From positions 15,934,001 to 15,998,000 of the forward strand of contig JBHGNT010000015.1 of NCBI GenBank assembly GCA_043228905.1: a stretch of DNA of 64,000 bases. Reading direction: 5' to 3'. This stretch comes from Azolla caroliniana. Its lineage: Eukaryota; Plantae; Polypodiophyta. Shown here piece by piece: positions 1-64,000 of this stretch (position 1 is the stretch's first letter; each line of letters opens with the position of its first letter). A program made the translations under genes and the position numbers. The notes beneath the pieces were generated by a model. It was not told where the DNA came from. It saw nothing but the letters and a program-made list of their open reading frames with translations, and ran no database searches.

Positions 1-962
1 TTCCACATTCGACTTTGGACTTTGACTCCTGGACAACTTGTTGTTTGTTGGCAATGTCAAGCCGACTGGCTTCGTGTTTTGCATGATGCAAACCATCACA
101 TACAGAACATAGGCTTCGGACTGCTGAGGCGTAGCGTGCCTTCATCATCTTAGCCTTTTCCACCTTTGTCTTTGGACTTTGACTCCTAGACAACTTGTTG
201 TTTATCAGCAATGTCGACCTGACTGGCTCCGCGTTTTGCATGTTGAATCTCTAGAGCACTTTTGTCACGTAGTTTTCTTGTAACAACCACAATAATCTCT
301 TTGTCCGATCGCGGACAATGTGCATTCCTAGGATCTGCCTTGTCCGACCCATATCCTTCATTGTGAATGACCTGCTCAAGGCCTTCTTCAACATTCTGAT
401 CTTCATATGATCTCGTCCGAAAATCAGCATGTCGTCTATGTACAGTAGGAGTATGAGGAAGTTTCGTCCGTCAAACTTCTTCACAAACACTAAGTGGTCG
501 GCTTGCGTTTTGTGGTACCCTTGATCGGTCATGAATCATGACGGATTCAAACTTTTGGTATCAATATCGGGGAGCCTACTTCAGTCCATAAAGGCTCTTC
601 TTCAACCCGCATACTAGGTTCTCCTTCTCTTTCTTGACGAATCCTTTCGGTTGCTGCATGTATATCTCCTCTTCAAGATCACCATGCAGAAATGTTGTCT
701 TGACATCCAATTGTTCAACTTCAAGGTCCATGTTGGCTGCTATGCTCAACATTGTTCGGATGGATGTCATTTTCACTACAGGGTCAAATATGTTGCCGAA
801 ATCCACCTATTTCTTTTGTTGAAATCCCCTGACGACAGTTCACACTTTGTATCTTAGTGGATTTCTACCATCTCCCGGTTTCACCTTGTATACCCACTTG
901 TTCCAGAGTACCCTCTTTCCTTCCGCCAACTCCGTCAGTTCGTATGTGTGGTTCTCATGCAT
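1..962 (-). mobile_element. Degenerate Ty1/copia reverse transcriptase fragment
   Basis: Broken minus-strand ORFs 840-1049, 576-806 and 251-532 carry copia RT motifs (KWVYKVK, QLDVKTTFLHG, LKKSLYGLK, LLYIDDML). Small local duplication 15-85 / 171-242. Confidence 0.9.
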
Positions 963-1710
963 GGAAAAATGGTTGATACTAATGATGTTAGCATTGGCAT
1001 TAGTACCAAAAGGATTAGGTCTCAAGAGATTAAGAAAGACAGTAATCAAGGCTCAATAACGTGATTTTGGCTCTTTCAAGCTATTGTGGGAACAATGACT
1101 TTGCTTATTGCCCCTTTTTTCGTTTGTTTCTAGACATGTTCCTATGCCACTAATGTCAACATCAACATCATTGTAAAAAGCACTGGAAATGGAAACATAT
1201 CCATCAACCCTTTTTTTCCTTAAGTTGAAATCAATAACGTTTGCATTCCAAAGAAAATTGAGAGAGAGAGAGAGGCTAAGAAAGAAGATAATTGTCACGT
1301 GAGCAACGAGAAGAAGGCAACGTGCATGTTGGGTGGGCCGAAGCACAATGTAAAATAAGAGCAATGCATTGTTGTTGACAAGGGTGTCCACACGTTAGTT
1401 TGACTTGGTTGGAAGGTGCGTGACAAGTAGAAAGTATGACGCTAGGGCCAACGATATATACGTGTGTGTGTGTGTATGTGTATCGAAACCGTGGTCACAC
1501 GTGTTCTTCGTGCTCGCGGCATGGGAGTACTACCCACATATCAGTCATCAATGACCAATATATGGTAGTTCACTAAACAAGTCATCTACCCAATCAAACA
1601 AAACCAATGATTGGTTGAGTGCTTCATTATTGGTCAGTCACCATGTGATGTATTTTAAGCGATGCGCTTTGTGACGAGTTTTGTCAGATGTTACTAAGCC
1701 ATGCACGTGT
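963..1710 (+). repeat. Gene-less duplicate of the FMO upstream region joined to sequence found downstream of FMO
   Basis: 963-1461 matches 5010-5513; 1558-1604 matches the 5520-5588 segment just before the ATG; 1620-1710 matches 8543-8633. Confidence 0.85.
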
Positions 1711-1869
1711 ACCATCACATTTTGACATACGGGTGTCACAGAGCAACACCCTAAAACGGATATTTTCTAGTCTATAAATAAAGAATTCCTTCTCATTCTC
1801 TCTCTCTCTCTCTCTCTGGTAAATCTCTCTATCTCTCTTTGGTGAAAACACATAATTATATTAATAAAT

Positions 1870-3685
1870 GTGTGTAAAAAACATTACTTACAATGGGTGT
1901 GACAATAGGCAAGATGAACACTCCATTGAGGAAAGAATTTCAACTTGCTCCAATAAAGAAAATTGCTACATTAGTACTCCCTTCAACTTTCATAGATATA
2001 TGCTTTCACTCCATGTCTACCATCGAATACAAAAGCGTTGTGCATGTTCCAATTATGACGCAATCGCCAATATCTCAAAAATAGAAAAACTATCTCCATC
2101 TCTGATTTTGGGTCAACTAGTGTAAATTCTGCAAACACCCATTGTCTAGGTGTCAAATAACATTGTGATAAAACTTGCCAAATTTGAGAAATGTAACTCT
2201 AGACAAGCAATCGGACATTGTATAAAACAATGAGTACTATCTCCCATTTGAACAAATTATGCAAAAAAAGCAATTACCCATTACTAGTCCACAACACTTT
2301 ACAACTAATCCCAAAGGAAATCCTCTAATCAAAACTCTCCAAATGAAGACCTTTGATATAAGTGGCAATTTAGAATGCGAACTACGTTGTAAGATCTGCC
2401 ATCGCCCATGATCAGATTTGTGTATTTTCCATTCTTCTTTAGCCTTAGATGATAACCATCCAAGAGACTCAATAGAGTCATGATACAAAATACTAGTAGT
2501 CACTTGTAACGACGTTTGACCCCGTAAACACCAATCAATCCACGATTGTCTCCTGTTTGTAGAGGTAAGGGACCTTGTATCAACGCAATATTTTGTAGTT
2601 GTTACCAAATAAACCCATAATTAGGTGGGATGTGTAATAATTGTCGCGCTTCAACAAACTCCAAAATTCTTTGAGATGGAGCCTCAATTATATCTCCCAC
2701 CTCTTTGACCCCTGAACGAAACAAACAATTAAATTGAGAGTGCAATCTCTCCTTTCCTAGCCAACGTAATAACCAAGAAGACACAAGTAACTATTTTTGC
2801 AAAGAATTACAATGCTCTCTACTAGATGATGGTTTCCATACACATAACAAGAGTCCTTCTTGCCATGAGGTAACCAAGTGTTGAACACATGAAGAGGCTA
2901 GAATCTTTACTGAAATACATCTATTTAGTAATTGCCACCATGAACCCTTACTGGTTGTCCTCCCATGTGTTAAACCCTTGTTCTCAATGAAATATTGAAC
3001 AATAGATATCCATGGTTGTGAGTTTGAACACATGTCTTGTAATAATGAAAATCTATGAGCCATCATATGCATAGATAAGTTCAATATTCTAGCTCCTCCC
3101 AAGCGCTTAGGGGTTACTAGATGGTTCCATGCAACCCATGTGATTCCCATCGAAGAGGTTGCAAAATAGAATGCAAAGCCTTCTTTGTCCATGGCAACAA
3201 TGGCAAGTAATATAATATCATGGGTTCCATAATACATTGTACAACCTTCAAGCATACATGAAATGGCCAAGATTGTGACTTCCAATTCATGAACTTATCC
3301 CTCAATTTAGTAGACATCCATTCAATAAATTGACCATTTGTAACATTCATCCCTAATGGATAGCCCAAGTGTCAAAAAATAAAGTCTTTCTTCACAACGG
3401 ATCCTTGCCATCCTAAACATTCCAAATCCCTTTTAGTACATGATATGAGACTAGAAATCCTCCAATTGATATGTAATCCGGAAGCCAATGCAAATTGGTT
3501 CCATACAAGCATCCCCTTCTCAAGATTCTCTCGTGAGGCTTGTAGAAACATGAAAGAATCATCAACCAAAGCTTGTGCTACTAGTTTCCCTCCAAACGGA
3601 TTGTGTAGACCCATAATGTCACCATTTGTTGCAAGCCTTGATAGCATCACTAACAAGGGATGAGTAACAATAGCAAACAAAAATG
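1870..3685 (-). mobile_element. Degenerate non-LTR retrotransposon (L1-type LINE) ORF2 3' part
   Basis: Fragments FLFAIVTHPL..ALVDDSF (RT), GYPLG, VAWNHLVTPKRLGG, and KVFIWRVL..CFFC (zf-RVT-like) in ORFs 3372-3761, 3117-3368, 2791-3285 and 2237-2608. Ends approximate. Confidence 0.8.
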
Positions 3686-4078
3686 CCGGCAAGCTTGAAC
3701 ATGCTGCCGAATGGATCTTCCATGCTCTGATACCAAATTGTGCACAATAGCGCTCGGCCACAACCGAGTCTCAAACTCACGATGGAAGAAATAAACAGAC
3801 AATAGAGACAACACCGAATGTTTATGTGGAAAACCCTAATCCTGGAAAAACCATGGGAGCCCACAGACTTCAACTATCACTATGAGAGGAAGGGTACAAT
3901 GAGAGATTCAGAGGCAACGACCTCGGGCTCTATCTTCGAAGGGTATAATGAGAGATGGACTTATGTCATCCAGTTTTACAACACTTGAGAGGTTTTCCCT
4001 TGCACTATCATTATTTATATAGTAGTGACGATAGCAAGGGTTGTATTATCATCTTGTTTTAATGACAAACATTGATTT
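3686..4078 (-). mobile_element. Truncated copia 5' end: LTR, tRNA-iMet PBS and first gag codons
   Basis: PBS TGGTATCAGAGC at 3724-3735 (minus), immediately followed by ATG (MEDPFGSMFKLAG, like MEESFDGMLRLTG of the 10714-14919 element). LTR from 3739 resembles 14477-14640; far end approximate. Confidence 0.75.
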
Positions 4079-4080
4079 AT

Positions 4081-4082
<2 letters not shown>

Positions 4083-4128
<46 letters not shown>
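4083..4128. repeat. (GA)n microsatellite
   Basis: Uninterrupted AG dinucleotide run. Confidence 0.95.
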
Positions 4129-4131
<3 letters not shown>

Positions 4132-5009
4132 GCTTTTTCTTCTTATTATCATTCATGCCCCATGTGGGGTTACATAGTACAAGAGGATCATACATCAATG
4201 TGATACATAGGGGTGCATACCCCTCTATCCATTCACACACCCAACTCACTCACACTCTTTCATATCTACACACATGCACACACATGTGCATGTGTTTATA
4301 CACATACGAACATTCTTACTCACTCTTGCGCGCATTACACATACACTTACAACAATATGTTTCACAGAAAGTCTCTCACTCATCCATCCCTGTACCTCTC
4401 GTACGGATAACAACCATTGTTCGAAAAAACAAAAAAGAAAGACATGGGAGAAATGTGGAGGCTTGAGCTTTACACATTATACTATACGTGTTGCACATAA
4501 CTATAAAACCATATTCTTTGTGGAATGAGGAAACAATACACATCTATACATGTTAGAGCCATCCGAACCATTGCTTCCATGCGACTTAGCTAACATGCAT
4601 TGCGATGTGAGAGGGGGTGTTGGGGCACAAGTAATGAGAGTGGTCAACTATGCACACTTTGCCCTTAACAAGTTCAAGAGTTTGAGTATCACACTTTGAT
4701 ACAATGCTCTGCCTTTGATCTTATTCAACTGTGATTTCCACCCAACTTGGACCAAACCCAATCCTTGCACGAATTTCTCTCATAACTACAATGTGCACTC
4801 ACAATTGCAACATGCATTGGTAAAGTTATTGAACATCGAGAGTTGCTACTCACTTTCACATGTATAATGTGAAATGTAATACTTTTGGTTTCATAGGCCA
4901 TATTTGACCTATGAAGATGATAATAGAATCTATCTATCTATCTATTTCCAAAGCTTCATTTAGTTTAAGCCTTTTCTTTCTAATTAAAAAGTTCTCAATT
5001 TCAATTTAA

Positions 5010-5589
5010 GGAAAAATGGTTGATACTAATGATGTTAGCATTGGCATTAGTACCAAAAGGATTAGGTCTCAAGAGATTAAGAAAGGCATTAATCAAGGCT
5101 CGATAACGTGATTTCAGCTCTTTCAAGCAATTGTGGCAACAATGACCTTGCTTCTTGCCCCTTTTTTCTTTTGTTTCTAGACATGTTCCTATGCCACTAA
5201 TGTCAACATCGACATCATTGTAAAAAGCACCGGGAATGGAAACATATCCATCAACCCTTTTTTTCCTTAAGTTGAAATCAATAACGTTTGCATTCTAAAG
5301 AAAATTGAGAGAGAGAGAGAGAGAGGCTAAGAAAGAAGACAATTGTCACATGAGCAACGAGAAGAAGGTAAAGTGCATGTTGGGTGGGCCGAAGCACAAT
5401 GTAAAAAAAGAGCAATGCATTGTTGTTGGCAAGGCCTTCCACACGTTAGTTTGACTTGGTTGGAAGGTGCGTGACAAGTAGAAAGTATGACGCTAGTGGC
5501 CAACGATATATACACGCCCATATATGGTAGTTCACTAAACAAGTCCCATATATGGTAGTTCACTAAACAAGTCCCAATCAAACAAAACT
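5010..5589 (+). promoter_or_regulatory. Putative FMO promoter/5' UTR with a 28-bp tandem duplication
   Basis: TATA-like GATATATA at about 5505-5512; CCCATATATGGTAGTTCACTAAACAAGT x2 (5517-5572); A-rich context AAACAAAACT-ATG. Confidence 0.5.
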
Positions 5590-7419
5590 ATGGCTATGGC
5601 GGCTGAAGAGCAAGTTCTTGGTTGGCTGAGTAGCTTTGAGGCTGCCCTCCTCCAACGAGATGTGGAGGCTGCAACCCAACTCTTCCTCCCCCATGAATGC
5701 TTCTGGAGAGACCTCCTCGCCTTCACTTGGAACTTCTACACCGCGGAATCCCGAGAGGAGATCGGAGACATGCTCCGCTCCACACTCCTCACGAACCCCG
5801 ATCACTTCATCCAACCTCCCTCCTCTTGGAAGCTCCATGGCCATGTGGAGGACCTCACCCATCCCCATGGCTTCATCCAGGCCTTCTTCACCTTCGAGAC
5901 CCCCATCGCCCGCGGCCGCGGGGTCATCAAGCTGCAGGATGGCAAATGCTGGTGCCTCCTCACCTCCATGCTTGAGCTCAAAGGATACGAAGAGCCCGCC
6001 GGGCTGCGGCGCGAGCCTGGTGTGATCCCGGGGGCCGTGCCAGGTGGCCGCGGCACATGGCTCGAAGCCAGACTCGATGAGCTTAAACGCCTCGGTCGGA
6101 GCCCTTCGCACCAACCGTATTGTCTCGTGATAGGCGGCGGACAAGCAGGGATCTGTCTCGGTGCAAGGCTTCGCCGGCTCCGTGTCCCGACCATCATCAT
6201 CGAGAAGAATGCACGGCCCGGAGACTCGTGGCGCAACCGATACAGATCCCTATGCCTCCACAACCCGGTGTGGAACAACCACTTGCCTTACCTCCCGTTC
6301 CCCGACCATTGGCCCGTGTTCTTCCCCAAAGACAAGATCGGTGAATGGCTTGAGGTGTACACACTTATCATGGAGCTCGTGTATTGGGGTTCAACTGAGT
6401 GTAAATCCGCCCGCTTCAACCCAATTGACAAAAAATGGGAAGTAGTAGTAGTAAACAATGGAGGTGAAGAGATTCTTCTCTACCCTAAGCACCTTGTGCT
6501 CGCCACTGGCATGTCCGGTGGACCCAACGTGCCCATTTTCCCCGGGGCCGAATGCTTTCAAGGTGTGCAATGCCATTCAAGCCAATACAAGAGCGGCCTC
6601 GAATGGACCGGGAAGCAATGTGTTGTTGTCGGATCCAACAATTCCGCCCACGACATATGTGCCGATCTATGGGAGAGTGGGGCTGCCCAAGTGACCATGG
6701 TTCAAAGGTCTTCGACCCACGTCGTGCGCTCCGAGTCCCTCTTTGATATTGGGTATTTGCCAGACTACCAAGAAGACTCAAAATACTCGACCGACGATGC
6801 CGACCTTCGCTTTGCTTCAATGCCTTATAAAATCATGCATAGGGCATGCCTAGATTTCTACAAAAAGGTAGTCGAAAGGGATGCAAAGTTCTATGATGAC
6901 CTCAAGAGTGTGGGTTTCATGCATGACTTTGGGGACGATGGATCAGGATTTTATATGAAGTACCTCCGACGAGGGTCTGGATATTACATTGATGTGGGTG
7001 CATCGGAGCTCGTGATAAAAGGTGAGATCGACCTAAAGAGTGGAGTAACGTTGAAGGAAATGAAAGAGAGGAGTGTCGTGTTGAGTGATGACACTGAAAT
7101 TGGGGCAGATCTAGTTGTGTATGCAACTGGGTACGAATCCATGAACAAATGGGCAGCCAAACTTATCTCTCAAGAAGTGGCGGACAATGTTGGGAAATGC
7201 TGGGGTTTGGGGTCCAACACCAAGAAGGATCCCGGACCATGGGAAGGCGAGCTTCGAAATATGTGGAAGCCGACCAAGCAAGAGGGGTTGTGGTTCCATG
7301 GTGGTAACCTACATGAATGTAGACAATATTCTCTACACTTAGCATTGCAGATTAAAGCACGCATGGAAGGCATTCCCATCCATGTCTATGGAATGGGCAA
7401 GGTTCACCATACTAGTTAA
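5590..7419 (+). CDS. Type II flavin-containing monooxygenase (class B flavoprotein monooxygenase) with N-terminal SnoaL/NTF2-like extension; intronless, bacterial-like
   Basis: Intact 609-aa ORF: FAD Rossmann VIGGGQAG, PGDSWRNRY, FMO fingerprint FQGVQCHSSQY, NAD(P)H Rossmann VVVGSNNSAHD, ATGY, and C-terminal KDPGPWEGELRNMWKPT..LWFHGGNL typical of bacterial type II FMOs. Confidence 0.92.
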   Translation: MAMAAEEQVLGWLSSFEAALLQRDVEAATQLFLPHECFWRDLLAFTWNFYTAESREEIGDMLRSTLLTNPDHFIQPPSSWKLHGHVEDLTHPHGFIQAFFTFETPIARGRGVIKLQDGKCWCLLTSMLELKGYEEPAGLRREPGVIPGAVPGGRGTWLEARLDELKRLGRSPSHQPYCLVIGGGQAGICLGARLRRLRVPTIIIEKNARPGDSWRNRYRSLCLHNPVWNNHLPYLPFPDHWPVFFPKDKIGEWLEVYTLIMELVYWGSTECKSARFNPIDKKWEVVVVNNGGEEILLYPKHLVLATGMSGGPNVPIFPGAECFQGVQCHSSQYKSGLEWTGKQCVVVGSNNSAHDICADLWESGAAQVTMVQRSSTHVVRSESLFDIGYLPDYQEDSKYSTDDADLRFASMPYKIMHRACLDFYKKVVERDAKFYDDLKSVGFMHDFGDDGSGFYMKYLRRGSGYYIDVGASELVIKGEIDLKSGVTLKEMKERSVVLSDDTEIGADLVVYATGYESMNKWAAKLISQEVADNVGKCWGLGSNTKKDPGPWEGELRNMWKPTKQEGLWFHGGNLHECRQYSLHLALQIKARMEGIPIHVYGMGKVHHTS

Positions 7420-7559
7420 CAAGAAGCATTTGGTAGCGCTTAATTCAACTAGAGGAAACAATAAAGCAATAAAAGAAATACTACACTAGTTACACACTAC
7501 CTCTCTAACAAAGGAGTGTATTCTTGCAAGCACGGATTTGAGCGAGTTTCAATCATAGT

Positions 7560-8290
7560 ATGTACCATACGTGCATTCGCATTCAAGAATGTTTCAATCA
7601 TTTGAGAATGGTAAACAACCTCTAAGTATGGTAAATACCATACTTTTGTATTCATTGTTTATTATAAGGTAAGAAAGTCAAGGTAATAAATGTAAAAAAA
7701 AACACCAGAATGTTTTGATAACATATGCATTCATTTGCATTTGTATTGAAAAGAATGTTTGTCAATCCATTCGAGTATATTATGTACTAAGGTTTCAATC
7801 ATACCATTGTTAGAGTCATGCATATTGTTATAAGGATAGATTTTCCTTGATGGTTAGCTAATAGCTTATGGATTAAAGGGCACATGCACGAGTATATCAT
7901 TTGTTCTATGGAGGTCATTTACCTATCGATGGGTTGTGATGAAGTTATTCTTTGATGTTCTCTTAGGTACACCACACCATGAAGCCTTGTGCTTGCTCAA
8001 AAGATGGTGTAATCTCTTAGGTATTACCTTTTGTTCTTTTTTATCTAGTAATTTCTTTTATATGTAGTTTTGTGCATAGTATGAACCATACATACATTCA
8101 CATTCGAGTATATTTCGATCATTCAAGTATGGTAAACACCCTCAAAGTATGGTAAATACCATACTTTTGTATTCATCATTTACTATAAAATAAAAAAGTG
8201 GCAAAAAAATTAAAAACGTGAAAAGAAAAAACATAAGTATGCTTTCATGCACGCATTCATTTGCAAACGTATGAAAACGAATGTTTCACC
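7560..8290 (+). repeat. Diverged ~200-bp direct repeat 3' of FMO (about 7560-7760 and 8080-8290)
   Basis: Shared core ATGGTAAACA..AAGTATGGTAAATACCATACTTTTGTATTCAT and GCATTCATTTGCA..GAATGTTT. Confidence 0.75.
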
Positions 8291-8495
8291 AGAAGAATGC
8301 GAATATTACATTCTATGGTTTTGGGTGCATCAAGTGCAATACCCAACATGCATATGGAAGAATAGTCCCCCTGTCGATTGTGAGGTCTTTTAAGACCCAA
8401 GAGGTTTTATGAGCTACCATCAAACATGTGCAGATAGAATATACAAGCAACCCATGTCATCAACCTAAAACCCAACCCAACTTGTAGATAAAAAA

Positions 8496-8633
8496 CACTA
8501 CAACAAAAAGGGGTGTTAGTGATGCCAAAAGTCATCACAAAATGCTTTATTAATGGTTGGTCACCATGTGATGTATTTTAAACCATGCGCTTTGCGACGA
8601 GCTTTACCACATGTTGCTAAGCAATGCACGCGT
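8496..8633 (+). mobile_element. CACTA (En/Spm)-like DNA transposon terminus / MITE interrupted by gypsy G1
   Basis: Starts CACTACAACAAAAAG, followed by TTAGTGA/TCACAAA-type subterminal motifs. The body is also present at 1620-1772. Confidence 0.5.
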
Positions 8634-10713
8634 TCTCGTGAAGGATTCTGGCCATAAAGAGAAATAGGGCCAAGCGCGCACAAACGGGTGTGTGCACCGA
8701 TACACGCAAACCAAGAAACATGTACAAACATAATTTAAATAGCATAGGACTGGTAAGTACTAGATAGTAGGAATTAAAGGGTAGTTTAAAGTCCCACACA
8801 CATAGAGAGAATGGGGGGAATTTGATTTGAAGAAATCGAAGGGGGGGATCTCTGACACCGATCACGATGTAACGGTCTCCCCTTGTGCTAAAAAAAAGGG
8901 GGGGGGGGGACTTGAGCCTGTTTTTAGGAATCAAGAATTAGGGAGGAGGAAGTGTTGTCGGTTTGTGGGTCGAGCTCTCTCTCTCTCTCTCTCTCTCTGA
9001 CCAGAGGAAGCCCGTGAGCTCCTGACCAGAGGCTCGTTGATCTGTCTACGTGCGTGTGTGGGTGGGGGTGTGTTCGTAGTGCATACGACTTTGCTACCAG
9101 CCAAGCCCGGTTGTATTCTACTTACCTTAATCTATTCGTTTTGATTGTTCGGATCGATCTCTTCTCATTTCGGGTTTCATGTCTATTTCTGTTTCTTTGT
9201 AACTAGTTTCCTGCTCTGACTGTGAACTGTGCAACACGGTTTCTGCCGCGAGAGACCACCAGTGGCCTCGACAAGGCTGTGGAAACGGTAGTCAGCATGG
9301 CTGGCCGATTTAACGAAAAGGACGCCACGAACTACCTGGAGGCTTTCAAGGCCGAGACACTGATGAGAAATGTTCTGGACGAGAGATGGTTGTCCGAGTT
9401 TCCACGGGTAGTTACGCCGAGCATCAACGTAGAGGTGCTCAAGATGCAGGCCGACTACCGAAGTTGGCAGGAGTTCAAGGAGCAACTCCTCGAAAGATAC
9501 GGTTTCGATGACTTGCTCCGCTTATTGAAGGAGTTGATGGAGTGGGTTGAGAGCCTTGGAAAGGGGAGGAACACATCAGTGCTCATCCAGGAGTTCGAAA
9601 GATGATTCGCGCACTCTCTGCGCTAGACCGGACCGTACTCGACATGAGCAAGGTCCAATTGTTTATCAAGTAGGTCGATCCACTCGACCGAGAAAAGGTG
9701 GGTCTCCTATTGGAGACGGATGGAGGGGTCATGACCGACTGGGCCACGATAAAGAGGGTCTGTAGACGTTTTGACAAACGGCGAGAATGGAACGATGGGG
9801 GATCGTTGAAGACTGGCCCGGGTGCTGAGAAGAAGCCGGAGAGACCAATTCCAACGTGGACGGAAGAGACACGAAGGTGGCTCGAGTCGAGCATGGTTCC
9901 GACTGACATGGTCAAGGGCCTATCCGGGGGCACAACTTTGGAGGATCTGATGAAGATGGTGCACAATCTCCAGATCGTGCAAGCTCGGAGGGATGGCGGC
10001 GGACAATCACGTGACCGGAGGCATCTGGTGGACCAACGATGCATGTGGTGCGATACGTGAAGGCCCCTCAAGAACCACATCCGAAGGGAGTGCGCCGATT
10101 TCGCAGAAGCGTTCAAGAACAATGTCGTGTACCTCTAGAATGGGCGGGTACATGGTGCGATACGTGAAGGCCCCTCAAGGTGAACACCGGACGAGGCGGC
10201 ATGAAGAGGATAATGGAGGAAGCCGCTAACCATAATGCTGAAGCCATCCACTATTCGATGTCTGCAGGGATCTGGGTAGGTAGAGAGAAGGGTGCCGCAC
10301 CCGAAATCATGACATGGCGGGAAGTTCATACTGGAAGGCCTCTCGGGAGTGAGGCTAAGGAAGGACATGGCGGACCGCATGGAGAGATGGGTCCAAGAGG
10401 GCACCGGGTGGAGTGATCTGGTAGAAGAGAAAACCGGCTTTGTGGAGGCGTGTGCCAAAACTACGAGGTTTTGGTTGAAGACAAGCAGGCCGGAAAGTCC
10501 GGAGGGGTCGGACCTTCAAACTGGTACAAGACCCGAAGCGGTTAGAAGAGAAATGATAGAGGCCCGACTGGCCCACAGGAGAGGACGAAGTCGCCAGGTT
10601 TCCAGTTGAGTTCAGAGATCGAAAGGGCGACAAATCTACGAAAGTTCTTGTAGGAGCAGATCCTCCACAGTCATGTGGAACTCACACTGCGGGAAGTGCT
10701 AGGGATAGCAAAG

Positions 10714-13700
10714 TGTGTGGAAAAATAACGCTCGACCACAACTGAGTCTTAAACAACAAATGAAAGAAAAAACAAACCGGCAGTTACAACAGAAAACTCG
10801 TTTTGTGTGTCTCTCTCTTGCTCTATGTAGAACTTTAAATCATCATCTACCTAAAGTGATTGCCCTAAGTCATATTTATACTTATATGAATTTTAGGCTA
10901 TTTACAAATATAGCCTCAGTGGGCTTATCCGAACATATTTACAAATATGTCCTTGGATTCGGTTCGCACCGGATCCATCCGGATTCATTGGTTCCGGTTT
11001 CCGGATCTTATCCGGAACCCTCCAGAATCCGGCTTCTTCATCCGGATCCCATCCGAACAGACCGAATTCCCAACAAGCTTCCCCTTCACTCCGACATGGG
11101 ATTTTTTGTTAATCCGATCCGTTTTTGGCACGCATCCAGCTTGTCTGTTGAAAGCACCTTGGTCAACATATCTGATCCGTTCTCCTTCATGTGGATCTTC
11201 GTCAACACGAAGTCTTGAACTTCTACCTTCTCCCGGAGCCAGTGATATCTCCTCTGGATGTGCTTGGTCCGGGAATGGTAGGCCGCATTCTTCGCAAGGT
11301 GGATGACACTTTGACTATCGCAATAGAGCTGGTATTCCTGCTGTTGGATCCCTAACTCTCTGATAAAGTCCTTCATCTAGATTACTTCCTTGCCGGTTTC
11401 CACAATTGCCATGTACTCCTCTTTCGTTGTTGATAATGCCACAGACTTCTGTAGCCTCGACTGCCATGATACGGCTCCCCCTACATATGTCATGACGTAT
11501 CTGGATGTAGACCAGCTAGTATCCGCAGCAGCCGACATATCCGAACCTGTGAATCTGTCAAGTTGGGGTTTACCGGAGCCAAACCGGAGGTACATACTCG
11601 AGGTGCCTTTCAGATACCAGAGTGTCCACTTGACCACGTTCCAGTGCTCTTTTTCCGGGATTACTCATGAATCGGTTGACTACTCCGACAACATATGCAA
11701 TATCCGGCCGGGTGCACACCATTGCATACATTAAGCTTCCGATGGTAGAAGCATATGGTATCTTCATCATATCCGACTTCTCTGACTTTGTCTTCGGGCT
11801 CTGCTTTCCGGACAACTTGCAATTTGTCGGAAGTGTCGATTCGATCGGTTTTGCCTCCGACATGTTGAACCTTTGAAGCACCTTTGTCACGTACTTCTCC
11901 TGTGACAACCACAACAGCTTCTCTGACTGGTCCTGAATAATGTGCATCCCTAATATTTGTCTTGACAGACCCAAGTCTTTCATTGAGAAAGTCTGGTTCA
12001 GAGCCTTCTTCAGCATCCGTATCTTGACTTGGTCTCTTCCAATGATCAACATATCATCCACATAAAGGAGCAATATTAGGCAATCTCCTCCGTCAAATTT
12101 CTTCACAAACACGTAGTGGTCAGCTTGCGTCTTGTGGTACCCTTGGTCGGTCATGAAGGAGTCGAACTTCTGGTACCATTGCAGGGGAGCTTGCTTCAAT
12201 TCGTACAAGCTCTTCTTCAGCAGGCACACTAGGTGCTCCTTCCCTTTCTTCTTGAATCCTTCCGGTTGATGCATGTAGATCTCTTGTTCGAAGTCGCCAT
12301 GTAGGAATGTCGTCTTGACGTCCAGTTGCTCTACCTCGAGGTCCATGCTTGCGCCTATGCTCAATACCGTCCGGATGGATGTCATCTTTACTACCGAGGC
12401 GAAGATCTCGTCAAAATCCACACCTTTCTTCTACTGGAACCCCTTCACCATGATCCGAGCCTTGTACCTTGGTGGATTTCCGGCGTCTCCCGGTTTCAGC
12501 TTGTACACCCACTTGTTCTGGAGTGCCCTCCCGGTTTCCCTTGTGCCCTCAAGCCGGTTTTCATTGGATGATCTGGAGTTCATCACCTTCTTCTCCGACT
12601 CCCAGTCGGCAATGGTCTTGTCTTCCATGAAGAGTATGTCCTAACTCTGGAACACCTTCTTGTCGACCAGATCCCACACCCGGTAACCGAACTCATCATC
12701 GTCATATCCAAGGAATATGCATGGTTGGGTCTTCGAATCCAACTTTTCTCTCTTATCCTTTCCAACATGCATATATGCGAGATACCCGAACACCTTTAGA
12801 TGCCGGTAAGATACGTCTTTACCGGTCCATACTCTCTGTGGTGTGCCTCCGTCTAAGGGTGCTGAGGGTGATCTGTTTATCACATACGTCGCCGTCATCA
12901 GTGCCTTAGCCCAAAACATTTTGGGTAGCTTTGCATGTGCCAGCATGCTCCGGACTCTCTCCATCACGGTCTGGTTCATCCGTTCGGCCAACCCGTTCAA
13001 TTCTAGTGTTATCGGAACGGTGAATTCGAGCCAGATTCCCATCGACCGGCACTACTCCTCGAACTGCCCCCGGTACTCTCCTCCGTTATCTGCTCAAACC
13101 GCTTTCAGCTTCCGGCCGGTTTCTCTTTCCACTTTGACCTGGAGTTCCTTGAAGGCAGACAACACCTGATCCTTCGTCTTCAACGGTGAGACCCACAACT
13201 TTTGGTTGTGGTCATCTATGAACGTCACAAAGTATTGCAATCCGGCATGTGACTTCGTGTCGACTTGACACACATCGGTATGCACCAACTCCAGTGGTGC
13301 ATTCCGTCTCATCGGTAGTCTTTGACCGAACCTCCAGAACATGTCAAACATCCTTCAACAGCAATTTGCATCGGCTTGATGTTGTCAACAACACATCTCC
13401 TATGCCAACAATTCAACATGTACCTTCATTCCCCATCCGGACACAACCGTGATCTCCGACTGTGTAGGATGAGAAGCACCTCCGGTCCGGTGTCAAATGG
13501 AACAACGCTCCGGAATCGACAACCCATGTTCTCTTGTCGCCGACAAGGTTTAACTCATTCTCCTCGGTAATGAGCATCAATTCTTCTTCACTTGTCGCAA
13601 TTGCCGACGTTCCCTACCGATCAGGGCCTTTCCGGTCCGAACCGTTTTGGTCCGAACCCTTCGTTAAATCGACAGTGTCGATTCCTTTCTCTCTCCAAAA

Positions 13701-14919
13701 ATGCCGACAATTTTTCTGGAAGTGTAATGGGTTCCCACAATAGAAGCAAGTAGGCCTCCCCCTTGACTTCGACCTTGTCCCTGACTTGTCTCGGTTTTGG
13801 GGACTCTTATACCAGCATGTTCCCCGGTTGTGGTCATCTTCCGAAACCAAGGCCTTCGGATCGGTTCCCGACTCCCGGTCCTTTCGGTGAGCTTCTTCAT
13901 TTAGCAAGCTTAATTTTACCCTTGCTAGGGACAACTGCTTTCCTTCCGGCCCGGCATTGCGCAACGTGACAAATAACGTCTCCCAACTATCTGGGAGGGA
14001 ACCGAGTAGGAGCAATGTGAGTACCTCATCCGCAAGAGGTGTTTCCAATGAGGTGGCTTGGTGTATTAGCCCCTGGAAGCCATTCATGTGCTCCGCCATA
14101 CTGGAGCCATATTGGTACCAGTGCCTCACCAACTTCCGGAATACCGAAACCCGATTAACGGCATTTTTGTTCTGGAACATGATGCCGATCTTCTCCCAGA
14201 GTTCATAAGCCTTACTTTCTTCATTGAAGTTGTTGTACAGGCTCATGTCGATGAAGCACCGGATGTACGTCGTCGTCTTCATGTGCATCACCTCCCATGT
14301 CGCGGCATCGATCTTATCCGGTTTCTTGTCCTCAAATTGTACCGGCAACCAAATATCTTTAATGACCAACATGTGCCGCATCTTCGACTTCCACACTGAG
14401 TAGTTGGAGCCAGTGAGCCTTAACATGCCGTCGAACGACTCTTCCATTTCATGTGTTGTTCGCTCTGATACCAATTTGTGCGGAAAAATAACGCTCGGCC
14501 ACAACCGAGTCTTAAACAACAAATGAAAGAAAAAACAAACTAACAACTAGACAACACAGGATGTTTACGTGGAAACCCTAAGTGGGAAAAACCACGGGAG
14601 CCCACGAACTCCAACTATCACTATGAGGGGAGAAATACAATGTGAGACTCTCTATGTAGACCAACAACTTAAATCGTCATCTACCTAAAGTGATTGCCCT
14701 AAGTCATATTTATATATATATGACTTTTGGGCTATTTACAAATATAGCCTCAATGGGCTTATCCGAACATATTTACAAATATGTCCTTGGATCCGATTCG
14801 CGTCGAATCCATCTGGATTCACTGGTTTTGGTTTCCGGATCTTATCCAGAACCCTTCTTCATCCAGCTCGTCTGATTTAGCTCCCCCTAATCCCATCCGG
14901 AGGGATCGAATTCCCAACA
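10714..14919 (-). mobile_element. Ty1/copia element C1, degenerate, TSD CAAAG
   Basis: LTRs 10714-11075 and 14477-14919 (TG..CA), PBS-iMet 14462-14473, PPT ~11078-11090, TSD CAAAG 10709-10713 / 14920-14924. Gag with CFYCGNPLHFQKNC, protease VVDSG, integrase, RT (LLYVDDML), RNase H; several stops and frameshifts. Confidence 0.95.
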
Positions 14920-15523
14920 CAAAGAAGGAGTTCAACAATTCTATCATGGACCTGGTAAAGAGGAAGCGGCTCTTGAAAGAGGTAGCGCCGAAGAAGCCGG
15001 TCAAAGTAAAGGTAGCCCAAATTGAACAGGCGGCAATGGAAGAGGAGTTCTCGGAAAGCCACTATATGAACCCACACTGGGCTAGAGTGACGACGGAAAC
15101 CCTTGTCCGAATCGGGGATGTAAAAGAGCTGGCGGTAGGGCTAATCAACCACGGGTTGGAGGTTAAATTAATGTCCATGGACTTCTACAAGAAGGGTAAA
15201 TGGTCGATCAACACGAAGCACGGGTGGAAGATACGCGCGGCGACGCTCGCTACCGGAGACCTTCATGGTGCATGCTCGAATGGCTGAGTAAAGGTCGGGG
15301 ATGTTGAGATCGACTAACACTTTTTCATGCAGGAGACGTTCTTGCATCCCTCGATACTCGGCGAACCTTACATTACTTCGGCTGTTATGGAGAGCAAAGT
15401 GTTGGACAATGGTTCGGCATACGCAAGGGTAAAGAGCCAGGACAGTAAGCACTCCGTCCAATTACTGACGGTGAGGCCGAATCATGAAAGAAACCATGAT
15501 TCTCTCGGCGGCTAGGGCCGAGG

Positions 15524-15589
15524 GGATTTTTAGAGGGGACTATCAAGGCGTGGGGTTGTGATAGTCTGGACAACCGGAAGAATCCCCAC
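15524..15589 (+). promoter_or_regulatory. Candidate -1 ribosomal frameshift signal (G GAT TTT + H-type pseudoknot) in G1
   Basis: Heptamer 15524-15530, in frame and followed by TAG. Stem1 GACTATCA 15538-15545 / TGATAGTC 15559-15566; stem2 GTGGGG 15550-15555 / CCCCAC 15584-15589. Confidence 0.6.
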
Positions 15590-16056
15590 ACCTGGAAATT
15601 TTGCCCCTTTGATTATGGAGATTGTATCATAACCTGCATTGGTGGCTGGGAGAAGCGAAAGAAGTTTGAAAGCCTATGGCGCCTTGGACTCCGATGACGA
15701 GGTCAGCAACGCTGTGGAGGTGGTATCATTCAACGACACTCTTTGGGAGATTGAAAGGATGGCCGAAGAGGACCTACGCAAAGACCAGATTATTCTGGTC
15801 GATTCGGTCAAAATGTATGAAGTCATCGCGGACCGGATTATTCCGGATGGTCAGGTCAGATCGAATGACCCTAGTGAGCACAAAATACAAGACTGTAGAC
15901 CGGAAGGTGAGGCCAGTCACGACTCCCTTGCTGGAGGATAGCTAGGAGCGGATGAAAGGGGTCACGACTAACCCAAGTTTACGAAATACGGCCGGCATAG
16001 GACACCGATTCACCAACGAGATGCTACGGGAGCTCAATATCGGTGGGGGTGGTTTC

Positions 16057-16797
16057 TGTTGGGAACTCGACGTTCCTTATGTCCGACGCTCGGCCACAAC
16101 CGAGATTCTTTTCATACACAGAAAACAGGTAATGAAACGCGACACAAAAGAAAAGGAAGAGGAGAAATGGTACACAGGAGGTATACGTGGAAAACCCCAA
16201 AATAGGGGAAAAACCACGGCAGCCCACGAGCTGCAAACTGTCACTATGCAGAAATATACAACAGTGAGATCACTGAGGCAACGACCTCGTGTTCTCAGAT
16301 CTTCGCCACAGGCGGCAGTTACGACAGAGGCAACGACCTCGTCTCTCTCTCTCTTTCTCTCTCACTCTCTCTGTACAGTTACCCGCTCTAATTTCTACTT
16401 ACACCAACAGGAAAGAATAACAACGAGAATAACAACAGTAACTAAAAGTTTGCCCTAAGTCATATTTATACTAATATGACTTTTCGGCTATTTACAAATG
16501 TAGCCTCGATGGGCTCCATCCGGCTCTCCGCAGTCGGGTACTCCTCATCCGGTTCATACCGGGCCTACACCATCCGACTCTCCGCAGTCGGGTACTCCTC
16601 ATCCGGTTCATACCGGGCCTACACCATCCGACTCTCCGAAGTCGGGTACTCCTCATCCGGTTCATACCGGTCCTACACCATCCGACTCTCCGAAGTCGGG
16701 TTCTCCCCATCCGGTTCATACCGTTTCAGCCTCGGCCGAGTTTGTTCGTCGGCACTGTTCTTCTCCCTTGCCATCCGGAGGGACCTGTCTTCCAACA
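16057..16797 (-). mobile_element. Copia solo LTR, TSD GTTTC
   Basis: TGTTGG..CCAACA termini, GTTTC at 16052-16056 and 16798-16802. Similar to C1 LTRs. Host pol frame (GGGGF|LLPAEE) is restored on removal. Confidence 0.93.
16516..16723. repeat. 54-bp tandem repeat (about 3.8 copies) inside the solo LTR
   Basis: Unit CCATCCGACTCTCCGCAGTCGGGTACTCCTCATCCGGTTCATACCGGGCCTACA starting at 16516, 16570, 16624 and 16678. Confidence 0.95.
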
Positions 16798-19700
16798 GTT
16801 TCCTATTGCCTGCGGAGGAAGACCGGTTTCGGAGGATGCTCAGAAGGCACGGGAAAGCCTTCTCACTCTCGCCAAGGGAGATCAGATGTGTCGACCCAAC
16901 GATCGTGGAGCCAATGGTGATCTTCACAGTACCACACGTACCGTGGAGTCTCAAGCCGGTTCCGGTACAGAGAGCTCACATATCGAAGTTGACAGAGCTA
17001 CTCAAACAGAAGATCGAGATGGGGATCCTCGAGCCGTCGAGACCCCCATACTCGAATCAATGGTTTACGGTGCCGAAGAAGAACGGCACGTTGCGTTTCA
17101 TTCAAGACCTGCAGTCGGTCAACAAGGTGACCATTCGAAACGCAGCGAATGGGCCAACTATTGACGACTTTGCGGAGGCCTTCACGGGAAGGTCGATCTA
17201 CTCAGTCAATGACTTGTACTCCAGATATGACCAGTTCTAGCTAGCCATGGATATCACGACCATGTGAACCCCTCTCGGTCTAGTTCGGATGTGTACCCTA
17301 CTGTAAGGAGGGACTACCCCAGTGACATACATGGTGAATGCAATGAACAAGGTTTTGAGGGACTGCATCCCAGACATCACCATGCCTTTCTTGGACGACA
17401 TACCGATCAAGGGATGTCCAGAGGAAGCAAAGGATGAATTGATTGGGTCGGACGAATGCGGGAGGTTTGTTGTGGACCACATCGGCTGAGGCTTTGTCCT
17501 AGGTTATCCACAAGTATATATATAACGATTTGCGTGCATCCGTGCACGTGGTAGTTCACATGCCTTTGGTCTCCGTTTCTTCTTGTAGCCGGTTTTCCTC
17601 ACGACATCCACCCTCACCAAACCGCACGTCCAACGGTACGTGGCGAGAGAGAGGGAGAGATATGGGGGAGAACCGGCCATTCGTCACTCGTCGTCCTCTG
17701 ATCCGGTGACCTCCCCATCTTCGTCTGCTCTTTCTGGCCCATCATTCTCGTCCTCGCTACCCGGGTCTGGCTCGTCCTCGTACCGTTTCTTGAATGCCTT
17801 TATCCACTTTTCCGCAACCGGTACCGCCATCCATGTTCCGTCGAGCTCCGCGAGATGGTACATGGTGTTGTCGTTTGCTCTTGTCACCACGTAGGGCCCG
17901 AACCATCTCCTTGCAAATTTGCGCGTTGCCTTATGCTAGTTGTCGAGGCTGTTGTTGTAAACCAACACCCAGTCGCCTTCCTCAATCTTCTTCGGTCTCA
18001 GCCGGTGTGTCTGGTCAAACCGGTCCTTGTTCTTCTTCCACACCACTTACAATTTCACCTTTGCCCGTTCCACATCCTCCTACCTCCACTCCAACTAGCA
18101 AATCCGCACCGCCAATAGCTCCTCCCGGCTCATTTCGTCCGTCTAGTCGATTGCCACCCACGAAGAGATCGTCTACTCCATTGGCATGATTGGCTTCTGC
18201 CCGTACATAAGCTCTGTTGGCATAAACCCGGTCACCGAATTGTGCGTGGTTTGGTCCACCCACAGTGCATAAGGTAGGAGCCATGGCCCATTCCTGATGC
18301 TCCTCTCGCACGCCCATACTAACGCCTTCACGATCGACTCGTGTCCACATTCCACCTTTCCGTTTGCCTCCGGATTGTATGCCGTCGTGAGAGAGAGTTT
18401 TACCCCCAAACAGGCAAACAACTCTTCGGCTTCTTGCGCATCCAATTCTCCCTGGTCGGCCATGTTCTTCCCCACGCATCTGTATCGGCAAACCACCTCT
18501 TTAATTAGGAACCGGCATATGGTCGCGGTCGTTTTGTTCTGTAGTGCACGAAACTCCACCTGGTTCATCAGGTCCTCTTGCGCAAGTACCAGATACCGCA
18601 TTTGCCCCACTCCCATCGGCATCGTCACTAAGTCCACCATCCATTTCGGCGGGTAGGTTGGGTGTAGGTCGTCTTTGTGTCGGATCGCGCAATGCATCTA
18701 GGACCTTTCGCAGGTCGTCACGAATTGATGCAGCTCCTAGTACATTCCTGGCCACCAGTATTTTTCCTTCACCTTCTCGAACGTGGCCCACGTTTCGCGG
18801 TGGCCGGCCCAAGGGCTCTCATGGTACATTGACAAGAGCACCTTCTGCTCTTCGCTTCTTATCACTACGCGGAGCGGAATGCCGTTACGCTTTTTCAGAT
18901 GCCTCCATATACTCTCATTCCGCAGGAAGAACCAATACACCTTCTTCCTGATCCTATTCGCCTCATCCCTTGTCCATGCCGCGTACAACGCCAATGTCCT
19001 CAAGAATCAGCTTACTGGAGCCACTCCCCATTGTACTCATTTTCGTTAAACTCATTTAGTCCCGGACTGCTCCCCTCCCGTGCTGCTACGCAAGCCGACT
19101 CGAATAAATCCACGCCAACTTCTTCATCCTCCAATACCATGCCGTCCTCATTGTCAAACCGCGCTCTTGAAAGAATATTGGGAATCAACCTATCCGGAGC
19201 CACTGCACATTGTACTCTTTTTCGTTAAACTCATTTAGTGCCGTAATGCTCCCCTCCCCTGTTGCTACACGAGCCAACACGAAGAAGTCCACGCCGACTT
19301 CTTCGTCCTCCGATACTATGTCATCCTCATTGTCAAACCGCGTTCTTGAAAGCATATCGGCCATGGCGTTGTCTTTACCGAAGATGTGTTGGATCTCCGG
19401 GTTTAGGGACTTAATGTACGCGATCCACCTGAGCATAGTCAGGTCCGAAGTCGCACATCCGGAAACCATACATAAGATAGGTAGATAGTCTGTCTCGATT
19501 ACTACCTCTGTCCTGATCAAATAATCTTTGTCGGTCTTGACTACCGAAACGATATCCCAAAGTTCGCGTTTAACATGGGTGTATCTGTTGGGGACAAGGC
19601 TGTCAATGCGGAAATGCAAGCAACATTCGTGATGAAGAAGAACCTGTGTATGCATGAGCAAGGTAGACACAAAGGAAGAGAGAGAGAGAGAGGCACAAAG

Positions 19701-22700
19701 GAAATGTTATATTCCAATAGCAACAGTTACAAAAGACAACCAACCTTCACTAAAGGTTACAAAGTCACTTTATATAGTGACTATCCTAGGGCACCTGCCC
19801 TTTATGCTATTTACAGAAATAGCCCGAACTTGGGCTGTCCAAAGGGATAGTGTGAATACGGCCATTATACACTCGTATTCGACACTCCCCCATAATGGGT
19901 GTATACATGGGTTATCTAAAAGAATTACAGGTATATAATGATTGAATTGGTCGGGTCGGAAGAGCTAAAGCCGATCCTCAGAGAACCGATGTCGGTGGTC
20001 TGAAACCATCCCGTGTTGTGTGTCCGACTTTAACAGAACCGATTTTTCGTTACGCCCATCTGGTGCCGAAGGGACCGGAAACGATCCGCCGAAAGACACT
20101 TGGTCATTCCATCTGCGACATTATCAGTTGTGGATATCTTCTCGATACCGATTTTCCCTGAAATGATGCAATCCCGAATGAAGTGATATCGAACGTCGAT
20201 ATGCTTAGAGGCATTGTGGTGAACCGAATTTTTGACAAAGCAACAACACCTTGATTGTCGTTGTAGACAACTGGAGCCGAGTTGGAGTCGACCTGTCGAA
20301 ACGTATGCGCCAGCCGACCGAGCCATAAAGCTTCTTTTGCCGCGTCGGACGTAGCTACATATTCCGCTTCGGTCATTTAGGTGGTCGTGCACTCCTGAAG
20401 TTTTGACTTCCACAAGATTGCTCCATTGCCGAATTTGAAACAATATCTGGTTGTTGATTTTCGACTATCCACACAGCCGGCGAAGTCCGAGTCGGTGTAA
20501 CCGACTACGCTTGAGGTTGAGTTCAGGCCGAAAAGAATGCCGTGGTCTTTTGTGCCAGCTAGATATCTGAACACATGCTTGACTGTGTTCCAGTGCGATC
20601 GGCCGAGGTTGTGCATGAATCTGCTGACTACTCCTACGGCGTGAGAAATATCAGGTCGTGTCGTGACCATCGACGACTATCGGTGCATACGGTACCGACT
20701 TCATATCTTCCCCCTCCGGACCGGATGTCGGACAGTCTCGCTGAGACAGCTAAAGGTTAATGGGGAGCGGGGTCGAAGCAGACTTCGCTGATTGCATGTT
20801 GAAGCATTCTAAGACACATCCAATGTAGTCGGTTTGAGACAAGAAAAGTTGTCGTGTATCGTGATACCGACTAATCTTCATACGAAGTATGTGTCTTGCC
20901 GGACCAAGGTCCTTCATGGCAAACTTCGACCGCAGTTGCCGAACGAGTTTGGTGAGCTCTCCGGCATGCCGACCGGAGAGTAGCATGTCCTCCATGTAGA
21001 TGATGAGGAAGACGGGAGACCCATCTTGAGTTGTTTTGGTGAAGAGACAGTGATCCTCATCGCTCTTTGAGAAGCTGACCGATTGGATGAAGTCGTCGAA
21101 CTTCTTGTACCACTGTCTGGGTGCCTGTTTCAGGTCGTAGAGACTCTTCTTGAGTCGGTAGACTAGATGTTCCTGGTCGAATGCCACAAAGCCTTTCGGC
21201 TGCTCCATATAGATTTCCTCCTGTAGATCACCGTGGAGGAATGTTGTTTTTACATCTAGCTTAATCAGCTCCAAGTTGTCGGCGGCCATGACGCCGAGCA
21301 TGAAACAAAGGGTCGTCATTTTCACCATTGGTGAAAAGATTTCGTCGAAGTCGACGCCATATTCTTGTCGAAATCCCTTAGCAACTAATCTGGCCTTGTA
21401 CTTTGGGGTGGTCGAGTCAGATGTCTCTTTTAGTTGATAAACCCACTTACACGGAAGAGCACGTCGATTATTCGGTAATTCGACCAAGTCCCAAGTCTTG
21501 TTTGCCCGAATGGGGTGCATTTCCGACTCCATTGCCAAATGCCATGTGGCTGAATCGACAAATGATGATGCTTCTTCATAAGACGTAGGTTCGCTGACGT
21601 CGGTAAAGAAAATTCCGGGAGAGTACCTCTCCAGAGGTTGCGACAGTCTCTCGGATCTGCAAGGTATGACAGGACTAGTCGCACCGGGTGTCCATGTCGG
21701 ATGGTCAGGAGCCGAGCCATTCGGCTGTGCCAAATCGGTGGATTCAGTGCGAGAGTTGTCGGTTACCCGTGAAACCGATCTTGTGTTGTGGGTTGGGCCG
21801 TCATGAAGGGTTGGCACTTCGGAAAATATTACCCTTCGGACTTCAATAGGCCTTTCGGTCGTTTTATGCATAGCCGACTCATTGAACACGACGTTCAAAC
21901 TTCGGACGATTTGTCTATGCTCAGGGTCCCAGAGTCGGTATTCGATCTCGCCATCGTGTCCATATCCAAGAAAAACACATTTCCTTGACCTTGGTTCGAG
22001 TTTCCGGCGGTCGTCTTTCGGTATGAGAGCATACGCCTCGCAACCGAAGATCCTCAGTTTGTCATAATTCGGCTTACTGTCGGTCCATATTTCTTGAGGT
22101 ATTTGAAGTCCTAGAGGTCTACTTGGCGACATATTTATTATGTGTACTGTTGTAAGTAGAGCCTCTGCCTAGAAGCCATCCGATAGTTCGGAGTTTTGGA
22201 GCATGGATACTACGCGTTCTTGAATCGTCCGATTCATGCGTTCAACAATTCCGTTCTGCTCCGGACTATAGGGTGTCATATATTCATGTCGAATGCCGCG
22301 TTCCCGACATAATTTGACGAATTCTTCAGACTTGAATTCTCCTCCATTGTCGGTTCGGAGACATTTTAGTTTCAGACCGGTCTGATTTTCGACCATTGCA
22401 AGCCATTCAAAGAAGATCGAGAACACCCGATCTTTGGTTCTGATGGGGTAAGCCCACACCGTCCAAGTCGAGTCATCAATGAAATTAACAAAGTACGAAG
22501 CACCGCCGAGAGACTGATATGGCATCGGGCCATAGACGTCCGAGTGGACCAAATCGAGGGGACTCGATTCTCTTGGTGCTGATGTCGGGTGTGATGTGGC
22601 TACCTATTTGCCGTACTGGCAATGCTCGCAGAATTGGTGATCCGAGAAGGAGAGTTGGGGATGTAACCAGCTCTGGATAGGTGCATTATGCCGGCCTTGC

Positions 22701-24998
22701 TGAGGTGTCCAAGTCGTCCATGCCATAACGATGACATGGGGATATCAACCAAAAATAAGTCACCCTCTTTGAGTGTGACATATAAAGGATACAAGGAATG
22801 TACCTTTGGTCCTCAAGCAAGCAGGAGGTTCCCTTTGTGGAGTGTCCACCCTCCTGATGAGAATTCGGCACGGATGCCGGCTTCGTCAAGTTGTCCGATT
22901 GAGATCAAGGGTCTTGAAAGCTCAGGAACGTGTCAGACGTTGTGTAGTACGAGTGTAGAGCCTCCCGGAAGATTGAGCTCTACGGTGCCAATTCCGATTA
23001 TAGCACAGTGTTGCGAGTTTCTGACTCGAACTGAGTCGGAGTGACGGTTTGAGTATTGCCGAAACTGAGATCGGTGAGGTGTCCCATGATACGATGCGCT
23101 CGAGTCTAGGAGCCATGTGGTCGATTCCTCGGTCGTAAGCAAAACTTCTGATTCGAGTGGGTTCTCTATGGTCAGTATGTTCGGGTCGGTCGTCAAAATT
23201 TCGGCTGAAGAGCCGACGTAGTTGACCTCCTCATGCCGGCAACTCTTCTGATCCCCTCTCTGAGCTTTGTCGGTTTTTGCTTTGAGTGCCCGGCAGTCGG
23301 CTTTGATGTGTCCCGGTTTCTTGCAGTAGTTGCAAATTCGGTTGTCCCGAGACTTGCTCCGGCTTCGCTAAGTGTTCGGCGGTCGGGAAGAACTTCTTCC
23401 CTGTTTGTTCAATCGGTCGGTCGAACCTTGTACTATGTAAGCTTCATCTGCCGAGTCTTTGGCGAAAGACTTTCTCCAAGCTACTTCAGTCAGGATTGCG
23501 CTCATGACTTCAGAGTACTTAACAGCAGCTGTTGAAGTATTGCACACGGTTGTAATGAAAGTTTCCCATGAAGAGGGGAGACTACTCATGAGTATCATTG
23601 CCCTGAGTTCATCCTCGATTTCCATCCCCTGAGACGAGATTTGGGAGCTTATGCTTTCGTACTCGTTGAGGTGTGCCTAAACCGAATCGGATTCTTTCAT
23701 CTGCAAGTTGTAGAAGCGCCAGATAAGATACATCTTCGTTGTGGCAACCTTCTTTTCATAAGTTTCTGACAGTGTTTTCCAAAGTTCAAAAGTTGTCGTG
23801 CATGATTGCACTGTCAAGTATACTGACTCCGACAAGTGCATCCAAATCGTGGCGCGGACGATTTTGTCCAGCTTTAGCCACTCGTTTGCCTTGTATGCTG
23901 CTGGAGGATTTTCATTCTCGATCGGGTCTATCTGACCCTTGACTATGAGATAGTCCTGCATTTGTTCTTTCCAGAAGTTGAAGTTCGAACCTCCTTAGAC
24001 TCATCTCCGATGAGCCGGATCTTGATGCCATCTGCTTCGGTTTCAATTGGTAAGGCTCGGTTCGGAGTTGACTACGAACCTTAGTGGGGTGCAGCCGGTC
24101 GCCTCACCCGATATCGTTCTAGTCGGTTTTGAACCCGAGTCGGTTTGGTTTCGGATACTTGTTGCTGAACTTGCTTGGAGTGACTCCGGTAACTTGAGGG
24201 ACATAACCGGTTGGTCTTCCCGAATGTTGCCGAGTCGGAGTGAGCCCGGTTAGCTTCCGATTGTATGCCGAATACCGATTACACGAAACTGATTGTTTGG
24301 GCCGATTCTGCTTTGGATGACTGCAGCGATGAGAGGGACGGATCCAACTGATCCTCCCGAATGTCGATCAGCCGAGTGAAGCACGAAGTGGTTGTTGCCA
24401 AGAGACCAATCTGCAGCGGGTGGTTACAGCAAGCGAGCGAATAGCGTCCGGTGAACTATTCGGATGTTGTTTAAACAAATGAAGCATGATTGGGTCGGTT
24501 GTTGCTCAAGGAGCTCCCCTCAAGCGGTTACAATCACAAGAACAGAGTACAGCTGATTGACTTACTCCAATTTGTGATTTAACACAGTGATATGTGAGCT
24601 TTTTGTTTTTCTTCTCCCTTCTCTGTTCTTCAAAGAAAACGAAAACAGAATGTTGTGTTGTGTGATGACGGCCGGCAGCGGGTTGAAGAACCTCGAACGC
24701 TCTGATACCAAATGTTGGGGACAAGGTCGTCAATGCGGAAGTGCAAGCAACATTCGTGGTGAAGAAGAACTTGTGTATGCATGAGCAAGGTAGACACAGA
24801 AGGAGAGAGAGAGAGAGAGAGAGAGTGTCGAATACATGTGTATAATGGACGTATTCACACTATCCCGTTTTGGCCATTTATGTAATTAGCATAAAGGGTA
24901 GTTGCCCTAAGTCGGTCACTATATATAGTGACCTTGTAACCTTTTTGTAAGGTTGGATGTTGTATTATTGCTTTATGGAATAAGAAAGTCTTTTGTGC

Positions 24999-25038
<40 letters not shown>

Positions 25039-25796
25039 AACGACCTACAAACTGTCATACGCAGGTATTCAACAGCAATCGAATGCTTCTTGATCTTCCG
25101 CACAGACGACTTTGTCTCCAACATCTAGTATCAGAGCCTGCACAGTAGTCGGTCCTTCAATCTGCTGTCGGCCGTCGTCTCAGCATTCGGTTTCCTGCGT
25201 CATTCGAAAAAGAGAGAAGAAGAAGAAAAACGAGGCCTGCATCTCATCGCGTTAGATCATCTTTGCTTGGAGTAAGCCAGCAGGTTGTACTCCGTTCCTT
25301 GTGATCGTAACCGCTCGAGGTGAAATCCCCTTGTGCAACTTTGACAGGATCGTGCTCCATTCGGTTAAACGGCATCCGAAGAGGTCATCAAACGCTGCTC
25401 GCCGCTCGTTGTAACCACTCGGTGCAGATCGGTCTCAAGACAACAACCCCAAATTCGTGCTTCATCTGGCTGATCGACATTCGGGAGGATCAGTCGGATC
25501 CGTCTCTCTCGTTGCTGCAGTCAACCGAAGCAGAATCGGTCCAGATAATCGGTTTCAATAATCGGTATTCGGCATATATATCCGAAGCGAACCGGGCTCA
25601 CTCCGACTCGGCAACATTCGGGAAGACCAGTCAGTTCTGTCCCTCAAGCTACCGGAGTCAATTCGAGCAAGTTCCGAAGCCGAACCGACTCGGGTTCAAA
25701 TCCGACTAGAGCGATATCGGGTGAGCCAACCGGCTGCACTCCAACAAGGCTCGTAGTCAACTCCGAACCGAGCTTCGTCAACCGAAACCAAATTTG

Positions 25797-28169
25797 ATGG
25801 CATCAACATCCGGCTCGTCAGAAATGAGTCTACGAAAGTTCGATGGATCGAACTTCAACTTCTGGAAGGAACAAATGCAGGACTATCTCATAGTCAAGGG
25901 GCAAATCGATCCCATCGAAAATGAAGAACCTCCAGAAGGATACAAACCAGTTGAGTGGCAGAAGCTGGACAGAATCGTCCGCGCCACGATTCGGATGCAC
26001 CTATCAGAGTCGGTATACTTTACGGTGCAATCGTGTACGACAGCATTCGAACTGTGGAAAACACTGTCGGACACTTACGAAAAGAAGGTCGCCGCAACGA
26101 AGATGTTTCTGATCCGGCGCCTCTACAACTTGCGGATGAAAGAATCCGATTCGGTTCAAGCACACCTCAATGAGTACGAAAGCATAAGCTCCCAAATCTC
26201 GTCACAGGGGACGGCAATCGAGGATGAACTCAGAGCAATGATACTCATGAGCAGCCTTCCCTCATCATGGGAAACTTTCGTCACAACTGTGTGCAACGCG
26301 TCAACCACGGCTGTTAAATACTCCGAAGTCACGAGCGCGATCCTGACCGAAGCAGCTCGGAGAAAGTCTTTCGCCAAAGACTCAACAGAAGACGCTTATG
26401 TAGTACAAGGTTCGACAGACCGATCGAACATACGAGGAAGAGATTCCTCACGGCCGCCGAACAATCAGCGAAGACGGAGCCAGTCACGGGATAACCGAAT
26501 CTGCAACTATTGCAAGAAACCCGGACACATCAAAGCCGACTGCCGCGCACTCAAGAACAAGAACAACAAGAAGAGTGGCCGGCATGAGGAGATCAATTAC
26601 GTCAGCTTCTCAGCTGATGTACTACCGGACGACCCGAATATACTATCAATCGAAAATCCAGTCGGATCAGAAGTTCTACTCACGACTGAAGAATCAAGCA
26701 CATGGCTCTTAGATTCGGGCGCGTCATTTCACGTGACTCCTCATCGATCCCAATTTCGGCAATATACGATCCGTCACTCCGACTCAGTTCGAGTCGGCAA
26801 CTCACAACACTGTGACATCATCGGAATCGGCACAGTAGAGCTCAACCTTGCAGGTGGCTCTACACTTGTACTCCACAATGTCCGACATGTACCCGAGCTC
26901 TCAAGGCCATTGATCTCAGTCGGACAACTAGATGAAGACGGCATTCGTGCCGGTTTTTCTTCGGGAGGGTGGACACTCCACAGGGGGAACCTCCTGCTTG
27001 CTAGAGGACCCAAGATACACTCCCTGTATCCGTTACATGTTACGCTCAAAGAGGGTAACCTGTTTTTGGTGGATATTCCTGTGTCATCACTATGGCACCG
27101 AAGATTAGGACACCTCAGCAAGGCCGGCATCACGCACCTATCTAGAGCCGGATACATCCCCAAACTCTCCTTCTCGGACCATCAATTCTGCGAGCATTGC
27201 CAGTATGGCAAACAAGCAGCCGCATCACACCCGACAGTAGCACCAAGAGAAACGAGACCTCTCGATTTGGTCCACTCGGACGTCTGTGGCCCAATGCCGC
27301 ATCAGTCTCTCGGCGGTGCCTCTTACTTCGTCACTTTTATTCACGATTCGACTCGAAAGGTGTGGGCTTATCCAATTCGCACCAAAGATCGGGTCTTCTC
27401 GATCTTCACCGATTGGCTCGCTATGGTAGAAAATCAAACCGACCGAAAGCTGAAATGCTTTCGGACAGACAATGGGGGAGAGTTTAAATCCGAAGAATTC
27501 GTCAAATTCTGCCGACAACGCGGCATCCGACGTGAATTTACGGCACCACACAGTCCGGAGCAAAACGGGATTGCCGAACGCATGAATCGGACAATCCAAG
27601 AACGGATAGTTTCCATGCTCCAACACTCCAGACTGTCGGATGGCTTCTGGGCAGAGGCTCTACTCACGGCAGTACACATAATCAATATGTCGCCAAGTAG
27701 ACCTCTAGGACTTCAAATTCCTCAGGAACTATGGATCGGCAGTAAGCCGAATTACGACAAGCTGAGGATCTTCGGATGCGAGGCGTACGCCCTTATTCCG
27801 AAAGATGATCGCCGAAAACTTGCACCTCGGTCCAGGAAATGCATTTTCCTTGGATATGGATCCGACGGCGAAATGGGATACCGACTCTGGGACCCCGAAC
27901 GCAGACAAATCGTTCGAAGTTCGGACGTTGTGTTCAACGAGTCGGCTATGAATCCATCAGTCGAAAAACCGATCGAAGTCCGAAGGGTAACATTTTCCGA
28001 TGTGCCGACCCTTCAAGAAGGCCCTGCTCTCAACACACGGTCAGCTTCACGGGTAGCTGAACCTTACACTACCGACTCGGACAACCCCGACTCGGCACAG
28101 CAGAACAATCCGCTTTCGGACCATCCGGCCTTGATACCCGATGCGACCAGTCCAATCTTACCTCGCTGA
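25797..28169 (+). CDS. Copia B gag-protease-integrase polyprotein, ending at a premature TGA
   Basis: Zinc knuckle CNYCKKPGHIKADC, WLLDSGAS, LWHRRLGH..CEHC, HSDVCGP / RTDNGGE / NGIAER. The stop corresponds to R in copia A. Confidence 0.9.
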   Translation: MASTSGSSEMSLRKFDGSNFNFWKEQMQDYLIVKGQIDPIENEEPPEGYKPVEWQKLDRIVRATIRMHLSESVYFTVQSCTTAFELWKTLSDTYEKKVAATKMFLIRRLYNLRMKESDSVQAHLNEYESISSQISSQGTAIEDELRAMILMSSLPSSWETFVTTVCNASTTAVKYSEVTSAILTEAARRKSFAKDSTEDAYVVQGSTDRSNIRGRDSSRPPNNQRRRSQSRDNRICNYCKKPGHIKADCRALKNKNNKKSGRHEEINYVSFSADVLPDDPNILSIENPVGSEVLLTTEESSTWLLDSGASFHVTPHRSQFRQYTIRHSDSVRVGNSQHCDIIGIGTVELNLAGGSTLVLHNVRHVPELSRPLISVGQLDEDGIRAGFSSGGWTLHRGNLLLARGPKIHSLYPLHVTLKEGNLFLVDIPVSSLWHRRLGHLSKAGITHLSRAGYIPKLSFSDHQFCEHCQYGKQAAASHPTVAPRETRPLDLVHSDVCGPMPHQSLGGASYFVTFIHDSTRKVWAYPIRTKDRVFSIFTDWLAMVENQTDRKLKCFRTDNGGEFKSEEFVKFCRQRGIRREFTAPHSPEQNGIAERMNRTIQERIVSMLQHSRLSDGFWAEALLTAVHIINMSPSRPLGLQIPQELWIGSKPNYDKLRIFGCEAYALIPKDDRRKLAPRSRKCIFLGYGSDGEMGYRLWDPERRQIVRSSDVVFNESAMNPSVEKPIEVRRVTFSDVPTLQEGPALNTRSASRVAEPYTTDSDNPDSAQQNNPLSDHPALIPDATSPILPR

Positions 28170-28282
28170 TCCGAGAGACTGTCGCAACCTCCGGAGAGGT
28201 ATTCTCCTGGAATTTTCTTCACCGACGCCGGCGAACCGACGTCTTACGAAGAAGCATCGACTTCGACGAGATTTTTTCACCA

Positions 28283-29596
28283 GTGGTGAAAATGACAACC
28301 CTTCGTTTTCTACTCGGCGTAGTGGCAGCCGACAACTTGGAGCTGATTCAGCTAGATGTCAAAACAGCATTCCTCCATGGTGATCTTGACGAGGAAATTT
28401 ATATGGAGCAGCCAAAAGGCTTCGTGGCAACCGGCCAAGAACATCTAGTCTGCCGACTCAGGAAGAGTCTATACGGCCTCAAACAGGTACCGCGACAATG
28501 GTACAAGAAGTTCGACGACTTCATCCAATCGATCGGCTTCTCAAAAAGCGATGAGGACCATTGTCTCTTTACCAACACAGCTCAAGATGGATCACCCATC
28601 TTCCTCATCATTTACGTGGACGACATGCTAATTTCTGGACGCCACGCGGGCGAACTTGCCGATCTCATTCGACAACTGCGGTTGAAGTTTGCCATGAAGG
28701 ACCTCGGTCCGGCACGACACATCCTTGGCATGAAGATTAGTCGGCATCGCGATAAACGACATCTTTTTTTGTCTCAGACCGACTATACCCGACGTGTCTT
28801 AGAACGCTTCAACATGCAATCAGCCAAATCTGCTTCAACCCCGCTCCCCATGAATCTTCGGCTCTCTCAGCGAGACTGCCCGACATCCGGTCCGGAGGGG
28901 GAAGATATGAAGTCGGTACCGTATGCACCGGCAGTCGGCTCCCTTATGTACCTGATGGTCGCGACACGGCCTGATATTTCTCACGCCGTAGGAGTCGTTA
29001 GCAGATTTATGCACAATCCTGGCCGATCGCATTGGAACGCAGTCAAGCATGTGTTCAGATATCTGGCTGGCACAAAAGACCACGGCATTCTTTTCGGTCC
29101 GAACCGAACCTCAGGCGTAGTCGGTTACACCGACTCGGACTTCGCCGGCTGTATAGACAGTCGGAAATCAACAACCGGATACTGCTTCAAATTCGGCAAT
29201 GGAGCAATCTCGTGGAAGTCGAAACTTCAGGAGTGCACAGCGACCTCAACGACCGAAGCAGAATATGTAGCTGCGTCCGACGCAGCAAAAGAAGCTTTGT
29301 GGCTCGGTCGGCTGGCGCACACGTTTCGACAAGTCGACCATGACTCGGCTCCAGTTTTCTACAGCGACAGTCAAGGTGCTGTTGCCTTGTCGAAAAATCC
29401 GGTTCACCACAACGCCTCCAAACATATCGACGTTCGATATCACTTCGTTCGGGACTGCGTCATTTCAGGGAAAATCGGTCTAGAGAAAATATCCACAACC
29501 GACAATGTCGGAGATGGAATGACCAAGTGTCTTTCGGCAGACCGTTTTCGGTCTCTTCGGCATCAGATGGGCGTAACGACAAACCAGTCCGGTTAG
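28283..29596 (+). pseudogene. Copia B RT-RNase H, with N-terminal RT segment deleted
   Basis: QLDVKTAFLHG, IIYVDDML, STTEAEYVA, HIDVRYHF. EEAST is joined directly to FDEIFSP at ~28262 (TCGAC microhomology), missing ~75 codons present in copia A. Confidence 0.88.
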
Positions 29597-30083
29597 AGCC
29601 GGACACAAAGTAGGATGGTTCCCGACAACCGACATCAGTTCCTTAATGATCGGCTTCAACTGTTCCGACCCGACCAGTTCGGTCTTCTGCCTTCGGACCC
29701 TGCCGACTCGAACAAAGCTGATATGTCCGAGAACCTAAGTCTATACCTGTAATCTTAGATAACCCATGTATACGCCCATTACGGGGGAGTGTCGAATACA
29801 TGTGTATAATGGACGTATTCACACTATCCCGTTTTGGCCATTTATGTAATTAGCATAAAGGGTAGTTGCCCTAAGTCGGTCACTATATATAGTGACCTTG
29901 TAACCTTTTTGTAAGGTTGGATGTTGTATTATTGCTTTATGGAATAAGAAAGTCTTTTGTGCCTCTCTGTCTCTCTCTCTCTCTCTCTCTCTGTGCAACG
30001 ACCTACAAACTGTCATACGCAGGTATTCAACAGCAATCGAATGCTTCTTGATCTTCCGCACAGACGACTTTGTCTCCAACAGA

Positions 30084-30121
<38 letters not shown>

Positions 30122-30927
30122 CACAAAGGAAACGTTATATTCCAATAGCAACTGTTACAAAAGACAACCAACCTTCACTAAAGACAAAAGACATCCTAGG
30201 GCAACTGCCCTTTATGCTATTTACAGAAATAGCCCGAACTTGGGTTGTCCAAAGGGACAGTGTGAATCCTTGTTGCCGCTCGCTTAATACTTTCGCTCTG
30301 AATCGGATGGAGAACCTTACGTCGTCTTCGTCTTCCTGATTGACCACCCATCCGATTCCGGTCAGGCTCGTGTCCACGGCCATGTAAACCAGGGTACCCT
30401 CTCTATAAAGCACTTTCCGGAGGGTCGGTGCCGCAGTAAGCACCTCCTTCAGCCTTCGGACCAACTCCGCATGCTCCTCGTTCCATTCGAATTTGCGGCC
30501 CTTCTTCAGTAGCCGGTAGAGCGGTTCCGTGACATGTACGTAATACGGAATCCAGATATGGTAGAACGCGCACGCTCCCAGGAATCGCTGGACCTCCGTA
30601 ACTGACTTGCATTCTTCTCGTATTGTGGAGATGGCTTCCACCTTAGCCAAAGACGATTTTCGGCCATACAGCCCACACAAGTGCCCAACCACCAAGATTT
30701 TGGATTACCTGAAAGCCGACTTCTCTCCGGAGAAGGTGAGTCGCGCACCCTCGAGCCTCTGTAGCATCTTCTCGCGGTCGTTGATATGGTCTGTCACGAA
30801 CTTCCGGCATCTGTCTGGTCTGACTGATTCATTCTTTTCTTCTACCAGACATCCCTTGATCCTCATGTCGTCCAAAGATGGCATGTGATGTCCGGGATGC
30901 AGTCCCTCAACACTTTGTTCATCGCGT

Positions 30928-32663
30928 TGTCGTGTGGTTTTTCACACACGATATGAAAACTAGTAAAATAAGTATTTACGATTAGCTTAATATATGGATA
31001 TGGAAAGATAGATGTGTTCAAGAGCTTCATAGCGTATTTTACTACACATAAAACGGATAAACAAGTATCAAGTTATGTGAGTCTGAAGTTTGAAGAAAAG
31101 AAAAGAAAAGACAAAACTGTGGGATATCCCACATAGATAGGACAACATTGGAACCCAAGATATATAAGGGAAACCAAAACATATTCATTCTATCAATGTG
31201 TGGAGCATAGTGTGTTCAAGGTGACTTGGGCTACACTATGTGGTGTGCACGCTTCTACCATACGCGTGTATGCAAGAAACGCTTTGAGCGTACATGCGTG
31301 TGCATGGCTGTGTGGACGTTTTCGGATGTACGTGCGCATGGACGTCTTCGGATGTATGCGTGTGTGCAAGTTTCGGGCGTACGCGTGGACAGCATGGCTA
31401 CGTGGACGTTTTCGGACGTACATGCGCATGGACGTCTTCGGATGTATGCGTGTGTGCAAGTTTCGGGCGTACGCGTGGACGTTTCGAACAGACGCGTGTG
31501 TGCGGATAAGCGCGCGGATGCGTGGATGCGTACACTACGGTGCGGTTGAGACTTTTGCGCGCGGATGCGTACACGGTGCATGTTGGACGTGCACGCGTGT
31601 GCATGTGCATGGCTGTGTGGACGTTTTCGGATGTACGTGCGCATGGACGTCTTCGGATGTATGCATGTGTGCAAGTTTCGGGCGTACGCGTGGACGGCAT
31701 GGCTGCGTGGACGTTTTCGGACGTACGTGCGCATGGACGTCTTCGGATGTATGCGTGTGTGCAAGTTTCAGGCGTACGCGTGGACGTTTCGGACGGACGC
31801 GTGTGTGCGCACGCGCGCATGCGTGGATGCATACACTACGGTGCGGTTGAGACTTTTGCGCGTGGATGCGTACACGGTGCATGTTGGACGTGCGCGCGCG
31901 TGGATGCGTACACTACGGCGCGGTCGGGACGCGCGCATGCGTGGATGCGTACACTACTACGCGGTCGAGACTTTTGCACGTGGACGCGTCTACGGTTTGG
32001 TTGCGACGCACGTACGGATTGCACACGGGCTAAACTTTATGGATGATTGTGTCATTTGGCCGAATTATACGGACAATCGCATGCAACCAAAAACCAAGGC
32101 CATGCAACTAAAAGTAAAAGGCATGCATCCAAAAATGGAAGCATGCAACTAAAAGTAGAGGCCATGCAACTAAAAATAGAGGCCATCCAACTAAAAGTGG
32201 GGATGCAAAGTAACATTGGGGAGGAGGATCCACGAGGAGCTCAATATGTCCCATTTTTTCCCTCCTAGTTTTTTTTTTTTTTTTTTCCTCCCCCTTCTTT
32301 CTTCTTCCCTCTCGGATTCGAGAAACAAATTATCTCACATATTGATATCAAACTCCTAGCTTTGTTTACTTGATCTTTCTTGTCAAAAATTATCTCTCGT
32401 ATTCAGATCAGACCACTCCTTGCATGGTTGTTGGCTCCTTTCTTTGAAAATTTAATCTCTCATTTCCATACCCAACCCATTGTAACACGATTCTGAAATT
32501 ATAAAGAATAGATTTTCTTTTGAAATAAACTAATGATTTTTCTCTTCCACTTGTCTTATGCTTAAAACTTCCTTGTGTTGTACATGTTGCACTAAATCCT
32601 TCTAGTCCAGAACCCCGGCGGTTCCGTCTCACGATCCGCACATAGTGACGGATTTTCACGACA
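30928..32663 (+). mobile_element. Gypsy solo LTR related to the G3 LTRs, 4-bp TSD GCGT/ACGT
   Basis: TGTCGTG..CACGACA termini; both ends match 34680-35851. Flanks GCGT 30924-30927 / ACGT 32664-32667 restore the host codons MVNAMNK. Confidence 0.85.
31250..32200. repeat. Hierarchical purine-pyrimidine-alternating satellite within the solo LTR
   Basis: 90-bp units at 31302, 31392, 31607 and 31697 (305-bp higher-order period), built from ~22-24-bp TGGACG..CGG subunits. 21-bp CATGCAACTAAAAGTAGAGGC-like repeats at ~32080-32200. Confidence 0.9.
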
Positions 32664-35600
32664 ACGTTCACCATATGCGCCACCGAGTTGGTCCCTCCTT
32701 GCGGCAGGGTACACATCCACACTAGGCCGAGAGGGGTCTGCATCATCGTGATATCCCTACTCTCTACGCCTAGTTGGAATTGATCATATCCTGAGTACAG
32801 ATTGCCAACTGAGTAGATCAACCTTCTAGCGAAGACCTCCACGAACTCATCGATGGTTGGCCTGATCCTTGCATTACGAATGGTCACTTTATTAACAGCT
32901 GCAGGTTCTGAATGAAGCATTGATCTCTTCTTCGGAGCTAAGGGCACTGCACACCCTTAAACACTCTTCGACCCACTTATTTTCCCGTCCTCTCACACCG
33001 GTTATAGTACAACCTCAAGTATCGGGGAACTAAAATTTCTTATCTATGGTACACGTATGCGGTTTCTTCGGGGTGTCCAGACTATCGCGGCCCCACGCCC
33101 TAATAGCCCTCTCTAAAAATACTATCGGCCATCACTGCCGAGAGATTCGCAGTTACGCTCATGGTTCGGTTGCATAGTCAAAAATTCGACAGAGTGACGT
33201 CTGTCTTGGTTTTTCACCCATTGTCCAACACTTTGGTCTCCATACGAGCTGTCGTAATGTATGGTGCGAGGAAGTCCCCTGCACGAAAAAGTGTTGATCG
33301 ATCTCGACATCACCAATCGTCACACGTACATTCGGGCACGCCGCGTATAGCTCCTCCGTAGCACACGTAGCCACGCATATTTTCCACCCATGCTTGGCGT
33401 TGATTGGCCGCTTCCCCTTTTCGTAGAAATCCATGGACATCAGGTTGATTTCGGATCCATGGTCTATCTGGGCCACCGCCGGCTCTTGAACGTTCCCAAT
33501 CTGGACGGGTGTTTCCGTAGTTGCTCTCGCCCAATGTAGGTTCGAGTAGTGGCTATACGCCAATTCATCTTCGACGGTCGTGTCATCTAAGTACGCCGTT
33601 CGCACTTCCACGGGCTTTTGCGGTTCCGTCTCCGTCGCGAGCCTTTTACGCCTCCCTAGGTCTACGATGGAGTCATGGAACTCCTTGGTAATTCCCAACA
33701 CTTCCCTCAAAGACAACTCCACTCTTTTGTCGAGGATTCATTCTTCAAGGACTTTCCGTATGTCTATAGCCTTCTCTATTTCTGAGCCTTGCTGGTAGCC
33801 CGCCAGTTTCAGTCTTTCTTGTGAGCCGGGACAACCAGCAACATTTCTCTTCGGCACACTCCACGTCTCGTACTTGCTTATCTTCCACTAGAACCTCGTA
33901 CTTCTGGTAGGCCACTTCCACAAAACCGGTCTTCTCCTCGACCGGATCGTTCCACCCCGTAACCTCCCGGACCCACTTCTCCGCGCGGTCCGCTTCTTCC
34001 TTCCTCAACCGTCCTCCAAAAAATCCTTCCAAAACTAGTGGCCAAAACCTAGAGACTTTTGAATTCGGGTCGTTGTCGCCTCCGACCCGGATATTGGCTG
34101 ATGTCAAATAATGGATGGCCTCAGCGTGTTGCGTCGTGGCTTCTTCCATTAATCGTTTCATTCCGCCCCGACCGGTATTCCATCCCAAGGCTTCTCGAGT
34201 CTCACTCGCGTGCACCTACCCATTGCGTAAGTACACCACGTTGCTTCTGAGTGCCTCGCTAAAATCCGCGCAATCTCTTAGGGTGTGGCCAACCGCATCG
34301 CACCACATACATCATTGGTTGACCGGATGCCTTCGGTCACACGACTATTCCCCACTGTCTCTCCGAGCCTGCGTGATCTAGAGGTTCCATACCATCTTAG
34401 TGAGCTCTTCTAGGTTCGTGCCTCTGAACGGGCCCTTCACCACATCAGTTGAGACCGTACCGAACTCAATCCACCTTCACATCTCTTCTGTTCGAACCCG
34501 AATCGGTTCTTCAAGTTGTCTTCCCACTGTCGGTCTTGCTACCAATGGGCCCTCTTCTCTCCACTCACACCGTAAGTCGAAACGGCTGCAGACCCTTTTT
34601 ACCATGGCCTAGTTGGCCGTGAGCCCATCGTCCATCTCCAATAGGGGATCCAACTTCTCCCAATCCTATGTGTCCACGGTGTTGTGAAGATTTTCGCCAA
34701 TGGTGTGAAAATTGCGAGGAATGTCCAAAATCGAGTGTGGTTCTTTATACAAGACATAAAACAATGATAGTGAATATACTATTTTCGATTAGCTTAATAT
34801 CTTGGTACGGGAAGATGGAGGTCTTCAAGAGATTCCGAATGTACTTTACTACATTTGAAACGAACAAATAAATGTCAAGTTATGCGAATGTGAAGTTTGA
34901 GAAGAAGAAGAGAAAAACAAAAAACTATGAGATATCCCACATAGAAAGGACAAATCAGGATCCCACAGTATATAAGTAAAGCCAAAACTTATCACTTTTT
35001 GTTATGAGTGGAGCACAGAATGTTCTTGGGCTAAACTATGGCTTAACTACTCGTAATGGTTTTGGCGGAGCCGGAACCCAAACCGGCACCGGACAATGAT
35101 GGAACCGGAATCGGAACAGACGGATGGCGACGGAACCAAAACCGACATCGAAACCGGAACCGGAACGGATAAACCGGATCACCGGGTCGGAAGCAGACCG
35201 GATAGACGGATCGATCAGAGAGGTTGATCGCGACGATTTCGGTGTGAAACAAACAAAATCATCTAAACTGAAAAACCTATTAGAAATTTGTAATCAAAGG
35301 GATGCAAGCAAGGCTTGAACCTTGCACCTCCAAGGTTGGAGGCCATATACTTACCACTAGACTTAGTCATTTCCTTAAAAATGTTTTTTCTATCGTTATA
35401 ATTTTATATGTAAATTCTCATATTAGAGCTTGATTGAGTGACATGGTTATCATGCATCACATGTAATGCATGAGCGCCAAATGGCAAACATTCATCACAT
35501 GCATTGTATGCAGGTCTTGTACCATCACATGCATCATATGCATGGGGCCGTTTATAAAAGAGTGGATGAAGAAGAAAAAATGGAGCGATGTATTAATCAA

Positions 35601-38600
35601 GAAAATTAAAAGTAAGAAATTTGTTATCCAATTGATGTATCAATCTTGTTCTTCAAATCTAAAGTCAAGAGTTCAATCTTAATCTCTCTCAATCTAAAGT
35701 CAAGCGTTCTATCTTATCTCAATCTCTCTCTCTTTTTCAATCTATCTTAATTCCTTTCTTGCTAAAGCTAGTGCAAACTTCGAGTCCTTCCAGTCCAGAA
35801 CCCCGGCGGTTCCGCCTCACGATCCGCACGTAGTGACGGATCTTCACGACATAATTAAGTGGTGAACCCAACGTGAAAGAGGCGGTAGGAAGGATCAAGT
35901 CGAGGATCAACTGATACTTGGAGATGGCATCCTCAAGCAATCAAGCGGGAGAGTTCAAAAGGTTGATGTTGATCGTCGAACAAATGATGAGATCTCGGGA
36001 CAACGATGCGAGCGTGAAGAAGGCCATCGACCGTGTCGTTGAGCTCGAGGGTCAATTTGATGGAAGGAACATTACAAAGTTCCTTGATGCATACAAAAGG
36101 GAGATGAATCAGAGGTCAAATCACAAGTTTCAAGAGTGGTCGCCAACAACACCCAAAAGCGCGTCATCGAAGAAAGGAAGACAACATGGTCGGAGTTCAA
36201 GAAAGCAATATTAGCGGAGTTCGCGATAAAAGATTTGTCGAGGATGACTCGACATACCTTGATAAAGTGGATAGAAAAGAAGAATAAGAGGATGAGCACT
36301 TCAAGGGTGTATGACGAGTTCGACCAAATGTTTCGTCGTCCCCCCGCCACAGACCAAGTGCTACTTGAGGAGGGCAAAACTTTGTACTTCCTAAAAGTTG
36401 TGGATATGAAGGATAGACTAGAACTGGGTACTCTCCTTGAAGATGATACCCAAGCGAACGAGCTTGTGGCAGACTGGGTTGCGGTGAAGCGGGCATGCAA
36501 TAGGCTCAACAAGCGTCGTTAGTGGGTTGATGACACCAACTTGGCAGGATCGACTGTCGTGGAGAAAACAAGACAACTGAAAGTAGCTGAGCTGCCCAAA
36601 CAAAGCAGCCCAGAAGAAAAGAAGATTGATGATGACATCATCGAAGAACTAGCGAAGAAGTTCAAGATGGTTACGCTATCCAACATGAATCGTCGGGGCC
36701 CCAAAGGAAAAGAACCGTTTAGATGCATGTGGTGTGATAGCATGAACCACATGAGAAGGGATTGCGTGAGCCTTTGAGATGCCATTCGACAAAATATCGT
36801 ATACATGGATGGCAACATGATCTGCACGAGTGAGACTAGAAGACCCCTGCGGGTGAATTTCGGAAGAGGGGGAATGAAGAAATCTATGGAAGATGTTGAG
36901 GCAACTCATGTGGATGCGATGCACTATGCTACATCGGCTGGAATTAGAGTTGGAAAAGATAAAAATGAAGTTGCTAGAACGGGAACAAAGTTTTGTTCTA
37001 CCGTTGTCAAGTATGAGAAGAAAGGAAAAGTCACTTCGAATGAGGTAGAGCTTGCGGATCAAAGTGTACAAAGTATAACCGGATGTTCGGATCCTGTGGA
37101 TGACAACACCATACTCACTGAAATGACGTACGACAACCATGAGGTGTTCGTTGAAGAAAAGAGAAAAAGAATAGAAGAGCAAGGCCCATCAAAAAGACAT
37201 GAAACAAGGAACGCGAAAAAGAAGGAAGATGCGGAAACGAGTCGAGCTTTACAAACGGAGGAACGAGAATCAAGCTGAGAAGGGGAGTCAAGCAAACGAG
37301 TCAAAGAAATGGTGCAGCCCGTGAAGGTTGGTGTCTATGACCCCGCTCGGAAGACAAGAACTATGCCTACCTATAAACTAAAGTCGGACATAGAACAAAT
37401 GACAGACTTGAAGAAGATTCTCGAGGAACGTGTTCTTGATAGCCACGTGACCTTGTCCTTGAGGAAATTTCTTGGCATTACGGAGTTCCATGATATGATT
37501 TTAGATCTCATAAAGAGAAAGAGGCAACAGTAGGACGAAGAAGAAGAGAAGCTACTAAAAGCAAAAGTGAATGCCATAACGATGGCAAGAGACGAAATCG
37601 AGGAAGATATGGTGGACAGACACTATACTCAGCTTCATTGGGCTCGAGCAACGACGGAGACGGAAGTCAAGTTGGGGGAAAGAAAAGAGACAGTCGTAGC
37701 GTTAATAGACTATGGGTCCGAAATCAACCTTATGTCAACTTAGGTCTACAGGAAGGGAAGATGGCCCATAAATACAAATCATGGGTGGAAGATCTGTGCT
37801 GCTACGAAAGCTACCGAAGACTTGTATGGGGCATGTCCTAACATCCGCATCACAATTGGCGATGTCGAGATAAATCAACATTTTTTTGTTCAAGACTCGG
37901 CGTCCCATCCCATCATTCATGGGCAACCATACATAACATCATCACGGATGGAAACCAAAGTGTTCGACAATGGTTCGGCATTCTCTCGAGTTAGGAGTCT
38001 TGATGGGAAGAAGGTCGTACAATTCTTGAGTGTACGTGCCAACCATGAAAGGAATCAGGATCATCTCAGAGGAGATGCTTCGGATTTTCAGAGCGGACTA
38101 TTGAAGCATGGGGCACAAATAGTCCGAGCAATCACAAGTCCCCACAAGAAAATAGAGCACGTGGATTGCAAGGAGAAGCAACATGTGTCACACCTAGTGG
38201 CGCATGTAAACTAGTACTACCCAACAAAAAGGACAAGCGTCGGATACAAGACTTCCAGAAGATGCTGAAAGAAGAAAACATAATAGAAGAAGAAGAATTC
38301 GTGACTCATATTATGGAAGAAGATGGAAACCAAAGTGTTCGACAATGGTTCCGCATTCGCTCGAGTTAGGAGTCTTGATGGGAAGAAAGTCGTACAATTC
38401 TTGAGTGTACGTGCCAACCATGAAAGGAATCAGGATCATCTTAGAGAAGATGCTTCGGATTTTCAGAGCGGACTATTGAAACATGGGGCACAAATAGTTC
38501 GAGCAATCACAAATCCCCACAAGAAAATAGAGCATGTGGATTGCAAGGAGAAGCAACATGTGTCACACCTAGTGACACATGTAAACTAGTACTACCCAAC

Positions 38601-39290
38601 AAAAAGGACAAGCGTCGGATACAAGACTTCCAGAAGATGCTGAAAGAAGAAAACATAATAGAAGAAGAAGAATTCGTGACTCATATTATGGAAGAAGATG
38701 GAAACCAAAGTGTTCGACAATGGTTCCGCATTCGCTCGAGTTAGGAGTCTTGATGGGAAGAAAGTCGTACAATTCTTGAGTGTACGTGCCAACCATGAAA
38801 GGAATCAGGATCATCTTAGAGAAGATGCTTCGGATTTTCAGAGCGGGCTTATTATAGATCTTGGTACTAACGTAAGCTTAAGATCAGGATAATGAAAAGA
38901 TAGATAGAAAGGAGAAAGAGAAAGAAGGGTGCCGATCCACCCGACCACCCCCGAGCGAAGGGATCGAGACGGACTCGAGCCTCGATCGGCGTCCCATACC
39001 ACCGCCGTGGCGTCGAGTCGTACCTGGTGCTGGCGCGCTCGCTACAAGAGTTGACCCACCACACGAGCAGAGTCTCGATGTAGTCAAAAGATGATCAAAT
39101 GAGGGTAGCTAGTCCTCTTATTTATAGCGAAACCCAAGGCCCCCAGGCAAGTTCACACTTGACCTAATGGGTTGTCTCAATCCCGAGGATTAAAAGTAAT
39201 CCTCCCCTTCTTTACACTCTCATTTAACCCTCACACTTATCCACGTGTATAGAATACTACGGTAAATTCTTACCACGGGATATTATATGG

Positions 39291-42200
39291 TCATGCCCGT
39301 AACATACTCCCCCTCTTTAAAACATTGCACTCTTGCAATGGAAAGTTAGGGAAGTTAGTTCTAAGAGTATTTTCGCGTTCCCATGTGGCATCTTTTATTG
39401 ATTTATCCATCCATTTTATTTTGAATTCTCGGATTTCTTTAGTACGTAATTTTTTTGTTTTAACATCGAGAATTCTTTCTGGTACATGTGGTTTAGAAGA
39501 TAATTCTTCAGAAGTAACCAGAGTTTCAGTCGTAACTGTATTGTCGCCAGAACGTAGAAGTTCTTTTAGACGACTCACATGAAAGACTGGATGAATTCCG
39601 ACACCATCGGGAAGAGCGAGACGATAGGCTGATGACCCAATGCGTTTGAGGACTGTAAAAGGTCCACAAAACCGTGGGGCTAACTTAGCGCACTTACCCG
39701 TAGACAATGTCTTAGAATTGTGAGGTACACGTAAAAATACCTTCTGTCCAGGGTTGAATACACGAGGTTGCCTATGATGATCGGCATAAAAACGCGCTCT
39801 ATCTTGAGCTGTTTTTATATTATCTCGTGCAATATGCAACATATCTTGCATATCCCGAAGAAAGTTTTGCGTACTTCGCAACTCATCATGATGTATATTA
39901 ACATCAATCGGGGCTCGTGGCTGAAAACCATACATCAACATAAAAGAACTATATCCCGTCGACGTATGCTTGGAGTTGTTATAAGCAAACTCCAAAATTG
40001 GGAGATAACGTTCCCATTTTGTTGGTTTTGCACCAACGTATGCTCGAAGCATGTCCTCAATAATTTGATTTACTCGTTCTGTCTGTCCATCGGATTGAGG
40101 ATGATCCGTGGAGCTCATGCTCAACGTAGTTTCTAACTTCTTAAAGACTTGTGTCCAGAAGTCACTAGTAAACTTTGGATCTCGATCACTCACGATATCC
40201 ATCGGTAACCCATAAAAACGAAACAATTCGTCAACAAATTGGTAAGCCAATTCAGGAGCTGTTACCGTGGTTTTAGTAGCAATAAATCTGGCCATTTTAG
40301 TTAGTCGATCAACGACAACCCAGATGGCATCATGACCTTTTTGGGTGCGAGGAAGGCTAACAATAAAATCCATGGATATACTTTCCCACTTATTATTGGG
40401 AATGTCCAAGGGATGTAAAAGTCCTGCGGCTTTAAGTCGCTCGACTTTGTTAACCTGACACTGGTGACATTTAGTCACATAGCTATGTATGTCAGGACGC
40501 ATCTTAGGCCAATAAAATTGAGTGGAGATGAGAACGAGTGTACGATGTATTCCAGGGTGCCCTGCTGAGGGTGCATCATGGCATTCAAAAAGAATCCTCT
40601 TTTTGACCTCGGGTAAATCTGGAACACAAACCTTCCCATTACGGTAGAGCAAACCGTTAGCAATGTGGAAGTATTCCTTCAAGGATGTGGTGGTGTCTGT
40701 TCCAGACTCAACTCTAGCCCAGTATTTTGCGAAATAACTGTCATCAGGATACTTTCCTTGAAGGTGATCATAAAGATCTGATGATATTTCAGTGAAGCTA
40801 AGCGTGTTAACTTCACGGATGCGACTTAGTGCATCAGCGACAATGTTCATGGAACCTTTACGATATCGTATGGAAAAATCAAAGTCCTGGATGAGATCAG
40901 CCCATCGTGCCTTACGACCTTTCAGGTCTTGTTGGTCACAAAAATATTTCAAGGACTCGTGGTCCGTAGTTACCACAAAGTGATTTCCATAAAGATAATG
41001 GCGCCATGTTTTGAGCGCATGTATAACTGCAAATAATTCCTTTTCTTGAACGGTATACCGACATTGAGCAGAATCAAGTTTCTTACTCTCGAATGCTATT
41101 GGTTTACCATCTTGATACAAGACAGCACCTATAGCATAATCGCTTGCATCGGTTTCAACCTCAAAAGGTTTTGAAGGATCAGGTAAAAGAAGTGAAGGAG
41201 CCTTGCAAACTAGGTCCTTGAGTTCCTTAAATGCAAGGTCTAGTGTAGCATTCCACACAATAGGTTTTGTAGACTTACGCGTTTGACCTTTTAAAAGATC
41301 AGTAAACGGCATCGTCAATTGGGAGTAATTACGAAGAGACTTTCGCAAAAACCCCACAAAACCAAGGAATGATCGAACTTCTCGAATATTCCGAAGAGTG
41401 GGCCAATGCTTGATTTTCTCAATGCGAGAAGGATCAATTTCAACTCCTCGTTCGGTTATGAGATGTCCTAGATAAGTAATTGATTTCTTGAAGAACTCAC
41501 ATTTTGAGATCTTCGCATAAAACTGTTTGTCACGCAATGTTTGTAAAACAAAGCGGACATGTCTAGCATGTTCTTGTAATGTACGGCTATAAACTAAAAT
41601 ATCATCCAAGAAAATAACGACAAATTTTCCAAGTTGTTCTCGGAAAATGTCATTCATTTCTTGTTGAAAAGTAACCGGAGCATTGGTCAAACCAAAAGGC
41701 ATAACCAAAAACTCGTAATGGCCATAGCGCGTACGAAATGTCGTTTTAGGAACATCGTCCTCACTTATTCGTATTTGATGGTAGCCAGTACGGAGATCAA
41801 GTTTCGTAAAATACCGAGCTCCCTGGAGACGGTCAATTAGATCGTCAGCCCGGGGCAATGGATACGAATTCTTGATCGTCACTTTATTCAAGCGTCGGTA
41901 ATTAATACACATACGCCATGTGCCCTCTTTCTTTTTAACCAAGAGAACTGGTGCACCCCATGGAGATTTACTATAACGTATATAACCCATTCGTAAATAG
42001 TCCTTGAGTTGCTTAGATACCTCATCTTCTTCGGATCGACTTAAGCGATACGGAGGTATACTTATTGGTGCAACACCAGGTACAATATCTATACGATGGT
42101 CTATATTACGTTTAGGAGGTAACCCATCAGGTAGTTCACTTGGAAAAACATCATGAAAATCATTTAAGATTTCATCAAGTTGTTGTTGTTCAAAATATGT

Positions 42201-42464
42201 TAATTGAATCGGGACATTATCGATATTGTAAACGTGAATGTCCGGATCAAGTACACAATAAAATAACGTAGAACAAAACAACTCGGATATTGATGGACAC
42301 GAGGAAACAATCGAGAGGGATTGTTTTTTTACACATTGAATAAAATGCGTACAATCGTTCAGTACAAAAGAAATGGAATGACGAACCCAATCAATAAATA
42401 AAGAAGAGTTTTTATTATAAAACCAGGGATAACCTAGTATTACATCGGTGGTACAAAGATTCAT
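39291..42464 (-). CDS. Chromovirus pol: RT, RNase H, integrase, chromodomain
   Basis: 1057-aa open frame: [80 protein letters not shown]. Runs 14 nt into the 3' LTR. Confidence 0.93.
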
Positions 42465-42469
42465 TACAT

Positions 42470-43724
42470 GGAAGTCTACTTCCTCTATATAAGTATCAAT
42501 AGAAATTCCTAATGAATGAATCGCCCCGTTGATGTATTGTACTCTTCAATCAGCCAAGTGCACCGTGTAGGTGTGATCACTTACGGTGGGTTGGATTCCC
42601 TATATCTGAACCAAACGATCATTCACAAAATTGTGTGAGCTTCCCGAATCAAATAAAAACTGTACGGGAGATCCATTGATATACCCGTTTGCACGTAGTA
42701 AATCATTGGGACCCAATACATAGTGAGGGAAAGAACATTGACAATTACTTAAATGATGTGTATAGACCTGAAGGACATTAGGAATCTGACCTTTATGGTC
42801 TGCAGCTTTAGCTTTGTTGTCGTGCTCTTTCCGTTGGAGCTTTCGACATTGATCTTTTGTATGACCCTTCTTTTTGCAGAATACACAAAAAGGATGTTGT
42901 CGCTTACAATCGCGATCCAGGAATTCGTTGGGTGTCTTGCGTTTCCCAACAAATTGCGACTGCTTAGTCCCGGGCGCTTCGTTGGGTTTGTTATGGTCCT
43001 TCTTCGAACTGCGTTGATAGTGAAGAACTATTTCAACGGCCTCTTCGAAGGATTTTGGATCCTTATCGTGCACTATCCAGTGATAGTCCGAATTGGGGAT
43101 GCCATTGACAAAACAAGCTATCAACCAATTGTCCCCTTCTAGACCCGATTTTTGGATTTGGGTTCTAGCATGGTGAACATAGTCTTCTAGCGAGGAAAAT
43201 TTCCTGCTAGAGAGGTTCATTAAAGCTTGTGCTGCCTCGGTTCGAGAGGGAGGTTGCAGAAATTGGCCCTTAAAAACCGTGACAAAATCTGTCCAGGTAT
43301 CAGGCAATTTCCCCATAGTACGGAGGCCACGCCATCAGGCGGCGGCCTTACCCCCGAGTTCTCGGCCGACATATGCAATCTTCGTACTATCTGGCGTGGG
43401 ATAGAGCTCAAAATGAGACTCCCATCGTCCCAGCCATGTGCATATTGCTTCTTCGGTTCTTTCCTTTTTGTCTCCCGTAAATGGCTTAACGACAAATGAT
43501 GGTTCACCTTGTCGCTCATCAGGTCTATTAGTCTCACGTTGTAGACTAATGACACGTGCCTCAAGAGCACTCTGAGATTGCCGAAGTTCGGTCATCTGTT
43601 GAGCGGTGAAACTAAGGTATTGGGTTATTTGTGCCAAATACATCTCAGTGGACATTTGTCCAGGAGGATTCCCTTGAGTTCCTTCCGCTTGAGCGGATGA
43701 CATCGGGTCGTTAATTTGAGCCAT
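42470..43724 (-). pseudogene. Chromovirus gag-protease with nonsense stops
   Basis: Capsid-like region, CVFCKKKGHTKDQC zinc knuckle, LFDSGSSHNF protease; in-frame stops at 43335, 42600 and ~42547. Confidence 0.85.
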
Positions 43725-44902
43725 TAAAGATTATTTCTGGAAAAGAAATAGGATAAGGTCAGAGATATAGTCATAACATCATGTCGTGATGTAAACATAT
43801 CATGGGCGAGCATCAATCGATATCATTATCTCACGTCAATACCCCTCTAGACGTATGAGATGAGGTTCAAGATCAGGTTACTATGGTAACACAAAGGTGT
43901 TTTAAAAACCATGGGGGTGACAAATAAATGTCTTTCCCTGATCTCTATATCAATTTTTTCATGGTGGCTCCCCGAGGCTCAACCATGTATGTTCGCGTCA
44001 TGAATAGTTTATACACGAAAAAAAATGTTAACAATAAACTATGTTTCGGTGCCCACATAAGTGGTTTCGGCTCTTTAAGTCCTATTACGAGGACCCCGAG
44101 GTGCACTTAGACCTTAAGTCTAAACATGTGTTATAGTCATATGTATCAAGGATGTTGTATGGTCTTGGTCATATTTGAACTCGAGACCTCGAGAACAAAT
44201 ACATTAAACACTTGAGCCAACCAAGTAAGTTGCTCTTCTCGAATGCTTAATGTTTGATGCGTATAAGAGATTTGCGAGGCAATTGATCATATATGTTTTT
44301 TTAAAAGAACATATATGTCAAGGTCCTTATTTCGCCCTCATTTACCAAAACTATGTTGATACGTTACCTAACCTCAAGTCTCGTAATTACGATGGCATAT
44401 GCCAAAGGGCAACCTAATGGTCAAGCCAAATGAGCCCTCGTTTCGTAGTAGGCTCACATGGGCCATCACATGGTCACGTCATTACGAATGCCTCTCGTAA
44501 GAACGAGCTCATGGTGGCATCGTATCCATGTAACGAGGGAGGGATGTTGGATACGTGCGTCATTGGAGCGACCTCACTTGAAGTGGGTCAAGCCCTACGT
44601 ACTCAACATCATTTTGGCTATTCACGTTTCTTTACGTAACGAAATCGAGGTCGTCAACGGGGTTATCAACAATAAAAAAATGTTGAAAAAGGGATGGTGA
44701 CAACGCCATTCTCACAAAAATGTGAGGACGGCCACCAACATCCTTTTCCCGACAAGGACAACTTTCGATATAATCACGTAATAACGAATATACACATATG
44801 TTTACTTATCACATATATACGATCAAATACGTATATATGTGACCACATATGCCTATATTAAACATATCGTTATATTAAATAGCCACAAATGATGTGATCG
44901 AG

Positions 44903-45166
44903 ATACGTAATCGAGGTATATACCTCTACGCACACGAAACATCCACAAATAAGAGATCATCGTAATACGCAATGGAGGTATTGACCTCTTACGCATACGA
45001 GACCAAACGCATATCGTTTACAACAAATCAAGGTATTAAACTCATACGCAAACGTAACATATGTTCGTGAACGTAATACGTAATTGAGGTATTAACCTCG
45101 TACGCATACGACACTCATCACATATTATCAATATGTCAAACGAGGTATTGACCTCGTGCACATATG
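44903..45166. repeat. Array of five spaced GAGGT-N4-ACCTC hairpin motifs in the chromovirus 5' leader
   Basis: Cores at 44913, 44975, 45030 (degenerate), 45086 and 45142; periods 62, 55, 56, 56 bp with dissimilar spacers. Confidence 0.8.
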
Positions 45167-46165
45167 TAAACGTTTTAGATAATCAATTAAAGACCACTAC
45201 AACATCATTGACTTAATGAAAAAAATTACATATAAACTAAACACATGATTAGATGGGAGAAGAGAGAATAGAAAGAAAAATTATGGAAAGAGTTACCGAA
45301 GTTCTTTGTTGATCGTTGTCTGGATCAAGGCCAACCGCACAACGATCAATCAGCATCAATCAAAAGACAAATGAAAAACAAACAAACATTAGTACAAAAA
45401 TCTGATACCAAATATTATAGATCTTGGTACTAACGTAAGCTTAAGATAAGGATAATGAAAAGATAGATAGAAAGGAGAAAGAGAAAGAAGGGTGCCGATC
45501 CACCCGACCACCCCCGAGCGAAGGGATCGAGACGGACTCGAGCCTCGATCGGCGTCCCATACCACCGCCGTGGCGTCGAGTCGTACCTGGTGCTGGCGCG
45601 CTCGCTACAAGAGTTGACCCACCACACGAGCAGAGTCTCGATGTAGTCAAAAGATGATCAAATGAGGGTAGCTAGTCCTCTTATTTATAGCGAAACCCAA
45701 GGCCCCCAGGCAAGTTCACACTTGACCTAATGGGTTGTCTCAATCCCGAGGATTAAAAGTAATCCTCCCCTTCTTTACACTCTCATTTAACCCTCACACT
45801 TATCCACGTGTATAGAATACTACGGTAAATTCTTACCACGGGATATTATATGGTCATGCCCGTAACAGGACTATTGAAGCATGGGGCACAAATAGTTCGA
45901 GCAATCACAAGTCCCCACAAGAAAATAGAGCATGTGGATTGCAAGGAGAAGCAACATGTGTCACACCTAGTGACACATGTAAACTAGTACTACCCAACAA
46001 AAAGGACAAGCGTCGGATACAAGACTTCCAGAAGATGCTGAAAGAAGAAAACATAATAGAAGAAGAAGAATTCGTGACTCATATTATGGAAGAAGCCTCA
46101 TTTAACGACACCATCGGGAAAATCGAGGAAGTAGTGGACTTGAGCTATCTTCACGATCGACACGT

Positions 46166-47232
46166 TGTCATGGAGAAAACCGTCCCTAGGAGGAATTAGT
46201 GGGTAGTGTGCGTGAACCGGCCCTTACACACGAGCACATGTTTTGATGTATTTACATAGTTAAGTAAAGGTCGGCGATGTAATTATCCTAGGTAGCACGA
46301 ATTCATTAAGTAGGGGATCGAAGAGGATCTTTGTCCGGAAGGACAGAGAATAAAAGTGATGTAACAGTCTGTAACAGCTCTCTCTCCTTGTGCTATAATA
46401 GGAGAGGAAAAGGGGGAGAGTGGATGTCGCGGATTTTTGAGGACGAAGTGTTGTCGGACTGGGAACTGAGCTCTCTCCTCCACTATCGTTGTTGCTTCTG
46501 TAGGGATTCAAGTTAGGTTGGTTGCCTCTGCTGCGTGAAAACCCGTGTGCTTCTGGTAGAGGCTCCACTGCATATTTCAGCGCGTGTGTTCGTCTGTGTT
46601 CAGTCTGTCACCGGCTTGCCGGTTGTAACATTGCAAGCTCTGTAATCTATACTGTTATTGGAATTGATTCTTTCGTTTCTGTCTCTCTGTGTTTCTGCAA
46701 ATCTCTCTCCCTCTTCTCTCTCACGCTCCTCAGTTCAGGGCCTCCGCGGTCCCGCCTTATTTCATACGCAAGAGCGTAACAACATGACATAAATTTGGTG
46801 AACCCGACATGAATAAGGCGGCAGAGAAGTCGAAGATGAGGGGATCAGAGCTCGCCAAAGCCATGGCGGCAACAGTCGATTGAATAGTAAGTGCTCGCAA
46901 GGGCACGGGTGCCCTAGACAGGGTTGTTGAAGCGATTGTCGGCACAATAGCCCAGTTCAATGGGAAGGACACCACGAGTTATTTGGTGGCCTACCGAGCT
47001 GAAATGGTGATGAGGGACATCCTGGAGGAAGGGCGTCTGGTTGGGTTCCCTCGGGTGGCGAGACCGGGCATCCACGCAGAGGTGCCCGAGGTGGAGGCTG
47101 GATGCCGAACCTAGGAGAATCTGAAGCACGGCTCCTCGAAAGGTATGGGCTTGATGACGCGCTTCGGTTATCGAAGCGGGAGTTCACGGAGTGGGTGGAG
47201 ACTCCCGGAAAGGGGAGGAACGCATCAGCGCT
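46166..47232 (+). mobile_element. Gypsy LTR (46166-46789) + tRNA-Trp PBS + gag start
   Basis: TGTCATGG..ATGACA termini, PBS 46796-46813, gag FNGKDTTSYLVAYRAEM. Inverted copy at 51030-51855. Confidence 0.85.
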
Positions 47233-47355
47233 CCCGATAAGATAAGAGAGCTAAGAAGGAAAATAAAATAAAATTTGGAGAGAGAATGGAATAATCTGCC
47301 GTTCTCTCTCCAAATTTTATTTTATTTTCCTTCTTAGCTCTCTTATCTTATCGGG
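47233..47355. repeat. 57-bp near-perfect inverted repeat with 9-nt loop
   Basis: 47233-47289 is the reverse complement of 47299-47355, with one T.G wobble. Confidence 0.95.
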
Positions 47356-50300
47356 GCATATCTCTCATAGACCCTAATTTTCCCTATGGAAGCCATATCT
47401 CTCAAAATCTAAAATCTCTTATCAAAGCCAAAAACCCTAAATTTCTATTGAATCCATATTTAGTTTCTTCTAATCTATTATTCCAGTGATCTCCATAAGC
47501 TAAACTTTTGTAATCCCAATCTTGGGATTGATTGTAATCTTTCTTTCTATTTGTTAATGAAATTTGTTAATCTTTCTTATTTCGGTTAATTCTTAGTACA
47601 TAAACACACAAATTTGATGTTCTCTGGTGGGAGGCCCCAAGGTCCTACCTCAAGTTCACGTATCCTCGTTGTATTTTTGCGACATCTTTGGTGAACCCGA
47701 CGTGAAGCGCGGTGGCAGGAGGATATCTAGTGCGACGATGGCTTCGACAAGTGGAACTCAAGGAGAGGAATTAACGAAAGACATTGTGTCCGTAGTGGAA
47801 TACATGCTGAAGGTGAGAGATCGAGAAGCTTTAATCGACAAAGTTGTTGATCGTACGGTTGAGATAGCTAGACGATTTGGTGGTAAGAACATCACGGATT
47901 TTCTTGCTACCTATCAGAACGAGATGGAAATAAGGGATGTCAATGATCTCAAACAAATTTCTAGCTTCAAACATGTGGATGAACCAGGGATCCGCGAGCG
48001 CGTCATGGAGATCCAAAACGAGCATGCAACTTGGGCGGAGTTCGAAAAGGCGATTCTCGCTGAATACATGCTTGAAGACGCATCATGGATGACTCGACAT
48101 ACACTAATGATTTGGATCGAGAAGAAAGGAAAGAATCTGTGTGCATCGGGAGTGTATGCGGAATTCGACCAGAAGTACAACCGACTTCCAAGTGTTGATC
48201 AACGAGTTCTCAATGGAGATAAAGTCTTGCTATTCCTAAAGGTGGTGGATACAAAAGACCGGCGAGAATTGGGCGGTTTTTTGGAGGACGAAATGCAACC
48301 AAATGGCTTGGTAGCGGACTGGACGGCGGTGAAGAAGGCTTGTAGCCATCTTGATAAGCGTCGATAATGGCAAGAGGAAACTGATATGGAGAATCTACAA
48401 ACATGGAGGAGGAAAGCACCTGCGATGGTCGAGCCTAACAAGCCGATCAACAATTTCGACAAGCGATGGAGAACTCTATAATCGAAGAGCTCTCCAAGAA
48501 GTTTGAAGCAGTATCACTAGCCAACTTAGGTCGGCATGGGCCGAAGGGAAAAGAAGCGTATAGATGTGTGTGGTGTGACAGCTTCGAGCAGTCACGAAGG
48601 GAATGCGCTGACTTGCAAGATGCGATCTGCAAGAATGTCGTCTATTTGGACAGCAACATGATTCACTCGAGCGAGACCCGGAAGCCACTATGAGTGAACT
48701 TTGGAAGAGGTGGGCTGAAAAAGATTGTAGAAGAGGAAGATGCAAGGTATGTGGAAGCTATGCACTATGCCGCTTCAGTCGGGATATGAGTTGGAAAGGA
48801 GAATCTTAAAATGATCAAGCCAGGAGCTGGGTTTTCGACGACGGTCTTCGAGTGCGAAGAAAAAGGCAAAATCAACTCGGAGGATCTAAAACTTGCTGAC
48901 CGGAACGTGCGACGAGTTATTGGATGGTCAGATCCAGTCGACGAAAAAACAAGCTTTGCGGAGGTAGTGTGCGACAACTATGAAGCTCTAGTCGAAGAAA
49001 AAAGGAAAAGAACCTGTGAAGAAGGTGGCACATCAAAGCGTCCCAACTCAAGGAACAAAGAGAAAGAAGGGCAAGTCCCACCTATGCCACGAAGAGAGGT
49101 TGGAGAAACAAGCATGAAGCCCGGTGGACCGAGCCAACCTACTCGGATTGAAGTCGAAGAATCAACGAAGAAAGGAAAAGAACGAGCGGCACGGACTTAC
49201 AAGCTAAAGTCGGACATAGAACAAACAACTGACTTCCGGAAGGTCCTTGAGGAGAAGGTTTTAGACAGTCATGTCGACCTTACTTTGAGAGAACTACTTG
49301 GGATCGCAAAGAAGGAGTTCCATGATACTATCGTGGACCTTATAGCCATTACTCTCGACCTCATTGGGCAAGAGCGACAACGGAGACGCTGGTGAAGATC
49401 GGGGAGAAGAAAGAGACCGTGGTAGCCTTGATTGACCATGGCTCGGAGATCAACCTCATGTCGACCAAGTTCTACAAGAAAGGAAGATGGTCGATTAATA
49501 CAAACCAAGGATGGAAGATTCGAGCGGCGACAAAGGCCACGGAGGACTTGTATGGAGCTTGCCCCAATGTTAAAGTCATGATTGGGGATGTTGAGATTGA
49601 TCAACACTTCTTCGTGCAAGACTCGACTTCGCATCCTGTCATCCTAGGACAACCGTATATAACATCGTCCTGGATGGAGACTAAGGTGTTCGATAACGGA
49701 GAAGCCTTCGCGCGCATCAAGAGTCTTGATAGTAAAAGATCTGTTCAATTCCTAATGGTGCGAGCTAATCACGAAAGGAATCGAGATAGCCTTGGAGGCG
49801 AATCCTCGTATTTTTAAAGCGGACTATTGAAGCATGGGGCACAAATAGTCTGAGCAATCATAAGTCCCCACAAGGAAGCAAAGTGTGTGTATTGCAAGGA
49901 GAAGCAACATCCGTCACACCTAGCGGTGCATGCAAACTAAGACTACTCAACAAGAAGGAAAAGTGTCAGATACAAGACTTCGAGGAGGTGCTGAAAGAAG
50001 AAAGCATAATCGAAGAAGAAGAATTCGTGTCTCATATTTTGGAGGAAGCCTCATTTAACAACACCATCGGCGAAATCGAGGAAGTCATGGACTTGAACTC
50101 TGTCAACATGTACGCTATCATCAATGAATATCATCGAGGCATCTTGATGGAGGAAGTTGAAGTCAACACAAAATATAAAACCGTGGATAGGAAAATCAAG
50201 CCAGTTGTAGTTCCGCTACCGGAAGATAGCTGGCAAAAGATGAAGGAAGTTGCAAAAGATCCAAGCTTAAGGAATCCAAATACAATTGGTCATGTCTTCA

Positions 50301-50740
50301 CTGATGAGACGAAAGGGAAGCTACAAGTTGGAAGGGAAGATTTCCTCCTCCCTGAAGAGGAGCGGATGTTCCGTGGAATTCTTGAAAGACATGGGAAGGC
50401 TTTCGCGTTTTTCCCACAAGAAATCGGGTGTGCTAATCCAAGGACGGTAGAGCCAATGGTGATCTTCACGGTGCCGCATGTGCCTTGGAATTTGAAACCG
50501 ATATCGGTTCCGAGAGCACACTTACCGAAGTTGATCGAGCTCTTAAAGGAGAAGGTGAATATGGGAATTCTAGAACCGTCGAACGCTCCTTATTCTAATA
50601 GGTGGTTCACGGTGACGAAGAAGAATGGATCATTGCGATTCATTCAAGATCTTCAACCAGTCAACAAGGTGCAATTCGGAATGCTGGAATCAGTCTGAAT
50701 GTGGATGAATTTGTCGAGGCGTTTGCGGGCCGGTCCATCT
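47299..50740 (+). mobile_element. Gypsy G4 fragment: LTR 3' part, perfect tRNA-Trp PBS, gag, protease, start of RT
   Basis: LTR end GCGACA 47684; PBS TGGTGAACCCGACGTGAA 47689-47706; LIDHGSEINLM protease; pol frame 49883-50698 is -1 relative to the PR frame 49392-49817. Confidence 0.85.
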
Positions 50741-50851
50741 AATCTAAAACAGTATCTTCTCTATTATTGTTTCATGTCTCGTGTGAAGAACCACACTTGA
50801 TTTTGTACGTTCCATGCAATTTTCACATCGTTGCCAAAAATCTTCACGACA
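50737..50851 (-). mobile_element. 5' fragment of a G3-type LTR
   Basis: Minus strand reads TGTCGTGAAGATTTTTGGC..AAGTGTGGTTCTTCACAC, matching the start of the 34680 and 54853 LTRs. Confidence 0.75.
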
Positions 50852-51855
50852 ACGCATCCTCCGGTTCGCCACCCGCTTCGAACCATTCACCATTGTCATT
50901 CTCGCTCCTCGGGTCTAGCTCGTCCTCGTGCCGCTTCTTGAATGCCTTGATCCGCTTCCCGGCTACTTGTATTGTTAACCGTGTCCTGTTGAGCTCCGCA
51001 AGATGGTTGGTGCCATTGTCGTTTGCGCTCGCCACCAAATAACTCGTGGTGTCCTTCCCATCGAACCGGCCTATGGTGCCGAAAATCGTTTCAATGGCCC
51101 TGTCAAGGGCGCTTGTGTCCTCGCGAGCACTTACTATTCGATCGACTGCTGCCGCCATGCCTTTGGCGAGCTCTGATCCCCTCATCTTCGACTTCTCTGC
51201 CACCTTATTCATGTCGGGTTCACCAAATTTATGTCATGTTGTTACGCTCTTGCGTATGAAATAAGGCGGGACCGCGGAGGCCCCGAACTGAGGAGCGTGA
51301 GAGAGAAGAGGGAGAGAGATTCGCAGAAACACAGAGAGACAGAAACAAAAGAATCAATTCCAATAACCGTATAGATTACAGAGCTTGCAATGTTACAACC
51401 GGCAAGCCGGTGACAGACTGAACACAGACGAACACACGCGCTGAAATATGCAGTGGAGCCTCTACCAGAAGCACACGGGCTTTCACGCAGCAGAGGCAAC
51501 CAACCTAACCTGAATCCCTACAGAAGCAACAACGATAGTGGAGGAGAGAGCTCGGTTCCCAGTCCGACAACACTTCGTCCTCAAAAATCCGCGACATCCA
51601 CTCTCCCCCTTTTTCTCTCCTTTTATAGCACAATGAGAGAGAGCCGTTACAAACTGTTACATCACTTTTATTCTCTGTCCTTCCGGACAGAGATCCTTTT
51701 CGATCCCCTACTTAACGAATTCGTGCTACCTAGGATAATTACATCGCCGACCTTTACTTAATTATGTAAATACATCAAAACATGTGCTCGTGTGTAAGGG
51801 TCGGTTCACGCACACTACCCATCGATTCCTCCTACGAACGGTTTTCTCCACGACA
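50852..51855 (-). mobile_element. Internally deleted gypsy: LTR 51232-51855, PBS-Trp, gag N-terminus fused in frame to integrase C-terminus
   Basis: ORF 50844-51212 reads ..FDGKDTTSYLVA|SANDNGTNHLAEL..AGKRIKAFKKR; PBS 51208-51225. Confidence 0.8.
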
Positions 51856-53077
51856 ACGGTGCCAAAGAAGAATGGATCATTGCGACTCATCCAAGATCTT
51901 CAACCCGTCAACAAGGTGATAATTCGGAATGCTGGAATCAGTCCGAGTGTGGATGAATTTGCCGAAGCGTTTGCGGGCCAGTCCATCTACTCCATTGGTG
52001 ATCTCTACTCCGGATATGACCAATTCCAGTTGGCGATCGATAGTCCTGACATTACAACCATGAGGACTCCAATCGGGCTCGTGCAGATGTGTACCTTGCC
52101 TCAAGGTGCAACAAACTTGGTGGCTCATATGGTGAATTCCATGAACAAGGTCTTGAAGGATTGCATCCCGGACATCACGATGCCATTCTTGGATGATATT
52201 CCGATAAACAGATGTTCAGATGAGGAGAAAGATGAATCAAAAGATAAGGAAGGGTGTAGGAATTTCGTCGTAGATCATATGAAAGATTGTGAGAAGGTGC
52301 TCCAAAGGCTTGAAGATGCGAATTTGACATTTTCGGGAGAAAATTCCACATTTGGGCAACCAGAGAACTTGGTGGTAGGTCACTTCTATGGAGCATATGG
52401 CCGGAAGCCTTCACCATCCAAGGTGAACACGATCGAAGATATAAAAGAAGATAAACAGACGTTCAGATGAGGAGAAAGATGAATCAAAAGATAAGGAAGG
52501 GTGTAGGAAGTTCGTCGTAGATCATATGAAAGATTGTGAGAAGGTGCTCCAAAGGCTCGAAGATGCAAATTTGACATTTTCGGGAGAAAATTCCGCATTT
52601 GGGCAACCAGAGAACTTGGTGGTAGGTCACTTCTATAGAGCATATGGCCGGAAGCCTTCACCATCCAAGGTGAACACGATCCAAGATATGAAAGAAGAAT
52701 GCGTAAACCAAACGGAGGTTCAAAGGTTCCTTGGAGCATGTGCGTTTTATCATATCTGGATTCCGCACTACGCTCATGTCGCCAAGCCATTATATGGATT
52801 GCTAAAGAAAATAATGAAGTTCAAATGGTGAGATGACCATACAAACACAATGCGAAGATTAAAGAAACTACTTCTTGAAGCTCCAGCACTAAGGAAAGCC
52901 GACTATATCGAAGGAAAGCTTATTTATGTAAGTGTAGATACGAGCCCAACCGGAATCCGGTGAGTCATCAACCAAGAAGGAGAAGATAATGCGCGCAATG
53001 CCATCCGGTTCAGAGCAAAGGTTCTCAGCGAACGACAACGAGGATACGCCCAAGTCAAGCGGGAACTTTGGGGTATT

Positions 53078-54780
53078 GTGTCAGCAGTGAAGACGGACAA
53101 AGACTACTTGATCGGGTCGGAAGTGATAATTGAGACAAATTGTCTCCCAATCCTCGGGATGATCTCAGGATGCGCAACCCCAGATCTAGCTATGCTAAGG
53201 TGGATCGCCTATATCAAGTCTTTAAGCCCAGAGATCCGCCACATTGCAGGGAAGAAGAACACGATGGCTGACATGTTGTCGAGGGCAAGATTTGAGAATG
53301 AAGGTGATATGGTTTTGGAAGATGAAGACGTCACCCTCGACTTCTTCAAGATTGCTCGACTATCGGCGGAAGACAAGGACAACCTAACTCTCCATGCCTT
53401 CAACGAGAACAAGTACGAAGGAGAGTGGTTGCCGATCGGCAGATTCTTAAGAACAATGTCGGCGAATGCTTCGTTGACAAAAGAGGAGGCGCTACGAATC
53501 TGGAAGAAAGCTTACCAATACTTCCTCAAGGGAGGATTCCTCTGGCGACACCCAAAAAGAAGGACGGGAATGCCACGTCGGGTGGTGGTGAAGAAAGAAG
53601 AGCAAGTGACGCTAATGACCGAATTCCACGAGAGTCCTTGGGCGGGTCATAGAGGAACATGGGTGACGTTCGAAAAGTTGAAGGAAAATTATTGGTGGCC
53701 AAGCATGTACAAAGATGTACTCCATTTCATGTCCACATGCGAAACTTGCCAAGTACATTCGAACATACGTCATCATGAGGAGTTACGACCGACAAACCCA
53801 CTCACCATACACTTTAAATGGATGGTGGATCTAGTCTCGATGCCAATGGGAGTGGGACAAATGAAGTACTTAGTACTGGCAAGAGAAGACCTAACAAATC
53901 AAGTGGAAGGACGGGCCTTGGCAAATAAGACGACGTCATCTGTTTGCAAATTTCTACTCGAAGAGGTTGTTTGCCGATACGGATGTGTGGGAAAGATAAT
54001 GGCTAATCGAGGGGAGTTGGATGCACGCGAAGCAACGGAGCTCTTCGATCGACTAGGCGTGAAGCTCTCTCTCACGACTGCCTACAATCCAGAAGCGAAT
54101 GGGAAGATCGAACGAGGGCATGGACCAATCGTCAAAGCCATCGTACGAGCATGCAACGGTCGAGTCGGGAATTGGCCACGACTATTGCCCTATGCCTTGT
54201 GGGCCGACAGAACTACACATAGTTCAATGACAGGGTATATGCCAATGGAGATTATGTATGGACAAAAGCCAGTAATGCCCATCAAAAGGACGATCACCTC
54301 ATGGTAGCGATACCATGGGAGAACGAGATGAGCCAAGAAGAATTATTAGCGGCACGGATAAGGCAACTTGAAAGGAGACCTGAAGATCTAGAAAAAGCGC
54401 GAAAGATGATGGAGACAGCCCGAGTGAAGAACAAAATTCGGTTCGACAAGATGCATTGATTGCATCCCAAGAAGATCGAAGAAGGAGATTGGGCATTGGT
54501 CTACGACAGCAGCCTTGACAATCAACACGGTACAACAAGAAAGTTTGCAATAAGATGGTTCGGACCGTATGTAGTGATAAGTGCCAATGACAATGCCACA
54601 TACCACCTTGTAGAGCTAGATGGATCAAGGTTGGCCACACCCATTGCGGGAAAAAGAGTACAGATTTTCAAGAAAAGACAAAACGAGGATCCCGACCACG
54701 ATCACCTCGACGACGAAAAAAGTAGGACGGAACCTACAAACTTGAGTTATGTACAACAAGACGTGGAGAAATCTGATTGA
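53078..54780 (+). pseudogene. G3 RNase H-integrase
   Basis: NTMADMLSR, HESPWAGHRG..CETCQ, WMVDLV, AYNPEANGKIERG, WFGPY; broken at 54307; no chromodomain seen. Confidence 0.85.
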
Positions 54781-57700
54781 TCACTGTAACCGAAATCTCA
54801 CACTCTCTCTTCTTGTCACATACCGGAGGACGTGCGGTTTGGTGGGGGTGAATGTCGTGAAGATTTTCACCAATGATGTGAAAATTGCGACGAATGTCCA
54901 AAATCGAGTGTGGTTATTCACACAAGACATAAAACAATGATAGTGAAGATACTATTTTGGATTATCTTAATATCTTGGTATGGGAAGATGGAGGTCTTCA
55001 AGAGCTTCCGAATGTACTTTACTACATTTGAAACGGACAAATAAATGTCAAGTTATGCGAATGTAAAGTTTGAGAAGAAGAAGAGAAAAACAAAACTATG
55101 AGATATCCCACATAGATAGGACAAATCAGGATCCCACAGTATATAAGCAAAGCCAGAACTTATTACTTTCTGTCTATGAGTGGAGCCCAGAATGTTTTTG
55201 GGCTAAACTGTGGCTTAACTACTCGTAATGGTTTTAGCGGAACCGAAACCCAAATCGGATGGCGACCGAACCGGAATCGGAACGGACGGACGGCGACGGA
55301 ACCAGAACGGATAGACCGGATCACCGAGTCAGGAGCGAACCGGATAGACGGATTGATCGGAGATAGGTTGATCGCGACAATTTCGGTGTGAAACGAACAA
55401 AATCATCTAGACTGAAAAACCTATTAGAAATTTGTAATCAAAGGGATTCTTTCAAAGCAAGACTTGAACCTTGCATCTCCAAGATAGGAGCCAATAGACT
55501 TACCACTAGACTTAGTCATTTCCTTAAAAATGTTTTCTCTATCATTATACTTTTACATGTAAATTCTCATATTAGAGCTTGATTGAGTGACATGGTTATC
55601 ATGCATCACATGTAATGCATGAGCGCCAAATGGCAAACATGCATCACATGCATTCCATGCATCACATGCATTCCATGCATCACATGCATTCCATGCATCA
55701 CATGCATTCCATGCATTGTATGCATGTCTTGTACCCTCACATGCATAATATGCATGGGGGCGTCTATAAACTAGTGGATGAAGAAGAAAAACGGGAGCGA
55801 TGTATTAATCAAGAAAATTAAAAGTAAGAAATTTGTTATCCAATTGATGTATCAATCTTGTTCTTCAAATCTAAAGTCAAGAGTTCAATCTTAATCTCTC
55901 TCAATCTAAAGTCAAACGTTCTATCTTATCTCAATCTCTCTCTCTTTCAATCTATCTTAATTCCTTTCTCGCTAAAGCTAGTACAAACTTCGAGTCCTTC
56001 CGGTCCAAAACCCTGGCGGTTCCACCTCACGATCCACACGTAGTGACGAATCTTCACGACAACAGACTTCATGAACAACTAGACACAGCTCGTGTCAAGC
56101 ACGGTCCTATCCAATGTCAAGAGTCGATCAAACTATTTCTCGAACTCCTGGAGGAGCACCAACGTGCTCCTCCCCTTTCTAGGGCTTTCGACCCATTCCA
56201 TAAAGTCTCGCTTCAACAGTCGGAGCGAGTCATCGAACCCATACCTCTCGAGAAGCTGTCCTTTGAACTCCTCCCAAGTCTGGCAACCAGCCTGCACCTT
56301 GAGCACGTCCGCCTGGATGCTCGGCGTTACCACCTGAGGGAATCCGGATAGTCCTCTATCCTCTGGGAGGTCCCTCATTATCATTTCGGCCCGGTAGGCC
56401 TCGAGATAGCTTGTCACGTTCTTACCTCCAAACCGGCCTATTGTGTCGACGATCATTTCGATGGCCCTGTCAAGGGCACCCATACCTTGACGAGCATTCA
56501 CCAGCCGGTCTACACTTGCCGCCATGGCTTTGGTGATTTCTGTTCCCCTCTCTTCACACTCCTATGCCGCCTTGTTCACGTCAGGGTTCGCGTATCTTTG
56601 TGTATGCGTGTGAATCTAGGCGGGACCGCTAGGGCCTCGGACCGAAGATCTTAAGAAAGGGGGGGATGCGAAGGGCAAGAGAGACGGACGGTGCATAAGA
56701 CGTTCGGTATCAGGGTGCACAGGGCACTACTGACACGGTTGAAATTGGAGCAACACGATATGTGACCAACAAAACGAGTACCAACAATTGATTAGATGAC
56801 AAAAGAATCACAACTAGCAAATCCGGTCTGGGCCACGATCTCAGCGAGCACCCACACACACATAGAACACCGAAATGCAATATGGAGCCTTTGTCGGGAG
56901 CACACGACTTCCTACGTGAGCAGAGGCGTCTGGCAAATGAACTCCTACATAGGATAAAACAATGAACAATGCTCGGTTCCCAGTTCGACAACACTTCGTT
57001 CTCCTTAATCGTCTTCCCTAACTCAATCCTCTCTCCCTTCTTTTATAGACCAAGGAGAGAGAGGGTGGTTCCATCATGTAGTTAATCTCGGCCGTTTCGG
57101 ACAGAGATTCGCCCAGATTTTTTTATGTATTTAATTTTTCCTATTAAAGTTTCGTACATCACGCCAACCTAGCCTAGTCCTAGGTTATCCACAAGTATAT
57201 ATATAATGATTTGCGTGCATCCGTGCATGCAGCGGTTCACACACCTTTGGTCTCCGTTCCTTCTTGTAGCCGGTTTTCCTGATGACAATGCGTAGAGCAC
57301 ATAGAGGCGGTCTGGAAACTGAAGGAGAGGCTGATAGGAGCACTGGCTCTCCGAAAGGCAGTATACAAGGCGGAAACCCCGGTTTACTTAAGGGTGGATA
57401 TGAGTCTGACCGGAATCAGGTGGGTGGTTAATAAGGAAGACGAGGACGGCACACAGTTCGCTATTTGGTTCGGTGCGAAGTTGATGAATGAGTGGCTACA
57501 AGAATACGCCCAGGTTAAACGCAAACTTTGGGGTATCGTTTCGGCAATCAAGGCCGATAAAGAATACTTGATCGGGACAGAAGTAATAATCGAGACAAAC
57601 TGCCTAACAATCCTAGGTATGGTTTCGGGATGCGTGACTTTGGACCTGGCAATGCTCAGGTGGATCGCATACATCAAGTCCCTGAATCCGGAGATACGGC

Positions 57701-60671
57701 ACATCTCCGAAAAGAACAACACCATGGCTGATATGCTCTCAAGAGCACGGTTCGAGAACGAGGACGACATGGTGTTGGAAGATGAAGAGGTTGGCATGGA
57801 CTTCTTCGAGTCAGCTCAAATGTCAGCGAACAAGCGGAGCACACCGACCTTGAACGAGTTCAACAAGGACGACTACGATGGGGAATGGCTTCTGATCCGA
57901 ACATTCCTGAGGATGATAACAACGAACGCGTCATGGATGAAAGAAGAAGCGAGTCGACTTCGGAAGAAAGCTTACAAATTCTTCCTACGAGGTGGGAAAA
58001 TCTGGTGGCATATGAGGAAGCAGAATGGCGCACCACTCCGGGTGGTGGTGTGGGAAGAAACCAATCGGTGTTGATGACGGAGTTCCACGAGAATACTTGG
58101 TCCGGACATCTGTTGTCCACCCTATTGAGAAACAAGGCGAAGACTAAGGGCAGACTAGTGGATAAGCGAATTATTATAATAGAAGTGTTAAGAAGCGCAT
58201 GTAACGGTTCACGCATGAAGCGTAACCGTCTATGCCCTGCATATATAAAGGACATAGGAACATTATAAAGAGCTAGTGTAGTTTTGGTGTGTAATTTGTC
58301 TAATATATTTGTACTGTCTTTTCTAAACTCTGTGTCGAGTACCCTCTGAACTATGTGTCGATTCGGAAGCGTATATGTGTTTAGGGTAAGGGGTGTATTT
58401 GTAAACAGTAAGAAGGGGGATTCGGTTATAGACATCTCTTGATAATGCCTTAACCTCATGGCCACTCAGTGACGTTATATCCCTTCCCTTGGATTAAGCC
58501 TAGATGCACTACGCTATCTATTCTCTGTACCCCGAAGGACTGAGGGTAGGCCGTGTTCCTAATTGGTAACACTTTTGACACGCCTGGTGATCTGTGATTC
58601 CCACAGGCGAGCATCAGGGAATGAATGTCTAGCCGCCGATGCACCTGAGAACCCACTCAACAAGACCGACCGTAGACCCGATCCTTAACCCGAAAAGAGG
58701 AAGAACGCACAACACAAAAATCACGCCCCAACGACTATGTTTCGTCTCTCTCGGAGTATACGCTACAATCTACGCTCACCGAACAAAGCGGCACTGTGCA
58801 AGAGGTCCCATCTCCATTGGACTAGTATAGTGAAACTGCCACTTCTCCGAAAATCCCACATCGCGTCGACAATACTCTCCCAAATGTCCCAAATGCTAGC
58901 CTATTGACCGGAATGGTTTTCTTATACCCTCGCTTCAACGGAGATACTGGCGCCGAGAGCCATGCTCAGTCATTCCTCAATGTTTGGAAAGCCAACCATA
59001 TGGCGCTGCAACTTCCATAGGCAAAAGCCGACGCATCAAAAATCGCAAAGTTTGGGTTAACCCTGGATGGGCGAGCTGTCCGCTCGCATTCCCAATTCGA
59101 CATCACGTCATTCGCCTCTTTCAATCAGCTCCAATCATTGTTTTTACAATTCTTTTAGCGAAGCATTCCCCAACACAAGATCACCAGCCAATTTTATATG
59201 ATAAAACAGCTTTCGCAAGAGTCCGTGGCGGACTTCAGTCTACGGTTCCAGAGTTTACGGCGGTAGCTAGCACACGCTCCAACAGAGAATGAAGCAAAAG
59301 AAACATTGTTGACGCCATTACAACGTTAGATACAATCATAGAACGTGCGTTGCAGCTCAAGTTATAAGAGGAGGACGATGGTTTTCTATGGCATCACTCC
59401 GCCAAGCACTACCCAAGGACAAGGAATATTGTTTCCGCCAAGCCATTCAATGCACAATCTGCTTGAACTCCGAGCAGTCCGTGGTAGATTGTAATATGTA
59501 GATACACTACCCCATTTTTCATTCACGAGTGCACACGGTGGACCACTGCGAATATAACATGTTGAATAGGCCCACACCGTCAGTTCAGTGTATGGAGCCT
59601 CATCGGCATAACCGCCATAATTCTCATAGACATATGCCACAGAGGAAGGTAGGGATTGAACTCTATTGGGCAAACCCTACCACTTGAGCTACATATGCAT
59701 CCTTGTATTTAATTCAACTTCATATAGTGTAGATTGAACATTGGAAGTTCCTAGCTTACATGCATTCTCATTCTCTAGCTTGCATGCATCCTCATGCATT
59801 CTCTATTGCATGCATCCTCATGCGTACTCTATTGCATGCATCCTCATGCACTCTATTTCTAGTTGGCTTACATAGCCTACCCTCTTGTATAAATACTCAT
59901 GTGCACCTTGATTCTAATCAAGGTGTAGAACAGAAGTTACGGATTCTATAAGTTGAGTTCTTGTTCTTTTCCTCTCTCTTGTTCCCCAATCTTATCTTCA
60001 TTCTACTCTATTATACTTGTCCCTGACAACAATGACCAAGGCCGACAAGAGGAGTGCTACCATAACTCGGAGCGGAATCAACGTGCGGGAAGGCTAAACC
60101 ACCTCCGTCGCAACAACGACCCTTATCCGGACGAGGAGCAGGAAGAAGAGGAGTATCCGAGCAATGACTGTTGTAATCCTTGGGGAGGGTGCCGCTATGA
60201 TAACTGGCATACCACCAACAATCGTTGTGGATAGGCAAAGCCCCGTTCGTACGGAGGAAATCACCAATCATGGAATTAGCGTAATAATGATGAAAGGTAG
60301 GAGGAAGAACGACGCCAGGATCGTCGTCGAGAGTATCGTGAGAAGCCCCGGAACAACAAGCGGTTTTAGCGACCCCGGGAAGAACAGACGCCACCTGTGG
60401 ACACCACCGTAGCCCCCGGTCATTGAAAAAGGTGAGTCCAACGTTCACTATTTTAATTATCAACAGCCATGTCGTTACGCAACTCAATGCCCACGACGCG
60501 ATAAAGGGAAAGGGCCAGCGGTGATACAATCACGATAGAAGTCCATCAAGTTACAACCTGCAGCAAGGCGAAAAAACACGGACTGGACGGAGCAAGACGA
60601 GATCCGAAAAGCTTCACAAGCCTGGGTAGAGAAGGCAAATGAAGCCAATGTTGAACGGATGTGGCAAGAGT

Positions 60672-60771
60672 NNNNNNNNNNNNNNNNNNNNNNNNNNNNN
60701 NNNNNNNNNNNNNNNNNNNNNNNNNNNNNNNNNNNNNNNNNNNNNNNNNNNNNNNNNNNNNNNNNNNNNNN
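60672..60771. other. Assembly gap (100 N) flanked by a near-identical 1.44-kb duplication
   Basis: 59232-60671 equals 60772-62209 except for homopolymer lengths. Confidence 0.95.
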
Positions 60772-62405
60772 ACTTCAGTCTACGGTTCCAGAGTTTACGG
60801 CGGTAGCTAGCACACGCTCCAACAGAGAATGAAGCAAAAGAAACATTGTTGACGCCATTACAACGTTAGATACAATCATAGAACGTGCGTTGCAGCTCAA
60901 GTTATAAGAGGAGGACGATGGTTTTCTATGGCATCACTCCGCCAAGCACTACCCAAGGACAAGGAATATTGTTTCCGCCAAGCCATTCAATGCACAATCT
61001 GCTTGAACTCCGAGCAGTCCGTGGTAGATTGTAATATGTAGATACACTACCCCCATTTTTCATTCACGAGTGCACACGGTGGACCACTGCGAATATAACA
61101 TGTTGAATAGGCCCACACCGTCAGTTCAGTGTATGGAGCCTCATCGGCATAACCGCCATAATTCTCATAGACATATGCCACAGAGGAAGGTAGGGATTGA
61201 ACTCTATTGGGCAAACCCTACCACTTGAGCTACATATGCATCCTTGTATTTAATTCAACTTCATATAGTGTAGATTGAACATTGGAAGTTCCTAGCTTAC
61301 ATGCATTCTCATTCTCTAGCTTGCATGCATCCTCATGCATTCTCTATTGCATGCATCCTCATGCGTACTCTATTGCATGCATCCTCATGCACTCTATTTC
61401 TAGTTGGCTTACATAGCCTACCCTCTTGTATAAATACTCATGTGCACCTTGATTCTAATCAAGGTGTAGAACAGAAGTTACGGATTCTATAAGTTGAGTT
61501 CTTGTTCTTTTCCTCTCTCTTGTTCCCCAATCTTATCTTCATTCTACTCTATTATACTTGTCCCTGACAACAATGACCAAGGCCGACAAGAGGAGTGCTA
61601 CCATAACTCGGAGCGGAATCAACGTGCGGGAAGGCTAAACCACCTCCGTCGCAACAACGACCCTTATCCGGACGAGGAGCAGGAAGAAGAGGAGTATCCG
61701 AGCAATGACTGTTGTAATCCTTGGGGAGGGTGCCGCTATGATAACTGGCATACCACCAACAATCGTTGTGGATAGGCAAAGCCCCGTTCGTACGGAGGAA
61801 ATCACCAATCATGGAATTAGCGTAATAATGATGAAAGGTAGGAGGAAGAACGACGCCAGGATCGTCGTCGAGAGTATCGTGAGAAGCCCCGGAACAACAA
61901 GCGGTTTTAGCGACCCCGGAAGAACAGACGCCACCTGTGGACACCACCGTAGCCCCGGTCATTGAAAAAGGTGAGTCCAACGTTCACTATTTTAATTATC
62001 AACAGCCATGTCGTTACGCAACTCAATGCCCACGACGCGATAAAGGGAAAGGGCCAGCGGTGATACAATCACGATAGAAGTCCATCAAGTTACAACCTGC
62101 AGCAAGGCGAAAAACACGGACTGGACGGAGCAAGACGAGATCCGAAAAGCTTCACAAGCCTGGGTAGAGAAGGCAAATGAAGCCAATGTTGAACGGATGT
62201 GGCAAGAGTCCGGCCACAGTGCCACACATATGTGAGACATGGTATTAACGCCAAACCCAATATGGCAAGCACTAACCGATTGTGAAATTACGTTGACCAT
62301 GGAAAAATTATTACGACTTGTCCCTCAATTCCGACAAACCGTAGAAAACTGGATGCGGGGCTCGGACAGACTAGATATTTCGGCCAATTATACAAAGTCT
62401 AGCAC

Positions 62406-62441
<36 letters not shown>

Positions 62442-62764
62442 TGGTGGATCACCACAACCCAGCTATCAAGGTGGTGCTGCAAGGGCAAGAAATCACGGGA
62501 TGCATTGTCAACGGAGGTTCCGGAGTGAATGTGATCAGTATAACCACATGTAACCACCTCCGAGGTATTATTGAATGGGAGGCATGCCCATTTCAGGTTC
62601 CCTTTGAAATTTCTGCCGTTGTGTTGGCTTTTGCCTCCAGGGGCGTATCCGATCTTGTTAGGAAGACCATGGTTGCGTTCTTCTAACATCAAGCACAACT
62701 GGCAACACAACTGCATTAGCTCCAGGTACCGACACAAGAGAACTCCGCACCTACAAAAGCAATA

Positions 62765-63916
62765 ATGCCACTATACGCGGAAGAAATTAACATGCTAGAA
62801 GGGTTGGAGGACATGGAACTCGAAGCATACCTGGATGAAAATCCGTGGATAGTACCGTTGTTTGAAATAGACGTCCTCGAGACTGCTAGCGAGTACATCC
62901 CAACGAGTGCTCCGAACAATGATAAATACGAACTAGATCCAAAATCTATGTTGGAGCTGAGCAAGGCATGGGAGGCGTTTGATAGGGAGATGGAAATATC
63001 ACGAAGAGTCACAACGTCGACCTTGGAGGAAATCAATTTAGGGCCAGCCGAGGTACCAAGGCTACTAACAATCGCAAAGGACTTGACGCCAAGAGAAAAA
63101 ATGGCCATGACTGAGTTGTTACGGGAGTTTAAAGATGTCTTTGTGTGGTCACATGAGGACATGAAGGGGCTAGAACCAAAATTTTACCAACACAAAATTA
63201 ACTTGGGCAATGATGTGAAACTAGTTCAACAGAGATGTTATCGCATGAACCCGAACTACATAGCACGCGTAAAACAGGAAATTTACAAACTCTTGAAAGA
63301 TGGATTTATTCGGCCGGTAAACCAAGCGACATGTCTTAGTCCAATAGTGGTCGTACCAAAGAAAAATGGCAAAATACGGGTATGTGTCAACTACCGCAAG
63401 TTAAACGTTGTCACAATCACCGACGCATTCCCCTTGCCATTTACGAATAGTGTACTAGACGTAGTCGCAGGTCACGACATGTACAATTTTCTGGATGGGT
63501 TTGGCGGGTATAACCAAATACGTATGCACTTGGAGGATCAGGAGAAAACCGCTTTTGTAACCAAATGGGGCATCTTTGTGGCTGTGGTAATGATATTCGG
63601 ACTAAAGACCACTCCAACCACGTTCCAACACACCATTGCGGAGATTTTCGGCGACTTCGTCCCTCCGTTCATGCAAGTCTTCCTAGACGGCTTTGCGGTC
63701 TATGGGACGCGAGGGGATCACTTGACCAATCTAAGGCTATGTTTAGAACGATGCCGTACTTCGCGCCTCAGCCTCTACCCAGCCAAGTGGGCATTCGGGG
63801 TCAAGAGCAGAACCCTTCTCGGGCACATAGTGAGCAAGGACGGTATAGCAGTGGACCCTGACAAAATCAAAGCCATAGTCGAGGCTAACACCCCTAGTAA
63901 TGCAAAGGCCCTTTGA
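62765..63916 (+). pseudogene. G5 reverse transcriptase (degenerate)
   Basis: SPIVVVPKKNGKIRVCVNYRKLN, FLDGFGGYNQI, IFGLKT, VFLDGF (catalytic DD altered), LLGHIVS. Confidence 0.85.
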
Positions 63917-64000
63917 CATTTTTTAGGGAAAATCCGGTGGCACAATCGAATGCTCCGTTATTTGGCGGATTTCGGAAACACCGCTACAAGCTGTGGTGCA

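Follow-up and report, generated by a model that had tools for sequence, protein, structure and literature searches.

Plant LTR retrotransposons have been described as encoding their proteins in a single open reading frame, or in frames that are spliced, stop-interrupted or, in a 2003 survey relayed in PMC5009743, overlapped in +1. Among the plant non-chromovirus gypsy elements, Ogre and Retand resemble the elements described here in having a break that separates GAG-PROT from RT-RH-INT (REXdb Additional file 5); the break is a spliced spacer in Ogre and a single in-frame stop in Retand, whereas in our elements the two frames overlap in -1 with a heptamer and a predicted pseudoknot, and both Ogre and Retand have an extra archaeal-type RNase H, whereas Pfam shows one RNase H here. 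Tcn1 and Selgy are likewise non-seed-plant gypsy elements whose two frames overlap, GAG:o:PROT-RT-RH-INT (REXdb Additional file 5), but their overlap precedes the protease and their primers are self-priming and tRNA-Ala.

Comparable arrangements are found in viruses. According to PMC12789967 the RSV/ASLV protease is part of Gag, and PMC5009743 reports a -1 shift by about 5% of ribosomes close to where gag ends, a pseudoknot being present. As proposed for our elements, Gag and protease occupy one ORF with a -1 shift to Pol at its end; the differences are that RSV/ASLV is an animal retrovirus with another heptamer and a more complex pseudoknot, whereas ours are plant Ty3/gypsy elements. The RSV heptamer is A_AAU_UUA. 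We regard the likeness as most likely convergent. MMTV, HTLV, SRV-1 and MPMV also shift by -1 between protease and RT, at pro-pol (as described in PMC12789967), but need an additional first gag-pro shift, whereas here Gag and protease form one ORF. Umbraviruses and dianthoviruses have the identical heptamer, G_GAU_UUU, with a stop close behind; in the account of PMC5009743 G_GA is accepted as XXX in these viruses, G_GA and G_GU are both tolerated, and the closeness of the stop is important for the -1 site of pea enation mosaic virus. Their structure is a bulged stem-loop that forms a kissing pair over a long range, whereas a compact local H-type pseudoknot is predicted here. Our literature searches returned no report of post-protease frameshifting of this kind for plant retrotransposons.

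The window, a stretch of 64,000 nucleotides of an Azolla caroliniana contig, contains four decayed gypsy elements (G1 to G4) that carry the heptamer and predicted pseudoknot (Table 1). G3 sits inside the gag of G2, and a nested chromovirus at about 38850-45867 splits the third G3 cassette, with G3 resuming at 45868. Judged on sequence, it is very probable that Gag and protease are encoded in one frame to G_GAU_UUU and that RT-RH-IN is reached by a -1 slip of a minority of ribosomes at the predicted pseudoknot. Ribosomes would pause at this H-type structure, 5-6 bases downstream, and a minority would slip back one base at the heptamer, with tRNA-Asp and tRNA-Phe moving in tandem from GAU UUU to GGA UUU. 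Most would terminate at the stop immediately behind the heptamer (in one group, at a stop five codons further on), and this termination may itself help the shift; each Gag would come with one protease, while Pol would amount to between a few and tens of percent.

Table 1. Features of the four elements, in window positions (S1 and S2, predicted stems 1 and 2).
Feature	Positions	Strand	Remarks
G1 protease region of Gag-PR frame	14919..15533	+	ends ..G-D-F-stop; decayed, internal stops
G1 heptamer G_GAT_TTT then TAG	15524..15533	+	
G1 predicted H-type pseudoknot	15537..15589	+	S1 15537-15545/15559-15567, S2 15550-15555/15584-15589
G2 heptamer, decayed form G_TAT_TTT then TAG	33113..33122	-	
G2 predicted pseudoknot	33057..33109	-	S1 33109-33102/33086-33079 intact; S2 3' strand damaged
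G3 5' LTR (TG..CA)	34680..35851	+	target site ACGG just before, 34676-34679
G3 primer-binding site, probably tRNA-Trp type	35860..35876	+	1 mismatch vs family motif
G3 Gag-PR frame, decayed, to first heptamer	36121..38088	+	
G3a cassette: G_GAT_TTT, stop lost (CAG in its place)	38082..38144	+	S1 38094-38102/38118-38126, S2 38109-38113/38140-38144
G3b, tandem duplicate of cassette	38457..38519	+	heptamer at 38457
G3c, third duplicate	38832..38849	+	interrupted in stem 1 by nested chromovirus
Remainder of G3c pseudoknot and -1-frame linker	45868..46146	+	past chromovirus
G3 RT-RNase H-integrase remainder	51856..54732	+	
G3 3' LTR	54853..56061	+	then target site ACAG, 56062-56065; NCGN with one mismatch
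G4 primer-binding site, probably tRNA-Trp type	47689..47705	+	
G4 Gag, with DUF4100 and a CCHC-like motif, plus protease region	47684..49817	+	indel-broken; ends TAA 49815-49817
G4 cassette: decayed heptamer G_TAT_TTT, TAA	49808..49870	+	S1 49820-49828/49844-49852, S2 49835-49839/49866-49870
G4 -1-frame ORF: linker and RT N-terminus	49790..50698	+	open across heptamer; truncated

A first-pass annotation of this DNA had placed heptamers in G1, G2, G3 (three sites) and G4, followed by two stems, and all of these are found where and as it described them. Its count of four elements with the signal also stands, but the three G3 sites (38082, 38457 and 38832) are a 375-bp tandem triplication, 97% identical, within one element and are counted once rather than as independent instances. 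Likewise G_TAT_TTT is indeed present in G4 and G2, but it is rejected as a second, working slippery type; these are decayed copies of a family that reads G_GAU_UUU, and position 49809 is G in the relatives at a contig depth of 38284.8 of 38387.9 (X1), 13212.8 of 13212.8 (X20) and 3.2 of 3.2 (X21), where X20 is probably DNA and the label of RNA is a guess for X21 (4 records) and X22 (0 records), so that these depths carry no information about splicing or expression. The RT frame of G4 had been read as -1, and tblastn with intact relatives extends this to all four elements, each of which has stops or indels elsewhere. A degenerate pattern gave five matches at 3 mismatches against none in 100 shuffles, which, since it was derived from the copies themselves, shows only the absence of a further hidden copy. 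In a constrained H-type search G1, G3a and G4 outscore 30 of 30 dinucleotide shuffles, and the score of G2 is matched by 2 of 30 because the 3' strand of its stem 2 is damaged. Nested folding is not exceptional for every copy (z of -0.81 for G1, -2.87 for G3a, -1.17 for G4 and +0.72 for G2); stem 1 appears in the minimum free energy structure of eight of nine folded sequences, the exception being G4. Rfam returned just three chance matches, at 37900-38400, all under the gathering score.

The intact relatives have a Gag-PR ORF of about 680-830 codons, running from just after the primer-binding site to the heptamer, followed in -1 by an RT-RH-IN ORF of about 1100-1240 codons; this layout supports the earlier proposal that Gag-PR would be made constitutively and RT-RH-IN by a -1 frameshift after the protease. 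Among the best 80 of 194 related loci, most of them from one series of related assemblies, the Gag-protease ORF ends in G_GNU_UUY in 74, a pattern that was set after the data were seen (65 GGATTTT, 4 GGATTTC, 2 GGGTTTT, 2 GGTTTTT and 1 GGTTTTC). RT lies on the same contig as the heptamer in 62 loci, and its frame is open in -1 in 57, open in -2 in two and interrupted in three; protease and RT share one frame in none of the 62, and the one fusion found is a distant, single-member protein, P0195, a 1374-residue in-frame Gag-PR-RT-IN. One locus, L082, stops short of the junction and was left out; another, L081, was fetched after the model was fixed and reads G GAT TTT TGA with RT open in -1. The stop follows the heptamer directly in families ending in DF-stop and comes five codons later in one group. 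A G precedes the D, G or V codon in 74 of the 76 loci with such an end, L015 and L080 having A, while the codon preceding the D, G or V codon specifies 12 different amino acids across 26 representatives, and TAA, TAG and TGA are all used after the heptamer. Because the base is kept despite the varied codon, and because all three stops are used, its conservation points to a constraint on RNA rather than protein.

Three sequence features of classical -1 frameshifting are present: a tolerated heptamer, a predicted structure 5-6 nt downstream, inside the usual 5-9 nt, and a -1 ORF open through the site. In 26 hand-picked representatives the linker of 365-470 nt has no stops in the RT frame, against 3-26 per other frame. 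Ribosomes could instead reinitiate, or initiate internally, past the Gag-PR stop to make Pol, in which case the structure would act in reinitiation, packaging or dimerisation and the heptamer would be incidental; many RT ORFs do have an AUG before the RT core, and RNA structure could serve other roles. We consider this very unlikely: no shared AUG was found in the linkers of the 26 representatives, the first AUG being scattered from codon 1 to 109, while the RT frame stays open upstream across the heptamer, which varies only among slippery forms, and the spacer is fixed to the base except where a one-base change accompanies a change of RT frame.

The first-pass annotation had noted a covarying change in stem 1 between G1 and G3, and in aligned family members predicted stem 1 covaries in a fixed register and predicted stem 2 covaries across families. 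Across 42 rows that align almost without gaps, stem 1 has 86.0% of its cells paired against 79.6% when shuffled (reached by 0 of 500 shuffles), two-sided changes occur in eight of ten pairs (5 of 500 shuffles), and slid-register controls are 22-44% paired; the structure came from these same sequences and the shuffles ignore relatedness. In a family-level test of 16 rows, one per 80%-identity family, stem 1 strands pair with their own partners at 137 of 144 positions (equalled by 0 of 20000 permutations), and stem 2 has an own mean of 15.9 against a cross mean of 12.7 (2 of 20000). Stem 2 is weak in some families, cross-pairs equalling or exceeding the own pair in 11 of 15 comparisons for L076 and 9 of 15 for L046. 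Stem 1 of L081 has a very different sequence in the same register. The constrained search found no pseudoknot in L069, and of 30 shuffles 2 equalled the score of L041 and 4 that of L046; the scores of L055, L066, L068 and L078 were not used, these loci being re-anchored on the heptamer for later alignments.

The offset could also arise without ribosomal recoding, from transcriptional slippage on the U run, which is 4-6 long, or from a shared ancient inactivating indel, as every window copy is decayed. Such origins are hardly credible, since families that share less than 80% protease identity, and whose ORFs of more than 1100 codons are intact, preserve the offset, variant listings contain no indel variants at the junction, and neither process needs a covarying RNA structure at ribosome-entry distance.

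Ogre splices at this same PR/RT position (according to PMC6317226), and an Ogre-like intron might remove the stop and join protease to RT in some transcripts, the structure regulating splicing or serving otherwise. Gene models of Physcomitrium, Adiantum and Riccia do fuse protease to downstream sequence; in the group ending ..VPL-stop a GT is possible between heptamer and stop (L068 and L078), and the Physcomitrium-type models P0159 and P0190 use almost that join. Against this, the DNA loci have no conserved donor upstream of the stop: no GT there is common to at least 8 of 26 families, the two common ones (+19 and +33) lie 3' of the stop, and in DF-stop families the stop is directly behind the heptamer. 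Nor would an intron require the absence of RT-frame stops that the linker shows from the heptamer onward, and an Ogre-type non-coding spacer was not seen in the 26 representatives, whose frames overlap. Models of one Physcomitrium family exit at the same point to many acceptors, some missing RT, like gene-finder guesses. We regard splicing as very unlikely, and frameshifting as the preferred reading. In one DNA contig (depth 8.6) that skips 49616-50450 the ends of the gap are not those of a splice, and it was discounted as a deletion.

The domain upstream of the junction has a retropepsin fold, its best fold matches being the Ddi1 RVP (E 9e-6) and EIAV protease; a sequence search of solved structures with the protease profile gave no matches, and no relatives of protease or RT were found in IMG/VR. 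Among 108 informative homologues, 81 end at xDF/xNF or about five residues past DF/GF, as do 39 of 78 when homologues are grouped at 50% identity, where 23 of the 78 distant proteins extend more than 35 residues beyond the protease, the four named among these being eukaryotic gene models.

One primer-binding site, which we take to be of tRNA-Trp type, is conserved across the window and the related loci; a tRNA gene with that 3' end was seen neither among 120 matching stretches nor in the window. The G3 flanks, ACGG and ACAG, form a 4-bp target-site duplication that fits NCGN, the preference of Phygy, in one element and with one mismatch. Physcomitrium patens proteins are among the close protease matches. 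The primer-binding site, the target site and the relatives in Physcomitrium together suggest the non-chromovirus Phygy lineage of REXdb, to which the elements likely belong and whose ORF layout is entered as not determined in that listing. The hosts of the lineage are mosses, liverworts and ferns. Pfam shows no Chromo domain and one RNase H, after RT, in six ORF2 and four ORF1 translations from six loci, and the ORFs fill the internal region from the primer-binding site towards the 3' LTR. Membership of TatI, which like Phygy has a tRNA-Trp primer and a 4-bp duplication, was rejected for want of an archaeal-type RNase H between PROT and RT; the linker of 120-155 residues gave no Pfam match at E 0.05. 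The lineage, the RSV/ASLV precedent and the -2 sub-family described below are additions to the first-pass annotation.

The signal would explain the gap in the Phygy layout listing. Phygy copies look broken because of a conserved 'frameshift', which is likely programmed, and intact elements and gene models in moss, liverwort and fern genomes are therefore probably mis-annotated. If true, it would be a third separate means by which non-chromovirus gypsy elements throttle Pol downstream of the protease, beside the Ogre intron and the Retand stop, and the layout would match the alpharetrovirus arrangement.

Two loci, L057 and L058, have the site AG_GUU_UUU and a spacer shorter by one base; the -1 frame is closed and RT lies in -2, in ORFs of 1181 and 1106 codons respectively. 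Their predicted pseudoknot, 5 nt from the site, outscores 30 of 30 shuffles in both. Since only the -2 frame leads to RT, a -2 slip at AG_GUU_UUU would be used, and we put forward a pseudoknot-driven -2 shift as a candidate. The two are sisters (SH-aLRT 100) nested among -1 families in a quick, midpoint-rooted IQ-TREE of 34 rows, used for the sister relation and nesting only and not for the order of events. The one-base spacer change coincides with the change of RT frame, and on balance we favor a non-seed-plant gypsy lineage with pseudoknot-driven Pol frameshifting in which one clade dropped a spacer base, gained AG_GUU_UUU and went from -1 to -2. The -2/-1 site of arterivirus nsp2TF is the identical AG_GUU_UUU, and the -1 frame of L057 meets an immediate stop as in PRRSV (as described in PMC6675879 and PMC7618472). 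By the same accounts the PRRSV site has no RNA structure and depends on a C-rich motif at a distance of 10 nt, with nsp1beta and PCBP acting there (PMC6675879, PMC7618472), whereas L057 and L058 have a predicted pseudoknot instead of a protein-stimulated C-rich motif. A structure close to the site is also a property of the engineered short-spacer -2 constructs reported in PMC3458567. If true, retrotransposition would here depend on a -2 shift that occurs naturally and is driven by RNA structure, and the -1 and -2 sister families would form a natural matched pair for the mRNA-tension model, so far shown on engineered spacers. The -2 shift is possibly shared with a liverwort element ending K-V-F-Y-stop.

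A protease (PR) profile search of metagenome contigs recovered 194 relatives of the gypsy elements G1 to G4, and the figures that follow concern the best 80 of these, the majority of which trace to a single series of related assemblies, so that hosts are not independent. The junction is present in 79, and these form 46 clusters at 95% PR identity, 33 at 90% and 16 at 80%. A heptamer lies in frame at the PR end in 71 of the 80 and in a locally broken frame in three more; it is absent from five, and one locus ends early. Its variation is confined to slippery forms (GGATTTT 65, GGATTTC 4, GGGTTTT 2, GGTTTTT 2, GGTTTTC 1). Of the 76 loci ending in this way, 74 retain the first G, even though the codon holding it encodes 12 different amino acids across 26 representatives. 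All three stop codons occur after the heptamer; in L055, L066, L068 and L078 the stop lies five codons further on, within stem 1, a late-stop type matched by Physcomitrium proteins ending DFGEVPL. Among the 62 loci with both heptamer and RT, the RT frame is open in -1 in 57, open in -2 in two and interrupted in three, in keeping with the proposed separation of PR and RT frames. The recoding signal is judged real and deeply conserved, and programmed -1 frameshifting after protease very probable.

The first-pass annotation had claimed stem covariation from the window copies of the pseudoknot predicted 3' of the heptamer, and this was borne out by 38 loci drawn from the 80 (roughly one for each 95% cluster whose junction could be read) and aligned practically without gaps to the four window copies, and across the 80% families. 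Paired cells in stem 1 amount to 86.0% versus 79.6% in shuffles (reached in 0 of 500) and two-sided changes occur at 8 of 10 pairs (5 of 500 shuffles), both with a structure derived from the same, related sequences; slid registers pair at 22-44%. As relatedness is disregarded by the shuffles and the tested sequences had themselves supplied the structure, the test was redone with one row per 80% family, giving own pairing of 137/144 for stem 1 (0 of 20,000 permutations) and a mean of 15.9 own versus 12.7 cross for stem 2 (2 of 20,000). Taken family by family, stem 2 is weak, since the families have G and C runs in common. A locus retrieved after the others, L081, has the heptamer, RT open in -1, and a stem 1 that differs greatly in sequence with its register unchanged. 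The plant-type gypsy sequences L081 and L082, which lie in a cyanobacterial MAG and a Streptomyces assembly, are probably contaminants, L081 probably of plant origin.

Pfam, which is weak on this domain, matches gag-asp_proteas in 24 of 40 aligned members at E ≤0.1. An AlphaFold2 model of the domain before the junction (mean pLDDT 70.7) resembles retropepsins (Ddi1 RVP, E 9e-6; EIAV and HIV-1 protease lower in the list), which places the junction 3' of protease, as first proposed. Intact relatives run from the PBS through Gag (DUF4100) to PR in an ORF1 of ~680-830 codons and encode RT, RNase H and integrase in an ORF2 of ~1100-1240 codons. The PR active-site motif is D-H-G rather than D-T/S-G in most members of the family protein alignment, and DSG or DTG in several distant relatives; one could speculate that D-H-G marks a weaker protease fit for production one-to-one with Gag.

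The linker between heptamer and RT core (365-470 nt in 26 hand-picked representatives) is free of stops when read in the RT frame, against 3-26 stops in either of the others; in the same representatives no GT upstream of the stop is common to eight or more, and the first AUG ranges from codon 1 to 109. Together these results argue both against removal of the junction by an Ogre-type intron and against production of Pol by reinitiation. Counting against frameshifting, 23 of 78 distant proteins continue past the junction; the four named ones are gene models (Physcomitrium, Adiantum, Riccia), and the run-on models of a single family use many different join points. P0195, a single-member protein on an 8.8-kb contig, carries Gag-PR-RT-RH-IN as one 1374-residue frame, so the shift is missing somewhere among the distant relatives, in either a shift-free lineage or a mutated copy.

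The two -2 loci, L057 and L058, are sisters (SH-aLRT 100 in a quick tree; ORF2 identity ~81%) sharing the site CAG GUU UUU, and in both the distance from heptamer to stem 1 is one base below that of other families. Their -1 frame is closed by 10-11 linker stops, with UGA immediately in L057, and the RT ORF in the -2/+1 frame spans 1181 codons in L057 and 1106 in L058. The L057 junction is no assembly slip: it is covered in four of four runs with no indel or heptamer variants listed, and spanned by gap-free records at depths of 473-2369, although gaps occur in a few low-depth records. A +1 shift leads to the identical frame and is less favoured, since UUU re-pairs in the A site at both loci. 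The pair shares its site with PRRSV, where, in excerpts of PMC6675879 and PMC7618472, AG_GUU_UUU serves -2/-1 shifting and -1 runs straight into a stop, as in L057; in engineered constructs, an excerpt of PMC3458567 places the -2 optimum at spacers 1-2 nt below that for -1. L076 (G_GUU_UUC, usual spacer) still has RT in -1, and similar ends occur, at the protein level only, in P0134 (..KVFD-stop) and Calypogeia fissa P0249 (..KVFY-stop). A sub-family with candidate pseudoknot-driven -2 frameshifting is a reading we lean towards, and such a natural -1/-2 pair would add to the value of the finding.

Candidate -2 junctions and other features (bare positions are window coordinates)
Feature	Position	Description
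L057 junction	2836-2900	AG_GUU_UUU with a 1-nt shorter spacer; RT frame -2
L058 junction	2498-2562	AG_GUU_UUU with a 1-nt shorter spacer; RT frame -2
G3, LTR to LTR	34680-56061	encloses chromovirus and G4
G4 PR active site	49410-49430	motif position; D-H-G in most of the family
Chromovirus	38850-45867	99.8% LTR identity across 455 bp; pol of 1084 codons, including a chromodomain
LTR+PBS segments	46163-46990, 51031-51858	one family, 95% identical, inverted
Copia elements	19584-24825, 25007-30083	~81% identical, opposite orientation
Long ORF	5539-7419	flavin monooxygenase (FMO-like) domain
Duplicate	59232-62209	1441 bp, 99.7% identical, flanking 100-N gap 60672-60771

The PBS, conserved across window elements and loci, is presumably of tRNA-Trp type; the G3 target site is ACGG/ACAG, Pfam found neither chromodomain nor extra RNase H in six ORF2 and four ORF1 translations from six loci, and named relatives come from Physcomitrium, Adiantum, Riccia and Calypogeia. 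In PBS, target site, domains and hosts the family appears to fit REXdb Phygy, given in an excerpt of PMC6317226 as tRNA-Trp 81%, 4-bp NCGN and organisation 'ND'. Excerpts of PMC12789967 and PMC5009743 describe protease as part of Gag in RSV/ASLV, with a -1 shift into pol, the post-protease arrangement proposed here, and the mechanism is therefore of an already known kind. Among plant gypsy lineages in the PMC6317226 excerpt, Ogre and Retand also break after protease, but by a spliced spacer and a stop respectively, whereas the overlap of Tcn1 and Selgy precedes protease; a 2003 survey, as cited in part of PMC5009743, had plant elements with +1 overlaps only. No published description of this signal was found among titles and abstract openings, with subscription literature thinly covered, and REXdb Additional files 1/3 may record frames.

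The window itself contains nested LTR elements, with G2 (minus strand) split by G3, and G1 to G4 are all decayed copies. The four signals were found at their annotated positions, and the -1 pol frame claimed for G4 extends to all four elements, whose post-heptamer sequence matches intact ORF2 in -1. The three G3 sites exist as annotated, not as separate sites but as one 375-bp tandem triplication, the third broken apart by the chromovirus. G_TAT_TTT did not hold as a family signal, its occurrence in G4 being a private change; relatives carry G at 49809 (>99% of contig depth in collection X1 and the full depth in X20 and in X21, the last of tiny depth).

The chromovirus is young, interrupts the third G3 cassette within its stem 1, beside the triplication, and has a left LTR short by ~11 bases. 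The LTR+PBS segments lie either side of G4, flanked by ACGT/ACGG, from either an odd insertion or a rearrangement. The related copia elements are nested in G2, the FMO-like ORF is apparently a host gene inside the nest, and the duplicate is probably an assembly overlap.
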